Assembly (NCBI GenBank): GCA_003388555.1 | Contig: QQVD01000068.1 | Span: forward strand, 150,633 to 214,632 | Length of the DNA: 64,000 nt | Direction: 5' to 3' | DNA from: Acidobacteriota bacterium | GTDB taxonomy: Bacteria > Acidobacteriota > Thermoanaerobaculia > Multivoradales > Multivoraceae | Shown here: positions 1-64,000 of the stretch, in pieces | Position numbering within the stretch: position 1 is the first letter of the stretch | How the letters are laid out: each line of letters starts with the position of its first letter | Notes under the pieces: model-generated | What the model was told of the DNA's origin: nothing | The model's input: the letters and a program-made list of their open reading frames with translations, nothing else | Databases searched by the model: none | Position numbers and translations under genes: made by a program

Positions 1-1804
1 CGGTGAAGCGGCTCTGCCTCTCCTCGTGCACCGACAGCCCCTCGGTCAGCCAGCGCGGGATGCGGTTGTCGGTGACCCCCAGGGTGAAGGTGTGGGCGAG
101 CTCGTGCCAGAGCGTCGTGCCCCAGTTGAAGTCGCCGGGGCCGCGCGCCGAGGGGGAGTCCATCGCCACCAGCGAGCCGAACGAGACGCCGAGGGCGCCG
201 AGCCCCTCGAGGCCCACGGTGCGCACCGAGAAGTCCTGGTGGTCCGAGAACACCTCGATGCGGATCGGCTGCTGCGGCTCGAAGCGGTAGCGCTCTCTCA
301 GGGTGGTGTATGCCTCGGTGACGAGGGACTCGACGTAGGGCACCAGCAGCTCCGCGTCCCGGGTGTCGACGACGACCTCGAAGCGCGCGCCGGCGGCCTC
401 GAAGCGCGAGGTCACGAAGTCGTCCATCTCGTCCAGCAGGTCGAGCGTGTTCTTGTTCCAGACGTGGAACGGATCGGCCGCGAACGCCTTCTCGAGGTCG
501 CCGCGGCCGGCCTGCATCTCGCCCAGCCGCAGGCGGTTCATGCCGCGCAGACCGAGCGCCCTCCACGACTGCGGGTCGATCTCGACGCCCCGATCCGCGA
601 AGTCCCGCGCCTCGACGTAGAGACGGTTCTGCACGCTGGTCTCGGCGAGCTGGCTGTAGAAATCGGCGTACCGCGGGCTCCACTCCAGCACCTGGCTCTC
701 CTGCTCCCGGAAGCCGTCTCGATCACCCTGCAGGAAGAGAGCCGCCGCGAGTACCGAGCGCGCCGGCAGCGAGCGCGGATCACGCTCGAGAGCGCGACGC
801 GCCGTCGCCTCGGCCTCTTCGTGGTCCTCGAGCTCGAGCAGCAGCCGGGTGCTCAGCACCAGGGCAGGCACCGAGCCGGGATCGAGCTCGAGCACCCGGT
901 CGACCGCCGCCCTGGTGCGCGGATCACCGTCGAAGTGGCGCAGCTCGGCGAGCGCGAGCAGCACCTCGGGGTGGTCGGGATCGATGCCCATCGCCTGTTC
1001 GATCACCGGTCGCGCCTGACCGCTGTCGTACTTCTCGACGAAGAGCGCTCCCATGCGCCAGAGCGCCTCGAGGTGCCCGGGGGAGGCGTTGAGCGCCTCG
1101 TCGAGCGCCTTGACCGCGTCCTGGAACAGGTTGGGGTCGGTGCCGCCCAGCAGGCGGCAGGCCCGGCCCACCGCCACCAGCTCGTCGGCGTCGAGCCGAT
1201 CGCGCTGGTTGTAGAAGTCGATCAGTCGGAACCACAGCTCGTGCGCCGCCTGGCGGTCTCCGTCGCGCTCCCGTGCCAGGCCGAGCTCGACGGTGGCGGA
1301 GAGCGCCGCCGCGCTGCCGGTGCCGGCGGTGTTCGCCAGCAGCGCTTCGGCCTCCTGCCAGCGTCCGAGGGCCTCGAAGGCGAGGGCCCGGGCGAGTGCC
1401 AGCCGATCACGCTCGGCGCCCACAGGCAGATCCGCAGCGTCGCCCTCCAGCCACTCGGCGCTGCGCTCGAGGATCTCCTCGTGCCGGCCCAGCCGGCGCA
1501 GCAGCTCGAGCTGGCGCAGGCGGTCGCCGGGCGACGGCTCGTTCAGGCCCTGGAGCCGCTCGAGCTCGGCGCGGTACGCGGCGCCGGCGGGCGGCAGGCC
1601 GGCGAGCGGGTCCTGCATCGCCAGCTCGAGTCCGGCAGCGGCCTCCTCTTCGTCCTGGCCGAGCAGCGGCTGCGCCGTCCACCACGAGCCCGCAACGACG
1701 ATCAGCGCGGCGATCAGCGGTGCGACCGAGGCCGACGGCCTCGGCCCACGGGCGCAGCGACCGGCAATCGCCTCGCGGTCGCGCCGCAGCTCGCCGCGCA
1801 TCAT
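1..1804 (-). CDS. TPR-repeat protein with C-terminal zinc metallopeptidase (HExxH...E, peptidase MA-like) domain; 3' end runs off window
   Basis: Manual reverse-complement translation from the ATG at 1802-1804 (ATGA overlap with the upstream gene's stop) gives MMRGELRRDRE..., a TM/signal segment, many TPR-like helices, and near the window edge ...TLWHELAHTFTLGVTDNRIPRWLTEGLSVHEE (HExxH then downstream E). The plus-strand ORF 26..1957 is its antisense shadow. The ORF track does not list it because it has no in-window stop. Confidence 0.6.
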   Translation of the reverse strand, partial: MMRGELRRDREAIAGRCARGPRPSASVAPLIAALIVVAGSWWTAQPLLGQDEEEAAAGLELAMQDPLAGLPPAGAAYRAELERLQGLNEPSPGDRLRQLELLRRLGRHEEILERSAEWLEGDAADLPVGAERDRLALARALAFEALGRWQEAEALLANTAGTGSAAALSATVELGLARERDGDRQAAHELWFRLIDFYNQRDRLDADELVAVGRACRLLGGTDPNLFQDAVKALDEALNASPGHLEALWRMGALFVEKYDSGQARPVIEQAMGIDPDHPEVLLALAELRHFDGDPRTRAAVDRVLELDPGSVPALVLSTRLLLELEDHEEAEATARRALERDPRSLPARSVLAAALFLQGDRDGFREQESQVLEWSPRYADFYSQLAETSVQNRLYVEARDFADRGVEIDPQSWRALGLRGMNRLRLGEMQAGRGDLEKAFAADPFHVWNKNTLDLLDEMDDFVTSRFEAAGARFEVVVDTRDAELLVPYVESLVTEAYTTLRERYRFEPQQPIRIEVFSDHQDFSVRTVGLEGLGALGVSFGSLVAMDSPSARGPGDFNWGTTLWHELAHTFTLGVTDNRIPRWLTEGLSVHEERQSRFT

Positions 1805-2871
1805 CAGCGCGACTCCCCGGTCGGGCCGGCGGCGTCCCCTTCGCGCTGGCGCAGCTCGCGATCGAGCTTGGCGATCTCGACCAGCACCCGCTGCAGCTCC
1901 TCGAGATACAGCGCGTCCGGCATCGACCCCTTCTGTCGTCGCAGCTGCTCGAGCTGACGGCGCAGCTCGCCGCGTCGCTGCTGCAGCGCCGCCACCTCGG
2001 GATCGTCGGAGGAGGCCTGCAGCGAGGCGGCGAGATAGAGCCGGCCGGCGAGCGCACCGTCGGCGGTGCCATCGGGACCGCCGAGCACGTCGGGCTCGGC
2101 GCTCCCGGCACCATCGCCGTTGTCGTCGAGCAGCGCCTGCTCGGTGACCAGCAGGTTCTCGTTCTCGTAGTGACGCGCCACCTCGCGCGCGGCGTAGCGG
2201 AACGCCTCCACCGCGGAGACCCGCCCGTCGCGATCCTCGTCGGCGCGGGCGCCGACGAAGGCATCGGCGAAGAAGCCCCCGAACAGCGTCTCGTTGCGCT
2301 GCGCCGCCGACTTGGTGGCGGTGATCACCACCCGGTCGGGCCCGGCGAGGGTGCGCAGGAACTCGCCGCTGGCGCTGGTCGTGTTGACGAAGACGATGCG
2401 CCGCCCCTCCAACCTCTCCAGCAGAGCGTCGAAGTCCTGGTCGCTCAGATCAGGACCGGGCAGGTTGACCTTCGACAGGCCGTCGCGGAAGTTGCCGTGA
2501 CCGATCAGCACCACCCAGACGGTGTCCCCTGCCGACGACTGCGACACCAGCTCGCCCAGGCGCTGCTGCACCGTCTCACGATCGGAGCGGCCATCGACGC
2601 TCGCCGAGCTGGCCGGCGATTCGGTGAGCACGGTGACCTGACCGTCGGCGAGACCGGCGGCCAGCGCTGCGGAGCGGATCTCGAGCGCCGACTCGAGGAA
2701 CGCCGACTCGTACTTCGGATCGCCCCCGAGACCGCTGATCACCAGCAGGTGTGTGCGCTCGGCGGCGGCGCCGCCGGCGCCGGCGAGCAGGAGGCAGACC
2801 GCCAGAGCGGCCGCGACGGTGGGTGGGCGGCGTGCGATCACGACAGCCCTCCGGTGCGACGCAGCGTCCAC
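1804..2871 (-). CDS. secreted legumain/peptidase C13-like (caspase-fold) protein with Ser in place of the catalytic Cys
   Basis: N-terminal signal peptide (VAAALAVCLLLAGAGGAAA). Alignment by eye to legumain: TVWVVLIGHGNF matches DHVFIYFTDHGSTG (His), and RIVFVNTTSASGEF matches KMVFYIEACESGSM with C replaced by S. C-terminal coiled-coil tail. Confidence 0.5.
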   Translation of the reverse strand: MDAASHRRAVVIARRPPTVAAALAVCLLLAGAGGAAAERTHLLVISGLGGDPKYESAFLESALEIRSAALAAGLADGQVTVLTESPASSASVDGRSDRETVQQRLGELVSQSSAGDTVWVVLIGHGNFRDGLSKVNLPGPDLSDQDFDALLERLEGRRIVFVNTTSASGEFLRTLAGPDRVVITATKSAAQRNETLFGGFFADAFVGARADEDRDGRVSAVEAFRYAAREVARHYENENLLVTEQALLDDNGDGAGSAEPDVLGGPDGTADGALAGRLYLAASLQASSDDPEVAALQQRRGELRRQLEQLRRQKGSMPDALYLEELQRVLVEIAKLDRELRQREGDAAGPTGESR

Positions 2872-5126
2872 TCACCGACCAGCAGACCGAGAAGCGCCAG
2901 GTAGAGGATCGGGGCGTTCCACAGATCGCGTTCTTCGCGCACCGTGACGCCGTCCTGCGAGTAGGTCAGGCGTTCCACCAGATCGGCGACCTCTCCGGGC
3001 TCGTGCACCCTGCCGCCGGTCTCCTCGGCGATCTGCGCGAGCAGCTCGCTGCGACGGCCGGAGCGGAAGAACTCCTCGTCGAGCTCGGCGGCGTCGACGA
3101 AGGCGATCGCGTTGCCGACCTCCTCGCCACCTCGGCGCGCCCGCAGCTCGACCCGGTGCATGCCCTCCTCCGCCACGGCCATCGAGCCACGGTAGAGACC
3201 GTCCTCGCTGACGCTCCACTCGAGGTCGACCTCGGACAGCTCACCCGATGGCGACTGCACCAACGCGACGACGCGGGCGTCGTTGATCTCCTCGAACTGA
3301 AGGTCCCGCACCCGACCGAGCAGCTCGACGATGGAGCCGACCTGCACCCGCGACGACGATGGCTGCACCTCGACGCGGTCCGGAACGTCGCTGACCAGCC
3401 AGCGCAGCACCTGACGCCAGAAGAGCTCGTGCGTCTGGTCCTCGAGCGGCATGCTCATCTGCCACTTCCACGAGTCCTGAGCGGTCATCGCCACCGAGCG
3501 TCCACGACCGTAGCGCTGGTGCGCGAGAACGATCTGCTCGCGGTCGTCTCCGTCGCCGGTGCCCACCAGCAGGCTCGAGGCGCCCGGCTTGAGACGGGTC
3601 ACCTGGTTGCGCGTCGACAGGGCCGGCAGCCGCTGCCACAGGTCTTCCCCACCCTGCTCCGCGGTCAGCTGCACCACCGGATGCCGACGCCCGAGAGCCG
3701 TGGGCTGCACCTTCATCACGGTGAAGAAGTCGCCCTGACTTCCCGGCGCCGGCAGAACCACCGGCACCACCTCGTCGACCGGCGTGCCGGCGTAGCCTCC
3801 CTCGCCGAAGGCGTTGCCGCCACCGAGGAAGAGCATGCCGCCGCCGCGCTTGCCGACGAAGTCCAGCAGCATGCGCATCTGCTCGTAGGTGAAGAAGCTG
3901 GCCTCGATCGAACCGAGCACCAGCGCCCGGTAGGCGAAGAGCTCCTCGCGGGTGCTCGGGAAGCCGTCCTGCAGCTCGTCGCCGGAGTCGACCGACAGCC
4001 GCGAGAAGCGGTTCTCCGCCAGTCGCACCATCGACACCAGCTGCAGCGCCTCGTCGCTGGCCACCGCTCGGCGCAGGAACGAGAACTCGTGCCGCGGCTC
4101 GCCCTCGAAGTAGAGGATCTTCTCTGCCGAGCCGGTGACCTCGACCAGGGCGACGCGGTGGTTGTTCTCGGCCAGCTGCTCACCTTCCAGCGGCGTCACC
4201 CGGAAGCGCAACGCGCGTGGTCCGGCCTCGCGCGGGGTGATGGTGAGACTGACCGCGGTCGGCTGTCCCGGCGGGCCGAGCTCCACCCTCTCGCTGGCGA
4301 TCAGCTGGCCCCCGTCGAGCACCGCCACCTCGACCGTCTCTCCAGTCGCTCCGCTGTGCTCGAGCAGCAGCTCGGCGCGCAGTGCGCTGCCTTCCAGGAC
4401 TCTCTGCGCCACCCGCACCTCACGCAGCTCGACGTCGCGCTGCCACAGCTCGCGGCCGAGCGCGATCGGGTGCACGGCGATGCCACGGGCGCGCAGCTCG
4501 AGCAGGCGCTCGGTGAGCTCGTCGCCACCTCCAGTCTGGGCTCCGTCGCTGATCAGCACGACGCCACTCAGAGGCACCCCCGCCATCTCCTCGGCCACCG
4601 TCGCCAGCCCGGCCTCGATCCGGGTCAGCGACCCCGAGAAGTCGAGCTGGGCAGGATCGTCGAGTCGCCGCGCATCGCGGGCGAAGGAGAACAGCCGGGT
4701 CTTGAACCGCTCGCCGAGGCGCACCATCAGCTCGCCGTCCGTCTGCAGGTTCGAACGCGCCCAACCGGCCCGGGTGCCGCGCTCTGCCGGAGGACCCGAG
4801 TCGGCGCCGGGCTGGTCGGCGATCGCCATGCTGCGCGAGTCGTCGACGAGCACCGCGACGAAGCTCTCCATCGGCGCGATCGCCTCGAGAACGAGGACCG
4901 GGTGCAGCAGGATCGCGGCCACCAGGGCGAGCGCGGCGGCTCGGATGGCGGTGAGCGGGAGGCGGAGGCGGCCCGGCACCGCGCGGGTGTAGCGCACCAG
5001 CACGAACAGCCCCGCGGCGATCAGCAGTCCGGCGACGACGAGACGCGCCGGCCCCGCCGCGAAGGCGAAGGAGCCCTGGTGCAGCAGCTCGCCGCGCACG
5101 CCGAGCAGAGCCTCGATCAGATCCAT
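2838..5126 (-). CDS. large membrane protein: BatA-like N-terminal TM region + VWA (MIDAS DDSRS) + class-I glutamine amidotransferase-like/ThuA-like domain
   Basis: 762 aa with two N-terminal TM helices, VLVDDSRSM ... VVLISDGAQTGG (VWA), then GGGMLFLGGGNAFGEGGYAGTPVDEVVPVVL (GATase1-like), and a C-terminal TM. Real codon-usage pattern, unlike the overlapping plus ORFs. Confidence 0.7.
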   Translation of the reverse strand: MDLIEALLGVRGELLHQGSFAFAAGPARLVVAGLLIAAGLFVLVRYTRAVPGRLRLPLTAIRAAALALVAAILLHPVLVLEAIAPMESFVAVLVDDSRSMAIADQPGADSGPPAERGTRAGWARSNLQTDGELMVRLGERFKTRLFSFARDARRLDDPAQLDFSGSLTRIEAGLATVAEEMAGVPLSGVVLISDGAQTGGGDELTERLLELRARGIAVHPIALGRELWQRDVELREVRVAQRVLEGSALRAELLLEHSGATGETVEVAVLDGGQLIASERVELGPPGQPTAVSLTITPREAGPRALRFRVTPLEGEQLAENNHRVALVEVTGSAEKILYFEGEPRHEFSFLRRAVASDEALQLVSMVRLAENRFSRLSVDSGDELQDGFPSTREELFAYRALVLGSIEASFFTYEQMRMLLDFVGKRGGGMLFLGGGNAFGEGGYAGTPVDEVVPVVLPAPGSQGDFFTVMKVQPTALGRRHPVVQLTAEQGGEDLWQRLPALSTRNQVTRLKPGASSLLVGTGDGDDREQIVLAHQRYGRGRSVAMTAQDSWKWQMSMPLEDQTHELFWRQVLRWLVSDVPDRVEVQPSSSRVQVGSIVELLGRVRDLQFEEINDARVVALVQSPSGELSEVDLEWSVSEDGLYRGSMAVAEEGMHRVELRARRGGEEVGNAIAFVDAAELDEEFFRSGRRSELLAQIAEETGGRVHEPGEVADLVERLTYSQDGVTVREERDLWNAPILYLALLGLLVGEWTLRRTGGLS

Positions 5127-5454
5127 CGGCAGCCGTCCTCTCGCCGCGACGTCGCAGCGTCTTCAGCGGCGCACGACGATCGTGGGGTCGAAGGCCACTC
5201 GGAGGCGCCCGGTCGCCTCAACGAGCGCCTCCGTTCGGTGGGGCCCAGGTCGGCGTCGCACGCCACGGGAGGGCGGCGGTCTGGAGATTGGCGTGTGGGC
5301 GGGGGCTCATCGGCGGTGGGCATTCGGAGAAGGGTCGCGATCGGCCATCCGGCCGCGTTCGAGGAGAGGACTGCGGCGCGTGGACGGTGCGGCAAGCGGC
5401 CGCGCGAGGTGGACGAGGAGGCTCGCCGGGTGCTTCTGCAGTTGGGAAGCTGAT

Positions 5455-5486
5455 GGGTGACTGGGTGACTGGGTGACTGGGTGACT
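5455..5486. repeat. perfect tandem repeat (GGGTGACT)x4 in intergenic region
   Basis: gggtgact gggtgact gggtgact gggtgact read directly at 5455-5486, between the start of the VWA gene (5126) and the DUF4159 gene (5551). Confidence 0.9.
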
Positions 5487-5550
5487 GGACAGGTGAGCCG
5501 ACGGGGCGATGGTGGCGGACCGGATGCTCGCGGAGCCTCAGCGCGTCGCC

Positions 5551-6618
5551 TCAGTGAGTCATCGCATAGACGATGGCATTGACGCCGATCTGGTAGGCGT
5601 AGGTCGAATACTCGAGCGGATAAAAGGGGTCCTCGGCCCACTCCCAGGCGTCGCCGAGATCGCAGTTCCAGTTGATCAGCACCATCAGGCGACGGTCCTG
5701 GTCGAAGATGCCGCGCACGTGGGGGACGAAACCGTCCTTCTCGTGAGTCCTGCCGCCCCGCCGGCCGAGACCGACGTTGGGCACCTGGACGAGGGTCTCG
5801 ATGTCGTAGAAGCCATGGAAGATCGGGTGGTCCATGTCGACTTCCTCGATCGGAAACTCCGGCAGAACGAGCTGGAATTCCTCCTCCAGGCGCCGCCACT
5901 CGGCGCTGCCCCAGAAGTCGTCGATCATCAGGAAACCGCCACTCAGCAGGTAGTTGCGCAGCCCCTCGCGCTCGCTCGCGCGCAGCGTCATCTTGCCGAC
6001 CTCCACCGCGTAGAGGAACGGATACTCGCGCAGCCTCGGGTCGTCGAGCAGCACCGGGTTCTCGCAAGGGTAGTGATCGAGACGATCCATCAGGCGCTCG
6101 ACGCCGAGGAGGAACTGGCGATCGGCCTTCGGATAGTCGACGCTCCACGAGGCGTAGCCGAAGGTCTCGAAGCCCGAGTAGGCGGCGCGCGAGAAGTAGA
6201 ACTCGTAGGGAGAGCCCGAAGGCCGTCTTCGCGGCGGGCAGTCGTCCAGCCGCTCGCCGGGGTCGGGCGGCGACAGCGGCAGGGCGAAGGGGTCGTAGCC
6301 GGCGATCCGCTCGCGCACGCCGGTCGCCGGAACCGCCGCCGAGGCGTCCGGGTACCGTCTGGCGGGCAGGATCTCCCGTCGCTCGTCGACGCCGCGAGGC
6401 TGCGCCACGGGAGCGGCCGAGGCGAGCGTCGATGCGAGGGGCGATCGCGTCGCGATGGCGCCCGCCACCAGAGTCGCCAGGCCGATCGCACCCAGTCCCA
6501 GCGCCACGACGAGCGAGGTCGGCGGCGCGTTCTGCCGCGACCGCTGCCTCGGGGCCGGACGGCCGCGGCCGTCGTCACTGGGGCGCGAGGCCCTGTGGGG
6601 CGCTGTGCGAGAGGTCAT
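5551..6618 (-). CDS. DUF4159 domain protein (Bat/VWA-associated), membrane-anchored
   Basis: PFLYAVEVGKMTL...LRNYLLSGGFLMIDDFWGSAEW...MDHPIFHGFYDIETL matches the DUF4159 pattern. The ORF track start (6855) adds an Arg/Cys-rich extension. The ATG at 6616-6618 (MTSRTAPHR... then TM LVVALGLGAIGLATLVAGAIA) is preferred. Confidence 0.7.
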   Translation of the reverse strand: MTSRTAPHRASRPSDDGRGRPAPRQRSRQNAPPTSLVVALGLGAIGLATLVAGAIATRSPLASTLASAAPVAQPRGVDERREILPARRYPDASAAVPATGVRERIAGYDPFALPLSPPDPGERLDDCPPRRRPSGSPYEFYFSRAAYSGFETFGYASWSVDYPKADRQFLLGVERLMDRLDHYPCENPVLLDDPRLREYPFLYAVEVGKMTLRASEREGLRNYLLSGGFLMIDDFWGSAEWRRLEEEFQLVLPEFPIEEVDMDHPIFHGFYDIETLVQVPNVGLGRRGGRTHEKDGFVPHVRGIFDQDRRLMVLINWNCDLGDAWEWAEDPFYPLEYSTYAYQIGVNAIVYAMTH

Positions 6619-6821
6619 CACCTTGGCAGTCTCTACGATGCTACGTCGACTTGCGTTGCCGAGCGAAATCGGAGCAGAAAGCTCGGAACGCACGCAGTCG
6701 AGGAGAGGTTCGCGTTCGATCGCGTCTCGATGGTTTCGATCGCTCGTTCGTCCGTGTGCGGCGGCGGGCGGAACAGAGCCGGCGGCGGCTCCTCGCCGCC
6801 GGACGTAACATAGCGGGCAAC

Positions 6822-7730
6822 ATGGCTGGCGCGCCCGAGCTTCCCTTCCGTCCACGCACTTCGTCTGGCATCGCCAGGCCGATGCTGGCCGCCGCCTGGT
6901 CGCTGGGGCTCCTGGCCCTCGCGGCGTCGCTGTCGAGCCAGAGGCGGGACTTCGTGGCTCCGGACCATTTCGATCGGCGCCCCGACCTCGAGGCGCACGA
7001 GCCCGACGAGCGCGACAGCGGCTCCTGGTTCAGCTTCGCGCGCGCCCGCTACGACAGCGAAGGCGGCCCGATGGAGTCCTTCTACGTCTACGACGGCCGC
7101 CTGTGGGAGCGCTGGGAGACCGACCATCCGCAGGCCGACGAGAACTTCGCCTTCCGGCTCGGGGAGCTCACCAAGATCGAGGTCAACCGTCGCTCGATCG
7201 TGCTCCGGCTGACCGACCCGAGACTGTTCGACTTCCCCTTCCTCTACTTCTGCGACGTCGGTTGGATGCGGCTCGACGACGCCGAGGCGCAGGCCCTCGG
7301 CGAGTACCTGCGGCGGGGCGGCTTCCTCTGGGTCGACGATTTCTGGGGCGAGGCCGAGTGGCGCGCCTTCGAGCGCGCCATGCAGCGCGCCCTGCCCGAC
7401 ACGCCCTGGGTCGAGCTGCCGATGGACCATCCCATCCTGTCGACTCTCTTCCCGCTCGACGGCGTGCCGCAGATCCCGGCCCGCGACTTCGCCGAGTACA
7501 TGCCGCACGATCCGCCCGAGATCCACCGCCAGCCGGCCTGGGGCATCCAGCAGGTGCGGCTGCGCGGCTACCTCGGCGAGGACGGCAGGCTGCTCGCCGT
7601 GGCGACGCTGAACACCGACATCGGCGACGGCTGGGAGCGCGAGGCCTACGGTGAGTGGTTCTTCGAGCGCTTCTCGTCGCGAGCCTACGCGGCGGGCGCA
7701 AACATCGTGCTCTACGCCCTCACCCACTGA
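6822..7730 (+). CDS. DUF4159 domain protein, paralog of 5551..6618, divergently transcribed
   Basis: FPFLYFCDVGWMRLDDAEAQALGEYLRRGGFLWVDDFWGEAEWRAF...MDHPILSTLFPLDG, the same motif set as its neighbour. Start chosen at ATG 6822 (MAGAPELPF..., then signal/TM MLAAAWSLGLLALAASL); an alternative ATG lies at 6881. Confidence 0.7.
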   Translation: MAGAPELPFRPRTSSGIARPMLAAAWSLGLLALAASLSSQRRDFVAPDHFDRRPDLEAHEPDERDSGSWFSFARARYDSEGGPMESFYVYDGRLWERWETDHPQADENFAFRLGELTKIEVNRRSIVLRLTDPRLFDFPFLYFCDVGWMRLDDAEAQALGEYLRRGGFLWVDDFWGEAEWRAFERAMQRALPDTPWVELPMDHPILSTLFPLDGVPQIPARDFAEYMPHDPPEIHRQPAWGIQQVRLRGYLGEDGRLLAVATLNTDIGDGWEREAYGEWFFERFSSRAYAAGANIVLYALTH

Positions 7731-7836
7731 CGCCCTCGCCTACTGACGGCCTCACCACTGGCGGCCTGACCACAGGCGGCCGCCACCGGCGCCTCGCGTC
7801 GACGGTCCGGGCGGAGCCTGTCGCGGCAGCGCCCGC

Positions 7837-9342
7837 TCAACCGAGAGCGCCGCGCTCCGCCTCGGTGTACTTCTCCGCCGACGCCAGGGTGGCGCGCCCG
7901 AAGGCCCAGGAGCGGATCGCCTTCATCTGCTCGTGCATGGTCTTCGACAGGGCGACGAAGCTGCTGGTGCTGCGGGTCACGTCCGACATGACGAACGGCC
8001 GGCCCTCGCTGTAGGCGTCGACCCGAGCCGACACCACCGCCTGCTCGATCTCGGCGCCGTTCCACCCGCGCGACGCGATCGCCAGCACGTCGAGGTCGAA
8101 CTGGTCGGGATCGGCGCCGTTGCGCTCGAGGTGGATGCGGAAGATGTCGCGGCGCTCGTTGGGGGTCGGCAGGTCGACGAAGAACACCTGGTCGAAGCGG
8201 CCCTTGCGGATCACCTCCGCCGGCAGCGCTGCGATGCGGTTCGCCGTCGCGGCGACGAAGATCATCGGCGGCTTCTCCTGCATCCAGGTCAGGAACGACG
8301 AGAAGACGCCGGTGCTGCTCGCCACACCGCCCTCGTCGATACCGAGGCTGTTCTCGATCTCGTCAATCCACAGCACCGCCGGAGCCAGCGATTCGGCGGT
8401 GCGGGTGGCACGGTCGAACGACGCCTCGGGCGAGCCGAAGAGCCCCGAGCTGACGAGATTCATGTCGAGCCGGAAGAGCGGCACCTGCCAGAGCGAGGCC
8501 ACCGCCTTGGCCGCAAGGCTCTTGCCGCAGCCGCTCATGCCCATCACCAGCATGCCCTTGGGAGCCGGCAGACCCTCGGCGATCGCCTCTCGCGAGAACA
8601 GCTTCTGGCGCCGCTGCAGCCACTCCTTGAGGTTCTCGAGCCCGCCCACCTGGCCGAGCTCGACCTTCTGGGGCACGAACTCGAGCAGGCCGGCCTTGCG
8701 AACCGCGTCCTCCTTGTCCTTGAACACTTCGGCGAAGATGCGGTCGCTGCTCAGGCCACGGGTGCGGAACACCCGATTCAAGGTGTGGCGCGCCTGGTTG
8801 AGGCTGAGGCCCTTGAGCGCGAACCCGAGCTGACGCACGCCCTCCTCGTCGAGCGACTGGTTGCCGTAGCCCGAGCGCACCGAGTCGATCAGGCGGGTCA
8901 GCTCCTCGTCGGTGGGAAGCCCGTCGTCGACCACCTTGACCTCCCGCTCCAGCATCGCCGGAAGCGTGCGCAGCTCCGGAGCGGTGAAGAAGAGGTAGCG
9001 CTCCTTGCCGTAGAGCTGACCGTAGGCCTCGCGCACCGCACGCACCACCTGCGGCCGGTCGAAGAAGGCCGGCAGGTCGTGCAGCAGGAAGATCTTCGGC
9101 TCACTGCCGCGCACGACCCGCGTCACGGCGTGCACCGGATCCAGGGTGCGCTGCTCTGGCGGCTCGTCGTCGAAACCCTCGCAGCAGCTCCAGGAGACCA
9201 CGGCGAGCTGCTGGTCGCGCAACAGGCGGCCGCTGAAGTGCTGCAGGGCGCGGCGCACCCGCTGCTCCTCCCACGACACGACGAAGGCCACCGGGTGTTT
9301 GCCGAGGAAGGCCTGCCGCAGCTGATCGACCAGGTTCTCCAA
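7837..9342 (-). CDS. AAA family ATPase (single AAA+ domain with about 250-aa N-terminal domain; Ycf46-like architecture)
   Basis: Walker A GMLVMGMSGCGKSLAAKA, Walker B VLWIDEIE, and sensor-2 region (arginine-finger-like) VIRKGRFDQVFFVDLP. 501 aa. Confidence 0.8.
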   Translation of the reverse strand: MENLVDQLRQAFLGKHPVAFVVSWEEQRVRRALQHFSGRLLRDQQLAVVSWSCCEGFDDEPPEQRTLDPVHAVTRVVRGSEPKIFLLHDLPAFFDRPQVVRAVREAYGQLYGKERYLFFTAPELRTLPAMLEREVKVVDDGLPTDEELTRLIDSVRSGYGNQSLDEEGVRQLGFALKGLSLNQARHTLNRVFRTRGLSSDRIFAEVFKDKEDAVRKAGLLEFVPQKVELGQVGGLENLKEWLQRRQKLFSREAIAEGLPAPKGMLVMGMSGCGKSLAAKAVASLWQVPLFRLDMNLVSSGLFGSPEASFDRATRTAESLAPAVLWIDEIENSLGIDEGGVASSTGVFSSFLTWMQEKPPMIFVAATANRIAALPAEVIRKGRFDQVFFVDLPTPNERRDIFRIHLERNGADPDQFDLDVLAIASRGWNGAEIEQAVVSARVDAYSEGRPFVMSDVTRSTSSFVALSKTMHEQMKAIRSWAFGRATLASAEKYTEAERGALG

Positions 9343-9485
9343 GCCGCTCTCCGAACAACGCTGCCGATGAATCGCACGGCATCCGCGAAGCGCCCACCCC
9401 GCGTGGGGTGCGATCCGGAGCCGGTCCAGGCGGCTATCTTGTCAGGTCACGCCTCCGACCGGCGGCGTGCATCGAGGTATACCCC

Positions 9486-10223
9486 TCAGCGGCGAGGCGG
9501 TGGCGCTTGCTGCGGCCTTGCTTCGGGGGGGCTCCACACCTCGGGCACGACTGCCCGTCCCGAGAAGCTCTCGACCAGCATGAAGATGAGGGCGTCGTCC
9601 TCGGCGCCGATCTGCGCCGTGAAGCCGGAGACCAGCCGGCCCAGGCTGTCGACCAGAGCGGCGAAGCGGAACTTCCAGGCTCCCTGCTCGCGGACGAACT
9701 CGTAGCTCAGCGGCTCGAGCCCCTCGGAGTCGAGCGGCAGACCCTGGGCGGTCAGGGCCTGCGCCATGGCGGCGTCACCGTCGACGCGCACCTCGCCGAT
9801 GGTCAGCTCGCCGAGAGTCTCCGGTGCCAGCCAGCCGGCCTGCATGGCGAGGTCGATCAGCTCGGCGAGGGTGATCTCCTGCAGCTGGCGCTCGTCGAGG
9901 GTGTGGCGCAGCGTGACCACCAGCAGACGGTCGACGAACGAGCGCCCGGAGAGCTCCTCGCGCGGGGCGGTGCGCGCCAGGCGCTTCAGCTCTTCGAGGT
10001 AGTCGAAGGTCTCAGCGTCGACCAGGGAGGCGGCGGCGGCGCCCTCGCCGGCCGCGAGCGCGTCACGGTAGCGCTCGAAGACCGAGCGCACCGCCGCCTC
10101 GTCGTCGGCCGACGCCGCCGTCGCGGATGCCGCCACCGAGAGCAGGACCAGCAGCCCGCCGACCGGCCACGCCAACGGCAGCGCCCGGCCCCGCCGCCGA
10201 GGCCACTCCGCTGCCCGGATCAC
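9486..10223 (-). CDS. hypothetical secreted protein
   Basis: C-terminal 245 aa of ORF 9486..10916. Begins at a GTG that overlaps the isochorismatase stop (GTGA at 10220-10223). Signal-like LPLAWPVGGLLVLLSVAASATAASA. Upstream part of the ORF track entry is antisense of 10220..10813. Confidence 0.4.
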   Translation of the reverse strand: MIRAAEWPRRRGRALPLAWPVGGLLVLLSVAASATAASADDEAAVRSVFERYRDALAAGEGAAAASLVDAETFDYLEELKRLARTAPREELSGRSFVDRLLVVTLRHTLDERQLQEITLAELIDLAMQAGWLAPETLGELTIGEVRVDGDAAMAQALTAQGLPLDSEGLEPLSYEFVREQGAWKFRFAALVDSLGRLVSGFTAQIGAEDDALIFMLVESFSGRAVVPEVWSPPEARPQQAPPPRR

Positions 10224-10813
10224 GTTGCGATCTGACCGGACCGCAGGAGTCCGCTCAGCTCCTTGAACCGCGGGTGATCCTTGTCGCCGGCCCACTCGAA
10301 GCCCGCCGACTCGTGGTTGGTGATCACAGCGCCTGCCGACCGCATCCGCTCCAGCGCCCAGTGACGGTACTCCTCGCCGCGCCCCGAGACGCACTCCCAG
10401 CACACGTGCACGGCCGAGCCGGCCTCGAGCAGCCCGAGCACGGTCTGGGCGACGCAGACGTGCGCCTCGATGCCGGCGACGACGTACTGGCGGCGGGCCG
10501 CCGGCACGCCGGGCCGCAGCCGCGACACCGCCTCCTCGAAGCGCTCGCCACAGCAGCTGAAGGTCGTCTTCTCGATCCGCTCGCTGGCCACTCGCAGCTG
10601 CTCGAAGCGACGCAGCACGCCCTCTTCGGTCGGCCCGAGGCCCTGGGGATACTGCTCGGTGAGCAGCACCGGGACCTCGAACAGATCGGCGATCCGCAGC
10701 AGCCGGTCGATGCCGGCGAGCATCAGCTCGGGCCGGTGGACCTGCCCGACGAGGCGACCCTGGACGTCGATCACCACCACCAGCGAACGGTCGCGATCGA
10801 GCAGCAGCGACAT
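10220..10813 (-). CDS. isochorismatase-family cysteine hydrolase
   Basis: LVVVIDVQ...; VAGIEAHVCVAQT (catalytic Cys context); 197 aa, typical family size. Confidence 0.8.
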   Translation of the reverse strand: MSLLLDRDRSLVVVIDVQGRLVGQVHRPELMLAGIDRLLRIADLFEVPVLLTEQYPQGLGPTEEGVLRRFEQLRVASERIEKTTFSCCGERFEEAVSRLRPGVPAARRQYVVAGIEAHVCVAQTVLGLLEAGSAVHVCWECVSGRGEEYRHWALERMRSAGAVITNHESAGFEWAGDKDHPRFKELSGLLRSGQIAT

Positions 10814-11559
10814 CAGCTCCCCGAGTTGAACGAGACGACGATGCCACCGTCCTGTGCGACCACCGAGACCTGGCGGCCGTCACCGTGGGTCCCGGTGAGC
10901 GACTGCAGGCTGGCACCGCCGCCCGAGAGCTCCTGGCTGCGCACCTCGAACGCAGCGGCCTCGAGCTCCTGCTTGTAGAAGGCGATGGCGTCGGCTCCGG
11001 CGATGCCCTCGAGCTGGAAGGCCCCGGCCTGCTGGGCGCCGCTCGACTGCGCGAACTGCACCTGGGCGGTGGCGCCCGGCGGGATCGGCAGCCAGTCGGG
11101 CAGCTCGCTGCCGGACGCCGCGCCGCCGTAGCGGGTCTCTCCCTCGTCGGTGCGCACGGTGAGGCCGCCGGCCTCGGCGTCGCTCTCGAACTCCACCGTG
11201 CCGTCCGGTCCCTCGAACTCGATCCGCCCGGCCTTCACGTCCTCGAAGCTGATCCGGTACTCCTCGCCCTTCTCGACGTGGCGGAAGACCACCTCCTGGG
11301 TCTCCTCGTCGGCGGAGACGAATTCGATCTCCGGGTTGGCCAGGGCGATCGCCTTGGCGGTGAAGGTCACGGGGTTGGCCGAGGCTTCGGCTGCGACGGA
11401 TTCTGCTTTGTTCCAAAGCCAGGTGCTCCCGCGCCAAGCAACGAATCCGACAACGGCAACACCCACCACCACCAACACGGCGCAACCGATGCCCACCCAG
11501 GCCAGCGGATGCAGTCCCTTTCTGTTCGCCACGATCTCACCCCTCCTCGGTTCGTTCAC
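10813..11559 (-). CDS. hypothetical membrane-anchored protein
   Basis: N-terminal TM (LAWVGIGCAVLVVVGVAVVGFVAW) followed by an acidic/Gly-rich soluble domain. Stop overlaps the start of the isochorismatase gene. Confidence 0.5.
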   Translation of the reverse strand: MNEPRRGEIVANRKGLHPLAWVGIGCAVLVVVGVAVVGFVAWRGSTWLWNKAESVAAEASANPVTFTAKAIALANPEIEFVSADEETQEVVFRHVEKGEEYRISFEDVKAGRIEFEGPDGTVEFESDAEAGGLTVRTDEGETRYGGAASGSELPDWLPIPPGATAQVQFAQSSGAQQAGAFQLEGIAGADAIAFYKQELEAAAFEVRSQELSGGGASLQSLTGTHGDGRQVSVVAQDGGIVVSFNSGS

Positions 11560-11664
11560 TGCCGCCGGCGCGCAAGACGTCGGTGGCCTCTCTCGTTCTC
11601 CTCGAAGTCTGCGGCGCGGTCGGCACCGGCAGCGTCATCGCGCAGGCGACACCAGGCGACGACC

Positions 11665-13089
11665 TCACGGAGCCTGCTCGAGCAGCGCCAGCATACGCCT
11701 CAGGCCCTCGCGCGCCACCCTCCCGGCGAGCGCATCGGGCAACCGGCACTCGGAGACGTCGGCGACGATCCGGCAACGCGCCGCCGCGACGCAGATCTCC
11801 TCGCCGCTCGGCCGGCTGCGGCCTGCCAGCTCCGCGGTGCACTGCGCCTCGGTGCCGAAGTACTCCGGCAGCTCGAGCAACACGGCGAATCCCTGCCGCC
11901 GGGTGATCGGCTCGTCGGCCGCGAACTCTCGCAGCGTGGCGTCCTGCAGCGGCATCAGGCCGAGGTTGACGACCCTGACGATCGCCGCGCGCTGCGGGTG
12001 CTCGAGCGGCAGGTCGGTGACGATCTGACCGCTCTCCGGCCGCCGCGTTCTGACCCCCGGCAGCAACCAGTAGAGCAGCTCGGCGAAGTCGCCGCGGCTG
12101 AGTCGCTCGCGGTCGACGATCTGGCGCACTTCCGCCGGCAGCATGTCGAGTCGCCAGACGAACTGCGCCGCGGCGAGCCCGTCGGCGACCTCGGGGTCGT
12201 TCGGAAGCTGTTCGGCGAGCTGGGTGTAGACCTGCAGCCCGCGCTCGGCGTCGCCGTACTCGACCTCGAGGTGGCCGAGGCGCTTGTAGTTGCCGACCGT
12301 CGGCTGGCGCGGGATCCAGGCCCGCAGCGCCGCCAGCTCAGCGGCCGGCTCGGCGATGGCCCTGGCCAGGTCGAGTCGCGCCCGCAGCGTGACGTCGGCT
12401 CCCGGCGCCCACTCCTCCATGCGCTGCACCGCGGCCCGTGCCGCCTCGAGCCGGTCTTCGGCGAGCGCCGCGGCGAGTCCGCGCAAGGTGAACTGCAGCG
12501 CCGCTTCCAGGGTGCGCTCGGCGCCGCGTCGCGCCGGCTCCGCCGACTCCGCAGCGAGCCGGTAGGCCGCGTGCGCCACGTCAGGCCGCGCCTCCAGCTC
12601 GGCGGCGCGCCCCAGCACCAGGGCTCCCGGCCAGGTGAGAGTGGCCTCGATCAGCGAGGTCCGCGGGGCCAGCCCCGAGTCCGCCGGCACCAGGCGGGCG
12701 AGCACGCCGCTGCTGTCGCCGGCGACGAAGTCGGCCTGCGCCCGGAGGACCTCCGCCGGCACCAGCGCCCCGGCGACCTGCTCCACCCGCTGGGCGGCAC
12801 GGCGGGCTGCGTCGACATCGCCGACGCGGCGCAGCTCTTCGAACCCCGACTGCAGGTCGGCCCGCAGGGCGGGGTCGATCGCCAGCAGGTAGCCCTCCCA
12901 CGGCGAAGCCAGGTAGGTCGCCAGCTCGGGCGCCAGCGCCGGATCGCGCACCACGTCGCGATCGGTGGTCGAGCCGCAGGCCGAGGCCAGCACCAGCACC
13001 GCGGCGCAGAGCCCACCGCGGATCGGGAGCGAGCGTCCGACGGTGGCGGAACGGCCGGCGAGCCGGCCGATGCTGCGAGCTGGGCGCAT
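11665..13089 (-). CDS. putative lipoprotein (helical repeat protein)
   Basis: Lipobox LVLASACGS after a positively charged N-terminus. 474 aa, Ala/Leu/Arg-rich helical repeats, no catalytic motif recognised. Confidence 0.55.
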   Translation of the reverse strand: MRPARSIGRLAGRSATVGRSLPIRGGLCAAVLVLASACGSTTDRDVVRDPALAPELATYLASPWEGYLLAIDPALRADLQSGFEELRRVGDVDAARRAAQRVEQVAGALVPAEVLRAQADFVAGDSSGVLARLVPADSGLAPRTSLIEATLTWPGALVLGRAAELEARPDVAHAAYRLAAESAEPARRGAERTLEAALQFTLRGLAAALAEDRLEAARAAVQRMEEWAPGADVTLRARLDLARAIAEPAAELAALRAWIPRQPTVGNYKRLGHLEVEYGDAERGLQVYTQLAEQLPNDPEVADGLAAAQFVWRLDMLPAEVRQIVDRERLSRGDFAELLYWLLPGVRTRRPESGQIVTDLPLEHPQRAAIVRVVNLGLMPLQDATLREFAADEPITRRQGFAVLLELPEYFGTEAQCTAELAGRSRPSGEEICVAAARCRIVADVSECRLPDALAGRVAREGLRRMLALLEQAP

Positions 13090-13292
13090 GGGTCTGGGAG
13101 GATCTTCGGTGCGTGGCCCGGGGTCTCGCGGTACGAGCGCCGTGCGTTCTTCGACGCTCCGCTGCGAGCGGCACCGCAGGCCCCCGGTCCGCGGCGCGGC
13201 TCCAGATCGTCGCGAATCGCCGAAGCGCCGGAGCGCCGGAGCGGCGGCGGGAGATGCCGCCCGTCGGAGCGCTCGCCGGGCGATGCCGGCGC

Positions 13293-13508
13293 TCAGTCCT
13301 TGACGGCCGCCCGGATCGTGGCGATGGCGTGCTTGTAGATCAGGAGCTCGGCCTCGCCCGGCGGCTCGAGGACCAGGGCGAAACGATCGAAGCGCCGCAG
13401 CCGACCGGAGAAGGTCGTGCCCGTCAGGAGCACGACCTCGAGGGTCGTCGCGTCCTTCAGGTTCTGGAAGAGGAAACCGTCCTGGATGTTGATGTTGTGC
13501 TTGCTCAT
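13293..13508 (-). CDS. hfq: RNA chaperone Hfq
   Basis: NIQDGFLFQ...VVLLTGTTFSGRLRRFDRFALVL...IYKHAIATI matches the Sm1/Sm2 motifs of Hfq. RBS AGGTGAG lies 7 nt upstream of the ATG. Confidence 0.85.
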   Translation of the reverse strand: MSKHNINIQDGFLFQNLKDATTLEVVLLTGTTFSGRLRRFDRFALVLEPPGEAELLIYKHAIATIRAAVKD

Positions 13509-13816
13509 GAGTTGCTCACCTGGGAACGGATTGGAACGGATCGACGGCTGCGAGGAACTACCGGGGCTTCCGCCGGGCGGAGGCCGGACGTCCGGACGAG
13601 CTACGGATCACACGTTTCGGGAGCCTACATGCGGCCAAATGTGAATGACTGCATCGGAGGAAAGGAGAGACGGTCGGCCCGATAGGCGGCCGGCGGGTCC
13701 CTCCCCGGAGGACCTGTGGCCCGCACGCGATGACGACAGCCGCCGACCGAGGTCGATGAACCGACGCCCACTGCCGGGCGGTCGGCCGCAGTCGTACCGT
13801 GTCCAGAACCGAAACC

Positions 13817-14857
13817 CTATGCCGACTCGGCCTCAGAAGCCAGTCTCACCTCGCGCGCCAGCAGGTCGACCCGCGCCAGTGCCCGGTCCGCGTCGAGCCA
13901 TCGCACCCTCGGCGTGCCGCGGAACCAGGTGAGCTGACGCTTGGCATAGCGGCGGGTCTCACGCTCGATCCGCTGCCGCACCTCGGCGACCGGCAGCGAT
14001 CCCTCGAGACCGGCGACGATCTGGCGATAGCCGATCGCCTGGAAGGCAGCCGCTGACGGTGCGATCCCGGACCGCAGCAGATCGGCGACCTCCTCCTCCC
14101 ATCCGGCGTCGAACATCGCCTCCACACGGCCGGCGATCCGGCCGTAGAGCTCGACGCGCGGCAGCGTGACGCCAAAGCTGACCGCCGCCGCGACCGCCTG
14201 GCCCGCCGCAGCGCTCCAGCCGGCCAGGGGCGTGCCGGCGGGTTGGCGGTGGCCGGCCGAGCCGAGCCGACGGGCCTGCGCGACTGCCCCGGCCTCGACC
14301 AGCTCCAGCGCCCGCACGATGCGTTGACCGTCGGCGGCGGCGATCCGTTCGGCGCTCGCCGGGTCGCGCGAGCTCAGCTCGCGATGCAGCGCCGCGGCAC
14401 CTTCGCGGGCGAGGCGTGCCTTGAGCCGTCGACGCACGACCGCGGGCACGCGCGGCGTCGCGGCGAGGCCTGCGAAGAGGGCGCGGTGGTAGAGCCCCGA
14501 CCCACCCACGACGATGGCGACCCGGCCTCGTGCCGCGATCTCGTCGATGGCCGTGCGCGCCACCGCAGCGAAGGCTCCGGCAGAGAACGCCTGGTCGGGC
14601 TCGAGCAGGTCGATCAGGTGGTGAGGCGCCGCGCGTCGTTCCTCGGCGGTGGGCTTGGCGGTGCCGATGTCGAGTCGGCGGTAGGCCTGCAGCGCGTCGG
14701 CGTTGACGATCTCGGCGCCCAGGCGTGCGGCCAGCTCGATCGCCAGCCGGGTCTTTCCTGCCGCCGTCGGACCGACGATGGCGACCACGACGGGCCGCCG
14801 CGACCGGCGCTCACCGACTCGCTCGCTTCTCCCTGGCTTCGCTCGCACCTGTTGCAT
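13817..14857 (-). CDS. miaA: tRNA dimethylallyltransferase MiaA
   Basis: P-loop VVVAIVGPTAAGKTRLAIELA, DALQAYRRLDIGTAKP; classic miaA-hfq synteny. Start set at the internal ATG 14855-14857 (MQQVRAK...). The ORF track start 14932 would overlap comEC by 122 nt. Confidence 0.8.
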   Translation of the reverse strand: MQQVRAKPGRSERVGERRSRRPVVVAIVGPTAAGKTRLAIELAARLGAEIVNADALQAYRRLDIGTAKPTAEERRAAPHHLIDLLEPDQAFSAGAFAAVARTAIDEIAARGRVAIVVGGSGLYHRALFAGLAATPRVPAVVRRRLKARLAREGAAALHRELSSRDPASAERIAAADGQRIVRALELVEAGAVAQARRLGSAGHRQPAGTPLAGWSAAAGQAVAAAVSFGVTLPRVELYGRIAGRVEAMFDAGWEEEVADLLRSGIAPSAAAFQAIGYRQIVAGLEGSLPVAEVRQRIERETRRYAKRQLTWFRGTPRVRWLDADRALARVDLLAREVRLASEAESA

Positions 14858-17567
14858 CGATCGACTCGCTCGGCTCGATCGGCTCGATCGGCTCGGTCGG
14901 CAGCGATGGAGCGAGCGGCCGAGATCCTCCACCCACCGGCAGATGGCAGGGGCGCCAAGCGCCCTCGCCGAGACGATCCCTGTGGCTGCCGAAGCTCGAC
15001 CGGCCGGCGGCGTCGAACCGTAGCACCAGACGACCGTCGAGGTCGGTGCGAAGCACCAGGGCCCCGGTGGCGCAGAGGTCGCGCAGGACCCTCGGATGTG
15101 GGTGACCGTAGCGGTTCCTGCGCCCCGCCGACACCAACGCCCAACGTGGCCTCACCGCCGCGAGGAAGCGCGGATCGGAGGAGGTCGCCGAGCCGTGGTG
15201 CCCCACCTGGAGCACGTCGCACGAGAGGTCGCCGGTGCGGCCCAGCAAGGCGAGCTCGCCGCGGCGGTCGAGGTCGCCGGTGACCAGCACGCAGCGCCGG
15301 CGCCAGCGCGCCCTCACCACCAGTGAATCCTGGTTGCCGCGCGAGCCCGCGGCGGCGCCACCGCCGAGGACCTCGAAGCGCCAGCCAGCGGCGCTGCGGC
15401 GCTCGCCCTCGGCGAGGACCCGGATGCGGCCGTCGAACCCTCTGCGCAGCCCCTCCTCGCAGCGGCCCCCGCCCGCCATGGGCGACGCCGGCGCGGACGG
15501 GCTTCGCAGACGACGGCCGAGGTCGCCAGACACCCAGAGCTCCTCGATGCGCAGTCGCGACGCCAGCTCGACGATGCCGAGACAGTGGTCGGTGTCGTCG
15601 TGGGTGACGATCGCGGCGGCGAGGCGACCAACGCCGTGCCGTCGCAGCACCGGCTCGAGCACCTGCTGCGCGACCGAGCTGGTGCTCGCCGGGCTCCAGC
15701 CGCCGCCATCGATCAAGACAGCGCCCAGCCCGGAGGTGAGCAGAGTCGCGTCTCCCTGCCCGACGTCGAGGGCCTGCACGGTGGCGCTGGCGGCCCCGGT
15801 GACGCTTTGCAGCCCCGCCTCGAGGGCGCGACGCGCGCTCGTGGCGACCAGCGCCGCCGACACGACCGCGCCCGGCAGCGCCGTCCAGGCGAGCAGCAGC
15901 GCCAAGACCGTGCCCGGAGTCAGGGCCGTCGGGCGCCGTTCGCGGCGGGTCGGATGGCGACGTGGATCGCGGCCGCTCCGTCGGCGTGCCAACGCCACCG
16001 CCGACGACAGCGCCAGCGCCGAGCCCGCCCACCAGACCGCGGCCGCGAACGGCGGCGCCACCACCGAAGCCCGATCGGCGGCGGCCGCGACGAGGACCAA
16101 CGCCTGCACCAAGGCTTCGAGGACCCCGAGCAGCGGCCAGGCGGCCGGCGCCGAGGAGCCGACGCAGGCCAACAGCAGAGACAGCGGCAGGAGGGCGGCC
16201 ACCAGGGGCGCCGCCAGCAGATTGCCCGCCCAGGAGAGCAGGCTCCAGCGCCCGAAGGCGCCGACGACGAGAGGGAAGGTCGCCCACTGTGCCCAGGCGA
16301 CGACGGTCATCGCCTCGCCGGCGAGAACCGACCTGCCGCCGGCGGCGCCCCTACCCTGCCAGCTCCGCCGGAGCGTCAGGCCGCACCAGATGCCGAACAC
16401 CGCCGTGAACGACAGCGACAGGCCGAGCGCCTGAGCCCGCCAGGCACCGCTGGCCAGGGCCGCGACCAGGGTCAGCCCGAACACCTGCAGAGCCGCCGGC
16501 CGTCGCTGCGCAGCGACCGCCGCCAGCCAAGAGGTGACGGCGAGAGCGGCGCGCACCACCGAGGCGCCGAGCCCCGCCGCCAGGGCGTAGACCCAGACCG
16601 CCGAGAGGACGACCAGGCCCCGCGCCAGCCCGCCGCTGCGTCCTCCCCACGCCGCGCCGGCGGCGAGCGCGACGATGCCGACGTGCAGACCGCTGGCGGC
16701 GAACAGGTGACCCAACCCGGCGCCGCGGACGGTACGGGCGAAGGGGGCCGGGAGCAGACGCTGGTCGCCGAGCCACAGGGCGGCCGCCAGGCGCCCGCCC
16801 GGCGGCCGATCCTCTGTCTCGGCGGTAGCGGGTCCGTGCCGCAGCTCGGCGAGCAGGCGCCGGCGCAACGCCGCGCCCGCTCGCCGCGCCGGTCGTGTCG
16901 CCAGGCCGGTCAGAACGCGCTCGTCGCTGCGACCGGGCACCGGCCGCAGCAGGCGCTCCGACTTGACCGCCAGGGCGAGGCCGGAGGCGCCGGCGCGTCC
17001 GCGCAAAGGCTCGTCGTCCGCCCCGAGACCGTTCGCCGGCGCCGTGCGCCGTTCGATCGATCCGCGCACCCGGAAGCGATCGCCGCGTTGCGCGTCGGCC
17101 ACCGCCGCGAGACCCAGCGGCACCCGCAGTCGCACCGCCTCGCCACCGGGCACCCAGCCGGCGGGACGGCGGCGGTGCGCCACCACGATCGCCGCTGCCT
17201 CGAGGCTCCAGGGCCCGGCGGTGGGAGGCTCGGACAGCTCGACGATCGCCTCGACGACGCCACGCGGTTGAGGACCGCGCCGCTGCTCTTCGCCCACCAA
17301 GGCGCCGGCCAGGGCCCCGGCGCCGCCGAGGCCGAACAACACGCCGGCCAACGGACGGCGCCAGCCGGACGCCTGGTCGCCGCCGCACCCGTAGAGCAGC
17401 ATGCCCGCCGCCAGCAGACCGATCCAGGCGGCGGTTTCGGGCGGGCAGCCGTTGGCCGCCAGCAACGTGCCGCCGACTCCGCCGCAGGCCGAGGCGAAAG
17501 CCGGCGCACCGAGGCGCCAACGCTGCTCCAGCCACTTCGTCCGGACGGGTCCGGCACGTTCCTCCAT
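14811..17567 (-). CDS. comEC: DNA internalization competence protein ComEC/Rec2 (multi-TM + C-terminal metallo-beta-lactamase domain)
   Basis: Many TM segments; C-terminal ALDVGQGDATLL...VTHDDTDHCLG...VLQVGHHGSATSSDPRFL (MBL fold motifs). 918 aa. Confidence 0.8.
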   Translation of the reverse strand: MEERAGPVRTKWLEQRWRLGAPAFASACGGVGGTLLAANGCPPETAAWIGLLAAGMLLYGCGGDQASGWRRPLAGVLFGLGGAGALAGALVGEEQRRGPQPRGVVEAIVELSEPPTAGPWSLEAAAIVVAHRRRPAGWVPGGEAVRLRVPLGLAAVADAQRGDRFRVRGSIERRTAPANGLGADDEPLRGRAGASGLALAVKSERLLRPVPGRSDERVLTGLATRPARRAGAALRRRLLAELRHGPATAETEDRPPGGRLAAALWLGDQRLLPAPFARTVRGAGLGHLFAASGLHVGIVALAAGAAWGGRSGGLARGLVVLSAVWVYALAAGLGASVVRAALAVTSWLAAVAAQRRPAALQVFGLTLVAALASGAWRAQALGLSLSFTAVFGIWCGLTLRRSWQGRGAAGGRSVLAGEAMTVVAWAQWATFPLVVGAFGRWSLLSWAGNLLAAPLVAALLPLSLLLACVGSSAPAAWPLLGVLEALVQALVLVAAAADRASVVAPPFAAAVWWAGSALALSSAVALARRRSGRDPRRHPTRRERRPTALTPGTVLALLLAWTALPGAVVSAALVATSARRALEAGLQSVTGAASATVQALDVGQGDATLLTSGLGAVLIDGGGWSPASTSSVAQQVLEPVLRRHGVGRLAAAIVTHDDTDHCLGIVELASRLRIEELWVSGDLGRRLRSPSAPASPMAGGGRCEEGLRRGFDGRIRVLAEGERRSAAGWRFEVLGGGAAAGSRGNQDSLVVRARWRRRCVLVTGDLDRRGELALLGRTGDLSCDVLQVGHHGSATSSDPRFLAAVRPRWALVSAGRRNRYGHPHPRVLRDLCATGALVLRTDLDGRLVLRFDAAGRSSFGSHRDRLGEGAWRPCHLPVGGGSRPLAPSLPTEPIEPIEPSESIDATGASEAREKRASR
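14860..14904. repeat. imperfect tandem 9-mer repeat (TCGGCTCGA-like) x5
   Basis: tcgactcgc tcggctcga tcggctcga tcggctcgg tcggcagcg. It lies in the comEC C-terminal tail coding region (encodes PIEPIEPSE) and just upstream of the chosen miaA start. Confidence 0.85.
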
Positions 17568-17630
17568 GCCCAGGCAGAACGCCGCCGGCGCCGACCGACT
17601 GACGCCAACACGTCCCAGCCGCCTCCGGGA

Positions 17631-18374
17631 TCAGTACACCGAGTGGAAGAGCGACAGGCGCGGCAGTCCGAGCACCTCGCGCAGCACCTGCCGTCGCACC
17701 GAGTCCCGCGCCAGACGCAGCTCGCCGGCGTCGATGCGTCGCTCGAGCTGCCGCGTCGCCCGCTCGACGCCGGCCTCCACCCGGGCGGAGCGCTCCGCGT
17801 CGAGATCGCTCCCCGCCTGCTCCAGCAGATCGCGCTCGAGCGCGCTCAGCGCCGCCTCGACGTCGCCGATCGACCCCAGCTCTCCACACTCCTCGATCCG
17901 GCGACGCCACACGTCGCGCTCGCCGAGCGCCTCCGGCAGCGCCGCGGCGAGCGCCGCCAGGCGCTCGGCCAGCGAGCCGCCGCGAGCGTGCTCGCCGGCG
18001 CTCCCGTCCGTCGCCAGACGCGAGCCCGACCGCCGCTCCGACGGCGCCCCGGCGGGCGACGCGGGAGCCTCGTAGAGCAACATCTCCCGCGCCGCGCGCC
18101 AGGCGCTCTGCACCGCTGGAGCGCAGTAGGCGATGCTGTTGACCCGTGGGCTCTTGCCCGCCTCCCGCCGCTGCTCGAACAGCTCGGCCACGGTGCGCAG
18201 CACCAGCTCGAGAGGAATCCCCTGCTCGTGCCAGCCCCGGATCACCTGCCAGTCCTTGGGACTGAGCAGGAGAGGCGCTCCCCGCCGGTCGACGAACTCA
18301 CGCTCGATACGCTGGAAGTACTCGTGGCGCGGAGACGACTCCGGTGTCTCGTCCTGCGACCACGAGGCGGGCAT
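17631..18374 (-). CDS. hypothetical protein (helical, Arg/Glu-rich)
   Basis: 247 aa ORF between birA and comEC with coding-like composition; no motif recognised. Confidence 0.45.
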   Translation of the reverse strand: MPASWSQDETPESSPRHEYFQRIEREFVDRRGAPLLLSPKDWQVIRGWHEQGIPLELVLRTVAELFEQRREAGKSPRVNSIAYCAPAVQSAWRAAREMLLYEAPASPAGAPSERRSGSRLATDGSAGEHARGGSLAERLAALAAALPEALGERDVWRRRIEECGELGSIGDVEAALSALERDLLEQAGSDLDAERSARVEAGVERATRQLERRIDAGELRLARDSVRRQVLREVLGLPRLSLFHSVY

Positions 18375-18380
18375 GGCGCG

Positions 18381-19241
18381 TCAAGCCTCCCCGGCCGGCC
18401 GCTCGCGCAGCACCACGTCGCCGGCATGCACCGTCTCGACCCCGTCCTCGGTGCGCAGCAGCAGCGCTCCCTGGTCGTCGATCCCGGCGAACGAGCCGCT
18501 CCGCTCACCGTCCGGAGATCGCCAGCCGATCGGGTCGCCCTCGCGGTGCACCACCTGCGATCGGTAGTCGGCGACGATCTCCTCGAGCGAGCGGCTCGTC
18601 GCCAGCTCGCGCTGCAGCGAAGAGAGGCAGCACAGCGCGACGGTCGAACAGGTCGGGGCTTCGCCAGCCGCCTCGAGGGCGATCGAGGTGGCACCGTGCA
18701 CCAGCTCCGCCTCGCTCTGGGCGACGTTGACTCCGACGCCGATGACCACGCCCCCAGCGTCGGCGCTGCGCACCAGCTCGAGCAGGATGCCGCCGAGCTT
18801 GCGGCCGGAGACCAGCAGATCGTTCGGCCACTTGAGGCGACAGCCGACGACGCCGAGATCGACCAGGCCCCGGTTCAGGCAGCTGCCGACCCGCAGCGGC
18901 AGGCCATGCAGCACCTCGGGTCGAGGATCCTCGAGCGGCCAGAACAGCGACAGGTAGACGCCCATCCCCGCGTCGCTGGCCCAGCTGCGTCCCAGCCTGC
19001 CGCGCCCAGCCTCCTGGCGCCAGGCGATCAGCGCGAATGGAGCACGCAGAGGCGACTCGCCGGCGAGGTCGTGGGCGATGGCTCGCAGCAGCCGGTTGGT
19101 CGAATCGACCACGCCGACGACGGCGACCTGCACCGGGCTGCCCGCCAGCACCGCCCGCGCGTAGCCCTCGAAAGCGCCGGTGTCGCCGCTCTTCCTCGGC
19201 GACGCATGCGGCGTCCCGGAGCCCGAACGGCCTTCAACCAT
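18381..19241 (-). CDS. birA: biotin--[acetyl-CoA-carboxylase] ligase BirA (catalytic domain type)
   Basis: GRGRLGRSW...; KWPNDLLVSGRKLGGILLE, the signature of biotin protein ligase. 8-nt overlap with the valS stop. Confidence 0.8.
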   Translation of the reverse strand: MVEGRSGSGTPHASPRKSGDTGAFEGYARAVLAGSPVQVAVVGVVDSTNRLLRAIAHDLAGESPLRAPFALIAWRQEAGRGRLGRSWASDAGMGVYLSLFWPLEDPRPEVLHGLPLRVGSCLNRGLVDLGVVGCRLKWPNDLLVSGRKLGGILLELVRSADAGGVVIGVGVNVAQSEAELVHGATSIALEAAGEAPTCSTVALCCLSSLQRELATSRSLEEIVADYRSQVVHREGDPIGWRSPDGERSGSFAGIDDQGALLLRTEDGVETVHAGDVVLRERPAGEA

Positions 19242-21879
19242 CGGCGAGCTCGCGCTGCAGCCGCTGGTGACGTTCGGTCAGCTCGGCCAGGCGGTCCCGG
19301 GAGCCCTGCACGACCTGTGGCGGTGCCTGCTCGAGGAAGCCCTGGTTGGCCAGCCGCGCCTCTGCGGAGCGCATCTCGGCCTCGATCTTCTCGACCTCCG
19401 CCCGCAGGCGCTGCCTCTGATCCTCGCCGAGCGGCCCGGCGTCGATCGTCGCCGCCAGGTCGACTCCGGCGACGCGGTCGCGCACCGCATCGACGGGAGC
19501 GGTACCGCGGCGCAGCTCGTCGACGCCGGCGAGACGGCAGACGAAGGCGCTCTGCTCGACCAGGAACCCGGTGCCTTCGCCGCCCTCCAGGTAGGCCACC
19601 ATGCTCGCGTCGCGTCCGAGCCCCCGCTCCTTGCGCCAGGCCCGCAGCCGGGTGACCACCTCGCGCGCCCGCTGCATCGCGTCCTCGAGCGCAGGATCAC
19701 GGCGATGCCGCTCGCCCTCGGGGAAGCTCGCCAGGGCGATCGAGCGCACGCCGAGCTTCCGCACGCCGGGCAAACGCTGCCACAGCTCCTCGGTGAGGTG
19801 CGGCATCACGGGATGCAGCAGCCGCAGGCTCTGATCGAGGGTGTGCAGCAGCACCTCCGCGGTGTGGGGTCGCTCGGCCTCGCCGGAGAACACCGGCTTG
19901 GCGCACTCGATGTACCAGTCGCAGAGATCGCCCCAGAAGAAGTGGTAGAGCCGGTTGCACGCCTCGTCGAAGCGGAAGGTACCGAGCCGCGCGCCGACCT
20001 CCTCGGCGGTTTGGGAGAGGCGCGACAGGATCCATCTCTCCGGAGCCTCGAGGCGCTCGCCCGCCAGCTCGACCGCCGGATCGGCTGGCAGCTCGGCGTC
20101 GCCGATGCGCGACAGCGCGAAACGCACCGCGTTCCAGATCTTGTTGCCGAACGCACGGTAGCCGGCGATCCGCTCGGGGTCGAGCGGGATGTCACGGCCC
20201 GGGCTGTCGAGGGCGCAGAGGGTGAAGCGCACCGCGTCGGCGCCGTACTGCTCCACCAGCTCCAGAGGGTCGAGCGTGTTGCCGCGCGTCTTCGACATCT
20301 TCTCGCCTTCGGCGTCGCGCACCAGGCCGGTCAGGTGCACCTGACGGAACGGCACCTCGCCTTCGAAGTGCAGGCTCATCATCGCCATGCGGGCCACCCA
20401 GAAGAAGAGGATGTCGAAGCCGGTGACGAGCACGTCGGTGGGGAAGAAGGTCTCGAGGTCGGGCGCGTCGCGGTCGGGCCAGCCGAGGGTGGACAGCGGC
20501 CACAGGCCCGAGGAGAACCAGGTGTCGAGCACATCCGGGTCCTGGCGGAGCTGGCGTCCGCCGGCCAGCTCGCGGGCCTCCTCTTCGTCGTCGGCGACGT
20601 AGACGTTGCCGTCCTCGTCGTACCAGGCAGGGATCTGGTGCCCCCACCAGAGCTGACGCGAGATGCACCAGGGCTTGATGTTGGTCAGCCAGTGCTCCCA
20701 GGTCTTGTCCCAGGTCGAAGGCACCAGCTCCAGCCGTCCGTCCCGGTTCGCCTCGAGCGCCTGACGGGCCATGCCCTCGACGTTGCAGAACCACTGGGTC
20801 GAGACCATCGGCTCCACCGGCTCACCGCCGCGCTGGCTGTGCCCGACGTTGTGCTGGTGGGGCTCGATCTTTTGCAGCACTCCCTGCTCGCGGAGCAGAG
20901 CGACGATCTTCTCGCGCGCCGCGAACCGATCCAGACCGACGAACTCGTCCCCCGCCTCGGCGGTCATCCGGCCGTCGAAACCGATCACCCGGACGCCTTC
21001 GAGATCGTGACGGCGCGCCATCTCGAAGTCGTTCGGGTCGTGGTAGGGCGTGATCTTCACCAGACCGGTGCCGAACTCCGGGTCGACGTGAGGGTCGGCG
21101 ACGATCCGCAGCTGGCGTCCGACCAACGGCAGCCGGGCGGTGCGCCCGATCAGGTGGCGGTAGCGGTCGTCGTCGGGATGCATCGCCACAGCGGTGTCGC
21201 CGAGCATCGTCTCGGGCCGGGTGGTGGCGACGACGAGCGACTCGTCCGAGCCCTCCACCGGATAGGCGAGGTGGTAGAGGTGCCCCTGCACGGTACGGGT
21301 CTCGACTTCGAGATCGGAGATCGCCGTCTGCAGCACCGGCGACCAGTTCACCAGGTACTCGGAACGGTAGATCAGCCCTTCGCGGTAGAGCCGCACGAAG
21401 GCCGTACGCACCGCGCGAGAGAGACCCTCGTCGAGGGTGAAGCGCTCGCGGCTCCAGTCACAGCTCGACCCGAGGGCCTCGAGCTGGCGGCGGATGTTCG
21501 AGTGGTACTGCTCCTTCCACTGCCAGGCCCGCTCGAGGAACGCCTCGCGGCCGATCTCCTGCCGCGTGGTCCCCTCGCTGGCCAGCTGCTTCTCCACCAT
21601 CAGCTGGGTCGCGATACCGGCGTGATCGGTACCGGGCAGCCAGAGGGCGTTGTGCCCCCGCATCCTGTGCCAGCGCACCAGCGCGTCCTGCAGGCTCGAC
21701 TGCAGGGCGTGACCCATGTGCAGCTTCCCGGTCACGTTCGGCGGCGGGATCAGGATGCAGAAGGAGGGCCGGCCGTCTCCCTCGTCGGGACACCGGAAGA
21801 GCTCCTCTTCGCTCCAGAATCTCTGCCAGCGTGTTTCGTAGCCGGCGGGATCGAACTGCTTTTCCATGGCTTTCGTCAT
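19234..21879 (-). CDS. valS: valine--tRNA ligase
   Basis: PPPNVTGKLHMGHA (HIGH), KMSKTRGN (KMSKS), C-terminal coiled coil. Start chosen at MTKAMEKQFDP (21879); an alternative ATG MEKQ lies at 21867. The ORF track start 22044 adds a non-homologous extension. Confidence 0.9.
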   Translation of the reverse strand: MTKAMEKQFDPAGYETRWQRFWSEEELFRCPDEGDGRPSFCILIPPPNVTGKLHMGHALQSSLQDALVRWHRMRGHNALWLPGTDHAGIATQLMVEKQLASEGTTRQEIGREAFLERAWQWKEQYHSNIRRQLEALGSSCDWSRERFTLDEGLSRAVRTAFVRLYREGLIYRSEYLVNWSPVLQTAISDLEVETRTVQGHLYHLAYPVEGSDESLVVATTRPETMLGDTAVAMHPDDDRYRHLIGRTARLPLVGRQLRIVADPHVDPEFGTGLVKITPYHDPNDFEMARRHDLEGVRVIGFDGRMTAEAGDEFVGLDRFAAREKIVALLREQGVLQKIEPHQHNVGHSQRGGEPVEPMVSTQWFCNVEGMARQALEANRDGRLELVPSTWDKTWEHWLTNIKPWCISRQLWWGHQIPAWYDEDGNVYVADDEEEARELAGGRQLRQDPDVLDTWFSSGLWPLSTLGWPDRDAPDLETFFPTDVLVTGFDILFFWVARMAMMSLHFEGEVPFRQVHLTGLVRDAEGEKMSKTRGNTLDPLELVEQYGADAVRFTLCALDSPGRDIPLDPERIAGYRAFGNKIWNAVRFALSRIGDAELPADPAVELAGERLEAPERWILSRLSQTAEEVGARLGTFRFDEACNRLYHFFWGDLCDWYIECAKPVFSGEAERPHTAEVLLHTLDQSLRLLHPVMPHLTEELWQRLPGVRKLGVRSIALASFPEGERHRRDPALEDAMQRAREVVTRLRAWRKERGLGRDASMVAYLEGGEGTGFLVEQSAFVCRLAGVDELRRGTAPVDAVRDRVAGVDLAATIDAGPLGEDQRQRLRAEVEKIEAEMRSAEARLANQGFLEQAPPQVVQGSRDRLAELTERHQRLQRELADG

Positions 21880-22164
21880 CTTGCTGTCGTCATCGTGCTG
21901 TCTCGTCGGCTCGTCTCGAGATCGGTCACCGCGGTGGTCGGAGCAGGCGGGCGTCGTCCAGGCACCTGGCTCGAGGCGAGGTCGGCCTGGCCACCGGGCG
22001 ACCTCGGGCCGGCCGGCGAGCGCCTCGGGCGACGTCGCCGCCACCCTCCGCGAGCCGCCGGCGCCGAGTCTACGAATCGCGCCACACGACCGCGCCAGGA
22101 CGCGCCAGGCGCGACCTCTCGGCGGAGGGTATGCAGCGGCGCCTCGATCGTTCGCGTCGCCGCG

Positions 22165-22890
22165 TCAGCCGAGCTCTTCGAGCTGTGCCTCGAGCTCGCG
22201 CAGGCGGTCTCGTACCACCACCTCGGCCATGTCGGGCACGACGCTCCAGGCGAGCTCCTCGAAGGCTCGCTGGGACATCAGCTCGAGCACACGCCGGGCG
22301 ATGCGCTCGACGTCCTCGTTCGAGAGACGAGGCTCGTCTGCGCCGGAGCCCGACGCGATGGCGGTGATCTCCCCGACGCTTCCGGCGCCGTTGGCTGCGT
22401 CGCGCGAGGATGCCTCGCGCGCAGATCCGGGCGCGGCGACGAGGACGTCGTCGCGACCGGCGTCGCGAACGCCTCCGGCTTCCTCGCCCTCGGCGGCGGT
22501 CGCCGGCTTCGCCCGCGGCTGCTCCGGCGAAGCCGCCAGCAGATCGTCGACCCGAGTCAGCAACTCCTTGGAGTCGAAGGGCTTGCGCAGCATGCCGTCG
22601 GCGCCGCACTCACGCGCGGCGGCCTCGCTGAACGGTTCGAGGTTGCCGACCAGGAGCAGCACCGGCACGTCGCCGGCGATCATCTTGGTCTGTCGACAGA
22701 CCTCGTAGCCGCTGGCTCCCGGCATGTGCACGTCGGCCAGCACCAGGTCGGGCGAGGCCTGGTGCAGCAGTGCCAGGGCCTCGTCGCCGTTGTCGACCGA
22801 GAGGATCTCGTAGTCGCGATCGAGAAAAGTCAGGGCGACCACCTGGCGGATCGCCGGGCCGTCGTCGGCGAGCAGGATCTTGCGTGGCAT
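22165..22890 (-). CDS. response regulator receiver protein with C-terminal helical domain of unknown function
   Basis: MPRKILLADDGPAIRQ...LADVHMPGASGYEV...MLRKPF is a REC domain. RBS GGAGG lies upstream of ATG 22888-22890. The ORF-track N-terminal extension (Arg/Gly-rich) is rejected. Confidence 0.75.
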   Translation of the reverse strand: MPRKILLADDGPAIRQVVALTFLDRDYEILSVDNGDEALALLHQASPDLVLADVHMPGASGYEVCRQTKMIAGDVPVLLLVGNLEPFSEAAARECGADGMLRKPFDSKELLTRVDDLLAASPEQPRAKPATAAEGEEAGGVRDAGRDDVLVAAPGSAREASSRDAANGAGSVGEITAIASGSGADEPRLSNEDVERIARRVLELMSQRAFEELAWSVVPDMAEVVVRDRLRELEAQLEELG

Positions 22891-22925
22891 CTCCAACCTC
22901 CGTCTTCTCCGCGCTCCAGCGTAGC

Positions 22926-23315
22926 TCAGTCCAGCTCGCGCTCGAGGTATTCGACGATCGCTTCGGTCGACGACCCGGGACCGAAGACCGCCGCGATTCC
23001 GGCGGCGAGCAGCTCCGCGGTGTCCTTCTCCGGGATGATGCCGCCGGCGAACACCAGGATGTCGTCGGCGTCGCGTTGGCGCAGCTGCTGCACCACCTCC
23101 GGCAGCAGGCGTCCGTGGGCGCCGGAGAGGATCGACAGCCCGACCGCCCGCACGTCCTCCTGCACCGCCGCCGCCGCGATCTGCTCGGGGCTCTGACGCA
23201 GGCCGGTGTAGATCACCTCGAACCCGGCGTCGCGCAACGCTCTCGCGACCACCTTGGCGCCGCGATCGTGTCCGTCCAGCCCGGGTTTCGCGATCAGGAT
23301 GCGATGTGCCGTCAT
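22926..23315 (-). CDS. stand-alone cobalamin (B12)-binding domain protein (methylmalonyl-CoA mutase C-terminal domain type)
   Basis: [33 protein letters not shown]...[10 protein letters not shown]...VFAGGIIP, the DxHxxG His-on B12-binding motif and Rossmann-like layout. 129 aa. Confidence 0.75.
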
Positions 23316-23412
23316 GGCGCGTGATCGTAGCAGTCACGGGCGCTTCGGAAGCGCCTCGAGCGAGACGATCGGAGGCTCCGGCGTCGGGCGCGCCGAGCCG
23401 GATCCGACGCCG

Positions 23413-24810
<1,398 letters not shown>

Positions 24811-24985
24811 CCACCTCCCCCTGTCGGCTGTGCGGCGGCGACCAGCTCATTCGCCACCGAGGCGCCAACCCCGGACGCCGGCCGTTCCGGGCGGACGACA
24901 CCCTCGATCCGAGACAGCCTCTGCGAACGGACGGCGGATCCCGGCGCGGGTCGTCCCGCCGGAATCCGCCAGTCAGGTACTCCGG

Positions 24986-26554
24986 TCAGGGCTTGCGCAG
25001 GATGGCGAAGTTCGAGACCGCGCCCTGGCGCGTGTAGTACTGGTAGAAGAAGCGCAGATAGCCGCCGGATTCGACGTCGCCGACGATCTCCTCGAAGGCT
25101 TCGACCGAGTCGACGGCCCGTCCGTTGACTTCCGAGATCAGCGCGCCGGGCCGAATTCCCTCGTCGTAGAGCGGGCTGGACGGCTGCAGATCGACCACGA
25201 GCACGCCGTCGGCCGAGCTCGGGATGCCGAACTGCGAGCGGGTGGCGCGATCGAGTCCCTGGTACTGCATGCCCAGCCACTCGAGGCTGCTGGTCTCGTC
25301 GACCGGCTCGTCGGGCGCGTCGGCGGTCAGCGCGTCGCGCTCCTCGAGCAGGACGTCCTGCTCGATCCGCTTGCCGTTGCGCAGCAGCTCGAGCTCGACC
25401 CGCGTGCCGGGACGCTTGGAGGAGACGTACTGGATCAGATCTTCGGTGTCGACCACCTCGACCCGGTCGACGCGCAGGATCACGTCGCCGGCCTGGAGAC
25501 CGGCCTTGGCCGCCGGCGTACCGTCGACCACCTGGAGCACCAGGGCGCCCGATGCCGATTCGAGTCCGAAGGCCTCGAACTCGTTGCGCTCGAGCTCGCG
25601 GATGTTGACCCCCAGGTAGCCACGGGTCACCCGACCCTCGCTCTTGAGGTCCGGCAGCACGTCTTCGAGGATGCGTACCGGCACCGCGAACCCGATGTTC
25701 TCGGCGCCGAAGTTCATCGCCGTGGCGATGCCGATGACCTGGCCGGCGGTGTTGACCAGCGGGCCACCGGAGTTGCCGCGGTTGATCGCCGCGTCGGTCT
25801 GGATGAAGTCCTCGAACGAGCGGTCGACGAGGCCGGTGCCGGAACGCCCCTTGGCGCTGACCACGCCGACCGTCACGCTCGAAGCGAGCTGGTAGGGGTT
25901 GCCGATCGCCATCACCCAGTCGCCGACGCGAAGAGCGTCGCTGTCGCCGAGCTCGAGGAAGGTCAGATCCTCGGCCTCGATCTTGAGCAGGGCGATGTCG
26001 GTGGCGGCGTCCTGGCCGCGCACCTCGGCGTCGAACTCCTCGCCCTCGGAGTTCACCACGGTGACCCGGGTGGCTCCGTCGATGACGTGGTAGTTGGTGA
26101 CGATCCAGCCGTCCGGCGAGATCACGAAGCCCGAGCCGCCGCCGTCCTGACGGCGTTCCCGAGGCTCGTTCCCGCGCGGCTGACGCTGCTGGAAGAACTC
26201 GAACAGGTCACGCATGTCCTGCGGCGCGTCGGGGTCGACGCTCTCGATCACCGTCGAACGGATCGACACCACCGCCGGCAGCACCGCCTCGGCGAGATCG
26301 GCGAAGCTGGCGATCGAGGTCTGGGCGTGCGCGGCGACGCGTTCACCGGCCGGGGAGTCGTCGCGCGTGGCGCCGAGCGTCGGGACGGTGAGGTCGAGAC
26401 CGCCGGCGAGGACCATGCCGAAGATCGTCGCGCCGAAGGCCAGCAGCAGTGCGGGAGCCAGCCACAGCCAACGCGACGCGCCGGCGGGCTTGGAGCGAAC
26501 GGCATCGCGGTCGGGGGTGGACGAAGGGCGGTCGTGGATGGGTGTCTCGTTCAT
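24986..26554 (-). CDS. degP: DegP/HtrA family periplasmic serine endoprotease (trypsin domain + 2 PDZ)
   Basis: Signal/TM, catalytic triad context (TNYHVI...DIALLKI...GNSGGPLVN), two PDZ-like regions. Start at ATG 26552-26554 (MNETPIH) with RBS AGGAGAG. Confidence 0.85.
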   Translation of the reverse strand: MNETPIHDRPSSTPDRDAVRSKPAGASRWLWLAPALLLAFGATIFGMVLAGGLDLTVPTLGATRDDSPAGERVAAHAQTSIASFADLAEAVLPAVVSIRSTVIESVDPDAPQDMRDLFEFFQQRQPRGNEPRERRQDGGGSGFVISPDGWIVTNYHVIDGATRVTVVNSEGEEFDAEVRGQDAATDIALLKIEAEDLTFLELGDSDALRVGDWVMAIGNPYQLASSVTVGVVSAKGRSGTGLVDRSFEDFIQTDAAINRGNSGGPLVNTAGQVIGIATAMNFGAENIGFAVPVRILEDVLPDLKSEGRVTRGYLGVNIRELERNEFEAFGLESASGALVLQVVDGTPAAKAGLQAGDVILRVDRVEVVDTEDLIQYVSSKRPGTRVELELLRNGKRIEQDVLLEERDALTADAPDEPVDETSSLEWLGMQYQGLDRATRSQFGIPSSADGVLVVDLQPSSPLYDEGIRPGALISEVNGRAVDSVEAFEEIVGDVESGGYLRFFYQYYTRQGAVSNFAILRKP

Positions 26555-27214
26555 GGCTTTGCGAACTCTCCTGGAGGGGCGACGCATTCTCTCCGTGACT
26601 CGAAGCGGCGTCGGCTCTTCTTGCTCTGACTCGTGCTCTGGCTCGTGATCTGACTCGATCGTATTGCGTTCGGGCCCTGTCTTCGGGTGTCTCGTGCAGC
26701 GCGATCTGCTTCACCGCCGCCGGCCGCCGAACCGTCGGCGGCGCACTCTCCGCGGCTGGCCGCTGCCCTGCCGTCGATCCCGGCGGGGCGAGCCGGATTC
26801 GTCTCTCGTCGTCTCCGGCCCGATCGTGGTCCCGATCCTTGGGGGTGCAGCCGCCACAGGGTCGCTTCGTTCTCGCGGTGTCGCGATGCGAACAGGGCGC
26901 AGGGGGCGGCTCCCTGTCACGTCGCGTACCTCAACGTCCTCTCGAGGGGACGAAATTTCAGCACTTCCCGGAGACACTTCCCGGAGACTCGGTATCGCAC
27001 CCGCGCACCCGACGGGCGGACGGCTCCTCGGCCGGGTCCCAGCGCGCCCGCAGCGTCGGGCGGCGCGCCGCCGGTGCGTCGCCGTCGAGCGGCGCTCCTA
27101 ACATCTGAACTGCATCGGGACCCCGTAACCTGAGCGCCCTGGAGTCGCTGGGCGGTCCGGACCGGGCTCCGCCCCCGCGCCGAGCCTTCCGGCCGCCAAT
27201 CGTCCTCTCGCCTC

Positions 27215-27243
27215 TTGCACGCCGCAACGGACTGAGCTATGCT
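27215..27243 (+). promoter_or_regulatory. candidate sigma70-type promoter (TTGCAC-17-TATGCT)
   Basis: -35 TTGCAC at 27215-27220, a 17-nt spacer, -10 TATGCT at 27238-27243. It lies about 50 nt upstream of the terminator hairpin; pattern match only. Confidence 0.3.
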
Positions 27244-27294
27244 GCTTGACGCTTGCCCGCGTCCCACCAGGAGGCGTGCAGGCGAAGCTCAGAA

Positions 27295-27321
27295 GTGGGT
27301 TTCCAGCCCACTTTTTTTATT
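27295..27321 (+). terminator. Rho-independent terminator (7-bp GC stem, 3-nt loop, T7 tract)
   Basis: GTGGGTT-TCC-AGCCCAC followed by TTTTTTTATT, read directly. It is very conspicuous in a 70% GC genome. Confidence 0.7.
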
Positions 27322-27624
27322 GCCCGAATCTCCCCGCGCCCGAGACCGGCGCGCAACGGCCTTCGGGGTGCCGATCGCGGACGAAGCCTCCTCGGAGCCG
27401 CTGCCGCCGCTGCGAGCGGGACGCCGGGGGCCGGGCTCGAGGCGGGCAGTCGCGGAGGGCGCGGCTCGCTGTCTGCGCTGGCCCTCACGGGCCCGAACGG
27501 GCGGCAGCGACCTCCGGGGCGCCGACGCTGCCGAGGCCCTGGCTCGCGGGTGCCGGCCTGGCAGGCCGAACCGGCCGCACCGACCGCAGGCTCCGAACCA
27601 GACCGACCCGTCTCCTGCCCCATC

Positions 27625-27684
27625 GCATGACCCGCATGACCCGCATGACCCGCAGCCTCTGAAGCACCTGAAGCCCTCTGAAGC
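27625..27684. repeat. tandem (GCATGACCC)x3 followed by (CTGAAGC) x3 spaced repeats
   Basis: gcatgaccc gcatgaccc gcatgaccc at 27625-27651, then ctgaagc recurring at about 10-nt spacing through 27684. Just upstream of rimP. Confidence 0.85.
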
Positions 27685-27851
27685 AGAAGCATCGACGAGA
27701 AGCAACCAGTCCGTTGAAGCCCATCGAGCACAACGATCCCACCGACGACGGCAAGTTGGCAGCGGCTGCCGGCCCATCCTCCGAGGCGGCATCCGAAGCG
27801 ACATCCGAGCCGACGGCCGGCAGCGATGACCTCGCACGCGGCGAGCACGGC

Positions 27852-28355
27852 ATGCCGCCGGTGCACGTCGGCGCCGGAGTGCGCTTCTCCTCCAGCCAGC
27901 TCGACGAGCTCGCCGACGCTGCGGCGATCTTCGGCTGCCAGCTGCTCCACGTCGGCATGCAGGGCCCGACGCTGCAGTTCGTCATCGATCACCCGGACGG
28001 CGTCGACGTCGACCACTGCGCCGACGTCTCCAGGCAGATCTCGGCCCTGCTCGACCGCGACGACTTCGGCAGTCGTCGCTACGTGCTCGAGGTGTCCTCG
28101 CCCGGCATCGAGCGGCATCTCTACTGGCTGGACGACTTCCGCCGCTTCGTCGGCGAGAAGGCGCGCATCACCCTGCGCACCCCCCAGGGAGGCAAGCGCA
28201 CCGTGCAGGCACGGATCGTCTCCGCCGAGGACCTCCCGCCGGCTGCGACCGGTGAGGTGACCGTCGCACCCGAGGACGGCGGCCCGACGCCAGAGGACCG
28301 ACTCACCTTCTCCACCGAGGACGTGATCAAGGCGCATCTCCTCTTCGAAGCGTGA
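27852..28355 (+). CDS. rimP: ribosome maturation factor RimP
   Basis: VDHCADVSRQISALLD...LEVSSPGIERHL matches the RimP signature. ATG at 27852 (MPPVHV) aligns with the E. coli N-terminus. The ORF track TTG start at 27714 adds a low-complexity extension. Confidence 0.8.
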   Translation: MPPVHVGAGVRFSSSQLDELADAAAIFGCQLLHVGMQGPTLQFVIDHPDGVDVDHCADVSRQISALLDRDDFGSRRYVLEVSSPGIERHLYWLDDFRRFVGEKARITLRTPQGGKRTVQARIVSAEDLPPAATGEVTVAPEDGGPTPEDRLTFSTEDVIKAHLLFEA

Positions 28356-28504
28356 GCGGTCCACGACTCCGCGACAGGAACACGGACCCCGAGAGACCAC
28401 AGACCAGGAACCAGAAGACCGGCGCGATTCTCGCGCCAAGCCCCGCGACCCGAGCAACCGTCTGCCCTACCGGGTCGCCACGACAACTGCAGTAGGAATC
28501 CATC

Positions 28505-30091
28505 ATGGCGCAGGCAAAGGCTCCCGAAATCAACCTCACCGAGGTCCTCAAGCAGGTCGCGCACGAAAAGGACATCGACCTGGACCGCTGGATCAGCGCG
28601 CTCGAAGACGCAGTGGCCTCGGCGGCGAAGAAGCAGCACCGGATCAAGGAGCCGGTGCGGGCCAAGATGGATCGCGAGACCGGTCAGTTCGAGGCCTTCA
28701 TCGTCAAGACCGTCGTCGAGGAGGTCGAGGATCCGCACGCGGAGTGGACCCTCGAGGAGGCCCGCGAGCACGAGGACGGCGCCGAGATCGGCGACGAGAT
28801 CCTCCGCCCCCTCTCCACCGAGGGGCTCGGCCGCATCGCCGCGCAGTCGGCCAAGCAGGTGCTGTACCAGCGGGTGCGCGAGGCCGAGCGCGAGAAGATC
28901 TACAACGAGTACATCGACCGTGTCGGCGACATCGTCAACGGCACGGTGCGCCGGTTCGAGCGCGGCGACATCATCGTCGACCTGGGTCGTACCGAGGCGG
29001 TGGTGCCACGCAGCGAGCAGTCGCGCCACGAGCGCTACTCGCAGGGTGAACGCATCCGCGCCGTGATCGTCGACGTGCACACCCAGCCGAAGGGCCAGCA
29101 GGTGGTGCTGTCGCGGACCGATCCCCGCCTCCTGATGAAGCTGTTCGAGATGGAGGTGCCGGAGATCTACGACGGCACTGTGGTCATCAAGACTGCCGTC
29201 AGGGCGCCCGGCGAACGCGCCAAGGTGGCGGTGCAGAGTCGCGAGCGTGACGTCGATCCGGTAGGCGCCTGTGTCGGCATGAAGGGGTCGCGCGTGCAGT
29301 CGATCATCCGCGAGCTCCGCGGCGAGAAGATCGACATCATCGAGTACAGCGAGGACCTCGTGACCTTCGCCCAGAGCGCGCTGGCTCCCGCCCGCATCAC
29401 CCGCGTGGCGGTCAACTCCACCGGCGACGTGCCGCACCTGGACGTCATCGTCGAGGACGAACAGCTCTCTCTCGCCATCGGCAAGCGCGGCCAGAACGTC
29501 CGCCTGGCCTCGGAGCTGATCGGAGCGCGCATCGAGATCAAGAGCGAGACCGACGTCAAGGACGAGGTCGCCGACGCGCTCGCCAAGATGCTGCACATCG
29601 GCGGCCCGGATTCGCAGGAAGCCGACTTCAGTCAGGCTCCCGATCTCGACCAGGCGCAGGCGGACGCCCTCAGGGCGGCCGGCTATGAGACCTACGAGAG
29701 CGTCGCTCAGTCGTCGGTGGGCGAGCTGACCAAGGTCGAGGGACTCGACATGCTCACCGCGGCCGGTCTGATCGACTGGGCCACCGACCGGATGGAGGAG
29801 GAAGAGGAGGCCGCCCGCTCTGCCGCCGGGTCCGAGGAGGAGGAGAGCGAGGCCGACAGCGGCGACGACGGCGAGCTCGACTTCATGGCCGCCCTTTCGA
29901 AGGCGTTCCAGGAGGCGGAGCAGGAGGCAGCCGCCGAGAAGGCGGCGGTGGAGAGCGCGATCGGAGAGTCCGAGGACTCCACCGATGACGACGGCGCCGA
30001 CGAGGCCGGCGAGCACGGCGACGCCGAGGACGGAGAGAACGGAGAGGATGGAGACGGTGCGGAGGAGACCGACGAAGAGGGCGAGAAGTAG
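28505..30091 (+). CDS. nusA: transcription termination/antitermination factor NusA (with acidic C-terminal extension)
   Basis: S1 and KH domains (GDIVNGTVRRFERGDIIVDLG; ACVGMKGSRVQSIIREL...AIGKRGQNVRLA). rimP-nusA-infB synteny. Confidence 0.9.
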   Translation: MAQAKAPEINLTEVLKQVAHEKDIDLDRWISALEDAVASAAKKQHRIKEPVRAKMDRETGQFEAFIVKTVVEEVEDPHAEWTLEEAREHEDGAEIGDEILRPLSTEGLGRIAAQSAKQVLYQRVREAEREKIYNEYIDRVGDIVNGTVRRFERGDIIVDLGRTEAVVPRSEQSRHERYSQGERIRAVIVDVHTQPKGQQVVLSRTDPRLLMKLFEMEVPEIYDGTVVIKTAVRAPGERAKVAVQSRERDVDPVGACVGMKGSRVQSIIRELRGEKIDIIEYSEDLVTFAQSALAPARITRVAVNSTGDVPHLDVIVEDEQLSLAIGKRGQNVRLASELIGARIEIKSETDVKDEVADALAKMLHIGGPDSQEADFSQAPDLDQAQADALRAAGYETYESVAQSSVGELTKVEGLDMLTAAGLIDWATDRMEEEEEAARSAAGSEEEESEADSGDDGELDFMAALSKAFQEAEQEAAAEKAAVESAIGESEDSTDDDGADEAGEHGDAEDGENGEDGDGAEETDEEGEK

Positions 30092-30224
30092 GCGCCGGGC
30101 AGACCGACGCACCGCTCCCCGCTTCGTACGCATCGAGTCTCGAATGACCAGGTGACGGGCAAGATTCGTCACCGAGCCTCGCAGGCCCCCGAAGGGCTGT
30201 GAGGCGCCCGGAGGTAGTTGACGC

Positions 30225-32612
30225 ATGGCAAAGATTCGCGTCCAGGACATCGCAAAGAAGATGGGAGTCCCCGAGCAGGACCTCCTCTTCAAGCTGAAGT
30301 CGATCGGCGTCAGGGTCGAGGGTGAGGAATCGCTCATCGACAGCGACGTGATCGGCGCGTTGCTGCAGGGTCGTACCCTGCCGCAGGGACCGCAACGCGA
30401 GGTGATCATGCGCGACAAGGGCGCTCCGCCACCGCCTCAGCGGCGTCAGCGGCGCCCCTCGCCGCCGCCTCCGACCGGCGGCCCGCGCCCACCACGTCGA
30501 CGCCAGGTCGTTCAGAAGACCGACGCGAAGATCCGGGCGATCCCGACGACTGCACGGCGGCCTCGCAAGCCGACGCCCGAGGAGATCGCCGCCCGCGAGA
30601 TGGCCGAGAAGGAGAAGGCCGCGGCGGCCGCGGCCGCCGAGGAGCGAGCCCTCGAGGAGCGCAAGAAGAAGGCGACCGGGGCCGACGAGGACGCCGCCGA
30701 GGCGGTCTCCGAGCGCAAGGACTCCCCCGCCGACGACGAGAAGGCCGTCGCCGCCGAGCGCGAAACCGCCGCCGACAGTGCCGAGGAGCAGGAAGCGGTC
30801 GCCACGGCGCCGGGTGAGGTGCCCGAGCACCCGCCTGTCTCGCCGCAGGACGACATCGTGACGATCGCCGAGGGGCTGCGCGTGCGCGACCTCGCCGAGA
30901 AGCTCGACATGAAGGCCAAGGACCTGATGAAGACGCTCTTCCAGCGCGGCATCATGGCCAGCGTCAACCACGTTCTCGAGCCGGAGCTCGCGCGTCAGAT
31001 CGCCGAGGACCTGGGCTTCGAGGCGATGGTGGTCTCCTTCGAGGAGGAGGTCCAGCTCCAGCACGAGATCGAGACCGAGTCCGACGGCGCCAACCGCACG
31101 ACCCGCCCACCCGTGGTGACCGTCATGGGCCACGTCGACCACGGCAAGACCTCGCTGCTCGACGCCATCCGCAAGTCGAAGGTCGCCGAGGGAGAGCACG
31201 GCGGCATCACCCAGCACATCGCCGCCTACCGCGCCGATCTCGGCGAGGGCAAGCAGGTCGTCTTCCTCGATACGCCGGGCCACGAAGCGTTCACTCAGCT
31301 GCGCGCCCGCGGTGCCCGGGTCACCGACATCGTGGTGCTGGTCGTCGCTGCAGACGACGGCGTCATGCCCCAGACGATCGAGGCGATCCAGCACGCCCGC
31401 GCCGCCAAGGTGCCCATCCTGGTGGCGATGAACAAGATGGACCGCCCGAACGCCAACCCCGACAAGGTGAAGAAGGAGCTCTCCGAACAGGAGCTGCTGG
31501 TCGAGGACTGGGGCGGCGACGTGGTCTGCGTGCCGATGTCGGCGATCAAGGGCGAAGGCATCGACGAGCTGCTCGAGATGATCTACCTGACCGCCGAGAT
31601 GAGGGAGCTGACCGCCGACCCCACCTTGCCGGGCCAGGGCGTCGTGCTCGAGGCGCGCAAGGAGCTCGGCCGCGGCATCGTCGCGACGGTGCTGATCCAG
31701 AGCGGCACCGCCGAGGTCGGAGAGACCTTCGTGGCCGGCGCGACCTGGGGTCGCATCCGCGCCATGACCGACGACCGTGGCAACAAGCTCGACTCCGCCG
31801 GTCCGTCCACGCCGGTCGAGGTCTCCGGTTTCAACGAGCTGCCCAACGCCGGCGACCCGATCCAGATCGTGGCCAAGGAGTCGCAGGCCCGCGACATCGC
31901 CGAGCTGCGCCGCGAGGAGCTGCGCCAGCGCGAGCTCGCGCCGGCCGCCGGTCGCATGTCCCTGGAGTCCCTGTTCAGCAAGATCCAGGAGGGCGAGGTC
32001 AAGGAGCTTCCGGTCATCGTCAAGGCCGACGTGCAGGGCTCCGTCGAGGTGCTCAAGGACGCCCTCGCCAAGCTCTCCACCGACAAGGTCAAGGTGCGCG
32101 TGATCGGCGCCAACGCCGGCGCCATCTCGACCAACGACGTGCTCTTCGCGTCGGCCTCGGACGCCATCGTCGTCGGCTTCAACGTCCGCCCGGAGCGCAA
32201 CGCCTCCGATCTCGCAGCGAAGGAACAGGTCGAGATCCGCACCTACACCGTCATCTACGAGTTGATCGACGAGATCAAGCAGGCGATGACCGGCCTGCTC
32301 GAGCCCACCTTCCGCGAGGTCGAGCAGGGTCGCGCCGAGGTAAGGGAGACGTTCAAGGTGCCCAAGGTCGGCGTCGTCGCCGGCTGTCACGTCATCGAGG
32401 GCGTGATCCAGCGTGGCAGCAGCGTCCGCCTGCTGCGCGACAACGTCGTCGTCTTCGAGGGCGGCATCGCCTCGCTGCGTCGCTTCAAGGACGACGCCGC
32501 CGAGGTGCGCAGCGGCTTCGACTGCGGCATCGGGCTGGCGGGCTACCAGGACGTCAAGCCCGGGGACGTGATCGAGGCCTTCAAGCAGGAGACCGTGGCG
32601 CCCACTCTCTGA
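30225..32612 (+). CDS. infB: translation initiation factor IF-2
   Basis: G domain [29 protein letters not shown]. 795 aa. Confidence 0.9.
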
Positions 32613-32730
32613 CGCGAAGCCGCACCTTCGCCCCGGCGCCGGCCGACGGATCGGCGCGGGGCTGACCAGGCATCATCGACTCGAGGGTCCTCCGCCCCAC
32701 CACCCTCCCGACACCCGAACGAGGAACTCC

Positions 32731-33030
32731 ATGTCCGGAGCCGCTGCGCTGGTGCTGTTCGAGCTGCACCTCCCCGAGACCCGGGGCCTGAAGGAGAAGC
32801 GGCGCATCGTCAAGAGCCTGATCGAGAGACTGCACAGCCGGCACAGGGTCTCCGTCGCCGAGGTCGGTCTGCACGATCTCCACCAGCGCAGCGAGATCGG
32901 CCTGGCGCTGGTCGCCTCGAGCGCCAGCCAGGCGGAGGCGCTGCTCGAGAGCCTGCGTCAAACGGTCGAGCTGGAGACCCTGGGCTGCGTCATCAGCCGA
33001 TGGTCGCCCGAGGTCATCGACTTCGCCTGA
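32731..33030 (+). CDS. DUF503 family protein (YlxP-like, conserved between infB and rbfA)
   Basis: 99 aa; LVLFELHLPETRGLKEKRRIVKSL; RBS GAGGAA; conserved position in the nusA-infB operon. Confidence 0.75.
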   Translation: MSGAAALVLFELHLPETRGLKEKRRIVKSLIERLHSRHRVSVAEVGLHDLHQRSEIGLALVASSASQAEALLESLRQTVELETLGCVISRWSPEVIDFA

Positions 33031-33118
33031 CCGCCTTCTCTCCCGCCGCGACCCACCACCGGCGGACGAGGATCGGCGGATCGAGCATCCTTCGAACCCT
33101 TCCAACGAGCGAACCAGA

Positions 33119-33541
33119 ATGCCCAGCAACCGTGCAGACCGCGTCGGCGACCTCATCCGCGCCGAGCTCGGAGACATCCTGCTCACCGAGATGCGCGACC
33201 CGCGGGTGCGCCTGGCCAGCGCCAGCTCGGTCCAGGTCAGTCGCGACCTGTCGCACGCCACGGTGATGGTGTCGAGTCTCGCCACGGACGAGGAGGAGCG
33301 GACGCAGACGATCGAGGCTCTGCGCCGCGCCTCCGGATTCCTGCGCCGCACACTGGCAGCCCGTCTGCGCCTGCGCCGGATGCCCGAGCTGCACTTCGAG
33401 CTCGACCGCGGCGCCGAGCATTCCCGGCAGATCACCGATCTGCTCGACGAGTTGCACCAGGGCGACGACGAGCGCGGCGTCGGCGCGGACACGGACGAGG
33501 GGCAATCGGTGGCCGACGACGACGAGACCGGCGAACCATGA
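33119..33541 (+). CDS. rbfA: ribosome-binding factor A
   Basis: RADRVGDLIRAELGDIL...VRLASASSVQVSRDLSHATVMVS is RbfA-like KH. Acidic C-terminal tail. Confidence 0.85.
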   Translation: MPSNRADRVGDLIRAELGDILLTEMRDPRVRLASASSVQVSRDLSHATVMVSSLATDEEERTQTIEALRRASGFLRRTLAARLRLRRMPELHFELDRGAEHSRQITDLLDELHQGDDERGVGADTDEGQSVADDDETGEP

Positions 33542-34590
33542 GCTCTTCCGCCACCCGATCTCGCCGCGACGGAGCGTCCTCCAGCGAGCCGACGCTGCAC
33601 GCGCCGCCGCCCGAGCTGCTGCGGCTGCTCGCCCGGCCGGCCCGGCTGGTGCTGACCTCGCACTCCAATCCGGACGGCGACGCGGTGGGCTCGCAGATCG
33701 CGATGTACCGGCTGCTCGTCGCCGCCGGCCACCGGGTCACGGTGTGGAACCTCGACCCCGTACCGCGCCACTTCCGCGACTTCCTCGCCGACACCCCCTG
33801 GCATCACGGCACCGAGCCTCCGGAAGAGCTCGGCGGGCTCGAGGCAGTCGACCTGGTGGTCTACATGGAGTGCCCCAGCCGATCGCGCTCGGGCCTGGCG
33901 GCCCTGGAGAGGCTGCCGGCGGTGAACATCGACCACCACCTGGGCAACCAGCTGTACGGCGTCGTCGACTGGGTGGTGCCCGCCAGCGCCTCGGTGTCGC
34001 AGATGGCGCTGGAGCTCGCCAGGGCCCTCTCCTGGCCGATCGACGCGGTCACCGCCGAGGCCCTGCTGCTCGGTCTGGTCACCGACACCGGCAGCTTCCG
34101 CTACTCCAACTCCGACCCCGCCGCGTTCCGTCACGCCGCCGAGCTGGTCGCCCTCGGTGCCTCACCGGAACGCGTCGCCCATCACGTCTACGAACGCCGC
34201 TCGATCGCCTCCGTGCGCCTCCAGCAGGCGATGTTCTCGACCCTCCGACTCGCTGCCGGTGGGCGCGTCGCCGTGGCATGGTTGACCGACGAGATGTTCG
34301 ACTCCACAGCCGCCACCGGCGACGACACCGAGGGCTTCGTCGAGAGCCTACGGGTGCTCGACGGCGTCGAGGCGACAGCCCTGCTGCGCCAGATCGGCGA
34401 CGGTGAGTTCAAGGCGTCGCTGCGCTCGCGCGGTGGCGTCGACGTCGAGCGCGTGGCTTCGCGCCACGGCGGCGGCGGACACCGCAACGCAGCCGGCTGC
34501 CGGCTGGAGGGCGACGCCGAGGATCTTGCGGCGCGGCTCGCGAGCGAGCTCGCCGACGCCGTCGACGCCGCCTCGCCTGGCGTCTCCTGA
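33538..34590 (+). CDS. nrnA: DHH/DHHA1 phosphoesterase, NrnA-type bifunctional oligoribonuclease/pAp phosphatase
   Basis: LVLTSHSNPDGDAVGSQIA (DHH motif region), INIDHH, C-terminal GGGHRNAAG (DHHA1). ATGA overlap with the rbfA stop. Confidence 0.8.
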   Translation: MSSSATRSRRDGASSSEPTLHAPPPELLRLLARPARLVLTSHSNPDGDAVGSQIAMYRLLVAAGHRVTVWNLDPVPRHFRDFLADTPWHHGTEPPEELGGLEAVDLVVYMECPSRSRSGLAALERLPAVNIDHHLGNQLYGVVDWVVPASASVSQMALELARALSWPIDAVTAEALLLGLVTDTGSFRYSNSDPAAFRHAAELVALGASPERVAHHVYERRSIASVRLQQAMFSTLRLAAGGRVAVAWLTDEMFDSTAATGDDTEGFVESLRVLDGVEATALLRQIGDGEFKASLRSRGGVDVERVASRHGGGGHRNAAGCRLEGDAEDLAARLASELADAVDAASPGVS

Positions 34591-34630
34591 GCTCGGGCCG
34601 GCCGCGCCACCCGCCACGGATACCCAACCG

Positions 34631-35575
34631 ATGTCCAGCTCCAACCAGCCGCCGAGCGGCGTGCTCCTGGTCGACAAGCCGAAGGGCTGCACCTCCCACG
34701 ACGTCGTCGATCGGGCTCGCCGCGCCCTCGGCCTGCGCAAGATCGGCCACGCCGGCACCCTCGATCCCTCGGCCACCGGTCTGCTGGTGCTGACGGTGGG
34801 CCAGGCGACGCGCCTGTCGCGCTTCCTCACCGGCGCGCCGAAGATCTACCAGGGCACCATCCGCTTCGGCATCGCCACCGACACCTACGACGCCGCCGGC
34901 GAGGTCACCTCGAGGCAGGCCACCGACGGGCTCGAGCGCAGCGCCGTCGAGCGCGCCATGCAGGCCAGGATCGGCGCCCAGGAACAGGTGGCGCCCGCCT
35001 TCTCGGCCAAGAAGTTCGCAGGTCGCAAGGGCTACGAGCTGGCGCGCGAAGGCAAGCCCGTGCCGCGCCGCACCTCGTCGATCGAGGTCTACCGCTACGA
35101 CCCGATCGGGGAGCTCGAGAACGACAGGATCGACTTCGAGCTCGAGTGCAGCGCCGGCACCTATGCCCGGTCGCTGTCCCACGACGTCGGCGAGGACGTC
35201 GGCGTCGGCGCCCACCTGGCCCGGCTGCGCCGCGTCGGCATCGGCCCCCTGCGGGTGAGCGAGGCGGCGACGCTCGAGGACCTCGAGGGGCTGATCACCG
35301 ACACCGAACGGCGCCCACCCGGCGAGCTCGGCGAGGCCTGGATCCCGTTCAGCGAGATCCCGCTCCCCTTTCCCGACCTCCAGATCGACGTCCAGCAGGC
35401 CCAACGCATCGCCAACGGCCAGACCGTGCTCCAGGCCGACCAGAGACTGGAGGAAGGCGACTGGGTGCGGCTGCTCGACGCGGGCCGCCGCTGTGTCGCG
35501 ATCGCGGTCGTCGTGGAGTCGATCGGTGAGCGCGGCCTGAGCGTGCTGCAGCCCAAGATCGTCTTCCCGCAGTGA
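34631..35575 (+). CDS. truB: tRNA pseudouridine(55) synthase TruB
   Basis: GVLLVDKPKGCTSHDVV...IGHAGTLDPSATGLLVL (catalytic Asp motif), C-terminal PUA-like domain. Start at ATG 34631. The ORF-track N-terminal extension overlaps nrnA. Confidence 0.85.
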   Translation: MSSSNQPPSGVLLVDKPKGCTSHDVVDRARRALGLRKIGHAGTLDPSATGLLVLTVGQATRLSRFLTGAPKIYQGTIRFGIATDTYDAAGEVTSRQATDGLERSAVERAMQARIGAQEQVAPAFSAKKFAGRKGYELAREGKPVPRRTSSIEVYRYDPIGELENDRIDFELECSAGTYARSLSHDVGEDVGVGAHLARLRRVGIGPLRVSEAATLEDLEGLITDTERRPPGELGEAWIPFSEIPLPFPDLQIDVQQAQRIANGQTVLQADQRLEEGDWVRLLDAGRRCVAIAVVVESIGERGLSVLQPKIVFPQ

Positions 35576-35580
35576 TCGAC

Positions 35581-35640
35581 GGTGACCGAAGATGACCGAC
35601 AGAGACCGACAGAGACCGACCGTGACCACCAGGGATCGAC
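35581..35640. repeat. degenerate tandem 10-mer repeat (core GACCGAC) x6
   Basis: ggtgaccgaa gatgaccgac agagaccgac agagaccgac cgtgaccacc agggatcgac, starting 3 nt after the truB stop. Confidence 0.85.
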
Positions 35641-35838
35641 CGTGAGCCTCGAAGCTCGCCCGGTCGCTCTCGGATCGCCCGGAGGGAGCCTCGCCGCCCC
35701 CCACGAGAGCCGCCGAGCGGAGCCGAATCGCACCCGACTCGAACGGTGCAGCGAAGACAACACCGAAGTCGGAGAATCCCTGCAATCGTGCTAAGATCCG
35801 AAGGTTGAAGAAGAAGAAGAACGAAGGAGCAGAAAGCC

Positions 35839-36108
35839 TTGCCTCAGACCACGGAAACGAAACAGCAGATCATCGAGAAGCACGGTCTGCACGCTACCGA
35901 CACCGGCTCGCCGGAGGTGCAGATCGCCCTCCTCACCGACCGCATCACCGAGCTCACCGAGCACTTCAAGACCCATAAGCACGACCACCACGGGCGGCGC
36001 GGCCTGCTGCGCCTCGTCGGTCGTCGTCGCCGCCTCCTGGACTACCTGCGCTCGCAGAGCTTCGAGCGCTACAAGTCCACCATCGAGACCCTCGGGATCC
36101 GCCGCTGA
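35839..36108 (+). CDS. rpsO: 30S ribosomal protein S15
   Basis: [59 protein letters not shown] start with a perfect SD AAGGAG 8 nt upstream. Confidence 0.9.
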
Positions 36109-36535
36109 TCCCGGCGGCGGCCGCGTGCCCCGGCCCTCCGAGACCTCCCTGCCGACGCGCCGGTTCACCGCGTCCGCCGGCGGGCTCGACTCGTGGGCGT
36201 GCGCCGCGCGCCAGCCACTGACTCGAGGCGCCTCGGCCGAGCGGGCTCTGCCAGACGGCCCAGACCGGGCGAACGACCCGGCCGCACGATGCCGCAGCTC
36301 GAAGTGAGCGCGTCGTGCCCCGGGTCACGCCGCAAACACCAGTTCCAGCCCAGCCGCCTTCGATCCGGCGGCCCGAACGAAGAGCGCCGCGTGGCGCCGC
36401 CGCGATCTGCAGGCACACGCGATCTACCCGGCCCTGGACTCCTGTCCGAGACCCACGACGACGAAACCATGGACAGCCGGGCCCAGACGCAGCGCGGACC
36501 GAAGCGACAGCGAAGAGAGAAAGAGAAGTAGAGAG
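36109..36535 (+). promoter_or_regulatory. long rpsO-pnp intergenic region / pnp 5' leader (likely autoregulatory, RNase III-processed by analogy)
   Basis: 427 nt between rpsO and pnp with no credible CDS. A GC hairpin overlaps the rpsO stop (ccgccgcTGAtcccggcggcgg). An AG-rich tract gaagagagaaagagaagtagagag lies immediately before the pnp ATG. Confidence 0.4.
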
Positions 36536-38797
36536 ATGAAGCACAGCAGAGAGATCCAGATCGGCAACCAGACCCTCACCATCGAGACCGGACGCGTCGC
36601 CAAGCAGGCCGACGGCGCCTGCATGGTGCGCTTCGGCGACACCGTGGTGCTCACCACCGCCTGCATGACGCCGAGCAGCAACCCGCGCGGCTTCCTCCCC
36701 CTGACGGTCGACTACCGCGAGTTCGCCTTCGCGGCCGGACGCATTCCCGGCGGCTTCTTCAAGCGCGAGGGCCGGCCGTCCGAGAAGGAGATCATCACCT
36801 GCCGTCTGACCGACCGTCCGTTGCGGCCGCTCTTCCCGAAGGGCTACTTCAACGAGACCCAGATCATCACCGCGGTGCTCTCGGCCGATCAGGAGAACGA
36901 TCCCGACATCCTGGCGATCAATGGCGCCTCGGCCGCCCTGGTGTTGTCGAAGATCCCCTTCTACCACCCGATCGGCGCCGTGCGCGTCGGCATGGTCGAC
37001 GGCGAGATGCTGTTCAATCCGCCGAGCAGCGAGCGTGACGTCTCCGACCTCGACCTGGTGGTCGTCGGGACCCAGGAGGCGGTGGTGATGGTCGAGGCCG
37101 CCGCCAACCAGCTGCCCGAGTCCGTGGTCCTGGACTGCATCTTCGCCGCGCACAAAGAGATCCAGAAGATCATCCAGGCGCAGCACGACCTCTTCCAGGA
37201 GATGAACCTCGAGAAGCCGGACTGGAAGCCGGTCGAGGAGTACCCCGAGGCGCTCTACGAAGACGTCAAGCGCTCGATCGGCGAGGCGTTCCGCAAGGCG
37301 CTGAACACCGAGGGCAAGTTCGCCCGCAAGGCCGCGGTCTCGGCGGTGGTCGACAGCTACATGTCGCAGATCCCCGAGGACGACGAGACCCAGCGCGCCC
37401 AGGTGAAGGCGGTGGTCTCCCACCTCGAGGACGAGGCCCTGCGCACCCAGGTACTGCAGACCAAGAAGCGCTTCGACGGTCGCGAGCTCGACCAGGTGCG
37501 CGAGCTCGACATCGAGGTCGGTCTGCTGCCGCGCACCCACGGCTCGGCTCTCTTCCAGCGCGGTGAGACCCAGGCGATCGCCACCGTGACGCTGGGCACC
37601 AAGCGCGATGCCCAGATCGTCGAGGAGTACGAGGGCGAGACGCACCAGAAGTTCATGCTGCACTACAACTTCCCGCCCTACTCGGTCGGTGAGGTGCGGT
37701 TCATGCGCGGCTCCAGCCGGCGTGAGATCGGTCACGGCGTGCTCGCCCGCCGCGCCCTGATGTCGGTGCTGCCCACCGAGGAGGAGTTCCCCTACACCAT
37801 CCGCGTGGTCTCCGAGATCACCGAGTCGAACGGCTCGTCGTCGATGGCCACCGTCTGCGGCGGCTCGCTGGCGATGTTCGATGCCGGCGTCCCACTGCTG
37901 GCGCCGGTGGCCGGCGTCGCCATGGGACTGGTCAAGAGCGGCGACGACTTCGCGGTGCTCACCGACATCGCAGGCCAGGAGGACCACCACGGCGACATGG
38001 ATTTCAAGGTCGCCGGGACCCGTGAAGGCATCACCGCCCTGCAGATGGACATCAAGATCACCGGCGTGACCCGGGAGATCATGGGCCAGGCCCTCGAGCA
38101 GGCCCGCGCCGGCAGGCTGCACATCCTGGAGGCCATGGAGGCACGGATCGGCACGCCGCGCGAGGAGATCTCGCGCCATGCGCCGCGCCTGCACACACTG
38201 ATGATCTCCAAGGACAAGATCCGCGACGTCATCGGCCCAGGCGGCAAGACCATCCGCTCGATCACCGAGGAGACCGGCTGCCAGATCGAGATCGACGACG
38301 ACGGCCGCGTGGTCGTCGCGGCTCCCGACTCGGCGGCCGCCAAGGCGGCGATCTCGATGATCGAGCGCCTCACCGAGGTGCCCGAGATCGACAAGGTCTA
38401 CACCGGCCAGGTGCGTCGGGTCGAGCCCTATGGCTGCTTCGTCGAGATCCTCCCGGGTACCGACGGGCTGGTGCACATCTCCGAGATGGCTCCCAACCGG
38501 ATCGAGGAGATCACCGACGTGGTGCGCGAGGGCGACGAGATGACGGTCAAGGTCATCGACATCGACAACACCGGCAGGGTCCGGCTGTCGCGCAAGGCGG
38601 TGATCATGGAGAGCCCCGACTACGACCCCGCCGACTATGGCAATCCGGAGCCCCGTTCCTCGGACGACCGGCGGCGCGGCGGCGGCCCGCCGCGCGGTCG
38701 CGACGGTGGTCGCGACGGTCGCGGACAGGGCGACAGCGGTCGGCCTCCGCGCCGACGCTCGGGAGGGGGCGGAGGCCGTCGCCAGCGCACCTCCTGA
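36536..38797 (+). CDS. pnp: polyribonucleotide nucleotidyltransferase (PNPase) with RGG-rich C-terminal tail
   Basis: Two RNase PH domains, KH (GPGGKTIRSITEETG), S1 (GQVRRVEPYGCFVEI). C-terminal tail is RRGGGPPRGRDGGRDGRGQGD. Confidence 0.9.
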   Translation: MKHSREIQIGNQTLTIETGRVAKQADGACMVRFGDTVVLTTACMTPSSNPRGFLPLTVDYREFAFAAGRIPGGFFKREGRPSEKEIITCRLTDRPLRPLFPKGYFNETQIITAVLSADQENDPDILAINGASAALVLSKIPFYHPIGAVRVGMVDGEMLFNPPSSERDVSDLDLVVVGTQEAVVMVEAAANQLPESVVLDCIFAAHKEIQKIIQAQHDLFQEMNLEKPDWKPVEEYPEALYEDVKRSIGEAFRKALNTEGKFARKAAVSAVVDSYMSQIPEDDETQRAQVKAVVSHLEDEALRTQVLQTKKRFDGRELDQVRELDIEVGLLPRTHGSALFQRGETQAIATVTLGTKRDAQIVEEYEGETHQKFMLHYNFPPYSVGEVRFMRGSSRREIGHGVLARRALMSVLPTEEEFPYTIRVVSEITESNGSSSMATVCGGSLAMFDAGVPLLAPVAGVAMGLVKSGDDFAVLTDIAGQEDHHGDMDFKVAGTREGITALQMDIKITGVTREIMGQALEQARAGRLHILEAMEARIGTPREEISRHAPRLHTLMISKDKIRDVIGPGGKTIRSITEETGCQIEIDDDGRVVVAAPDSAAAKAAISMIERLTEVPEIDKVYTGQVRRVEPYGCFVEILPGTDGLVHISEMAPNRIEEITDVVREGDEMTVKVIDIDNTGRVRLSRKAVIMESPDYDPADYGNPEPRSSDDRRRGGGPPRGRDGGRDGRGQGDSGRPPRRRSGGGGGRRQRTS

Positions 38798-38810
38798 TCG
38801 ACCTACACCC

Positions 38811-38849
38811 AGAGCCCTGCATTCGCAGGGCTCTCCTCTATAATCTAGG
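38811..38849 (+). terminator. pnp downstream hairpin (10-bp perfect stem) followed by CCTCTATAATCT; possible terminator overlapping a consensus -10 TATAAT
   Basis: agagccctgc attc gcagggctct read directly, 14 nt after the pnp stop. TATAAT at 38839-38844. Confidence 0.5.
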
Positions 38850-38918
38850 AATTCGTCAGCCCGGCGAGCCACAGACGAGCCCAGCTGCCATCCCATCTCC
38901 TCGCATGCGATCCCACCC

Positions 38919-39494
38919 ATGACCGACAGGCTCTACACCACCAACCAGCTCGCCAAACACTTCGGCGTCGTCCCCACCACGGTCATCGACTGGATCGAGG
39001 CGGGCAAGCTCGAGGCTTTCAAGACCCTCGGCGGACACCGTCGTATCACCCACCGCGCGGTGCTCGAGTTCCTCAGGCGCCACGGGCTGCCGAGCCCACC
39101 GGCCTTCGAGGCGCTGACCCAGAAGGTGGTCGTGCTCGACGACGAGAAGGAGATCCTCGCCCTCTTCGGCAGGATCCTCCGTCAGGGTCTGCCCGAGATC
39201 GAGACCATCCTGGTCGACCACCCGGTCGAGGCGCTGATGCGGATCGGCTCCGAGCAGCCGCAGCTCGTCGTGTTCGACATCCACATGCCGGACATGGACG
39301 GTTTCGAGTTCTGCCGCAAGCTGCGCGAGAGCCTCACCCACGAGCTGCGCCTGCTCGCGATCTCGGGCGACACCACCGATGCCACCCGCGAGAAGGTCCT
39401 GGCGGCGGGAGCCGACAGGTTCATCGCCAAGACCGACGCCCGGGACCAGCTGGTGACCGCGTGCCAGGAGTTGCTGGCGGCCCAGAAGCGATGA
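38919..39494 (+). CDS. response regulator with N-terminal excisionase/MerR-type HTH (HTH_17-like) fused to a receiver domain
   Basis: LYTTNQLAKHFGVVPTTVIDWIEAGKLEAFKTLGGHRRI (HTH), then VVVLDDEKEI...VFDIHMPDMDGFEF...AKTD (REC). Confidence 0.7.
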   Translation: MTDRLYTTNQLAKHFGVVPTTVIDWIEAGKLEAFKTLGGHRRITHRAVLEFLRRHGLPSPPAFEALTQKVVVLDDEKEILALFGRILRQGLPEIETILVDHPVEALMRIGSEQPQLVVFDIHMPDMDGFEFCRKLRESLTHELRLLAISGDTTDATREKVLAAGADRFIAKTDARDQLVTACQELLAAQKR

Positions 39495-39566
39495 TCGCCG
39501 GCTGATCGGGGGCGGAGCGAGCCCAGCGCCGCCTGCGCGGCCGACCCGAAGGGCGAGGAGTCGAGC

Positions 39567-40712
39567 ATGGCCGAGAAAGTCCTTGTGGTCGACGACGAGA
39601 CGGCGATCCGCGAGCTGCTCGTCTCCCAGGTGACCTACATGGGGCACCATTGTGTCGGTGCCGCGACTGGCGCCGAGGCGCTGGCCATCGCGAGCATGGA
39701 GCCCCATCCGGCCCTGGTGCTCTCCGACGTCGAGATGCCGGGGATCCCTGGCGACGAGCTGCTCGAGCGGCTGCTCAAGATCGACCCCCAGATCCAGGTG
39801 GTGATGGTCACCGCCAACAGCGATCTGAACAACGTCCGCCGCTGCCTGCGCTCGGGGGCCTACGACTACATCATCAAGCCGTACGACCTCCAGGACCTCG
39901 GCGAGACCATGGAACGTGCGCTCGAACGCAGGCGCCTCCGGCTGCAGGTCGACGAGTACCAGAACGACCTCGAGCGCCGGGTCCGCGAGAAGACCCGCGA
40001 AGTCCTCGAGACACGCGACATCGCCCTCCTGGCGGTGGCCAAGCTGGCCGAGTGCCGCGACGACTCGACCGGCCTGCATCTCGATCGCATGCAGTGGTAC
40101 AGCAGGGTGCTGGCCGAGGAGCTGGCCGTCTCAGGCCCCTACCGAGCCATCTCCACTCCGGAGTTCGTCGACCACCTGTTCAAGTCCTCACCGCTGCACG
40201 ACATCGGCAAGGTCGCGATCCCCGACCAGATCCTGCTCAAGGAGGACACGCTGACCGAGGAGGAGTGGGCGATCATGAAGACCCACACCACGCGCGGTGG
40301 CGACACTCTCAGAGAGGTCATCGAGAGTCAGGTGCCCTTCCGCAGCCAGGGGGCACGGTTCCTTCGCATGGCGATGGAGATCGCCTACGACCACCACGAG
40401 CGCTGGGACGGCAGCGGCTACCCGAGCGGCAAGAAGGCCGACGACATACCCCTCGGGGCCCGCGTGGTCGCCGTCGCCGATGCCTACGACGCGATCACGG
40501 CCTCGCGGCCCTACAAGGTGGCGGCCCCACACGACGAGGCGGTCGAGCGCATCCGCGCCGATGCAGGCAGTCACTTCGATCCGCACCTGGTCGAGGCGTT
40601 CGTGCGCTGCGCCGCCAAGTTCTCGCTGATCCAGAAGCAGATGCTGCGACAGGGTCAGAGCAGGCCCCGGCTGCAGAGCGAGGTCGTGGGCCCCACCCGC
40701 TCGGTGATCTGA
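39567..40712 (+). CDS. response regulator with HD-GYP domain (c-di-GMP phosphodiesterase type, RpfG-like)
   Basis: REC (VLVVDDETAIRE...LSDVEMPGIPGDEL) plus HD-GYP (PLHDIGKVAIPD...HHERWDGSGYP). Confidence 0.8.
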   Translation: MAEKVLVVDDETAIRELLVSQVTYMGHHCVGAATGAEALAIASMEPHPALVLSDVEMPGIPGDELLERLLKIDPQIQVVMVTANSDLNNVRRCLRSGAYDYIIKPYDLQDLGETMERALERRRLRLQVDEYQNDLERRVREKTREVLETRDIALLAVAKLAECRDDSTGLHLDRMQWYSRVLAEELAVSGPYRAISTPEFVDHLFKSSPLHDIGKVAIPDQILLKEDTLTEEEWAIMKTHTTRGGDTLREVIESQVPFRSQGARFLRMAMEIAYDHHERWDGSGYPSGKKADDIPLGARVVAVADAYDAITASRPYKVAAPHDEAVERIRADAGSHFDPHLVEAFVRCAAKFSLIQKQMLRQGQSRPRLQSEVVGPTRSVI

Positions 40713-40724
40713 GCCGCGGCGAGC

Positions 40725-41624
40725 TCAGTTGGCCTCGAGCAGGTCCTCGCGCTCGAAGAGGTAGGTCTCGGCGCAGTAGGCGCACTCGGCGGAGACGGTC
40801 TCCTCGGTCTCGAACAGCTCGCGCAGCTGATCGCCGCCGAGCTCCAGCAGACGCTGGCGAAGTCCCTCGCGGCTGCATCCGCAGCGGAAGCCCACGGGCC
40901 AGCGGTCGTGGACCCGGTGATGCTCGCCGATCGCCGCAGCCAGGAGCGTCTCCACTCCCTCGGCCCCCCGCGACTCCACCGCCCCGTGCACCGAGTCGAG
41001 CTCACGGATTCGCCGTTCGACCTCGTCGACCGCGCTCGCCGAGGTGCCCGGCAGCGCCTCGACGATCAGGCCACCGCAGCGCCGCAATCCTCGGGCGTCG
41101 AGCCGCACTCCGAAGAGCACCGCAGCCCGACGTTGCTCGCTCTGGTCGAGGTAGTGCGCCAGATCGAGAGCCAGATCACCCTGCACCAGTCCGACCTGGC
41201 TCTCGTACCGGCTGCCCCGTTCGTCGACGCGGCGTACCCTCAACAGCCCCTTGCCGAAGGCGGCGTCGAGTCTCAGATCGTCGACGCCGCCCTCCCCGAC
41301 CGCCCTGGGAACCTGCACCGTCCCGCGCAACCCGCCGTCCGAGCGAGCTTCCACCATCACCTTGCCGACCAGGCCGTCTCCGAGCACCTCGACCTCGAGG
41401 CGGTGCGGGCGCTTGGCGGCGAGCGGCAGGAGCATCGCCGCAGCCAGCGCCGTGTGGGAGAAGGCGAGCGTCGACAGCGGCCCGAGGTCGAGGCGGCGAC
41501 GTGCCTCCTCGACCGCCGAGGTCAGCTCCGCGGCGACGAAGCGCAGCTGGCCGGCGCTCGCGGTACCCGCGAGCACCGTCGCTCCCGCTCCGGCGACGGA
41601 GGGGAACGGACCGTCCGCCCTCAT
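40725..41624 (-). CDS. hslO: Hsp33 family redox-regulated chaperone
   Basis: C-terminal zinc centre FRCGCSREG...CAYCAETY (CxC...CxxC). About 300 aa. Confidence 0.8.
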   Translation of the reverse strand: MRADGPFPSVAGAGATVLAGTASAGQLRFVAAELTSAVEEARRRLDLGPLSTLAFSHTALAAAMLLPLAAKRPHRLEVEVLGDGLVGKVMVEARSDGGLRGTVQVPRAVGEGGVDDLRLDAAFGKGLLRVRRVDERGSRYESQVGLVQGDLALDLAHYLDQSEQRRAAVLFGVRLDARGLRRCGGLIVEALPGTSASAVDEVERRIRELDSVHGAVESRGAEGVETLLAAAIGEHHRVHDRWPVGFRCGCSREGLRQRLLELGGDQLRELFETEETVSAECAYCAETYLFEREDLLEAN

Positions 41625-43123
41625 CCGCCCTCCTGGTCATCGCCTGGGGCAGCGGGCGGCGAACCGTGCAGGCCACCCGAAGCGAGCTCGCGCAGCGCCA
41701 GCGAGCGGACCTCGTCGAACACCTCGCGCACCGCGACACCAGTGGCCAGGGCGGCGGCGCTGCAGTCCTCGTACTCGGGTGAGACGATCCAGCGTGGCGA
41801 CGCCCCCGCCTCCTCGGGCAGCCGCCCCAGCTTCACCGCGATGTCGCGCTGGCGCCAGCGCACGCTCAGCGACGTGCGTTCGAGCTCGAAGCGCTGGAGG
41901 CGCTGGAAGCGGCATCCGAACGATCCGGTCTCGAGCAGCAGCACGCCGGCCAGGCGATCCAGGTCCGCAGGCCGGCAGAGCACCTGGACGAGGGTGCCGG
42001 GACGACCCTTCTTCATCTGGACCGCGCTGCACAGGACGTCGAGCGCGCCGGCGACGAGCATCCGCTGCGCCGCATGGGCCACGATCTCGGCACTGACATC
42101 GTCGACCTGGCACTCGATGACGCAGACCTCCGGCCTCACGTCCATCGGTGCGGCGGTGGCGCGACGGCCTAGGGTCAGGCGAAAGGCGTTGGGCCGGTCG
42201 GCCAGCTCGCGGCGGCCGAGGCCGTAGCCGACGGCGTCGATGCGCAGCGGCGCCAAGCCTGCGTCACCCGGCGCTCCACCGACGAAGTGGGTGACGAACT
42301 CCGACACGATCAGCGCTCCGGTCGGTGTCACCAGCTCGCCGCTCGACGCGATCACCGTGGCACAGCCGGTGCCGCGCAGCAGCTCAGCCGCGGCGGGCGA
42401 AGGCACCGGCAGGACCCCGTGCGCTGTGCGCACCGATCCCGAACCGAGCACCAGCGGTCCGCAGCTCACCGTGGCGGGGGCCAGGTGATGCATCGCAGCG
42501 GCGGCGCCGACGATGTCGACCAGCGAGTCGACCGCTCCGACCTCGTGGAAGTGCACCGCATCGAGCGTCACGTCGTGCATGCGCGCCTCGACCTCGGCGA
42601 GGCGCCGCAGCATGCTCGAGGCCCGCTCGCGTACGGCGGCATCGAGCCGACACCTGTCGATCTGCCGCGCCAGCTGCCGGTAGTCGTGGCCGTGCGATGC
42701 CTGGCGGGCGTGCGAATGCCCCTGTGAGCTCGAGGGCGGGGATCGATCGCCCGCCCCGTGGTGTTCGCCACCCGGAGCGATGAGGTGTCCCGCCGCGGCA
42801 GCGGAGTCATTACCGGCTGCGAGACCCTGCTCCTCGTCCGGGTCCGGACCGTCGATCGGCTCGCCCGCGCGGAGGACGCGGAAACGCGTGCCGGCGATTC
42901 CACCACGCCGGCTGCGCCGCACGTCGACGCCGACGTCTTCGAGCTCCAGCGCCTCGACCACGCCCTCGAGCACCCTGAGGGGCAGACCCACCTCGAGGCA
43001 GGCGCCGAGGAACATGTCGCCGGCGATGCCGGCGGCGCAGTCGAAGTGCAGGTGACCGCGCTCGCTACTCGACTCCGTCTCGGGATCGTCTCCAATCGTC
43101 TCGGTTCTGCTTCGCTGGATCAT
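41621..43123 (-). CDS. larC: LarC-family (DUF111) nickel insertion protein homolog, with His-rich insertion
   Basis: HLHFDCAAGIAGDMFLGACLEVGLP (DUF111 N-terminal motif); VIECQVDDVSAEIVAHAAQRMLVAGALDV (C-terminal motif); His-rich segment HHGAGDRSPPSSSQGHSHARQASHGHD. Start at the ATG at 43123 (MIQRSR). Confidence 0.7.
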   Translation of the reverse strand: MIQRSRTETIGDDPETESSSERGHLHFDCAAGIAGDMFLGACLEVGLPLRVLEGVVEALELEDVGVDVRRSRRGGIAGTRFRVLRAGEPIDGPDPDEEQGLAAGNDSAAAAGHLIAPGGEHHGAGDRSPPSSSQGHSHARQASHGHDYRQLARQIDRCRLDAAVRERASSMLRRLAEVEARMHDVTLDAVHFHEVGAVDSLVDIVGAAAAMHHLAPATVSCGPLVLGSGSVRTAHGVLPVPSPAAAELLRGTGCATVIASSGELVTPTGALIVSEFVTHFVGGAPGDAGLAPLRIDAVGYGLGRRELADRPNAFRLTLGRRATAAPMDVRPEVCVIECQVDDVSAEIVAHAAQRMLVAGALDVLCSAVQMKKGRPGTLVQVLCRPADLDRLAGVLLLETGSFGCRFQRLQRFELERTSLSVRWRQRDIAVKLGRLPEEAGASPRWIVSPEYEDCSAAALATGVAVREVFDEVRSLALRELASGGLHGSPPAAPGDDQEGG

Positions 43124-43164
43124 GCTCTGCGCTCGCACCGGCCCCGGGGCCCGGCGGGCGCAAG

Positions 43165-43842
43165 CTACCACGCTCCTTCGCTACGCAGCGAAACCCAGCG
43201 GTCCGGCCCACCGAGCACCAGGTGGTCGACCAGCTGCACACCGACGACGGACGCCGCCTCCACCATGCGGCGGGTGAAGGCCAGGTCCTCGGCGCTCGGC
43301 GTGGGGTCGCCCGACGGATGGGTGTGGAAGAGCAGTAGGCTGCTGGCGCCCAGCAGCAGCGCCGGCTTGAGCAGGCCACGGGGCTCCACCGAAGCGCGGT
43401 TCAGCGTGCCCCGGTAGACCTCCCGATCCTCGATCAGGCGACTGCGCACGTCGAGGTAGAGCGCCCCCATGACCTCCTGGTCGACGCTCCCGTAGCGCAT
43501 CGCCAGATAGCGGGCAGCGCGCTCGGGCCGATGGAGCGCTGTGCGCTGCGGTAACTCCTCGCGCACCATGCGAACCGCCAGCTCCCCGGCGGCGAGCAGC
43601 ACCGCCACCTTGGCCGGACCGAGACCGCGCCGACGCAGCGATTCGGGCGTCGCATGCCGCAGTCCCTGCACTCCGCCGTGATGGTCGAGCACGTCACCGG
43701 CCAGCTGGCGTGCCGGCACGCCCGGAGCGCCCGTGCCTACCAGGAGGGTGATCAGCTCACCGTCGCTCAGGGTGCGGGCGCCGTGCTCCAGCAGACGTTC
43801 GCGGGGGCGTTCCGAGCCGACGACGGAGCGAGAGGCAGGCAT
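43165..43842 (-). CDS. radC: RadC-family JAB/MPN domain protein
   Basis: ERPRERLLEHGARTLSDGELITLLVGTG (HhH N-terminus) and LLLFHTHPSGDPTPSAEDLAFT (JAMM-like HxHPxG..S.ED). Start at the ATG at 43842; the ORF-track Arg-rich extension is rejected. Confidence 0.75.
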   Translation of the reverse strand: MPASRSVVGSERPRERLLEHGARTLSDGELITLLVGTGAPGVPARQLAGDVLDHHGGVQGLRHATPESLRRRGLGPAKVAVLLAAGELAVRMVREELPQRTALHRPERAARYLAMRYGSVDQEVMGALYLDVRSRLIEDREVYRGTLNRASVEPRGLLKPALLLGASSLLLFHTHPSGDPTPSAEDLAFTRRMVEAASVVGVQLVDHLVLGGPDRWVSLRSEGAW

Positions 43843-44166
43843 GCCGGACCGCGGCCCGTCGCCGGGGCGGCGGCCGCCGCGCCCGGGCAGCCTCGCCGCC
43901 TCCTGGTCGTGGATCGTGGCCTGTTGCGGGGCTGTGTGCATCTGGTCGTAGCCTCCCTGCCGCCGTCGCGACCGAGGTGCTCGACGACGCGCGATGCCGC
44001 GAGCGCGGCGACGCGGGATCGGCCACCCCACGTTCCACCGTCGCTCTCGTCACCAGAACGCGGCCGGGGCGCGCCGACTGACGGCGACGTCACTCTGGCG
44101 ACGAGCGGCCCCGGCGCAGCCAAGGAGCCGCCGCGCCGGAAAGCCACGCACGACTCCTCCGCCCGA

Positions 44167-45888
44167 TCAGCGCTCCGGCGTGCGCGAGAAGTAGTCGCGG
44201 GTCAACGACACCACCGTGCCCGACAGCAGGATGAGCGCCAGCAGATTGGGGAACGACATCAGGCCGAGCGCCACGTCGCCGAAGGTCCACACCGTGGACA
44301 CCGAGAGCAGGCAGCCGAGGAAGAAGAAGCCGACGTAGATCCATCGGTACACCGGGATGGCGCGCGGACCGAACAGGTACTCGGTTGCCCGGTCGCCGTA
44401 GTACGACCACGAGATCGCCGTCGAGATGGCGAACAGGAGCACCGAGATGGTGACGATCAGGTCGCCGTGGCGCCCCGGCAGGCCGACGCTGAAGGCCCGC
44501 GCGGTCAGCGGCGCGCCGGTGAGCAGCCCCGAGCCCAGCACACGCGGCGGCAGCGCGGCGTCGACGGCGGCCAGGGTGCCGTCCGCGGCGAGGCGAAGCT
44601 GGCCCTCCCACGGCTGGCCGTCGGCGTCGACGAAACGCAGGTCCTCGACCGTCGCGCCGAGGTGCACCAGGCTGGCGCCGACGAGCTCGCCACCACGCAC
44701 CGGGTAGGTCTGCTCGCCGCGTTCGACCCGTTGGCGCAGTGCCTCCTGCAGCCCGAGGTCGTCGACGACGGCGTGCACCCCCTCGAGCTCGGTGAGAGCG
44801 ATCAGGCGCTGTTCCTTCTCCTTCCAGACGCCGGTAGTCACGATCACCAGGCCGGTCATGGTGCAGATCACCAGAGTGTCGATGAACGGCTCGAGCGAGG
44901 CCACCAGGCCTTCGCGCACGGGCTCGTCCGTCCTCGCCGCCGCGTGGGCGATCGGCGCGCTGCCCTGCCCTGCCTCGTTGGAGAAGAGACCACGACGGAT
45001 GCCCCACATCAGGGTCATCAGGAAGGAGCCCGCCGCGCCGCCCACCATCGAGGTGGGAGCGAACGCCTCACGCACGATCAGCGCGAAGCTGCCGGGCACC
45101 TGAGGCAGGTTCATGGTCAGGATCACCAGGGCACCACCGACGTAGAGCAGCGCCATGCCCGGCGCCAGGATCGAGGTCACCCGTCCGATCCGCTTGATGC
45201 CACCGATGATGACCAGAGCGACGATCGTCGCCGCGACCATCGCGGTGTAGACCGGCGGCACACCGAACTGCGCTCGCAGCGCGTCGGCCATGGTGTTGGC
45301 CTGGTTCATGTTGCCGGTGCCGAACGAGCAGATCGCCGCCAGAGCGGCGAACAGCAGCGCCATCCACTTCCACTTCGGACCCAGTCCGCGCTCGATGTAG
45401 TACATCGGCCCGCCGGAGACCGAGCCGTCTGCGTGCACCGTGCGGTAGCGCACCGCCAGGGTGCACTCGGCGTACTTGAGCGCCATGCCGAAGAAGGCGG
45501 TCACCCACATCCAGAAGAGTGCGCCCGGGCCTCCCATACGGATGGCGATCGCGACGCCGGCGATGTTGCCGATGCCGACCGTCGCCGAGAGCGCGGTGGT
45601 CAGCGCCTGGTAGTGGGCGAGATCTCCTGCGTCCTCGGGATCGTCGTACTTGCCGCGCACGATGTCGATCGCATGGCGGAATCCACGCACCTGGATCAGC
45701 GCCAGCCGGGTGGTGACGAAGAGCCCGGTGCCGAGCAGCAGCACCGCGAGGAGGGGCACCTGCTCGGGCCAGCTCCAGACGTACCCCTCGAGGAAGCTGG
45801 CGGTCGGGCCCAGGAGCTCGTTGATGGTGGTCGATACGGTGCGCGCGATCTGATCTAGCACGAGGAGCTCCTTGCGGCGGACGCGCAA
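44167..45888 (-). CDS. alanine/glycine:cation symporter (AGCS) family transporter with about 110-aa soluble insertion
   Basis: Multi-TM; AGCS signature GPGALFWMWVTAFFGMALKYAE...FSNEAGQGSAPIAHAAA. Insertion VWKEKEQRLIALTELEGVHAVVDDLGLQEALRQ... lies between TM segments. Confidence 0.8.
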   Translation of the reverse strand: MRVRRKELLVLDQIARTVSTTINELLGPTASFLEGYVWSWPEQVPLLAVLLLGTGLFVTTRLALIQVRGFRHAIDIVRGKYDDPEDAGDLAHYQALTTALSATVGIGNIAGVAIAIRMGGPGALFWMWVTAFFGMALKYAECTLAVRYRTVHADGSVSGGPMYYIERGLGPKWKWMALLFAALAAICSFGTGNMNQANTMADALRAQFGVPPVYTAMVAATIVALVIIGGIKRIGRVTSILAPGMALLYVGGALVILTMNLPQVPGSFALIVREAFAPTSMVGGAAGSFLMTLMWGIRRGLFSNEAGQGSAPIAHAAARTDEPVREGLVASLEPFIDTLVICTMTGLVIVTTGVWKEKEQRLIALTELEGVHAVVDDLGLQEALRQRVERGEQTYPVRGGELVGASLVHLGATVEDLRFVDADGQPWEGQLRLAADGTLAAVDAALPPRVLGSGLLTGAPLTARAFSVGLPGRHGDLIVTISVLLFAISTAISWSYYGDRATEYLFGPRAIPVYRWIYVGFFFLGCLLSVSTVWTFGDVALGLMSFPNLLALILLSGTVVSLTRDYFSRTPER

Positions 45889-45951
45889 CCGTCACTCAGC
45901 GGCCTGCCCGGCCAGCATCGCGCTCGCGCCCGGAGAGAAAGTCGGGGCATC

Positions 45952-47115
45952 CTATCCCGAGCCTCCACCAGCCCTCCCGTCGGCGCCCGCGGCGACGATC
46001 CTGCGGTGCATCGCCCGCCGCAACGGCTGCATGTCGACCTCCGGATCGCTGCGGTGGGCGAGCAGTACCGCGACCAGACCGATCTCGGGATCGATCCACA
46101 GACTGCCGCCGGTGAATCCGGTGTGACCGAAGGCGCGCGTCGACAGCGCCGCGCCGCCGGCGCCCCGGAGCGTGCGCATCCACCAGCCGAGCCGTCGCGT
46201 GCCGGTCCCCGCGAGGGCGCGGCGCACCGCCTCCGGCGACAGGAAACCGCCTCGGCCGCCCGCCGCGCGCAGCCAGCGGTCGCCGAGCTCGAAGACGGCG
46301 TCGACGCTGCCGTAGAGGCCGGCGTGGCCGCAGTAGCGGGAGAGCCAGCGCGCATTGCCGTCCTGGGCCTCGCCGCGGCGCGGTGGTCCGAGGTCGTCGA
46401 CGCTCAGGCCGAGCCCCTCGGCGAGCCGGACCTCGACGGAGGTTCCCATCGGACTGGCCAGGACGCGATCGCCCGCCCGTGCAGCGCTCCCGTCGGCCGC
46501 GAGCACCTCGGCGAGCAGGCCGAGCGGCTCCAGCACGTGCTCGTCGAGCAGATCGCGGAGCGGTGTCCCCAGTCGCTCTTCGGCGAGGCGGCCCCACGCC
46601 AGGTAGCCGAGGTCGCTGTAGACGCCGCGTCGTGCGCCGCCGGCGTGGTCGCCGAGCAGCCGCGGCGCCAGGCGCTCGTCCCAGCGCCAGTCGAGGGCGT
46701 AGAGAGGCAGCCAGGGCACCCTGCCCGCCCGGTGACGCAGCAGGTCCTCGAGGGTCGTCTCGGCTGCCGTCGGAGGCCAGCGGGAGGGCTCGCCGATCGC
46801 CGCCACCCGCGTCTCGAGGCCCAGCAGCCCGAGAGCGTCGAGCCGCAGGGCAAGGGTGGCGGTGAACGGCTTGGCGAGCGACGCCAGATCGAACAGCCGG
46901 GCTCCGCTACCTCCGGCAAGGGAGGTGAATTCGCCATGGCCGCGATCGCTGACCCAGCGCACGGCAGCCACCCGCAGCCTGCCGCGTCGCACCGCGCCGA
47001 CCAGCGGCCGCGCCCAGTCGCCGAGATCTTCCCGGTGCGCGGTCAGGGCGACTCCCCGCCCGCGACCCACCGCACCGCACCGCGACGAGCGTGGCGCGCG
47101 GTCGGGACCGGACAC
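45952..47115 (-). CDS. serine hydrolase, beta-lactamase/penicillin-binding fold (class C-like)
   Basis: FDLASLAKPFTATLAL (SxxK), YSDLGY (YxN-like); 387 aa. Start uncertain (ORF-track start used). Only 40 nt separate it from the divergent kinase gene. Confidence 0.65.
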   Translation of the reverse strand: MSGPDRAPRSSRCGAVGRGRGVALTAHREDLGDWARPLVGAVRRGRLRVAAVRWVSDRGHGEFTSLAGGSGARLFDLASLAKPFTATLALRLDALGLLGLETRVAAIGEPSRWPPTAAETTLEDLLRHRAGRVPWLPLYALDWRWDERLAPRLLGDHAGGARRGVYSDLGYLAWGRLAEERLGTPLRDLLDEHVLEPLGLLAEVLAADGSAARAGDRVLASPMGTSVEVRLAEGLGLSVDDLGPPRRGEAQDGNARWLSRYCGHAGLYGSVDAVFELGDRWLRAAGGRGGFLSPEAVRRALAGTGTRRLGWWMRTLRGAGGAALSTRAFGHTGFTGGSLWIDPEIGLVAVLLAHRSDPEVDMQPLRRAMHRRIVAAGADGRAGGGSG

Positions 47116-47154
47116 CGGAAGCGCTCGGGGCGCGTGCTATCTTGCGCCTCGATC

Positions 47155-49008
47155 ATGCAGCGATTCGGCAAGTACGAGGTCGTGCGCAAGATCGGCGAGG
47201 GCGGGTTCGGACAGGTCTTCGAAGGGTACGACCCGGCGATCCGCCGGAGGGTGGCGATCAAGACCTGTCTCGCAGACTATCCCGAGGTGCGAGCCAGGTT
47301 CCTGCGTGAGGCGTCGATCGCGGGCAACCTCCAGCACCGCAACATCACCGTCGTCTTCGATCTCGGCGAGCAGGACGGCACTCCCTACCTGGTGCAGGAG
47401 TACCTCGAAGGTCGTGACCTCGACGAGGTCATCGGCGACGGTGAGGAGCTGCCGCTGGAAGACCAGCTCGGCTACCTGACACAGCTCGCCCGCGGTCTCG
47501 GCTACGCCCACAGCCAGGGTGTGATCCATCGCGACATCAAGCCCTCGAACCTGCGCGTCCTCGACGAGGGACTGCTGAAGATCATGGACTTCGGCATCGC
47601 GCGCAGCAACCGCAGCGACACCTCGCTCACCGCCACCGGCGAGACCGTCGGCACCTCGACCTACCTGTCCCCGGAGCAGATCCGCGGCGACCAGACGCTC
47701 GACGCGCGCTGCGACATCTACGCCTTCGGAGCCGTCGCCTTCGAGCTGCTGACCGGCAGACCCCTCTACGCACCGACATCTCCGCAGCGACTGATCTACC
47801 AGATCGTGCGGGAGCCGCCGCCCGACGTCGACGAGCTGGCGCCCGACTCCCCCGAGCGCCTGCGCGCCGTCGTCCGTCGCTGCCTGCAGAAGGACCGCGA
47901 CCTGCGCTACGCGAACTGCAGCGAGCTGCTGATGGAGCTCAACCAGACAGCGGCGAGCAGACCGCGCGCCTCGGCCTCCCTCTCGGGACCGACCTGGGAG
48001 TTCCGCACCGTACCGAGAGCCGGCGACACCGATCCGGTGGCGGCACCCCGCGCCCTCGCCGGGCGGGCCGAAGCCCTCCCGGCGGCGGCAGCCGGCCAGG
48101 CCGGCCTCGGCGGCGGCGACCGGGAAACCGCCGAGGTCGGCGACGCCATGCCCCTGGGCAAGGTGCAGCGCCCGGTATCCTCGCGCCCTCGGACTCCGCG
48201 CCGCGACGACGACGAGTTCGACACCAATCCCGACTTCGACACCGCCGAGGTCGAGCCGATCCGCCGCGCCCCACGGTCGGGATCCGGACTGCGCACCCTG
48301 GCCGGCGGCAGCGACCCCTCGGAACGCTCCCCGGCCACCTGGCTGCGACCCGCCGCAGCGGCGGGGCTGGTGGTCGTGGCCCTGATCGCCGCGGCGCTGC
48401 TGTGGTCCGCCGGCGGCCAGGAGTCGGAGGGTCAGGGTGTCGTCGCCCGTCCGGAGACCGGCGACCAGCGCCGCGCCGAGACGACCTCCGCGCCCGCCAC
48501 CGGCACCGCCGGCGCGGACCCACGACGGTCCGCCGCGACGCTGCGGCTGCTTCCCGGCTGGGATCCGTCGATCCGGGTCTCGATCGACGGCGACAACGCA
48601 CTGATCCTCGACGGCGAGGTGATCGAGGAGATCGAGGCGGGCGGCCACCTGCTGGAGTACAGCATCCTGCTCGACGACTACCAGGCGTTCGAGACCGTCG
48701 CGGTCGAGCTCGAGCCAGGCCAGCGCCTGGCGATCGAGCCGCCTCTGGCGGAGCCCGGCCGCCTCACCGTGCGGGCACCCTCCACCAGCCGCGACCTCTT
48801 CGTGCGACTCGGAGACGCGCCACTCGGTTGGACCCCGCTCGAATCGAGGAGGGTGGCTCCCGGCCTCCACCAGCTGCAGCTCTCGGATTCCCCGGCGGCG
48901 ATCGCCCGCGCCCTCGAGATCGACGTCGCCTCCGGCGAGGAGACCTTGGTGGTGAGCGGGCTCGACGCCGCCGTCGAACCGATGGTGCAGCGGCGGCCGC
49001 TGGATTGA
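47155..49008 (+). CDS. Ser/Thr protein kinase with TM segment and C-terminal PEGA-like domain
   Basis: GEGGFGQVFEG...VAIK; HRDIKPSNL; DFGIAR; SPEQ. Then TM AAAGLVVVALIAAALLW and a C-terminal beta-rich domain. ATG at 47155 in frame with ORF 46006..49008, whose 5' part is antisense shadow. Confidence 0.85.
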   Translation: MQRFGKYEVVRKIGEGGFGQVFEGYDPAIRRRVAIKTCLADYPEVRARFLREASIAGNLQHRNITVVFDLGEQDGTPYLVQEYLEGRDLDEVIGDGEELPLEDQLGYLTQLARGLGYAHSQGVIHRDIKPSNLRVLDEGLLKIMDFGIARSNRSDTSLTATGETVGTSTYLSPEQIRGDQTLDARCDIYAFGAVAFELLTGRPLYAPTSPQRLIYQIVREPPPDVDELAPDSPERLRAVVRRCLQKDRDLRYANCSELLMELNQTAASRPRASASLSGPTWEFRTVPRAGDTDPVAAPRALAGRAEALPAAAAGQAGLGGGDRETAEVGDAMPLGKVQRPVSSRPRTPRRDDDEFDTNPDFDTAEVEPIRRAPRSGSGLRTLAGGSDPSERSPATWLRPAAAAGLVVVALIAAALLWSAGGQESEGQGVVARPETGDQRRAETTSAPATGTAGADPRRSAATLRLLPGWDPSIRVSIDGDNALILDGEVIEEIEAGGHLLEYSILLDDYQAFETVAVELEPGQRLAIEPPLAEPGRLTVRAPSTSRDLFVRLGDAPLGWTPLESRRVAPGLHQLQLSDSPAAIARALEIDVASGEETLVVSGLDAAVEPMVQRRPLD

Positions 49009-49322
49009 GCCGCCACGGCGAGGGCCGTGCGCCCGGCCCGGATCGCCCCGACCACCCGTCTTCGCGGTCAGTGGGACGGCGAGGGAGACTGCGCGACACC
49101 CGGCATTTCTTTGGAAATCCGGCGCTTCTAGGTTTTCGCGGCTAAGATCGCGAGGGAGCGGGGGCCTCTCGAAGCCGGCTCCCTCTCCGCAGTGGGCCGG
49201 CGCGGGGAAGCCGGACGGTCACCGGACAGCCAGGCCGGGAACGCGGAGAGCAGGCCCCTCGCCCTACCTCGCCGTCAACGGCGATCTCGTTTCTCGTTCC
49301 GATCTGCACTAGGGGACCAGCC

Positions 49323-49712
49323 ATGGCGAAACGGAACCGCGCGGCCGCGACGATCGGCGCCCTCAAGCGCTCGTCGCCGGCCCTGGACGCAGACGAGGCC
49401 CTGCGCTCGGTGCGCGAGCACGTCGAGGACAACTTCGAGCGTCAGGTACCGCTCGCCGAGGCTGCCGACGTCGCCGGCTTCGAGCGCACCTACTTCTCCC
49501 ACTACTTCCACAAGAAGACCGGGGTCACCTACGTGCGCTGGCTGAACGCCCTGCGCATCTCGCGTTCGATCTCCTTCCTGCGCAACCGCGAGATGAGCAT
49601 CTCGGAGGTCGCCGAGCAGGTCGGCTACCGCGACCTGCGCACCTTCGAGCGCAACTTCAAGCGCTTCCTCGGCTGCACGCCGAGCTCGTTCCGGCGCGGC
49701 CTCAGGTCCTGA
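49323..49712 (+). CDS. AraC-family HTH domain protein (DNA-binding domain only)
   Basis: VPLAEAADVAGFERTYFSHYFHKKTGVTYVRWLNALRISRSISFL...ISEVAEQVGYRDLRTFERNFKRFLGCTPSSFR is a double HTH_AraC; no sensor domain. Confidence 0.65.
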   Translation: MAKRNRAAATIGALKRSSPALDADEALRSVREHVEDNFERQVPLAEAADVAGFERTYFSHYFHKKTGVTYVRWLNALRISRSISFLRNREMSISEVAEQVGYRDLRTFERNFKRFLGCTPSSFRRGLRS

Positions 49713-49781
49713 TCCACGGCTCGGCGGCCGCGGCCCTCGCCACGGCTGTCGGCCTGCGCCGCGACGGGTGGTCCCTCGGCC

Positions 49782-50813
49782 TCAGACGGTTCGCTCGACG
49801 AACCGACTCTCGATCCAGCCCCGCTCGCCGTCGGGCAGAGCGATCAGGATCCAGTCGCCCCGCTCCTCCAGCGCCCGCACCTCGGTGCCGGCGTGGAGCT
49901 TGAATCGCACCACGCCCGAGGCCTCTGGTGCGGTGCGCGCGTCGACCTGCGGCGCCAGCACGACGGCCACCGAGGCCCCGCGCCACCAGTCGAACGCCAG
50001 CGAGGCCAGCATCGCGATCAGCACGACTCCGCCGACCGCCGCGAGCCAGCGCCGCGTCGCCGCAGCCCGCCGCAGCAGGACCAGGGCGATCGCCGACCAG
50101 AACGCGAGTCCGGCCACCACCGCGATCCAGATCCGCTCGACGCGGCTGAAGCCGAAGTGCCAGAAGACGAGCGTCCGCGGTACGGCGCCGGGATCGGGAG
50201 CGGCGATGGCGTCGCGTGCCGAGGTGCGCGCGAACTGGAGATTCGCCAACACGTCCTCGTCGCGAGGCGCCAGCGAACGGGCCCGGCGGTACGCCGCGAT
50301 GGCGCCGCCCAGCTCGCCGCTGCGCAGCAGCGCGTTGCCCAGGTTGTACTGAGCGGAGGCGTTCTCCGGCCCGATCTCGGCCAGCTGTCGGAAACGCGAG
50401 ACGGCGAGACCGTACTCGCCCGACTCGTACGCCTGCACCGCCTCGCCGAACAGGGTCGCCGGATCGGGATCCGCGGCCGTCTCCTGGCGACCCGCGCCTG
50501 GCGGCTGCAGCGAGCCACCGGCGTCGCCGCCGACCTCGCCGCGCTCCGGTCCCGACGTCGCCGAGGGAGTGTCGGGCTCCATCCCTTCGGCCTCTCCGGC
50601 CTCTCCCTCGACCGGCGCGGCGGCACCGCCGATGCGTAGCGGCTCCTCGCTCGGCTCCTGCCCGACCAGCGCGGAAGCCGGCGTCGTCGGAGCCAACGCC
50701 GTCAGCATGCCGGCCGACAGCGCCGCGAGCAGGACGAGCACCCTCCTGCGGTCGTCGCCGGCGACGACCTGCGTGATCACCCGCGACATCACCCGATGCA
50801 TACCTCGGGGCAT
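49782..50813 (-). CDS. batE: BatE-like protein (TPR repeats, two TM, C-terminal SH3-like domain)
   Basis: TPR (AQYNLGNALLRSGELGGAIAAYRRARSLAP), TM segments, C-terminal GTEVRALEERGDWILIALPDGERGWI (SH3b-like). TGATG stop-start junction with batD. Confidence 0.7.
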   Translation of the reverse strand: MPRGMHRVMSRVITQVVAGDDRRRVLVLLAALSAGMLTALAPTTPASALVGQEPSEEPLRIGGAAAPVEGEAGEAEGMEPDTPSATSGPERGEVGGDAGGSLQPPGAGRQETAADPDPATLFGEAVQAYESGEYGLAVSRFRQLAEIGPENASAQYNLGNALLRSGELGGAIAAYRRARSLAPRDEDVLANLQFARTSARDAIAAPDPGAVPRTLVFWHFGFSRVERIWIAVVAGLAFWSAIALVLLRRAAATRRWLAAVGGVVLIAMLASLAFDWWRGASVAVVLAPQVDARTAPEASGVVRFKLHAGTEVRALEERGDWILIALPDGERGWIESRFVERTV

Positions 50814-52621
50814 CACCTGCGGCCCCGCCTGGCGGAGAGCTCCGCGTCGAGAGTGGTGACCAGCTGGTCGAGGTTCTTGACGATCCGATCCCGCTGCAGG
50901 TTGCGGTCGCTGGCAGCACCGTACTGGGCGGCGTCGAGTCGGTCGAAGAGCTCTCGCACCCGCCGCACGGTGGCGTCGGTCGCCGCAGTCTCGCGCAGCG
51001 CCGCCTCCACCTCGGCGGTGGTCAGCGAAGAGCCCTCGAGATCCAGCTTGTCGCCGACGTAGTGGCGAAGACAACGCGAACAGCGCTCGATCAGGATCTC
51101 GGGATCGTGACGTGCCTCGGCGTCTTCGGCGAGATCGCGAAGGGTGCGACGCGCCACGCGCAGGGCGCCCTGACGGCGGCGCAGGCCCCGGTCCTGTGCG
51201 AATCGCGACTCGCGGCGCGCCCACAGCCAGAGGGCGAAGACCGCCAGCGGAGGCAGCGCGAACCCGAGCGCGGCCACCGGCGCCCTCCAGCCGTCGAGCC
51301 CACCGGGGCGCAGCGAGCGGAGTCCACGATGGAGGGGGAGGATGTCGTCGGCGAGGATCTTCACCGCGACCTTGCCGGTGGTCGGCGCCACCGACTCGGT
51401 CAGCATCAGATCCTCGCGGCCCTCTCCCGGGACGACGTCGAGGGTCAGCGCCGTCGTCGTCTTGACCCGGAACTCCTCGGCGGCTGGATCGAAGTAGACG
51501 AGCCGCAGCGGCGCGACTTCGGTCTCGCCCGGCTGCAGGGGGACCAGCGCCGAGCGGAAGGTCTTGCTGCCCGAGAGGCCGCCTTCGGCACGTTCGATAC
51601 GGCTGGACGGTTTGTCGTCATAGACCTTGAAGCCCTGCAACTCGGGCAGCTCGGGAGGTCCGATCATCTGGACGTTGCCGCGACCGCTCACCGTCACCGC
51701 GAAGGTGGCGGACTCGCCGACGGCCACCTGCGCTCGAGCCAGCGAAGCGTCGATGTCGAAGTCTCCCACCAGCCCACGGAAGCCCGGCGGCGCCGGAGGC
51801 AGCGGCAGCACCTCGAGCTCGAGCGGGCGCGAGCGCAGCGACCTCGGCTCCATCGCCACCCTGCCGAAGTCGAACACGCTGCGCGAGCGGCGCGAGCGCA
51901 CGGCGACCTGGAAGGAGAGCACCGACGGCGGAATGACCACCGGCCCGGGTCGCTGTGGGAAGAGCGCCTTGCGGATCTCGTTGACCAGGTACTCGACGCC
52001 GTTCTCGGTGGTGCGGAACTCGCGCACGTCGCCCAGGTTCTCGGCCACCAGGTCGCCGAAACTCATCTCCTCGAGCTGAGCGTCGGCCACCTGGACCCGG
52101 CGGTAGAAGCGCCACACGTAGACCACCTGCTGGCCGACGTAGGGCCGCTCCTCGGAGATCGAGACGGTGACGAAGGTGTCGCGGTCGTCCTCCGCCGCCG
52201 GCGCCTCGTCGTCCGCCAGCACCCGGATCCTGATCGGTTCGGTCTCCAGCGTCTCGCCCTCGACCTCGAGGCTGACCGGACCGATCACGAACTCGCCTGG
52301 TTCGCGCGCGGTCAGGTAGTAGGTGTAGCTCAGGCTGGCCGACATCTTGTTGTTCACCAGAGAGACCTGCTGCCCGACCGGCCCGGCCTGGGCGCGGAAG
52401 GCGGAGAGGTCCGGGAGACGCGGCCGGGCTCCGGCCACGTCCCAGGTCCGCACGGTCAGCTCGATCGGCCGGCCGAGGGTGGTCTGGTTGCGGTCGACCG
52501 TCGCCTGGATGCGCTGCGCCGAGACCGCGTCGGCGATCGCCAGGGCGCTCAACAACGCGCCGGCCAGGCGCGACAGCCGGCGCCTGGATTCGGCAGCGGA
52601 GCGTGTCGCGCGGTGGCTCAC
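50813..52621 (-). CDS. batD: BatD (oxygen tolerance) family protein
   Basis: Signal peptide, long beta-rich periplasmic region, C-terminal TM plus coiled coil; Bat operon position. GTG start in a GTGA overlap with the batC stop. Confidence 0.75.
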   Translation of the reverse strand: MSHRATRSAAESRRRLSRLAGALLSALAIADAVSAQRIQATVDRNQTTLGRPIELTVRTWDVAGARPRLPDLSAFRAQAGPVGQQVSLVNNKMSASLSYTYYLTAREPGEFVIGPVSLEVEGETLETEPIRIRVLADDEAPAAEDDRDTFVTVSISEERPYVGQQVVYVWRFYRRVQVADAQLEEMSFGDLVAENLGDVREFRTTENGVEYLVNEIRKALFPQRPGPVVIPPSVLSFQVAVRSRRSRSVFDFGRVAMEPRSLRSRPLELEVLPLPPAPPGFRGLVGDFDIDASLARAQVAVGESATFAVTVSGRGNVQMIGPPELPELQGFKVYDDKPSSRIERAEGGLSGSKTFRSALVPLQPGETEVAPLRLVYFDPAAEEFRVKTTTALTLDVVPGEGREDLMLTESVAPTTGKVAVKILADDILPLHRGLRSLRPGGLDGWRAPVAALGFALPPLAVFALWLWARRESRFAQDRGLRRRQGALRVARRTLRDLAEDAEARHDPEILIERCSRCLRHYVGDKLDLEGSSLTTAEVEAALRETAATDATVRRVRELFDRLDAAQYGAASDRNLQRDRIVKNLDQLVTTLDAELSARRGRR

Positions 52622-53601
52622 CAGTCCTTCTCCTGGCGCAGCTGGCCGGCGCGCGCCCGGCGCTCGCCGGCGGGTCGCTCCTCCTGCAGCGCCTGCAGGA
52701 AGCGCTGCGCCTCCTCGGGCGTCATCCCGGCTGGCTCCGACGACTGCGGCCGGCCGTCACCCTGGCGCGGCTCGGAAGGCTCCGACTGCGGCGGATCGGG
52801 CTGGTTGGGGTCGGTCTCGCCGGGATCGACGCGGCCGTTGCGGTTGGCGTCCTCCTCACCGTCGAGGCGGCCGTCGCCGTCGCTGTCCGGATTGCTCGGG
52901 TCGGTGGGGTTCTCGGCGCTGCGCTCCTGCTCGTCGGACAGGCCGTCCTCGTCTTCGTCGGCTCCCGGAGCGCCGTCGGAAGAGGACTCGCTGTGGTCGG
53001 GCGCTCCGTCGGCCTCGGAGTCGTCTCGTTCCTGCTCGCCACCGCCGGCTTGCGGGGCGTCGCCGCGCTGCTCCGCGTCCGAGTCCTGATCACCGCCGTC
53101 CTGCTCCTGGTCCTGGTCCTGGTCCTGGCCGCCGTCCTGGTTCTGCTGCTGCTCCTCGAGGCGACGCTGCACGACCTCCAGGTTGTGTTTTGCATCGACG
53201 TCGCCCGGCGCCAGGTCGAGTGCCTGCAGGAAGAGCTGCTCCGCCTCGGCAAGACGGCCGGCCCGGAACGCCGCATTGCCGAGGTTGTACAGCGCCTCGG
53301 AGCGCAGGTCGGCTTCGCCCGCCTCCTCCGCTGCCTTCGCAGCGCTCTGGTAGCTCTGAGTCGCCGCATCGAGCTGCCCGAGCTTGTAGCGGGCGCTGCC
53401 CAGGTTGAGATCGATGAGCGGCTCGTCGGGACGTTCGCTCTTCCAACGCTCGAAACCGCGGAGCGCCTCTTCGTACCTCTGCTCGCGGTAGGCCTCGACC
53501 GGATCATTCGCCGCCTGGCCAGCCAGCGGAGCAGCGAGCAGAACGACCAGGGCCGAGACCCGGAAGAACCGCGACAGCGGCGTTCGCACCGCGCCGTTCA
53601 C
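52618..53601 (-). CDS. batC: BatC-like TPR protein with highly acidic low-complexity C-terminal half
   Basis: Signal peptide, TPR (EALYNLGNAAFRAGRLAEAEQLFLQALDLAP), then a D/E/Q/G-rich tail. GTG start in a GTGA overlap with the batB stop. Confidence 0.7.
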   Translation of the reverse strand: MNGAVRTPLSRFFRVSALVVLLAAPLAGQAANDPVEAYREQRYEEALRGFERWKSERPDEPLIDLNLGSARYKLGQLDAATQSYQSAAKAAEEAGEADLRSEALYNLGNAAFRAGRLAEAEQLFLQALDLAPGDVDAKHNLEVVQRRLEEQQQNQDGGQDQDQDQEQDGGDQDSDAEQRGDAPQAGGGEQERDDSEADGAPDHSESSSDGAPGADEDEDGLSDEQERSAENPTDPSNPDSDGDGRLDGEEDANRNGRVDPGETDPNQPDPPQSEPSEPRQGDGRPQSSEPAGMTPEEAQRFLQALQEERPAGERRARAGQLRQEKDW

Positions 53602-54764
53602 GAGCCGATCTCCTCGGCCAGGTGCGGCGCGCGGTTCAGCGACCGACGTTCGGCGATCGACGCCTCGACGAGGAGCAGCACGATGGCCGCACCGACCAGC
53701 CACTGAAAGCGCTCCTTCCAGCGCCGTTGGCGCGTCGTGCCCAGATCCTGATCCTGCATCGTCGCCTTGATCCCCAACGAGTACACCTGCTCCAGGTCGA
53801 CGTCACCGGTCACCGAGCGCACATACCGACCGCCCGTCGCCAGCGCGATGCGCTGCAGGGTCGGCTCGTCGAGCCGACTGAGGATGATCTCTCCTCTCGC
53901 GTCGCGCCGGAAGCCGCCGCCCGGATCGGGGATCGGCGACCCTTCCTCGCGTCCGATGCCGATGGTGAAGATTCGGATCCCGGCGGCGGCCGCCTCCTCC
54001 GCTGCCGCTACGGCCTGACCGAGATGATCTTCGCCATCGGTCATCAGGACGATCGCCTTGGAGGTGCTCGAGCTCTCCTCGAACGCCTCCACCGACGTGC
54101 GGATCGCCTGCGCGAGCGCCGTGCCCTTCACCGGGATGAGGTCGGGCTCCAGCGAGTCGAGGAAGATTTCGGCGGCGCCGTAGTCGAGGGTCAGCGGGCA
54201 CTCCAGGAAAGCCGTTCCGGCGAACGCGACGAGCCCGATGCGATCGCCCTCGAGCAGCGCCAGGAGATCGCTGATCTCGCGCTTGGCGCGCTCGAGGCGC
54301 GACAGCGATCCTCCGGCTTCGGTGTCGCCCACCAACATCGAGTCGGAGACGTCCAGAGCGACCACGATGTCGACGCCGCGGCGGCGGATCTCCTCCCATT
54401 CGAATCCCATCTCGAACCCCGCCAGTGAGATCAGCAGAGCGAGCACCGCAAGCACCTGGAGCGTCGCCTTCACGCGGCGCCGGGCGGCGCTGTGGCCCGG
54501 CAGCAGCTGGCCGAGGAGGTGCTCGTCGGCGAACCGCTGCAGCGCGCGCCGCCTGGCGGCGCCGGCCCAGACGAAGAAGGCGACCAGCAGCGGCACCACC
54601 CACAGCAGCCACAACGCTCCCGGCCGCTGGATGCGGGCGTCGGCGCAACCGACGAGCAGCGGCACGGCCACCAACGCCAGCGTCTGGACGACGGTTCTCG
54701 GCTCGGGCCGTCGCCGAGGGCCGAACGCGCCGTTGCCGTCGCGGGATCTGCGGATGACGATCAC
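53598..54764 (-). CDS. batB: BatB (VWA domain) protein
   Basis: Two N-terminal TM, VWA (IVVALDVSDSM ... IVLMTDGED ... GIRIFTIGIG), C-terminal TM. Real start GTG 54762-54764 (GTGA overlap with batA). The ORF-track 5' extension is antisense/Arg-rich. Confidence 0.75.
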   Translation of the reverse strand: MIVIRRSRDGNGAFGPRRRPEPRTVVQTLALVAVPLLVGCADARIQRPGALWLLWVVPLLVAFFVWAGAARRRALQRFADEHLLGQLLPGHSAARRRVKATLQVLAVLALLISLAGFEMGFEWEEIRRRGVDIVVALDVSDSMLVGDTEAGGSLSRLERAKREISDLLALLEGDRIGLVAFAGTAFLECPLTLDYGAAEIFLDSLEPDLIPVKGTALAQAIRTSVEAFEESSSTSKAIVLMTDGEDHLGQAVAAAEEAAAAGIRIFTIGIGREEGSPIPDPGGGFRRDARGEIILSRLDEPTLQRIALATGGRYVRSVTGDVDLEQVYSLGIKATMQDQDLGTTRQRRWKERFQWLVGAAIVLLLVEASIAERRSLNRAPHLAEEIGS

Positions 54765-55798
54765 GGCAGGGTCCTCAACCGGGTATTCAGCAGCACCATT
54801 TCCAGCACCAGGAGGAGCAGCGCCGGCACCACCAGCCACGGGTACTCCTCGTCGTACTCCATGAACGACTCCATGGTGATCTCGGTGCGCTCGAGCTCGT
54901 CGATCTGGGCGTAGATCTCTGCCAGCGCCCCCTCGTCCTCGGCCCGGAAGTACGCGCCGCCGGTGCGTTCGGCCATCGCGGTCAGCGTCTCCTCGTCGAT
55001 CTCGACGTTCTCGTACACCGGCCGCGGCCCGAGCCGGGTCTCGACCAGGAAGGGTGCCTCGCCTCGGGTGCCGGCGCCGATGGCGTAGATCTTGACGCCC
55101 AACGTCGCGGCGATCTCGGCCGCGGTCAGCGGGCTCAGGCTGCCGGCGTTGCTGCGCCCGTCGGTCAGCAGCACGACGACCTTCGACGTCGCCTCCGAGT
55201 CCTGCAGACGCTTCACCGCTGTGCCGACCGCGGATCCGATCGCCGTCGCGTCCCCGGCCATGCCGATCTCCAGCCGCTCGAGGAAGGTCTTGAGGATCCC
55301 GTGATCGAGCGTCAACGGGCACTGGGTGAACGCGTTCTCGCCGAACACGACCAGTCCGATCTGATCGTTGACGCGAGCATCGACGAACTCCTCGACGACG
55401 TCCTTCGCGACTTCGAGACGGTTGCGACGGCGCACCAGGGATCGCTCGTCTGCGTCGAGATCGAGCGCCTGCATGCTGCCCGAGGTGTCCATCACCAGCA
55501 CGATGTCGATCCCCTCGGTGCTCACTTCGGTGAGCTTGCGCCCGGTCTGCGGGCGCAGCAGCGCGACGAGCAGCAGCAACAGCACCAACCAGCGCAGGGC
55601 AGCGACGGCGCGACGCATCCAGAGCGTCGGCGAGCGACGCAGATGGCGCACGTGATGCAGGCTCGAGAAGCGCACCGCGGCAGGCCTCGCCCGGCGGCTC
55701 CACCAGCGCCGGGCCAGGACCAGCAGCGCCCAGGTCAGCAGCGCCGGACCGAGGTAGGCGAGCATCCAGAGATCGGCGAAGTGCAGGGAACCGTTCAT
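54761..55798 (-). CDS. batA: BatA (aerotolerance regulator N-terminal domain + VWA)
   Basis: BatA_N-like TM region; VWA (IVLVMDTSGSM ... VVVLLTDGRSN ... KIYAIGAG). ATGA overlap with the upstream gene. Confidence 0.85.
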   Translation of the reverse strand: MNGSLHFADLWMLAYLGPALLTWALLVLARRWWSRRARPAAVRFSSLHHVRHLRRSPTLWMRRAVAALRWLVLLLLLVALLRPQTGRKLTEVSTEGIDIVLVMDTSGSMQALDLDADERSLVRRRNRLEVAKDVVEEFVDARVNDQIGLVVFGENAFTQCPLTLDHGILKTFLERLEIGMAGDATAIGSAVGTAVKRLQDSEATSKVVVLLTDGRSNAGSLSPLTAAEIAATLGVKIYAIGAGTRGEAPFLVETRLGPRPVYENVEIDEETLTAMAERTGGAYFRAEDEGALAEIYAQIDELERTEITMESFMEYDEEYPWLVVPALLLLVLEMVLLNTRLRTLP

Positions 55799-57075
55799 CG
55801 GCTGGAGTGCTCCCCCTCTCCGCGGGCGGCGGAGGGCGACCCTCCCGGCTCGTCGGGCGGCGACAGGCGCGACGACCCGCCGTTCGCGGCCGCCGGGCCC
55901 TCTGCCTCGGGCTGGCTCGCGTCAGCCGCCGCCCCGACCTGCGGCAGCGTGCTCTCGACGAAGCCGACGGCTGCCTCCCAGGTCTGCTCGATCTCGGACC
56001 TGGCCGGCACCTGGGCCGCGTACTTGACCCTGTCGGTCTCGGACAGGAAGGCGGCGAGCCGGCGCTGCAGCGCCGAGCCCAGGTTCAGCGTGCGCACCCT
56101 GGCGAGGATCTCCTCGCTCGTCAGGTCGGTGGCGTTCACCACGAACCGCCGTTCGATGTACTCGCGCAGGACTCCGGAGAGGGAGAAGTAGTAGGTGCGT
56201 AGCTCGTCGAGATCGACGAATTCGCTGCGGCGCAGCTCCTCGAGCCTGGCGAAGGCCCACTCGTGGGCGCTCATCTGCCGCTCCTCGGAGGCCGCGCGTG
56301 CCTCTTCGAGCCTCCTGCGGCGCGCGACCCGCAGCACTGCGATCAGCAGCAGCGCACCGGCGGCCGCCAGCAGCACCGCCCGCCACCACCACGGATCGCG
56401 CAGCTCGCGGACCGGCTTGACGTCACGGATGTCCAGTTCGGCGACGTCCGTCGGCAGCACCGAGGTCACCTCCAGCCGGCGCGCTTCGGACCTCGCAGCG
56501 GCCGCGGCCTCCTGCCCGACGTCCTCGCCCACCTCGGCGACGACCGCCGGCAGCTCCCAGGTGCCGACCCGGGTAGGCCGCAGCACAAGCTCGACGCGCT
56601 GCAGCAGACGTCCCCCCGGCAGCTCGTCGAGCCGCTGGCGACGCTCGAGGACCGGCACCCCGGCCAGGCGTTCCTCGGTCGGGAGTCTGCCCGACGCATC
56701 GCCCGACGCAGCGCCCGACGAAGCGCCCGACGGATCGCGCGCACCGTCGCCCGGGGAATCGACCAGCGGCGGCAGCTGCGCCTCGACGCCCGGATCCCGC
56801 TCGAGCTCGACGACGTAGGTGAAGCGGTCTCCGATCGTGCCGGTGGCCGGCTCGAGCGCGCTGCGCACCTCGATCGGCGGCGGCGGCCCCGAGACGTCAC
56901 GCGGCGAATCGCCGGCCCGCTCACCGCCGCAGGCGGCGCAGGTGGCGACCAGCGCGGCGAACGCCACGAGGGCCGCGGCGCGCGACCTGGGGCAGCGCCG
57001 GCCGACGGCCCGATGGCGGCGGCCACCGTCGCGCGGCGGCGCCGAACCGTCGCGAATCGATTCAGGCGCGTTCAC
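55795..57075 (-). CDS. hypothetical lipoprotein/membrane protein occupying the third position of the Bat operon (DUF4381-like position; family not verified)
   Basis: Signal plus Cys (LVATCAACGG), internal TM (WWWRAVLLAAAGALLLIAVL), helical C-terminus. Start tentatively GTG 57073-57075 (9 nt after the DUF58 stop); an alternative ATG at 57183 would overlap the DUF58 gene by 122 nt. Confidence 0.5.
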   Translation of the reverse strand: MNAPESIRDGSAPPRDGGRRHRAVGRRCPRSRAAALVAFAALVATCAACGGERAGDSPRDVSGPPPPIEVRSALEPATGTIGDRFTYVVELERDPGVEAQLPPLVDSPGDGARDPSGASSGAASGDASGRLPTEERLAGVPVLERRQRLDELPGGRLLQRVELVLRPTRVGTWELPAVVAEVGEDVGQEAAAAARSEARRLEVTSVLPTDVAELDIRDVKPVRELRDPWWWRAVLLAAAGALLLIAVLRVARRRRLEEARAASEERQMSAHEWAFARLEELRRSEFVDLDELRTYYFSLSGVLREYIERRFVVNATDLTSEEILARVRTLNLGSALQRRLAAFLSETDRVKYAAQVPARSEIEQTWEAAVGFVESTLPQVGAAADASQPEAEGPAAANGGSSRLSPPDEPGGSPSAARGEGEHSSR

Positions 57076-58069
57076 GGGAACGGAAGAAGCGGACGATGGT
57101 GTCGACGTACGGCTCGCCGGCCGAGACCCGGATCTGTCCGACACCGGCGGCGCGGAAGAGGTCGCGAAGACGGTTCGCCTCATCGCGATGGAGAGACGCG
57201 AGCTGCTCTCGCACCCGACGATCCGAGCTGTCGATGCGCAACACCTCGCCCGTCTCGGCGTCCTCCAGCTCGATCAGACCGATCGACGGCAGCTCGGCCT
57301 CGCGACGATCCGAGATCGACACGGCGGTGAGGTCGTGACGTCTCGCGGCGATCTTCAGCCGGTCGTCGAAGCCGCGGTCGAGGAAGTCCGAGATGACGAA
57401 CGAGACGACCCGGCGCCGCGCCACCTTGGTGAGGAACTCGAGCGCTCCCTGCAGGTCGGTGGCGTGGCCCTCAGGCTCGAAGTTGAGGATCTCGCGGATC
57501 ACCCGCCACACGTGCGAGCGGCCCTTCTTCGGCGGTATGTACTTCTCCACCGCATCCGAGAAGAGCACCAGGCCGACTCGGTCGTTGCTGTGCACCGCGA
57601 CGTAGGCGAGCACCGCGGCGATCTCCGCCGCGACCTCGTTCTTGAGCTGACCCCGACTGCCGAAAGCGCCCGAAGCGCTGACGTCGACCAGCAGCATCAC
57701 CGTCAGCTCGCGTTCCTCGCGATGCTCCTTGACGAAGGGCGCGTTCATCCGCGCGGTGACGTTCCAGTCGATGTGGCGGATGTCGTCACCGGGCTGGTAC
57801 TCGCGCACCTGCTCGAACTCCATGCCGCGCCCCTTGAAGGCGCTCTCGTACTCCCCAGCCATGGCGTCCGTCACCAGGCGCTGGGTGCGGATCTGGATCT
57901 GCTTGATCTTCTGGAACAGCTCTCCCTGCAGCACCTCCACCGGCTCGCGCTCGCGTCGCACGCTGCGGCGCCGGGCGAGCAGGGCCTCGCCGACCTGGGA
58001 GCCATCGACGATCGCCGGCGACCGGCGCGGTGACCGGTTCGGCGAGACGTCTCTGTTACCGCTCACCAC
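57062..58069 (-). CDS. DUF58 domain protein (MoxR-associated, VWA-like)
   Basis: EFEQVREYQPGDDIRHIDWNVTAR...LTVMLLVDVSASGAFGS matches the DUF58 signature. Immediately downstream of moxR. Confidence 0.85.
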   Translation of the reverse strand: MVSGNRDVSPNRSPRRSPAIVDGSQVGEALLARRRSVRREREPVEVLQGELFQKIKQIQIRTQRLVTDAMAGEYESAFKGRGMEFEQVREYQPGDDIRHIDWNVTARMNAPFVKEHREERELTVMLLVDVSASGAFGSRGQLKNEVAAEIAAVLAYVAVHSNDRVGLVLFSDAVEKYIPPKKGRSHVWRVIREILNFEPEGHATDLQGALEFLTKVARRRVVSFVISDFLDRGFDDRLKIAARRHDLTAVSISDRREAELPSIGLIELEDAETGEVLRIDSSDRRVREQLASLHRDEANRLRDLFRAAGVGQIRVSAGEPYVDTIVRFFRSRERA

Positions 58070-58078
58070 GCCCCGTCC

Positions 58079-59068
58079 TCACGGAACGTCGACGGTGTTG
58101 AAGATCTCGAGGATCAGCTCTTCGGAGGTCAGCTCCTGGGCCTCGGCCTCGTACGAGAGCAGCACGCGGTGGCGCAGCACGTCGAGCCCGACGTTCTTGA
58201 CGTCCTGCGGGGTCACGTACGCCCTGCCGGCGAGGAAGGCCTGCGCCTTGGCGGCCCGTGCCAGGTAGATGGTGGCGCGCGGCGACGCCCCGTACTCGAT
58301 CAGGCGCTCGAAACGCTCCAGCCCGACCTTCTCCGGCTGGCGGGTCGCGAACACCAGCTCGACGATGTAGTCCTCGACCTTGGCGTCGACGTAGACCGCG
58401 TCCGCCACGTCGCGGGCACGGCGCACCTCGTCGAGATCGACCACCGGCTCGACGCGCGGCTGCTCGCGCCTGGACATCCGGCGCATGATCTCCCGCTCGT
58501 CCTCCCGCGACGGATAGTCGACACGCAGCTTGAGCATGAAGCGATCGACCTGCGCCTCGGGAAGCGGATAGGTGCCTTCCTGTTCGATCGGGTTCTGGGT
58601 CGCCAGCACCAGGAAGGGGTCGGGCAGGCGGTGGCTACGGTCGCCGAGCGTCACCTGACGCTCCTGCATCGCCTCGAGAAGGGCGCTCTGCACCTTCGCC
58701 GGCGCGCGGTTGATCTCGTCGGCGAGCAGCAGGTTGGCGAAGATCGGCCCCTGCTTGACCACGAACTGATGGTCCTGGGGACGATAGATCTGGGTGCCGA
58801 CGAGATCGGCGGGGAGCAGGTCGGGCGTGAACTGGATGCGCGAGAAGTCGGCGTGCACCGCTGCCGCGAGACTGCGGATGCCGGTCGTCTTCGCCAGGCC
58901 GGGGATCCCCTCGAGCAGGATGTGCCCGTCGGCGACCAGCGCCAGCAGCAGCCGCTCGACCATGATGCCCTGGCCGACGAGCACCTTGCCGACCTCGCTG
59001 CGGACCCGCTGCAGCGCCGGCACGAGGGCGTCGATCTCCGGTTTCAGTTCTTCGACGGTCTTGTTCAT
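58079..59068 (-). CDS. moxR: MoxR-family AAA+ ATPase
   Basis: GHILLEGIPGLAKTT (Walker A), LLADEINRA (Walker B), and the sensor region VLATQNPIEQEGTYPLPEAQVDRF, typical MoxR. Confidence 0.9.
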   Translation of the reverse strand: MNKTVEELKPEIDALVPALQRVRSEVGKVLVGQGIMVERLLLALVADGHILLEGIPGLAKTTGIRSLAAAVHADFSRIQFTPDLLPADLVGTQIYRPQDHQFVVKQGPIFANLLLADEINRAPAKVQSALLEAMQERQVTLGDRSHRLPDPFLVLATQNPIEQEGTYPLPEAQVDRFMLKLRVDYPSREDEREIMRRMSRREQPRVEPVVDLDEVRRARDVADAVYVDAKVEDYIVELVFATRQPEKVGLERFERLIEYGASPRATIYLARAAKAQAFLAGRAYVTPQDVKNVGLDVLRHRVLLSYEAEAQELTSEELILEIFNTVDVP

Positions 59069-59534
59069 GGGGTTGGGTGCTCCGGGAGTCTCGTACGTCG
59101 CGCCATCAGCGGCGCCGACGTGCCGCGGGCCGACGCCCCGGGGACGCGCGGCACGGACGGTGGCGAGAGCTTCGGTTCGAGGAGGGGATCGCGGGTGCGG
59201 TTCGCGAATGCTCTGTGCAGACCCGTCGGGGCGGAGAGCGAAGGGAGTGTGGACGGTAGATGGTCGGTGGAGGGCCGTTTCACCGGGCCTTGGCCGGCAC
59301 CCCGAGACGGGCCGAACGCACCGCCGTCGTCACTCGGCCTCCCCTGCGCCGGACCAACGAACGGCGATGCGGCCTTGTTCCCTCGGCGTTCCCTCGCGGC
59401 CGGCGCCGGTCCGCCGCCCGGAGCCCGCTCGCAGACCGAGCGATCTCGGCGCAGACCGGCAGGCGGAGTCGCCGTCGGGTCGCCGCAGGACGGCGCGCAG
59501 TCTAGCAACGAGGAGCGGTCAGTCGACGCCGTCG

Positions 59535-59562
59535 CCGAGGTCCGAGGTCCGAGGTCCGAGGT
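59535..59562. repeat. perfect tandem heptamer (CCGAGGT)x4
   Basis: ccgaggt ccgaggt ccgaggt ccgaggt, read directly. It lies in the 713-nt divergent intergenic region between moxR and the sigma54 activator gene. Confidence 0.9.
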
Positions 59563-59781
59563 GAGAGCGTCCAGCGGGCGGGCGGGCCGAGAGACGGCAA
59601 CGAGGTCCCTCGGTGGGCACCGGCGAAAACTCCAGAACGTAGTAATCTCGTCGCCAAGATCGGCCGAGGGTGTTCCGGAAGGGATCACGGCGCCGATGCG
59701 CGCAGCCCATCCGAGGCCGATCCCGGGCTCCACGAGGCGCCCGGTGCTACATGAACCGATCCCGGAAGTTCACACGAAGCG

Positions 59782-61257
59782 ATGCACGAAGACGGCGAAC
59801 CCTTGATCCTCCTGGTCGACGACGACCGCACCCAGCTCCACCTCCTGCAGAGCTGGCTGACCCGCGAGGGATACCGGGTGCAGAGCTTCCAGGAGGGCGA
59901 GTCGAGCGTCGCCGCGCTCGCCCACTCGCTCCCAGACGCGGTCTGCCTCGACCTGCACATGCCGGGGCTCGACGGCATCGAGGTGCTGCGCCGCATCCGC
60001 CATGCGCAGCCGTCGCTGCCGGTGCTGATCATGACCAGCGACACCCAGATCGACAGCATCGTCGGAGCGATGCGCGAGGGCGCCTGGGACTACCTCGCCA
60101 AACCCATCAACCGCAACGACCTGCTGAATCGCCTGACCCACGCCGTCGAGCACTACCGCATGCACCTTCGGCTGCAGCACCTCGAGCGCGAGGCAGCCGG
60201 CCGCACCTTCCCGGGGATCATCGGTCGCAGCGCTCCGATGCGTCAGCTCTACCGCCAGATGGACCGGCTCACCGAGAGCGACATCACAGTGCTGGCACAC
60301 GGCGAGAGTGGCACCGGCAAGGAGCTGGTGGCTCGCGCCATCCACTTCCAGAGTGCCCGCAAGGAGGGGCCCTTCGTCGCGGTGAACTGCGCCGCGATTC
60401 CCGAGACGCTGCAGGAGTCCGAGCTCTTCGGTCACGAGAAGGGCTCGTTCACCGGCGCCACGACGCGGCGTATCGGCAAGTTCGAGCAGGCCAACCGCGG
60501 CTCCATCTTCCTCGACGAGATCGCCGAGCTCTCGTTGTCGGCCCAGGCGAAACTGCTGCGGGTACTCCAGGAGCGCCTCTTCCTCAGGGTCGGAGGCAAT
60601 CAGGAGCTGAGCTCCGACTTCCGACTGCTCGCAGCGACTCACCGCGACCTCCAGCAGGAAGTGGATGCCGGCCGTTTCCGCGAGGATCTCTACTTCCGCG
60701 TCGCCGTCTTCGAGCTGGAGATCCCGCCGCTGCGCGAGCGGCTCGACGACCTTCGCGAGCTCGCCACCAGCTTCGTCGAGCAGTTCGCCAAGAGCGAGGA
60801 GCTGGGACCGCTCGCGCTGACCGAGACGACCATGGGCATCCTCGAGCGCTACACCTGGCCCGGCAACGTGCGCGAGTTGCAGAACGCCATGCAGCGCGCC
60901 GCCGTGGTCGCGGAGGGAGGTGAGATCCACCCCCACAACCTGCCACCCCGGATCGTCGAAGCGCTCCGTGGGCAGGGCGTCGAGATCCCGGAGCCACCGG
61001 CCAGCCCCGAGCCGACGCCGGCAGCCGATCGTCCGGCGGCGGCCGACGGCGAGGCGGTGAACGGCGAAACGGCACCCGAGCCCTCCGACGGAGACGCCTG
61101 GCCGGACTTCGGCGAGGTGACCCTCGAGGAGCTCGAGAAGGAAGCGATCCGTCAGGCGATGCAACGCCTGGACGGCAACGTCTCCCAGGTGTGTCGTGAG
61201 CTCGGCATCGGCCGCACGACGCTGTATCGCAAGCTGCAGAAGTACGAGCTGCGCTGA
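59782..61257 (+). CDS. sigma54-dependent transcriptional activator, NtrC family response regulator
   Basis: REC (LILLVDDDRTQL...CLDLHMPGLDG), GESGTGKE, ESELFGHEKGSFTGA, C-terminal Fis-type HTH (NVSQVCRELGIGRTTLYRKL). Confidence 0.85.
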   Translation: MHEDGEPLILLVDDDRTQLHLLQSWLTREGYRVQSFQEGESSVAALAHSLPDAVCLDLHMPGLDGIEVLRRIRHAQPSLPVLIMTSDTQIDSIVGAMREGAWDYLAKPINRNDLLNRLTHAVEHYRMHLRLQHLEREAAGRTFPGIIGRSAPMRQLYRQMDRLTESDITVLAHGESGTGKELVARAIHFQSARKEGPFVAVNCAAIPETLQESELFGHEKGSFTGATTRRIGKFEQANRGSIFLDEIAELSLSAQAKLLRVLQERLFLRVGGNQELSSDFRLLAATHRDLQQEVDAGRFREDLYFRVAVFELEIPPLRERLDDLRELATSFVEQFAKSEELGPLALTETTMGILERYTWPGNVRELQNAMQRAAVVAEGGEIHPHNLPPRIVEALRGQGVEIPEPPASPEPTPAADRPAAADGEAVNGETAPEPSDGDAWPDFGEVTLEELEKEAIRQAMQRLDGNVSQVCRELGIGRTTLYRKLQKYELR

Positions 61258-61806
61258 GCGCTCGCGCGGCCGACCGGGCGACTACGAATTCAACGGACCG
61301 GACGGGCAGGCGTACGGATCCGCCTTGGCGCTGGCGTCGGTGCACACCACCGCAACCGCCTCCAGGCTCTCCCTCGACAGGATCCGGGGTGGCCGATAGG
61401 GGCGCTTCTCGGTCGCCTCCGGCTTCGGTTCGCTGCTCTTCATCTGTCTCGCTCGCCTCTCTCGTTCGGCCTTTACGGCCGGCGTCCCGGCGCCACGACG
61501 CTGCCGTGGCACCGGAGTGGTGCCGCCGGGCCCGTCATCGTGGGAGGTCGTGGCCCGGCGGCACTGGATCCTCTGTCGGGATCCTACACCCCTTGGGCTG
61601 GCCGCCGATGATTCGACTTGCAAGTTCCCGACCACCGTCCCGTGTGTCAGCCTGGCACACCCACCGGCGAGCACACGGCTGGCCGAGGACGTTCGTATAC
61701 TGCGGCCTCCGAGGAGGTTACGCTGCTCCGCGACCGCAGCGCGCACGGCGCTGCCTCGCCTCTTGCTGCGATCCCGATCCCGGTCGCGAGCCCGTCCGAC
61801 CCTACG

Positions 61807-63522
61807 ATGAAGCTGTACGTCGAGCCGGCAGATGGTCCGGCATTCCACCGCACCTTCGACACCGACTCGATGGTGATCGGGCGGGCCTCCACGTCCGATC
61901 TGGCGCTCGCGGATCCCTTCCTGTCGCGGCACCACGCCAGGCTCTTCCGCGCCGGGGCGACGGTGCTGGTCGAGGATCTGGGGTCGCGAAACGGCACCGA
62001 GCTGAACGGAGTGCCGATCCGCAAGCCGACGGCGGTGAATCCCGGCGACGTGATCAAGGTCTCGGGATCGACGATCTCCTTCGAGGACCTCGGCGGCAAC
62101 CAGCCGGCGACCACGGTCGACTTCGGCGCCACGATCTTCCGCCCCGCCTCGGAGGTGCTGCGTGAGGTCGAGTCCGAGGTCACCGGCGACCGCGCCCTCT
62201 CCGAGGCCGACCTGCGCCACTATGCCGCGCGCCTGCGACGGATCAACGAGGTGCACGAAGCGCTGGGACGATCGATCTCGCAGGACGAGCTGCTGTCGCT
62301 GATCCTCAAGCGGGCATTCGAGGAGCTACGGCCCGAACAGGGGGTCATCTTCCTCCGCCAGTCGGGCGGCGAGTTCGAGCGGGTTGCCTCGCGCTCCGAG
62401 CGCGACGCCGTTGATGAAGATCCAGACGGTGGGGAGATCCCGCTGTCGCGCGCCCTGATCGAGGAGGTCTGCGAGAAGGGGATGGCGGCGATCGTCGTCG
62501 ACGCGGCGACCGACGAGCGCTTCTCCGAGGCTCAGAGCATCATCATGAGCGGACTGCGCTCGATCGTCGCCGCTCCGCTGCTCGACGGATCAGAGAGCCT
62601 CGGCATGATCGTGCTCAGCTCGAAGGTCGCCGTGCGGGAGTTCCGCGAGGAGGACCTCGAGTTCCTCGTCTCCATGGCCTCGATCGCGGCGCTGAAGATC
62701 CGCAACGTGGCGCTGACCGAGGACGCCGTCGCCCGTCGCAAGCTCGAGGAGGATCTGGCCCTGGCCCGCCGTATCCAGGTCTCGCTCCTGCCCTCTTCGC
62801 TGCCCGACGTCGGGGGCTGGGACCTCGAGGCGCGCAACCTGCCGTCGCGCGGAGTCTCCGGTGACTACTACCAGATCATCCCGCGCAGAGACGGCGCCGA
62901 GCTGGTGCTCGTGGTCTCCGACGTCTCGGGGAAGGGCATTCCTGCGTCGCTGCTCACCGCTTCGCTGGAGGCGCTCTCGGCGGGCCCGATCGAGGACGGC
63001 TCCTCCCCGGCGGAGATCTGCACCGTGCTCTCGCGCCGTCTCTTCCGCCGCAGTCCGCCGGAGAAGTACGCCACCGCCTTCATCGCCGTCGTCGATCTGG
63101 CCACCAGTGCAGTGACCTACGCCAACGCCGGTCACAACCCGGCCCTGCTGCTGCGTACCGACGGCAGCGCCATCGAGCTCGGTCCCACCGGCATGCCGAT
63201 CGGCCTGGTCGACGGGGCCGAGTACCAGCAGGAGCACCTCGAGCTGGCGGCCGGAGACCTGCTGCTGATCTACACCGACGGTGTCTCCGAGGCGGAGAGC
63301 CCGGGGGGCGAGGAGTTCGGTGTCGAGGGAATCCTCGCCAGCGTCGCTCCAAGGCGAGACGAACCCCTCGACGACATCCTCGAGCGGCTGCGCACAGATC
63401 TGACGCGCTTCACGGCGAACCTGCCGGCCCACGACGATCGCACCGTGCTCCTGGCGCGCCGAGCACGGGGATCCGAACCCACTCCGGCCGGCGACGCAGA
63501 TGCCGGCGGAACAGCTTCGTGA
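61807..63522 (+). CDS. FHA-GAF-PP2C (SpoIIE/PPM-type) serine/threonine phosphatase
   Basis: FHA (VIGRASTSDLALADPFLSRHHARLF...LVEDLGSRNGTELNG), GAF-like middle domain, PPM phosphatase (SGDYYQIIP...LVVSDVSGKG...IYTDGVSEAES...HDDRTVLL). Start at ATG 61807; the TTG-initiated ORF-track extension is rejected. Confidence 0.8.
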   Translation: MKLYVEPADGPAFHRTFDTDSMVIGRASTSDLALADPFLSRHHARLFRAGATVLVEDLGSRNGTELNGVPIRKPTAVNPGDVIKVSGSTISFEDLGGNQPATTVDFGATIFRPASEVLREVESEVTGDRALSEADLRHYAARLRRINEVHEALGRSISQDELLSLILKRAFEELRPEQGVIFLRQSGGEFERVASRSERDAVDEDPDGGEIPLSRALIEEVCEKGMAAIVVDAATDERFSEAQSIIMSGLRSIVAAPLLDGSESLGMIVLSSKVAVREFREEDLEFLVSMASIAALKIRNVALTEDAVARRKLEEDLALARRIQVSLLPSSLPDVGGWDLEARNLPSRGVSGDYYQIIPRRDGAELVLVVSDVSGKGIPASLLTASLEALSAGPIEDGSSPAEICTVLSRRLFRRSPPEKYATAFIAVVDLATSAVTYANAGHNPALLLRTDGSAIELGPTGMPIGLVDGAEYQQEHLELAAGDLLLIYTDGVSEAESPGGEEFGVEGILASVAPRRDEPLDDILERLRTDLTRFTANLPAHDDRTVLLARRARGSEPTPAGDADAGGTAS

Positions 63523-63999
63523 TCACCTGCGCCAGGTGCCGAGGTCTGGTCGATCCGGAGGACGGATCCTGTCCGGTCGGGCGCCGCGACTGTCCGGTGT
63601 TCGGGGTCACGGCGACGGCCGCGCCGGTGGCGCCCGAGGCACCGGTGTCCAACGAGACCATCCTGCTCACCCCCGAGCAGCGCCGGGCGCTGATCCCCGA
63701 CCGCCCTGCACGACCATCGCGCCCGACTACAGGGTCCGGCCGCGGGCCGAACCAGCCGAGACAGAAGACGCAGCCGGTGCAGGCGCCGAGCTCGGAGCGG
63801 CCCGGTCGCCCGCACCCACGACGCGCAGCGGCATCGGCCAATCAGCTCGCCAGGCTCGGCAAGACGCTGGCGATCTGGGCGATCCTGCCGCTCTTCCCGA
63901 TCGCGGTCGTGGCCGTCGTGGTCAGCTCGATCGCGCTGTCGCGGTCGTTGGCCCTGCCGGGAAAGCCCGGACGTTCCGATGCCCTGCTCGGCATCGTCA
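63518..63999 (+). CDS. partial CDS: putative zinc-ribbon (CxxC...C..C) membrane protein, translationally coupled to the phosphatase gene
   Basis: GTG at 63518-63520 overlaps the phosphatase stop (GTGA). Translation is VITCARCRGLVDPEDGSCPVGRRDCPVFG... then Pro/Ala linker and TM LAIWAILPLFPIAVVAVVVSSIAL. It runs off the window; not in the ORF track because it has no stop. Confidence 0.35.
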
Positions 64000-64000
64000 C

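Follow-up and report, generated by a model that had tools for sequence, protein, structure and literature searches.

Short tandem repeat arrays in a Thermoanaerobaculia genome are probably independent young duplications, neither one family nor a dedicated system

Introduction

Short tandem repeats (STRs) are indel hotspots in bacteria, and a 2025 survey found them to be enriched in intergenic DNA, except for those with tri- and hexanucleotide units, with a subset of 6–9 bp units enriched in prokaryotic phyla (PMC12699852). Among the closest described systems are the cyanobacterial STRR, tandem intergenic units of 7 bp whose function is unknown and of which several different ones occur per genome (PMC2670836), and the TAACTGA direct repeats of marine Beggiatoaceae, some Cyanobacteria and Bacteroidetes, for which a regulatory role was proposed (MacGregor 2015, PMC4679880). 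In the latter, one unit is dominant (169 sets in one genome) and mostly occurs in forward orientation a few nucleotides ahead of the start codon; in close relatives of the heptamer-repeat strains, the intergenic regions are shorter and repeat-free (PMC4679880).

The literature we searched contained no description of comparable arrays in Thermoanaerobaculia or Acidobacteriota. Here we analyzed a 64-kb stretch of a metagenome-assembled genome from an uncultured member of this lineage (hereafter, the window, meaning the whole stretch), in which an initial annotation had reported a family of short perfect tandem repeats at five loci. We conclude that the arrays are probably independent, evolutionarily young simple tandem duplications (micro-/minisatellites, LSSRs, STRR-like), belonging neither to one family nor to a dedicated system.

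Results

Arrays were detected over the window using TRF together with an exact period scan. Tandem repeats were present at all five loci, at or within 3 nt of where the initial annotation had placed them. Their description as perfect repeats held for three of the six arrays (loci 1, 3a, and 5), the other three being imperfect, and their description as gene flanks held for four of the five loci, locus 2 being situated inside the comEC ORF. The plus-strand ORF that had provided the gene context of locus 1 is spurious, with the real genes located on the minus strand. About eight similar arrays had been missed. The arrays are as follows, with the strand given where one is assigned:

Locus 1, 5454..5488: perfect 8-mer TGGGTGAC, 4.4 copies, in a 424-nt spacer between the stop of a DUF4159 gene (5551, minus strand) and the start of a 762-aa GATase1-like gene (5126, minus strand)
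Locus 2, 14857..14901, minus strand: imperfect 9-mer, 5 copies, 88% matches
Locus 3a, 27624..27654: perfect 9-mer CGCATGACC, 3.4 copies, in the divergent htrA/rimP spacer
Locus 3b, 27657..27685: a CTGAAGC core occurring three times, unit about 9-10 nt, 80% matches, adjoining locus 3a
Locus 4, 35572..35645: degenerate 10-mer (..GACCGAC..), 7.4 copies, 75% matches
Locus 5, 59535..59562: perfect 7-mer CCGAGGT, 4.0 copies, in a 713-nt divergent spacer between the starts of moxR (59068, minus strand) and an ntrC-like regulator gene (59782, plus strand)
Extra array, 7714..7781: 15-16-mer, 4.4 copies, 83% matches, across the stop of a DUF4159 gene (7730) and the convergent spacer
Extra array, 13213..13243: 8-mer CGAAGCGC, 3.9 copies, 91% matches
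Extra array, 26622..26657: 12-mer TGCTCTGACTCG, 3 copies, 87% matches
Extra array, 26962..26988: perfect 13-mer CACTTCCCGGAGA, 2.1 copies, in the htrA/rimP spacer
Extra array, 27780..27814: 12-mer, 2.9 copies, 82% matches, in the called N-terminal extension of rimP
Further arrays of like kind: 21869-21902, 21975-22028, and 33060-33089

Locus 1 lies past the DUF4159 stop codon, at a distance of 63 nt, with the next start 328 nt further on. The 30 final codons of comEC (stop, 14811) include locus 2, which is in frame, the repeat encoding PIEPIEPSE in the protein tail ..PTEPIEPIEPSESID..; the miaA start (14788) is 69 nt downstream. The probable rimP ATG (27852) is about 200 nt downstream of locus 3a. 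Locus 4, with a core at 35584-35620 (3.7 copies, 92% matches), has the truB stop codon as its 5' limit and ends 194 nt before rpsO. Of the extra arrays, that at 13213..13243 occupies the spacer just downstream of hfq (stop 13293, minus strand) and upstream of a 474-aa gene, and that at 26622..26657 precedes the htrA start (26554, minus strand) by 68-103 nt. The called rimP extension is probably non-coding as judged from protein comparison; RimP of two relatives (L103 and L105) is 151-154 aa long, and its alignment begins at the window ATG 27852.

Counting only perfect arrays (unit of 4-15 nt, at least 3 copies, at least 20 nt), the window contains four, compared with 0.01 in 200 dinucleotide shuffles. 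The arrays are genuine, and base composition does not explain them. Against a baseline of about 0.5-0.64 perfect arrays per 64 kb (1.40 Mb, 80 diverse bacterial loci), the density is approximately 6-8 times higher (Poisson P=0.004 for 0.64 per 64 kb, in a window that was itself picked for its arrays), which bears out the initial impression that it is uncommon. The adjoining 14.4 kb of the same genome outside the window held no arrays.

The intergenic enrichment that the initial annotation had proposed to check was also found. Intergenic DNA makes up 10.7% of the sequence yet holds eight of the 15 strongest arrays (P=6e-5) and 12 of the 39 TRF arrays (P=5e-4). The period was a multiple of three in 21 of 26 coding arrays versus 5 of 13 spacer arrays (Fisher P=0.013). 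Such intergenic and in-frame biases are the expected outcome of selection acting on uniform duplication, and therefore the bias alone is no proof of function.

The units did not support the idea of a family. They differ among the loci in length (8, 9, 9, about 9-10, 10, and 7 nt) and are unrelated in sequence; none was reused in a second array in the window and 14 kb of flanks, and as single copies they occurred at or below expectation, with no dispersed singletons. No inverted partners of the arrays were found in the window, and the periods of 7, 8, 9, and 10 nt provide no common helical phasing. The tetramer TGAC is present in four of the 11 spacer units of the window versus 0.95 expected (P=0.007, a single-test value for a motif chosen post hoc). 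The arrays matched no promoter or terminator, with no -35/-10-like hexamer pair there, and Rfam yielded no match at the gathering threshold over the whole window and none at E<=1 in 26555-27851.

We compared the orthologous spacers of syntenic Thermoanaerobaculia relatives. The locus 4 array is absent from the truB-rpsO spacer of all five (S15 identity to the window: L100, 92%; L101 and L102, 87%; L103, 79%; L105, 78%). This spacer measures 263 nt here versus 128-149 nt in the relatives, and conservation in it is confined to the 70 nt adjoining rpsO, which contain a -10-like box and a leader rich in purines. Likewise, the region upstream of moxR in L106 (MoxR 81% identical) and L107 (77%) contains no counterpart of the CCGAGGT array or of the spacer around it as a whole. 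The locus 3a array is not conserved in the htrA-rimP spacer of L103 or L105, a terminator hairpin being the sole element of this spacer that is shared with L103. Over the syntenic block, spacers total 2636 nt here versus 1791 nt in L103 and 1139 nt in L105. As far as these alignments go, the arrays are lineage-specific, since none of those tested is found at the orthologous spacers. Some relatives carry other arrays at other places (six in 118 kb versus 0.95 expected), among them a 13-mer x3 and a 15-mer x3 in L107 and inverted, hairpin-forming pairs of heptamer and octamer arrays in L004, which suggests a lineage tendency and not a conserved element.

The exact (TGGGTGAC)x4 array was found at 80 JGI metagenome loci (from 90 matching stretches), a figure for which the base rate of any octamer x4 is uncalibrated. 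The host species was absent from the JGI metagenomes; the loci belong to unrelated organisms with a GC content of 29-75%, one Chloroflexaceae contig among them. On these contigs, perfect-array density was 20 times baseline, and of their 80 other arrays, 71 were heptamers or octamers. A GGTGA core was present in 20 of the 74 other units versus 1.4 expected, a hint that units are not chosen entirely at random. The array showed no strand bias relative to genes at the 80 loci (25 versus 32 upstream; 29 versus 30 downstream). The (TGGGTGAC)x4 recurrence, the GGTGA-core excess, and the TGAC-bearing units count against a slippage view.

The arrays might instead be functional cis-elements, offering several adjacent sites to a protein or RNA that controls the flanking rimP-nusA-infB, rpsO, and moxR/ntrC-like genes transcriptionally or post-transcriptionally. 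Their location in promoter- or leader-bearing spacers would suit such a role, as would the TGAC units, the GGTGA-core family of other array-rich organisms, the period of locus 4, equal to one helical turn (10 nt), and the regulatory function proposed for the comparable TAACTGA repeat (MacGregor 2015, PMC4679880). We nevertheless consider it unlikely, given that orthologous spacers lack the arrays even in the closest relative, that units and periods vary between loci, that the arrays lie either 190-470 nt away from a start codon or shortly after a stop codon and not at ribosome-binding sites, and that neither strand bias at the metagenome loci nor RNA structure was seen. The earlier suggestion of regulatory protein binding arrays loses its footing on the same lack of conservation and of common phasing.

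It is similarly improbable that the arrays represent a cross-phylum class of 7-8 nt intergenic direct-repeat arrays that favor GGTGA(C)/RTGAC-core units and owe their origin or spread to a dedicated mechanism and not to generic slippage. Such a mechanism might be driven by an enzyme, be transmitted horizontally, or rely on a common binding factor, and the reading draws on the 80-locus recurrence, the 20-fold density, the heptamer/octamer share, the GGTGA core, and TGAC in four of 11 units. If it were true, Thermoanaerobaculia would be a new host lineage beside Cyanobacteria, Beggiatoaceae, Bacteroidetes, and Chloroflexaceae.

Within the same population, copy number did not change: zero indels were observed at any locus among seven assemblies of one near-clonal population (99.8-100% identity), consensus assemblies being such that minor alleles are hidden. 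Locus 1 is identical in L083, L084, L085, and L096-L098, and substitutions among the assemblies cluster away from the arrays. The same arrays with equal copy numbers were present in ENA ERZ869936/38/40/42, Logan SRR7515930, and NCBI GCA_003385675.1, obtained with different assemblers from different samples. In Logan SRR7515931, two contigs break inside locus 1, each having a terminal k-1 = 30 nt of pure array, so an array of at least 38 nt must exist somewhere in that sample; since the TGGGTGAC array is common in metagenomes, the graph branch could equally come from another organism. The absence of copy-number differences counts against slippage insofar as an active process might be expected to produce some, in a sample that is near-clonal.

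These data bear on whether the arrays are phase-variable contingency loci, in which high-rate slippage would switch or tune neighboring promoters. Three perfect arrays with periods of 7, 8, and 9 nt do lie in spacers that must hold promoters, bacterial STRs are known indel hotspots (PMC12699852), and the SRR7515931 contig ends imply the longer array, if not one from another organism. With low copy numbers (3-4.4), no indels in the seven assemblies, substitutions clustering elsewhere, a position far from any -35/-10-like element, and neighbors that are housekeeping genes and not surface, restriction-modification, or virulence genes, we regard phase variation as quite unlikely. Of the earlier proposal of slipped-strand hotspots, the slippage origin persists as the best explanation, and no polymorphism was observed in the seven assemblies.

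A role as non-B DNA or unstructured RNA is very unlikely. Here, locus 1 would form a template-strand G-quadruplex, or loci 1 and 3a would yield C-rich transcripts onto which Rho loads (rut sites). The (GGGTGACT)4 sequence is a canonical G3N5 quadruplex motif, one of three in the window, all of them intergenic; such motifs are not enriched (3 versus 6.2 +/- 2.6 expected). C and G account for 51% and 11% of the transcribed strand at locus 1 and for 45% and 23% at locus 3a, and the proposed rut sites would be G-poor transcripts after stop codons or in leaders. None of the arrays folded beyond shuffles (z = -0.97 at locus 2, +0.44 at locus 1, and +1.2 at locus 3a), loci 1 and 3a being less structured than shuffled sequences. 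However, the idea fits at most two of the six arrays, the arrays are not conserved, and the metagenome loci show no strand bias.

An assembly or sequencing artefact, conceivable for a metagenome-assembled genome with one Logan assembly breaking at locus 1, is effectively refuted by the equal copy numbers in independent assemblies from different assemblers and samples and by array lengths of 28-74 nt, which a single short read spans.

Discussion

For independent simple duplications, the reading that we favor, we infer slippage as the generating mechanism and neutrality of the products. A chance duplication of 7-15 nt would first arise in a spacer, and replication slippage on the two copies could then add units, up to 3-7. 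Perfect arrays (loci 1, 3a, and 5) would be recent, while the degenerate ones (loci 2, 3b, and 4) would be older and decaying by point mutation. Duplication would occur everywhere, with selection purging out-of-frame or disruptive arrays from genes; what survives would be found in spacers under weak constraint or as in-frame repeats in protein tails that tolerate them (comEC, nusA, and a TPR protein). The unusually long spacers would offer more room for arrays, which may in turn add to spacer length.

CRISPR arrays consist of 24-48 nt repeats with unique spacers of comparable size between them and, as a rule, cas genes in the vicinity. As the initial annotation had recognized, the arrays described here are not CRISPR, having contiguous 7-10 nt units, no spacers, and no cas-like domains among the gene calls of the window. 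Iterons and phased regulator-binding repeats are helically phased (~10-11 or 21-22 bp) and conserved beside the origin or the gene under control; a 10-nt period was found at locus 4 only, which is absent from all five relatives.

Phase-variation contingency loci of Neisseria, Haemophilus, and Moraxella resemble our arrays in being short tandem repeats in promoter-containing spacers. They have higher copy numbers and length variation and are located in promoter cores or reading frames of surface or restriction-modification genes, whereas here the neighbors are housekeeping or regulatory, with no promoter-like hexamer pair and no length variants found.

The likeness to the TAACTGA repeats includes 2-6 copies in spacers, also beside ribosomal-protein genes, sporadic occurrence across phyla (here, the recurrence of the octamer TGGGTGAC), and shorter spacers in repeat-free relatives. 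In contrast to TAACTGA, all units here are different, far from start codons, and without an orientation rule at the 80 metagenome loci.

With the cyanobacterial STRR, the window shares short tandem intergenic units, and the relative L004 also has hairpin-forming inverted arrays. However, STRR are heptamers of another phylum that recur at many loci per genome, often as hairpins, while only two of the six listed arrays are heptamer-based (locus 5 and the CTGAAGC cores), and each unit forms one array in the 64 kb and 14 kb of flanks, with no hairpin-capable or inverted arrays in the window.

Compared with the prokaryotic SSR/LSSR/VNTR class, our arrays have low copy numbers (3-7), and no copy-number polymorphism was seen among the seven near-clonal assemblies. 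The class agrees with them in its head-to-tail, spacer-free arrangement of mostly 7-10 nt contiguous units, a frequency above that expected from composition, intergenic enrichment with in-frame periods when coding, and a sporadic, lineage-specific distribution that is not conserved at orthologous sites, with slippage as the presumed origin. Young, lineage-specific, and mutually unrelated, the arrays would be a known kind of slippage by-product and not a new system of regulation.

Source DNA and gene map

The window has a G+C content of 70% and originates from an uncultured bacterium of the class Thermoanaerobaculia (Acidobacteriota). Among species-representative genomes, its IF-2 was best matched by two MAGs, one from Acidobacteriota and one from Thermoanaerobaculia (59-61% identity), and the closest named homologues of S15 and MoxR were found in Thermoanaerobaculia. 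ENA ERZ869936 NODE_40 contains the identical sequence, and NCBI GCA_003385675.1 contig QQUW01000018.1 is 99.98% identical to it. A complete map based on the gene calls of public records assigns 89.3% of the window to coding sequence and leaves 10.7% intergenic. Two distinct Bat/MoxR-type clusters flank the region (window 1-7730 and 49782-59068; 15127-22289 in L083, a locus from the same population). One comprises MoxR, DUF58, VWA, VWA, TPR, BatD and TPR-SH3; the other brings DUF4159 paralogues together with a GATase1-like protein and, just beyond the edge of the window, MoxR, DUF58 and BatA.

The arrays and their density

The initial annotation had described perfect tandem repeats in gene flanks at five or more loci. 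Repeats were present at all five listed; three arrays were indeed perfect, but three others were imperfect.

Tandem arrays at the five loci
5454-5488 (locus 1): perfect, TGGGTGAC x4.4
14857-14901 (locus 2): imperfect 9-mer, 88% matches
27624-27654 (locus 3a): perfect, CGCATGACC x3.4
27657-27685 (locus 3b): imperfect, CTGAAGC cores, 80% matches
35572-35645 (locus 4): imperfect decamer after truB, 75% matches overall, core 92%
59535-59562 (locus 5): perfect, CCGAGGT x4

Four of the loci lie in spacers, but locus 2 falls within the last 30 codons of comEC, where the array is in frame and encodes PIEPIEPSE. The context given for locus 1 turned out to rest on a spurious + strand ORF, the true neighbours being on the - strand, and at least eight additional arrays of the same sort had been missed.

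With perfect arrays defined by a unit of 4-15 nt, at least three copies and at least 20 nt, the window contained 4 versus 0.01 in 200 dinucleotide-preserving shuffles. A real-genome baseline of 80 diverse bacterial infB loci held 14 such arrays in 1.40 Mb. Compared with the resulting 0.64 per 64 kb, the four arrays bear out the claim of unusual density (Poisson P = 0.004), with the proviso that the window was chosen for its arrays and that the adjoining 14.4 kb of the same genome has none. The concentration of short tandem direct repeats is real and statistically unusual.

The arrays were also enriched between genes: 12 of 39 TRF arrays (score >=40) were intergenic (P = 5e-4), as were 8 of the 15 strongest (P = 6e-5) and three of the four perfect ones. 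A period that is a multiple of three was found in 21/26 coding arrays versus 5/13 spacer arrays (Fisher P = 0.013). This distribution is the one expected from duplications that arise everywhere, with frame-breaking ones purged from genes by selection, and agrees with a published survey in which all but tri- and hexanucleotide units were enriched between genes and 6-9 bp units were enriched in prokaryotic phyla (PMC12699852).

The decamer array (35573-35645) contains five TGA triplets, the first of which is the truB stop codon, and supplies a stop in each reading frame downstream of truB. Their recurrence every ~10 nt from that stop suggests that the array grew via duplication of the stop-codon region. 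The public gene call for rimP starts at TTG 27714 and yields 213 aa, ~60 aa more than the RimP of syntenic relatives (151-154 aa). The alignment favours ATG 27852 as the genuine start, which would make the 12-mer array at 27780-27814 probably non-coding.

Orthologous spacers in relatives

Relatives were found by exact-protein look-ups, the species-level collection (best IF-2 59-61%) being too distant for spacer alignment. The window and the relatives have a common gene order: htrA, rimP, nusA, infB, DUF503, rbfA, DHH, truB, rpsO, pnp, response regulators, hsp33 and onward. Between truB and rpsO, the spacer is 263 nt in the window versus 128-149 nt in five relatives (S15 78-92% identical), and all five lack the decamer array there. 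The only part conserved across these relatives is the last ~70 nt before rpsO, including 35785-35838, with a TGTGCTAA..T box (a probable extended -10 element), a purine-rich (GAA)n leader, GAAGGAG, the ribosome-binding site, and the S15 TTG start codon. Upstream of moxR, the CCGAGGT array was absent from two relatives (MoxR 81% and 77% identical), and the spacer of the window had no similarity whatever to theirs. The htrA-rimP spacer has a single block in common with the relative locus L103, which is a terminator hairpin (27292-27322) and not an array. In total, the spacers of the syntenic block amount to 2636 nt in the window versus 1791 and 1139 nt in relatives. Judged by these alignments, the absence of the arrays from orthologous spacers and the greater spacer length in the window place the arrays in what appears to be fast-evolving, expanded and unconstrained DNA.

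The 1.3-kb htrA/rimP spacer carries, on the + strand within 27214-27322, a sigma-70-like promoter (TTGCAC, 17 nt, TATGCT) with a strong intrinsic terminator hairpin and T-tract ~50 nt after it (27291-27315 plus TTTTTTTATT). The hairpin block at 27292-27322 is 91% identical in L103 and has no Rfam match. The region 27214-27322 is a candidate for a small RNA of ~75 nt or for a rimP-nusA-infB leader attenuator. It lies where E. coli has the metY tRNA.

Some relatives carry arrays of their own that differ from those of the window, suggesting a lineage tendency. Together, the unselected relatives held 6 perfect arrays in 118 kb, where the non-relative baseline predicts 0.95 (P = 5e-4; P = 0.016 with clustered arrays counted once). 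In the genome of L103 and L107, perfect 13-mer x3 and 15-mer x3 arrays occupy other spacers; L003, L105 and L106, three further relative loci, had no perfect arrays. In the Thermoanaerobaculia locus L004, heptamer and octamer arrays occur in clusters, partly as inverted pairs, and a 16-mer family lies directly after stop codons. The inverted pairs (3144-3323 and 9854-9980) could form long hairpins; in one, GGGAGTC/GGGGGTC stands opposite its reverse complement, and in another, just upstream of infB, GGGTTGCT x4 faces AGCAACCC x10. Related 16-mers follow three stop codons and a 21-mer x14.8 lies at the contig end; the intervals noted besides those of the inverted pairs are 2259-2302, 4870-4910, 8209-8243 and 15510-15820.

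Shared motifs, structure and copy number

The arrays, initially termed a family, do not form one with a shared motif. Within the window the units are unrelated, each has one array, and none is over-represented as dispersed single copies. TGAC occurred in 4 of 11 units, which is suggestive, but the motif was picked post hoc; for any shared 4-mer among the six units initially listed, a rough hand calculation gave about 0.14.

Regulatory, phase-variation and non-B-DNA readings of the arrays are possible, with little support. The proposed regulatory protein binding arrays found no echo in the relatives, whose orthologous spacers lack the arrays, and we saw no sign of conserved function. No sigma-70 promoter-like or intrinsic terminator-like site coincided with an array, the sole terminator-like site found (27291-27315) being outside them, and the window had no match to Rfam families or tRNA.

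As for phase variation, no indel was detected in L001, L002 or L083-L099, the loci from the window's own population. Seven assemblies from different samples and assemblers (ENA ERZ869936, 38, 40 and 42; Logan SRR7515930 and 31; the NCBI MAG) were 99.8-100% identical to the window with gaps nowhere. Where differences between assemblies form clusters, these lie within or next to low-complexity repeats in coding sequence (nusA acidic tail; 53049/53058). One locus from the low-coverage ERZ869940 assembly (L091) has 20 clustered substitutions without gaps at 30012-30101, in the nusA acidic C-terminal tail, which alter the stop (565 aa versus 528 aa); this is either a real coding-repeat variant or a mis-assembly. 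Five loci, belonging to three other assemblies, also differ at positions 53049 and 53058, beside a coding QDQDQD hexamer array. Heterogeneity is hinted at indirectly by Logan SRR7515931 (k=31), where two contigs end inside locus 1, each with exactly 30 nt of pure array, which can arise only if some array in the sample is at least 38 nt long. Because the TGGGTGAC array is common in metagenomes, this need not be a longer locus 1 allele, and a search for other alleles by the locus 1 flank junction in the JGI metagenome collection gave no matches.

Regarding non-B DNA, (GGGTGACT)4 at locus 1 has the canonical form of a G3N5 quadruplex motif, but enrichment of such motifs in the window was rejected (3 seen versus 6.2 +/- 2.6 expected). 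RNA of the arrays folded no better than shuffles on the transcribed strand (z -0.97 to +1.2), and inverted partner arrays or hairpins like those of L004 were absent from the window. CRISPR, already discounted in the initial annotation, was rejected, since the units are too short and stand without spacers, and cas genes are absent.

The locus 1 octamer in metagenomes

The pure (TGGGTGAC)x4 32-mer was present in 90 JGI metagenome stretches, and 80 of these loci were retrieved, with a GC content of 29-75% and 4-14 copies. Their contigs were extremely rich in further perfect arrays (10 per 64 kb), 71/80 of them with 7- or 8-nt units, and a GGTGA core was present in 20 of 74 other 6-10 nt units versus 1.4 expected. 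The metagenome arrays were 83% intergenic, without strand bias relative to neighbours. Composition-matched control octamers in the viral collection gave counts of 0, 1, 0 and 0, uninformative as a base rate for octamer arrays, and the recurrence stays a curiosity. One contig (L180; Ga0247841_10026958, 6.2 kb, 41% GC) bears eleven separate TGGGTGAC arrays of 3-11 copies, and 14 loci of the same sample carry the array; L180 represents a low-GC organism with a massively amplified octamer. Another (L115; Ga0209591_10006746, 12.7 kb, 70% GC), from Chloroflexaceae, carries nine perfect arrays whose units measure 7, 8 or 14 nt; among them are GTCACCCA x4.9 and x6.8 and GTCACCTT x3.8. A further array-rich lineage may be the filamentous anoxygenic phototrophs.

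Interpretation and comparison with known repeats

The best-supported reading is that the arrays are young, lineage-specific products of slippage or tandem duplication, tolerated in expanded spacers. Their practical value is modest at present. They could serve as strain-typing (VNTR) markers in an uncultured Thermoanaerobaculia population, and they flag unconstrained parts of spacers, against which the short conserved promoter and leader of rpsO and the conserved terminator hairpin upstream of rimP stand out. They also carry an annotation warning, as spurious ORFs and starts run through them (the rimP N-terminus; the + strand ORF at locus 1). Should particular 7-8 nt units prove to recur non-randomly across phyla, this would bear on the old open question of why heptamer and octamer direct repeats are sporadically yet massively amplified in a few bacterial lineages.

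On the slippage reading, Thermoanaerobaculia adds a host lineage to an element type already known from prokaryotic long SSRs, the cyanobacterial STRR (PMC2670836) and the TAACTGA repeats of Beggiatoaceae (PMC4679880). The array organisation of L004 is STRR-like. The spacer comparison also has a parallel in the Bacteroidetes that bear heptamer repeats, whose close relatives, as in the case of the window, have shorter intergenic regions without repeats (MacGregor 2015, PMC4679880).

Follow-up and report, generated by a model that had tools for sequence, protein, structure and literature searches.

The long intergenic region upstream of rimP in this acidobacterial DNA very probably contains the promoter and leader of the rimP-nusA-infB operon, together with a transcription attenuator of the rimP-leader class. 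Both the membership of the element in this family and the conservation of promoter, leader and terminator as one unit are established at the level of sequence comparison. What had appeared to be a candidate for a novel sRNA thereby turns into a known and very widespread cis-regulatory element, which in this organism lies at an unusually long distance from the gene that it precedes. Throughout, "the window" refers to the whole 64,000-nucleotide stretch of DNA that was analysed, and all coordinates are counted from its first letter.

Results

The degP-rimP gap is non-coding

The gap and the genes and repeats around it are arranged as follows.

24986-26554, minus strand: divergent degP/htrA-family protease gene (Pfam Trypsin_2 and PDZ), which bounds the gap
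26555-27214, unstranded: degP-proximal part of the gap, 660 nt, in which no element was detected (Rfam, sigma-54, folding, conservation)
26622-26657: tandem repeat, a 12-mer in three copies
26962-26987: direct repeat, the 13-mer CACTTCCCGGAGA in two copies
27624-27654: tandem repeat in the spacer before rimP, the 9-mer CGCATGACC in 3.4 copies
27657-27685: tandem repeat in the same spacer, a 9/10-mer in three copies
27780-27814: tandem repeat, a 12-mer in 2.9 copies
27852-28355, plus strand: rimP (Pfam RimP_N, 4.6e-17; RimP C-terminal domain, 3.9e-7)
28505-30091, plus strand: nusA (Pfam NusA_N, S1 and KH_NusA)
about 30225-32612, plus strand: infB, the gene after nusA

Beyond infB the order is DUF503, rbfA, a DHH-family gene, truB, rpsO and pnp. 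The rimP gene starts either at the ATG at 27852 or, according to the gene call recorded for the contig, at a TTG at 27714; the start does not lie upstream of 27714, because in-frame stop codons occur at about 27660-27670.

The first-pass annotation had singled out the 1.3-kb gap as unusual and as free of any credible ORF, and our analysis bears this out. Positions 26555-27851 are non-coding, and no other part of the window runs on for so long without a coding-like signal: 1291 nt here, 810 nt in the second-longest case. Between about 26600 and 27500 the three codon phases show a flat GC profile, maximum and minimum differing by 0.02-0.15, whereas the flanking degP, rimP and nusA genes give values of 0.43-0.62. 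Gene calls recorded for the same contig leave 26555-27713 free of genes. A Pfam search with eight ORFs from the gap returned no match, and comparison of the gap with relatives, both by blastn and in translation, returned no collinear matches. An unfiltered tblastx search (low complexity) produced many short, non-collinear matches, which we disregarded as GC-rich compositional noise. The window matches a metagenome contig (ENA ERZ869938 NODE_79), and since this contig and two others from separate samples (SRR7515930 and SRR7515931) are 100% identical over the gap, an assembly artefact is improbable.

The repeats that had been reported in the gap are present, with revised limits: the direct repeat had been given as cttcccggaga, twice, at 26963-26989, and the tandem repeats of the spacer had been placed at 27625-27684. 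Both 12-mer tandem repeats listed above were absent from the first-pass annotation. A repeated or mobile element was considered and rejected, as both flanks of the gap are without a second copy elsewhere in the window. A search of the whole window for tRNA and tmRNA genes, in which a metY-like gene as in E. coli was sought, found none.

The 660 nt next to degP gave no Rfam match and no similarity to relatives. A sigma-54 promoter pattern, sought as a possible promoter for degP, had no match in the gap, and its total in the window was below chance. Folding of these 660 nt gave z values from -2.1 to +2.0 (16 folding windows, both strands), that is, no structure signal. The suggestion that the terminator described below might end a longer ncRNA starting further upstream thus finds no support, given a conserved promoter directly upstream of the terminator and 660 nt of DNA that lack structure, an Rfam match and conservation.

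A putative promoter, a predicted short structured leader and a terminator precede rimP

The features of the proposed element all lie on the plus strand.

27215-27220, plus strand: -35-like hexamer TTGCAC, which aligns with cAACTTGaCn of the relatives and matches TTGACA at three of six positions
27238-27243, plus strand: -10-like hexamer TATGCT, following the -35-like hexamer after a 17-nt spacer; relatives have TATAAT or TATACT
27250-27318, plus strand: predicted leader transcript of about 69 nt ending at the attenuator, its start placed from the position of the -10-like hexamer
27250-27284, plus strand: 5' hairpin of the leader, 13 bp in three segments, with the loop CACCA (from folding)
27251-27258, plus strand: GCTTGCCC box at the predicted 5' end of the leader, which aligns with CCAGCTTGCCC of the relatives
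27286-27322, plus strand: rimP-leader attenuator, consisting of an A-rich flank, a GUGGGU...GCCCAC hairpin and U7 (match to covariance model R1, described below, and terminator scan)
27295-27301, plus strand: 5' arm of the terminator, GTGGGTT
27302-27304, plus strand: terminator loop, TCC
27305-27311, plus strand: 3' arm of the terminator, AGCCCAC
27312-27318, plus strand: U7 tract (T7) of the terminator
27319-27851, plus strand: spacer, or read-through 5' UTR, of 395 nt to the TTG at 27714 or 533 nt to the ATG at 27852

The Rho-independent terminator that had been recognised at first sight, GTGGGTT-TCC-AGCCCAC followed by T7, is indeed present, with its stem at 27295-27311. The core stem of 7 bp is lengthened by A-U pairs to 11 bp (27291-27315). 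Apart from its T7 tract, the 64-kb window has no A or T homopolymer of at least 6 nt, in keeping with the earlier remark that this tract stands out. A generic terminator pattern was not enriched in the region (4 found against 4.1 expected), and a search with model R1, filters off, for a second, degenerate attenuator nearer to rimP found none.

The hexamers TTGCAC-17-TATGCT lie at 27215-27243, as had been noted, and align with the promoter of the relatives. Together they agree with the consensus at only 7 of 12 positions, and they failed a standard promoter scan. Folding of 27250-27320 gave two hairpins at -35.8 kcal/mol with z = -5.15, and none of 200 shuffled sequences folded as well. The minimum-energy folds of the leaders consist of two independent hairpins. 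A 5-bp pairing of CCCAC (27263-27267) with GUGGG (27295-27299) is possible in the window but is not kept in relatives. The 5' box was also considered as part of a conserved antiterminator and rejected in that role: it has only GCCC (4 bp) in common with the 3' arm of the terminator, which is not competitive.

The terminator belongs to the rimP-leader class

The rimP-leader was described by Naville and Gautheret in 2010 and called "the most ubiquitous transcription attenuator" (PMC2965389, Genome Biol 11:R97, Fig. 2b). It is a terminator with an unusually conserved GGGc(...)gCCC stem and a U-stretch, specific to the 5' UTR of rimP-nusA-infB and found 4-130 nt from the gene; no antiterminator was found, and NusA was proposed as a candidate effector (PMC2965389). 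The published list is without Acidobacteria, though two acidobacterial genomes were analysed (PMC2965389). Published examples are nearly identical to positions 27289-27322 of the window, CAGAAGTGGGTTTCCAGCCCACTTTTTTTATT; the sequences given for Nostoc, Syntrophobacter and Anaeromyxobacter are GGAAGTGGGTTAATGCCCACTTTTTTTATT, GAGAAGTGGGTTTACCGGCCCGCTTTTTTTGTT and GAAAGTGGGCCGCGGTCGCCCACTTTTT, respectively (PMC2965389). The window carries the GGGU...GCCC variant of the signature, as does the published example from Nostoc.

To make this comparison quantitative we used R1, a covariance model of 37 positions made from 33 published rimP-leaders, none of them acidobacterial, which came from alpha- and deltaproteobacterial, cyanobacterial, clostridial and bacillus-class sequences. 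Across both strands of the 64-kb window R1 gave a single significant match, full-length, at 27286-27322 on the plus strand (32.6 bits, E=2.5e-5); the other match in the window was the reverse-strand shadow of the same site (E=0.8). Over about 0.95 Mb of related loci, all R1 matches fell at the site upstream of rimP, and 18 of the 19 Thermoanaerobaculia loci had one.

An Rfam scan around the gap, which had been proposed as a check, gave no significant family match. At the gathering threshold the whole window had no match to RF01770, for which this threshold is 47 bits and the E. coli positive control scored 102 bits. At E<=10, searches of 26300-28100 and of the 96 nt at 27240-27335 returned only chance-level matches to unrelated sRNA families that contain terminators. 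Rfam missed the window because it holds only RF01770, a gammaproteobacterial model of 102 nt. The window is thus outside the RF01770 family and inside the broader class defined in PMC2965389.

The unit is conserved in acidobacterial relatives

NusA relatives place the organism in the Acidobacteriota, class Thermoanaerobaculia, with loci L005-L023 at 66-84% NusA identity. The divergent arrangement of degP (minus) and rimP (plus) recurs in 16 of the 19 Thermoanaerobaculia loci. The distance between the two genes ranges from about 165 to about 1,000 nt in relatives, against about 1,300 nt in the window. The terminator is the sole part of the gap that matches relatives at the nucleotide level. Just before rimP, 16 of 19 Thermoanaerobaculia loci carry aGAAGTGGGC-loop-GCCCAC-T7-GTTGG (T-runs upstream of nusA); L010 and L016 have variants of the hairpin with interrupted U-tracts. 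GTGGG is invariant, being found in 17 of 17 aligned Thermoanaerobaculia leaders.

The alignment extends to the promoter. At the place where the window has TTGCAC-17-TATGCT, the aligned Thermoanaerobaculia have a near-consensus promoter, cAACTTGaCn-17-TATAAT (TTGACN-17-TATAAT), which lies 45-60 nt upstream of the U-tract. In some relatives the gap between degP and rimP is only about 165-280 nt, from which we infer that the leader promoter is the sole candidate for an operon promoter there. The order in relatives is promoter, about 7 nt, the CCAGCTTGCCC box, a variable hairpin and the terminator. This box is kept in eight loci (L005-L007, L009, L011, L012, L014 and L021) and partly kept in L019 and L020. 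A 5' stem-loop directly upstream of the terminator appears in nearly all of the 10 leaders that were folded (the window and nine others), being weak in L022; the sequence and length of this hairpin differ between lineages, which diverge freely over the stretch from the 5' box to the terminator. Comparison of the orthologous regions, which had been recommended when the gap was first described, therefore revealed a promoter-leader-terminator unit that is kept in relatives. The covarying stems that were also to be sought did not emerge. Covariation of the 5' hairpin was not established statistically, and the terminator stem is almost invariant, with only its closing pair and one A-U/G-C pair varying. 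The stem is conserved at the level of its sequence, matching a remark made in PMC2965389.

The association with rimP holds over a wider sample. In a set of 81 sequences (80 Acidobacteriota-related loci plus the window, about 1 Mb), a regular expression for the motif found the hairpin upstream of rimP and on the same strand in 69. Three matches were classed as lying elsewhere, among them that in L084, which is so classed solely because rimP was not located there. Terriglobia loci have a conserved promoter and leader of their own before GTGGGCGCAAGCCCAC-T5.

A long spacer separates the attenuator from rimP

In the window 395-533 nt separate the attenuator from rimP; the corresponding figure for relatives is about -9 to 162 nt. 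The interval of 4-130 nt given in PMC2965389 is a property of the examples collected there and does not define the mechanism. The spacer has a G+C content of about 70-80%, and codon-phase GC gives no signal in it as far as about 27500 and a weak one beyond. Its folding shows no advantage over that of shuffled sequence (z = +1.27), and it resembles neither relatives nor any other part of the window. It contains no T-run of at least 4 nt and, by scan, no sigma-70-like promoter. Within it, positions 27562-27691 form a C-rich, G-poor stretch (C/G 1.9-2.1, about the 99th percentile of the window). Closer relatives with which the spacer might be dated were sought by a metagenome RimP scan, which gave only matches of 38-51% identity. 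The flanks of the gap look like a lineage-specific non-coding expansion. The spacer may hold a second promoter or a Rho-dependent site, and such a promoter could bypass the attenuator.

Discussion

The first-pass annotation had read the hexamers, the terminator and the DNA between them as a candidate sRNA of about 70 nt. The limits that it drew for promoter, transcript and terminator were right (about 69 nt), but the element is a rimP-leader and not a free-standing new sRNA gene. An independent gene, whose RNA of about 69 nt acts in trans on other mRNAs or proteins and whose adjacency to rimP is incidental or has been uncoupled by the spacer of 400-530 nt, seems to us quite unlikely. Such a gene would be expected to have its own promoter, a strong terminator and a stable predicted RNA fold, all of which are found here, and the distance to rimP in the window is unusually large; in addition, the rimP leader of Salmonella is in a list of ProQ-associated RNAs, so a terminated product of this kind can be a stable RNA (PMC5391140). 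Against this reading, the position directly upstream of rimP and the strand are kept in 69 of 81 sequences, with the motif almost nowhere else. Moreover, the part that is conserved is the stem of the terminator, with no single-stranded seed, and the sequence from the 5' box to the terminator is free to vary between lineages.

A terminator that is strong and canonical might also serve as a constitutive, non-regulatory insulator that blocks stray transcription from upstream, with the operon promoter located downstream of 27319, where the spacer of 395-533 nt would have room for it. We regard this as very improbable. The conserved, near-consensus promoter of the relatives lies about 50-60 nt before the terminator, and because this promoter adjoins the terminator on its upstream side, the terminator acts on transcripts bound for the operon. 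Furthermore, the sequence of the stem is kept across phyla, although a generic insulator could do without such conservation, and the scan of the spacer gave no sigma-70-like promoter. It is extremely improbable that a protein-coding gene, or a decayed (for instance frameshifted) pseudogene, lies concealed in the gap with the hairpin as its own terminator. The position of the promoter, about 50 nt before the terminator, leaves no space for a gene. ORFs of 88-196 aa do exist in several frames, as is expected at 71% G+C, but codon-phase GC is flat over 26600-27500, matching contigs have no gene call here, the eight ORFs are without a Pfam match, and relatives offer no collinear match at the nucleotide or translated level.

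We therefore favor an operon promoter and leader with a rimP-leader attenuator, and its mode of action can be sketched. RNA polymerase would start at about 27250 from TTGCAC-17-TATGCT and transcribe the 5' hairpin (27250-27284), followed by the GUGGGU...GCCCAC hairpin and U7 (27291-27318). Some polymerases would stop at 27316-27319 and release an RNA of about 69 nt, while the remainder would read through a 5' UTR of 395-533 nt into rimP, nusA and infB. We infer the start site of the leader, its 3' end and the read-through. By analogy with B. subtilis and E. coli, the ratio of termination to read-through would respond to NusA, so that NusA and the partners transcribed with it would be under negative feedback that uses no antiterminator structure. 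Attenuation that responds to the dosage of NusA is, on this analogy, the likely function of the element. NusA-dependent terminators in B. subtilis are usually weak. Since the terminator of the window is strong (GC-rich stem, perfect U7), the part played by NusA may be smaller here, and dependence on NusA is less certain than in the weaker firmicute versions. In B. subtilis, intrinsic termination stimulated by NusA in the nusA leader autoregulates nusA (PMC12288461, citing Mondal et al. 2016), and the NusA of E. coli is a repressor of the operon that encodes it (references in PMC2965389). The terminated leader may also persist as a small RNA, by analogy with the Salmonella rimP leader and SraF, which are among the attenuator-derived sRNAs associated with ProQ (PMC5391140).

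The long spacer invites a more speculative scenario, in which a lineage-specific expansion of about 400-500 nt split the rimP-leader from rimP, so that either the leader is turning into an autonomous sRNA gene or the spacer provides a second layer of regulation. In the former case, the element may be an attenuator-derived small RNA gene, with rimP served by a downstream promoter. In the latter, the GC-rich 5' UTR with its stretch at 27562-27691 may add, for example, Rho-dependent termination behind an attenuator of the NusA type. We consider this scenario unlikely as a whole.

For the operon leader that we favor, the distance to rimP is a small curiosity, and one that is suited to asking whether an attenuator must be near its gene. 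Of wider consequence is the presence of the rimP-leader across the Acidobacteriota, a phylum absent from the 2010 list. Because Rfam models only the gammaproteobacterial form, its annotation misses the element and scans will go on reporting it as novel. This gap in annotation would be closed by a general model of the rimP-leader, of which the 37-position R1 is an example.

Comparison with known systems

Several characterised elements resemble the leader described here in part. The attenuator-derived sRNAs of Salmonella (for example the rimP leader and SraF, associated with ProQ) show that a truncated leader can persist as a discrete RNA (PMC5391140); the leader of the window, known from its sequence, may do likewise. 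In E. coli, the metY-rimP-nusA-infB operon likewise has a short structured RNA and terminators before rimP, although there a metY tRNA gene lies upstream and the window is without any tRNA. The nusA attenuator of B. subtilis is also an intrinsic terminator in the leader of a NusA operon (PMC12288461). It is only there that the mechanism has been demonstrated experimentally, and the terminator of the window differs in having a perfect U7 and a GC-rich stem.

RF01770 shares with the window its 3' module, cUGGGCU...GCCCUUUUUUU, which is the same motif of hairpin and U-tract, and differs in being a 102-nt model with an upstream tandem terminator, GCCCCGA...UCGGGGC followed by U's. With the general form of the rimP-leader, the window has in common a hairpin whose 5' arm is G-rich and whose 3' arm is C-rich, the GGGc(...)gCCC signature, an A-rich 5' flank and a U-stretch, as well as the location and strand, namely those of a 5' leader to rimP-nusA-infB. 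No conserved antiterminator is visible in the minimum-energy folds. The window departs from this form in its distance to rimP, 395-533 nt as opposed to the published 4-130 nt, and the Thermoanaerobaculia as a group add to it a conserved 5' CCAGCTTGCCC box and a 5' hairpin.

Conserved elements of the rimP leader

The box CCAGCTTGCCC lies at the predicted transcription start of the rimP leader, the attenuator hairpin and U-stretch ahead of rimP-nusA-infB, and is conserved in leaders from Thermoanaerobaculia (window 27251-27258, aligned in loci L005-L014 and L021). No larger conserved element is mentioned in the published description of the rimP leader (PMC2965389). The box may bind a protein, act as a discriminator or belong to the initial transcribed sequence.

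The Terriglobia loci (L030-L084) have in common a conserved rimP leader of their own, about 95 nt 5' of the hairpin, of which one example is:

L043:5262-5377, Terriglobia rimP leader

The promoter shared by the Terriglobia, GTTTGTCTTTT...GGCGTATATT, is followed by a leader of about 55 nt that terminates with GTGGGCGCAAGCCCAC-T5, and within this leader CUGUUGUGU is able to pair with GCACACCAG, so that a 5' hairpin is possible.

Repeats and composition around the attenuator

In several lineages the interval from the leader terminator to rimP holds short tandem repeats of 9-17 nt, and the sequences of the repeats from different lineages are mutually unrelated:

Window:27624-27685, tandem repeats between terminator and rimP
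L016:5345-5400, tandem repeats between terminator and rimP
L018:5225-5300, tandem repeats between terminator and rimP

The plus strand at window 27562-27691, within the long 5' UTR of rimP, is G-poor and C-rich, with a C/G ratio of 1.9-2.1, a value near the window's 99th percentile. In base composition this stretch is like a Rho-utilisation site, a speculative comparison.

The degP-proximal half of the non-coding gap between degP and rimP carries a perfect 13-mer direct repeat (two copies of CACTTCCCGGAGA, window 26962-26987) and an array of three 12-mers (window 26619-26657). Both sets of repeats could be putative binding sites for a degP regulator.

Elsewhere in the window, a crude codon-phase filter picked out further intervals, 537-810 nt in length, that lack a coding-like GC3 signal (16821-17630, 59120-59754, 6310-6875 and 61255-61791). 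This organism's NusA is 528 aa in length and has a long, acidic, Glu/Asp-rich tail at its C-terminus (window 29900-30091).

A locus with two copies of the hairpin

In Ca. Sulfotelmatobacter (locus L042) the rimP-leader hairpin occurs twice, at 142-162 and 2252-2272, the copies being separated by about 2.1 kb. The minus strand of the interval that separates them encodes a GNAT acetyltransferase together with an antitoxin that resembles TacA (Pfam TacA1, 6e-21). This arrangement looks like the insertion of a TacAT-type toxin-antitoxin system in the leader region, with the rimP-proximal copy of the hairpin kept.
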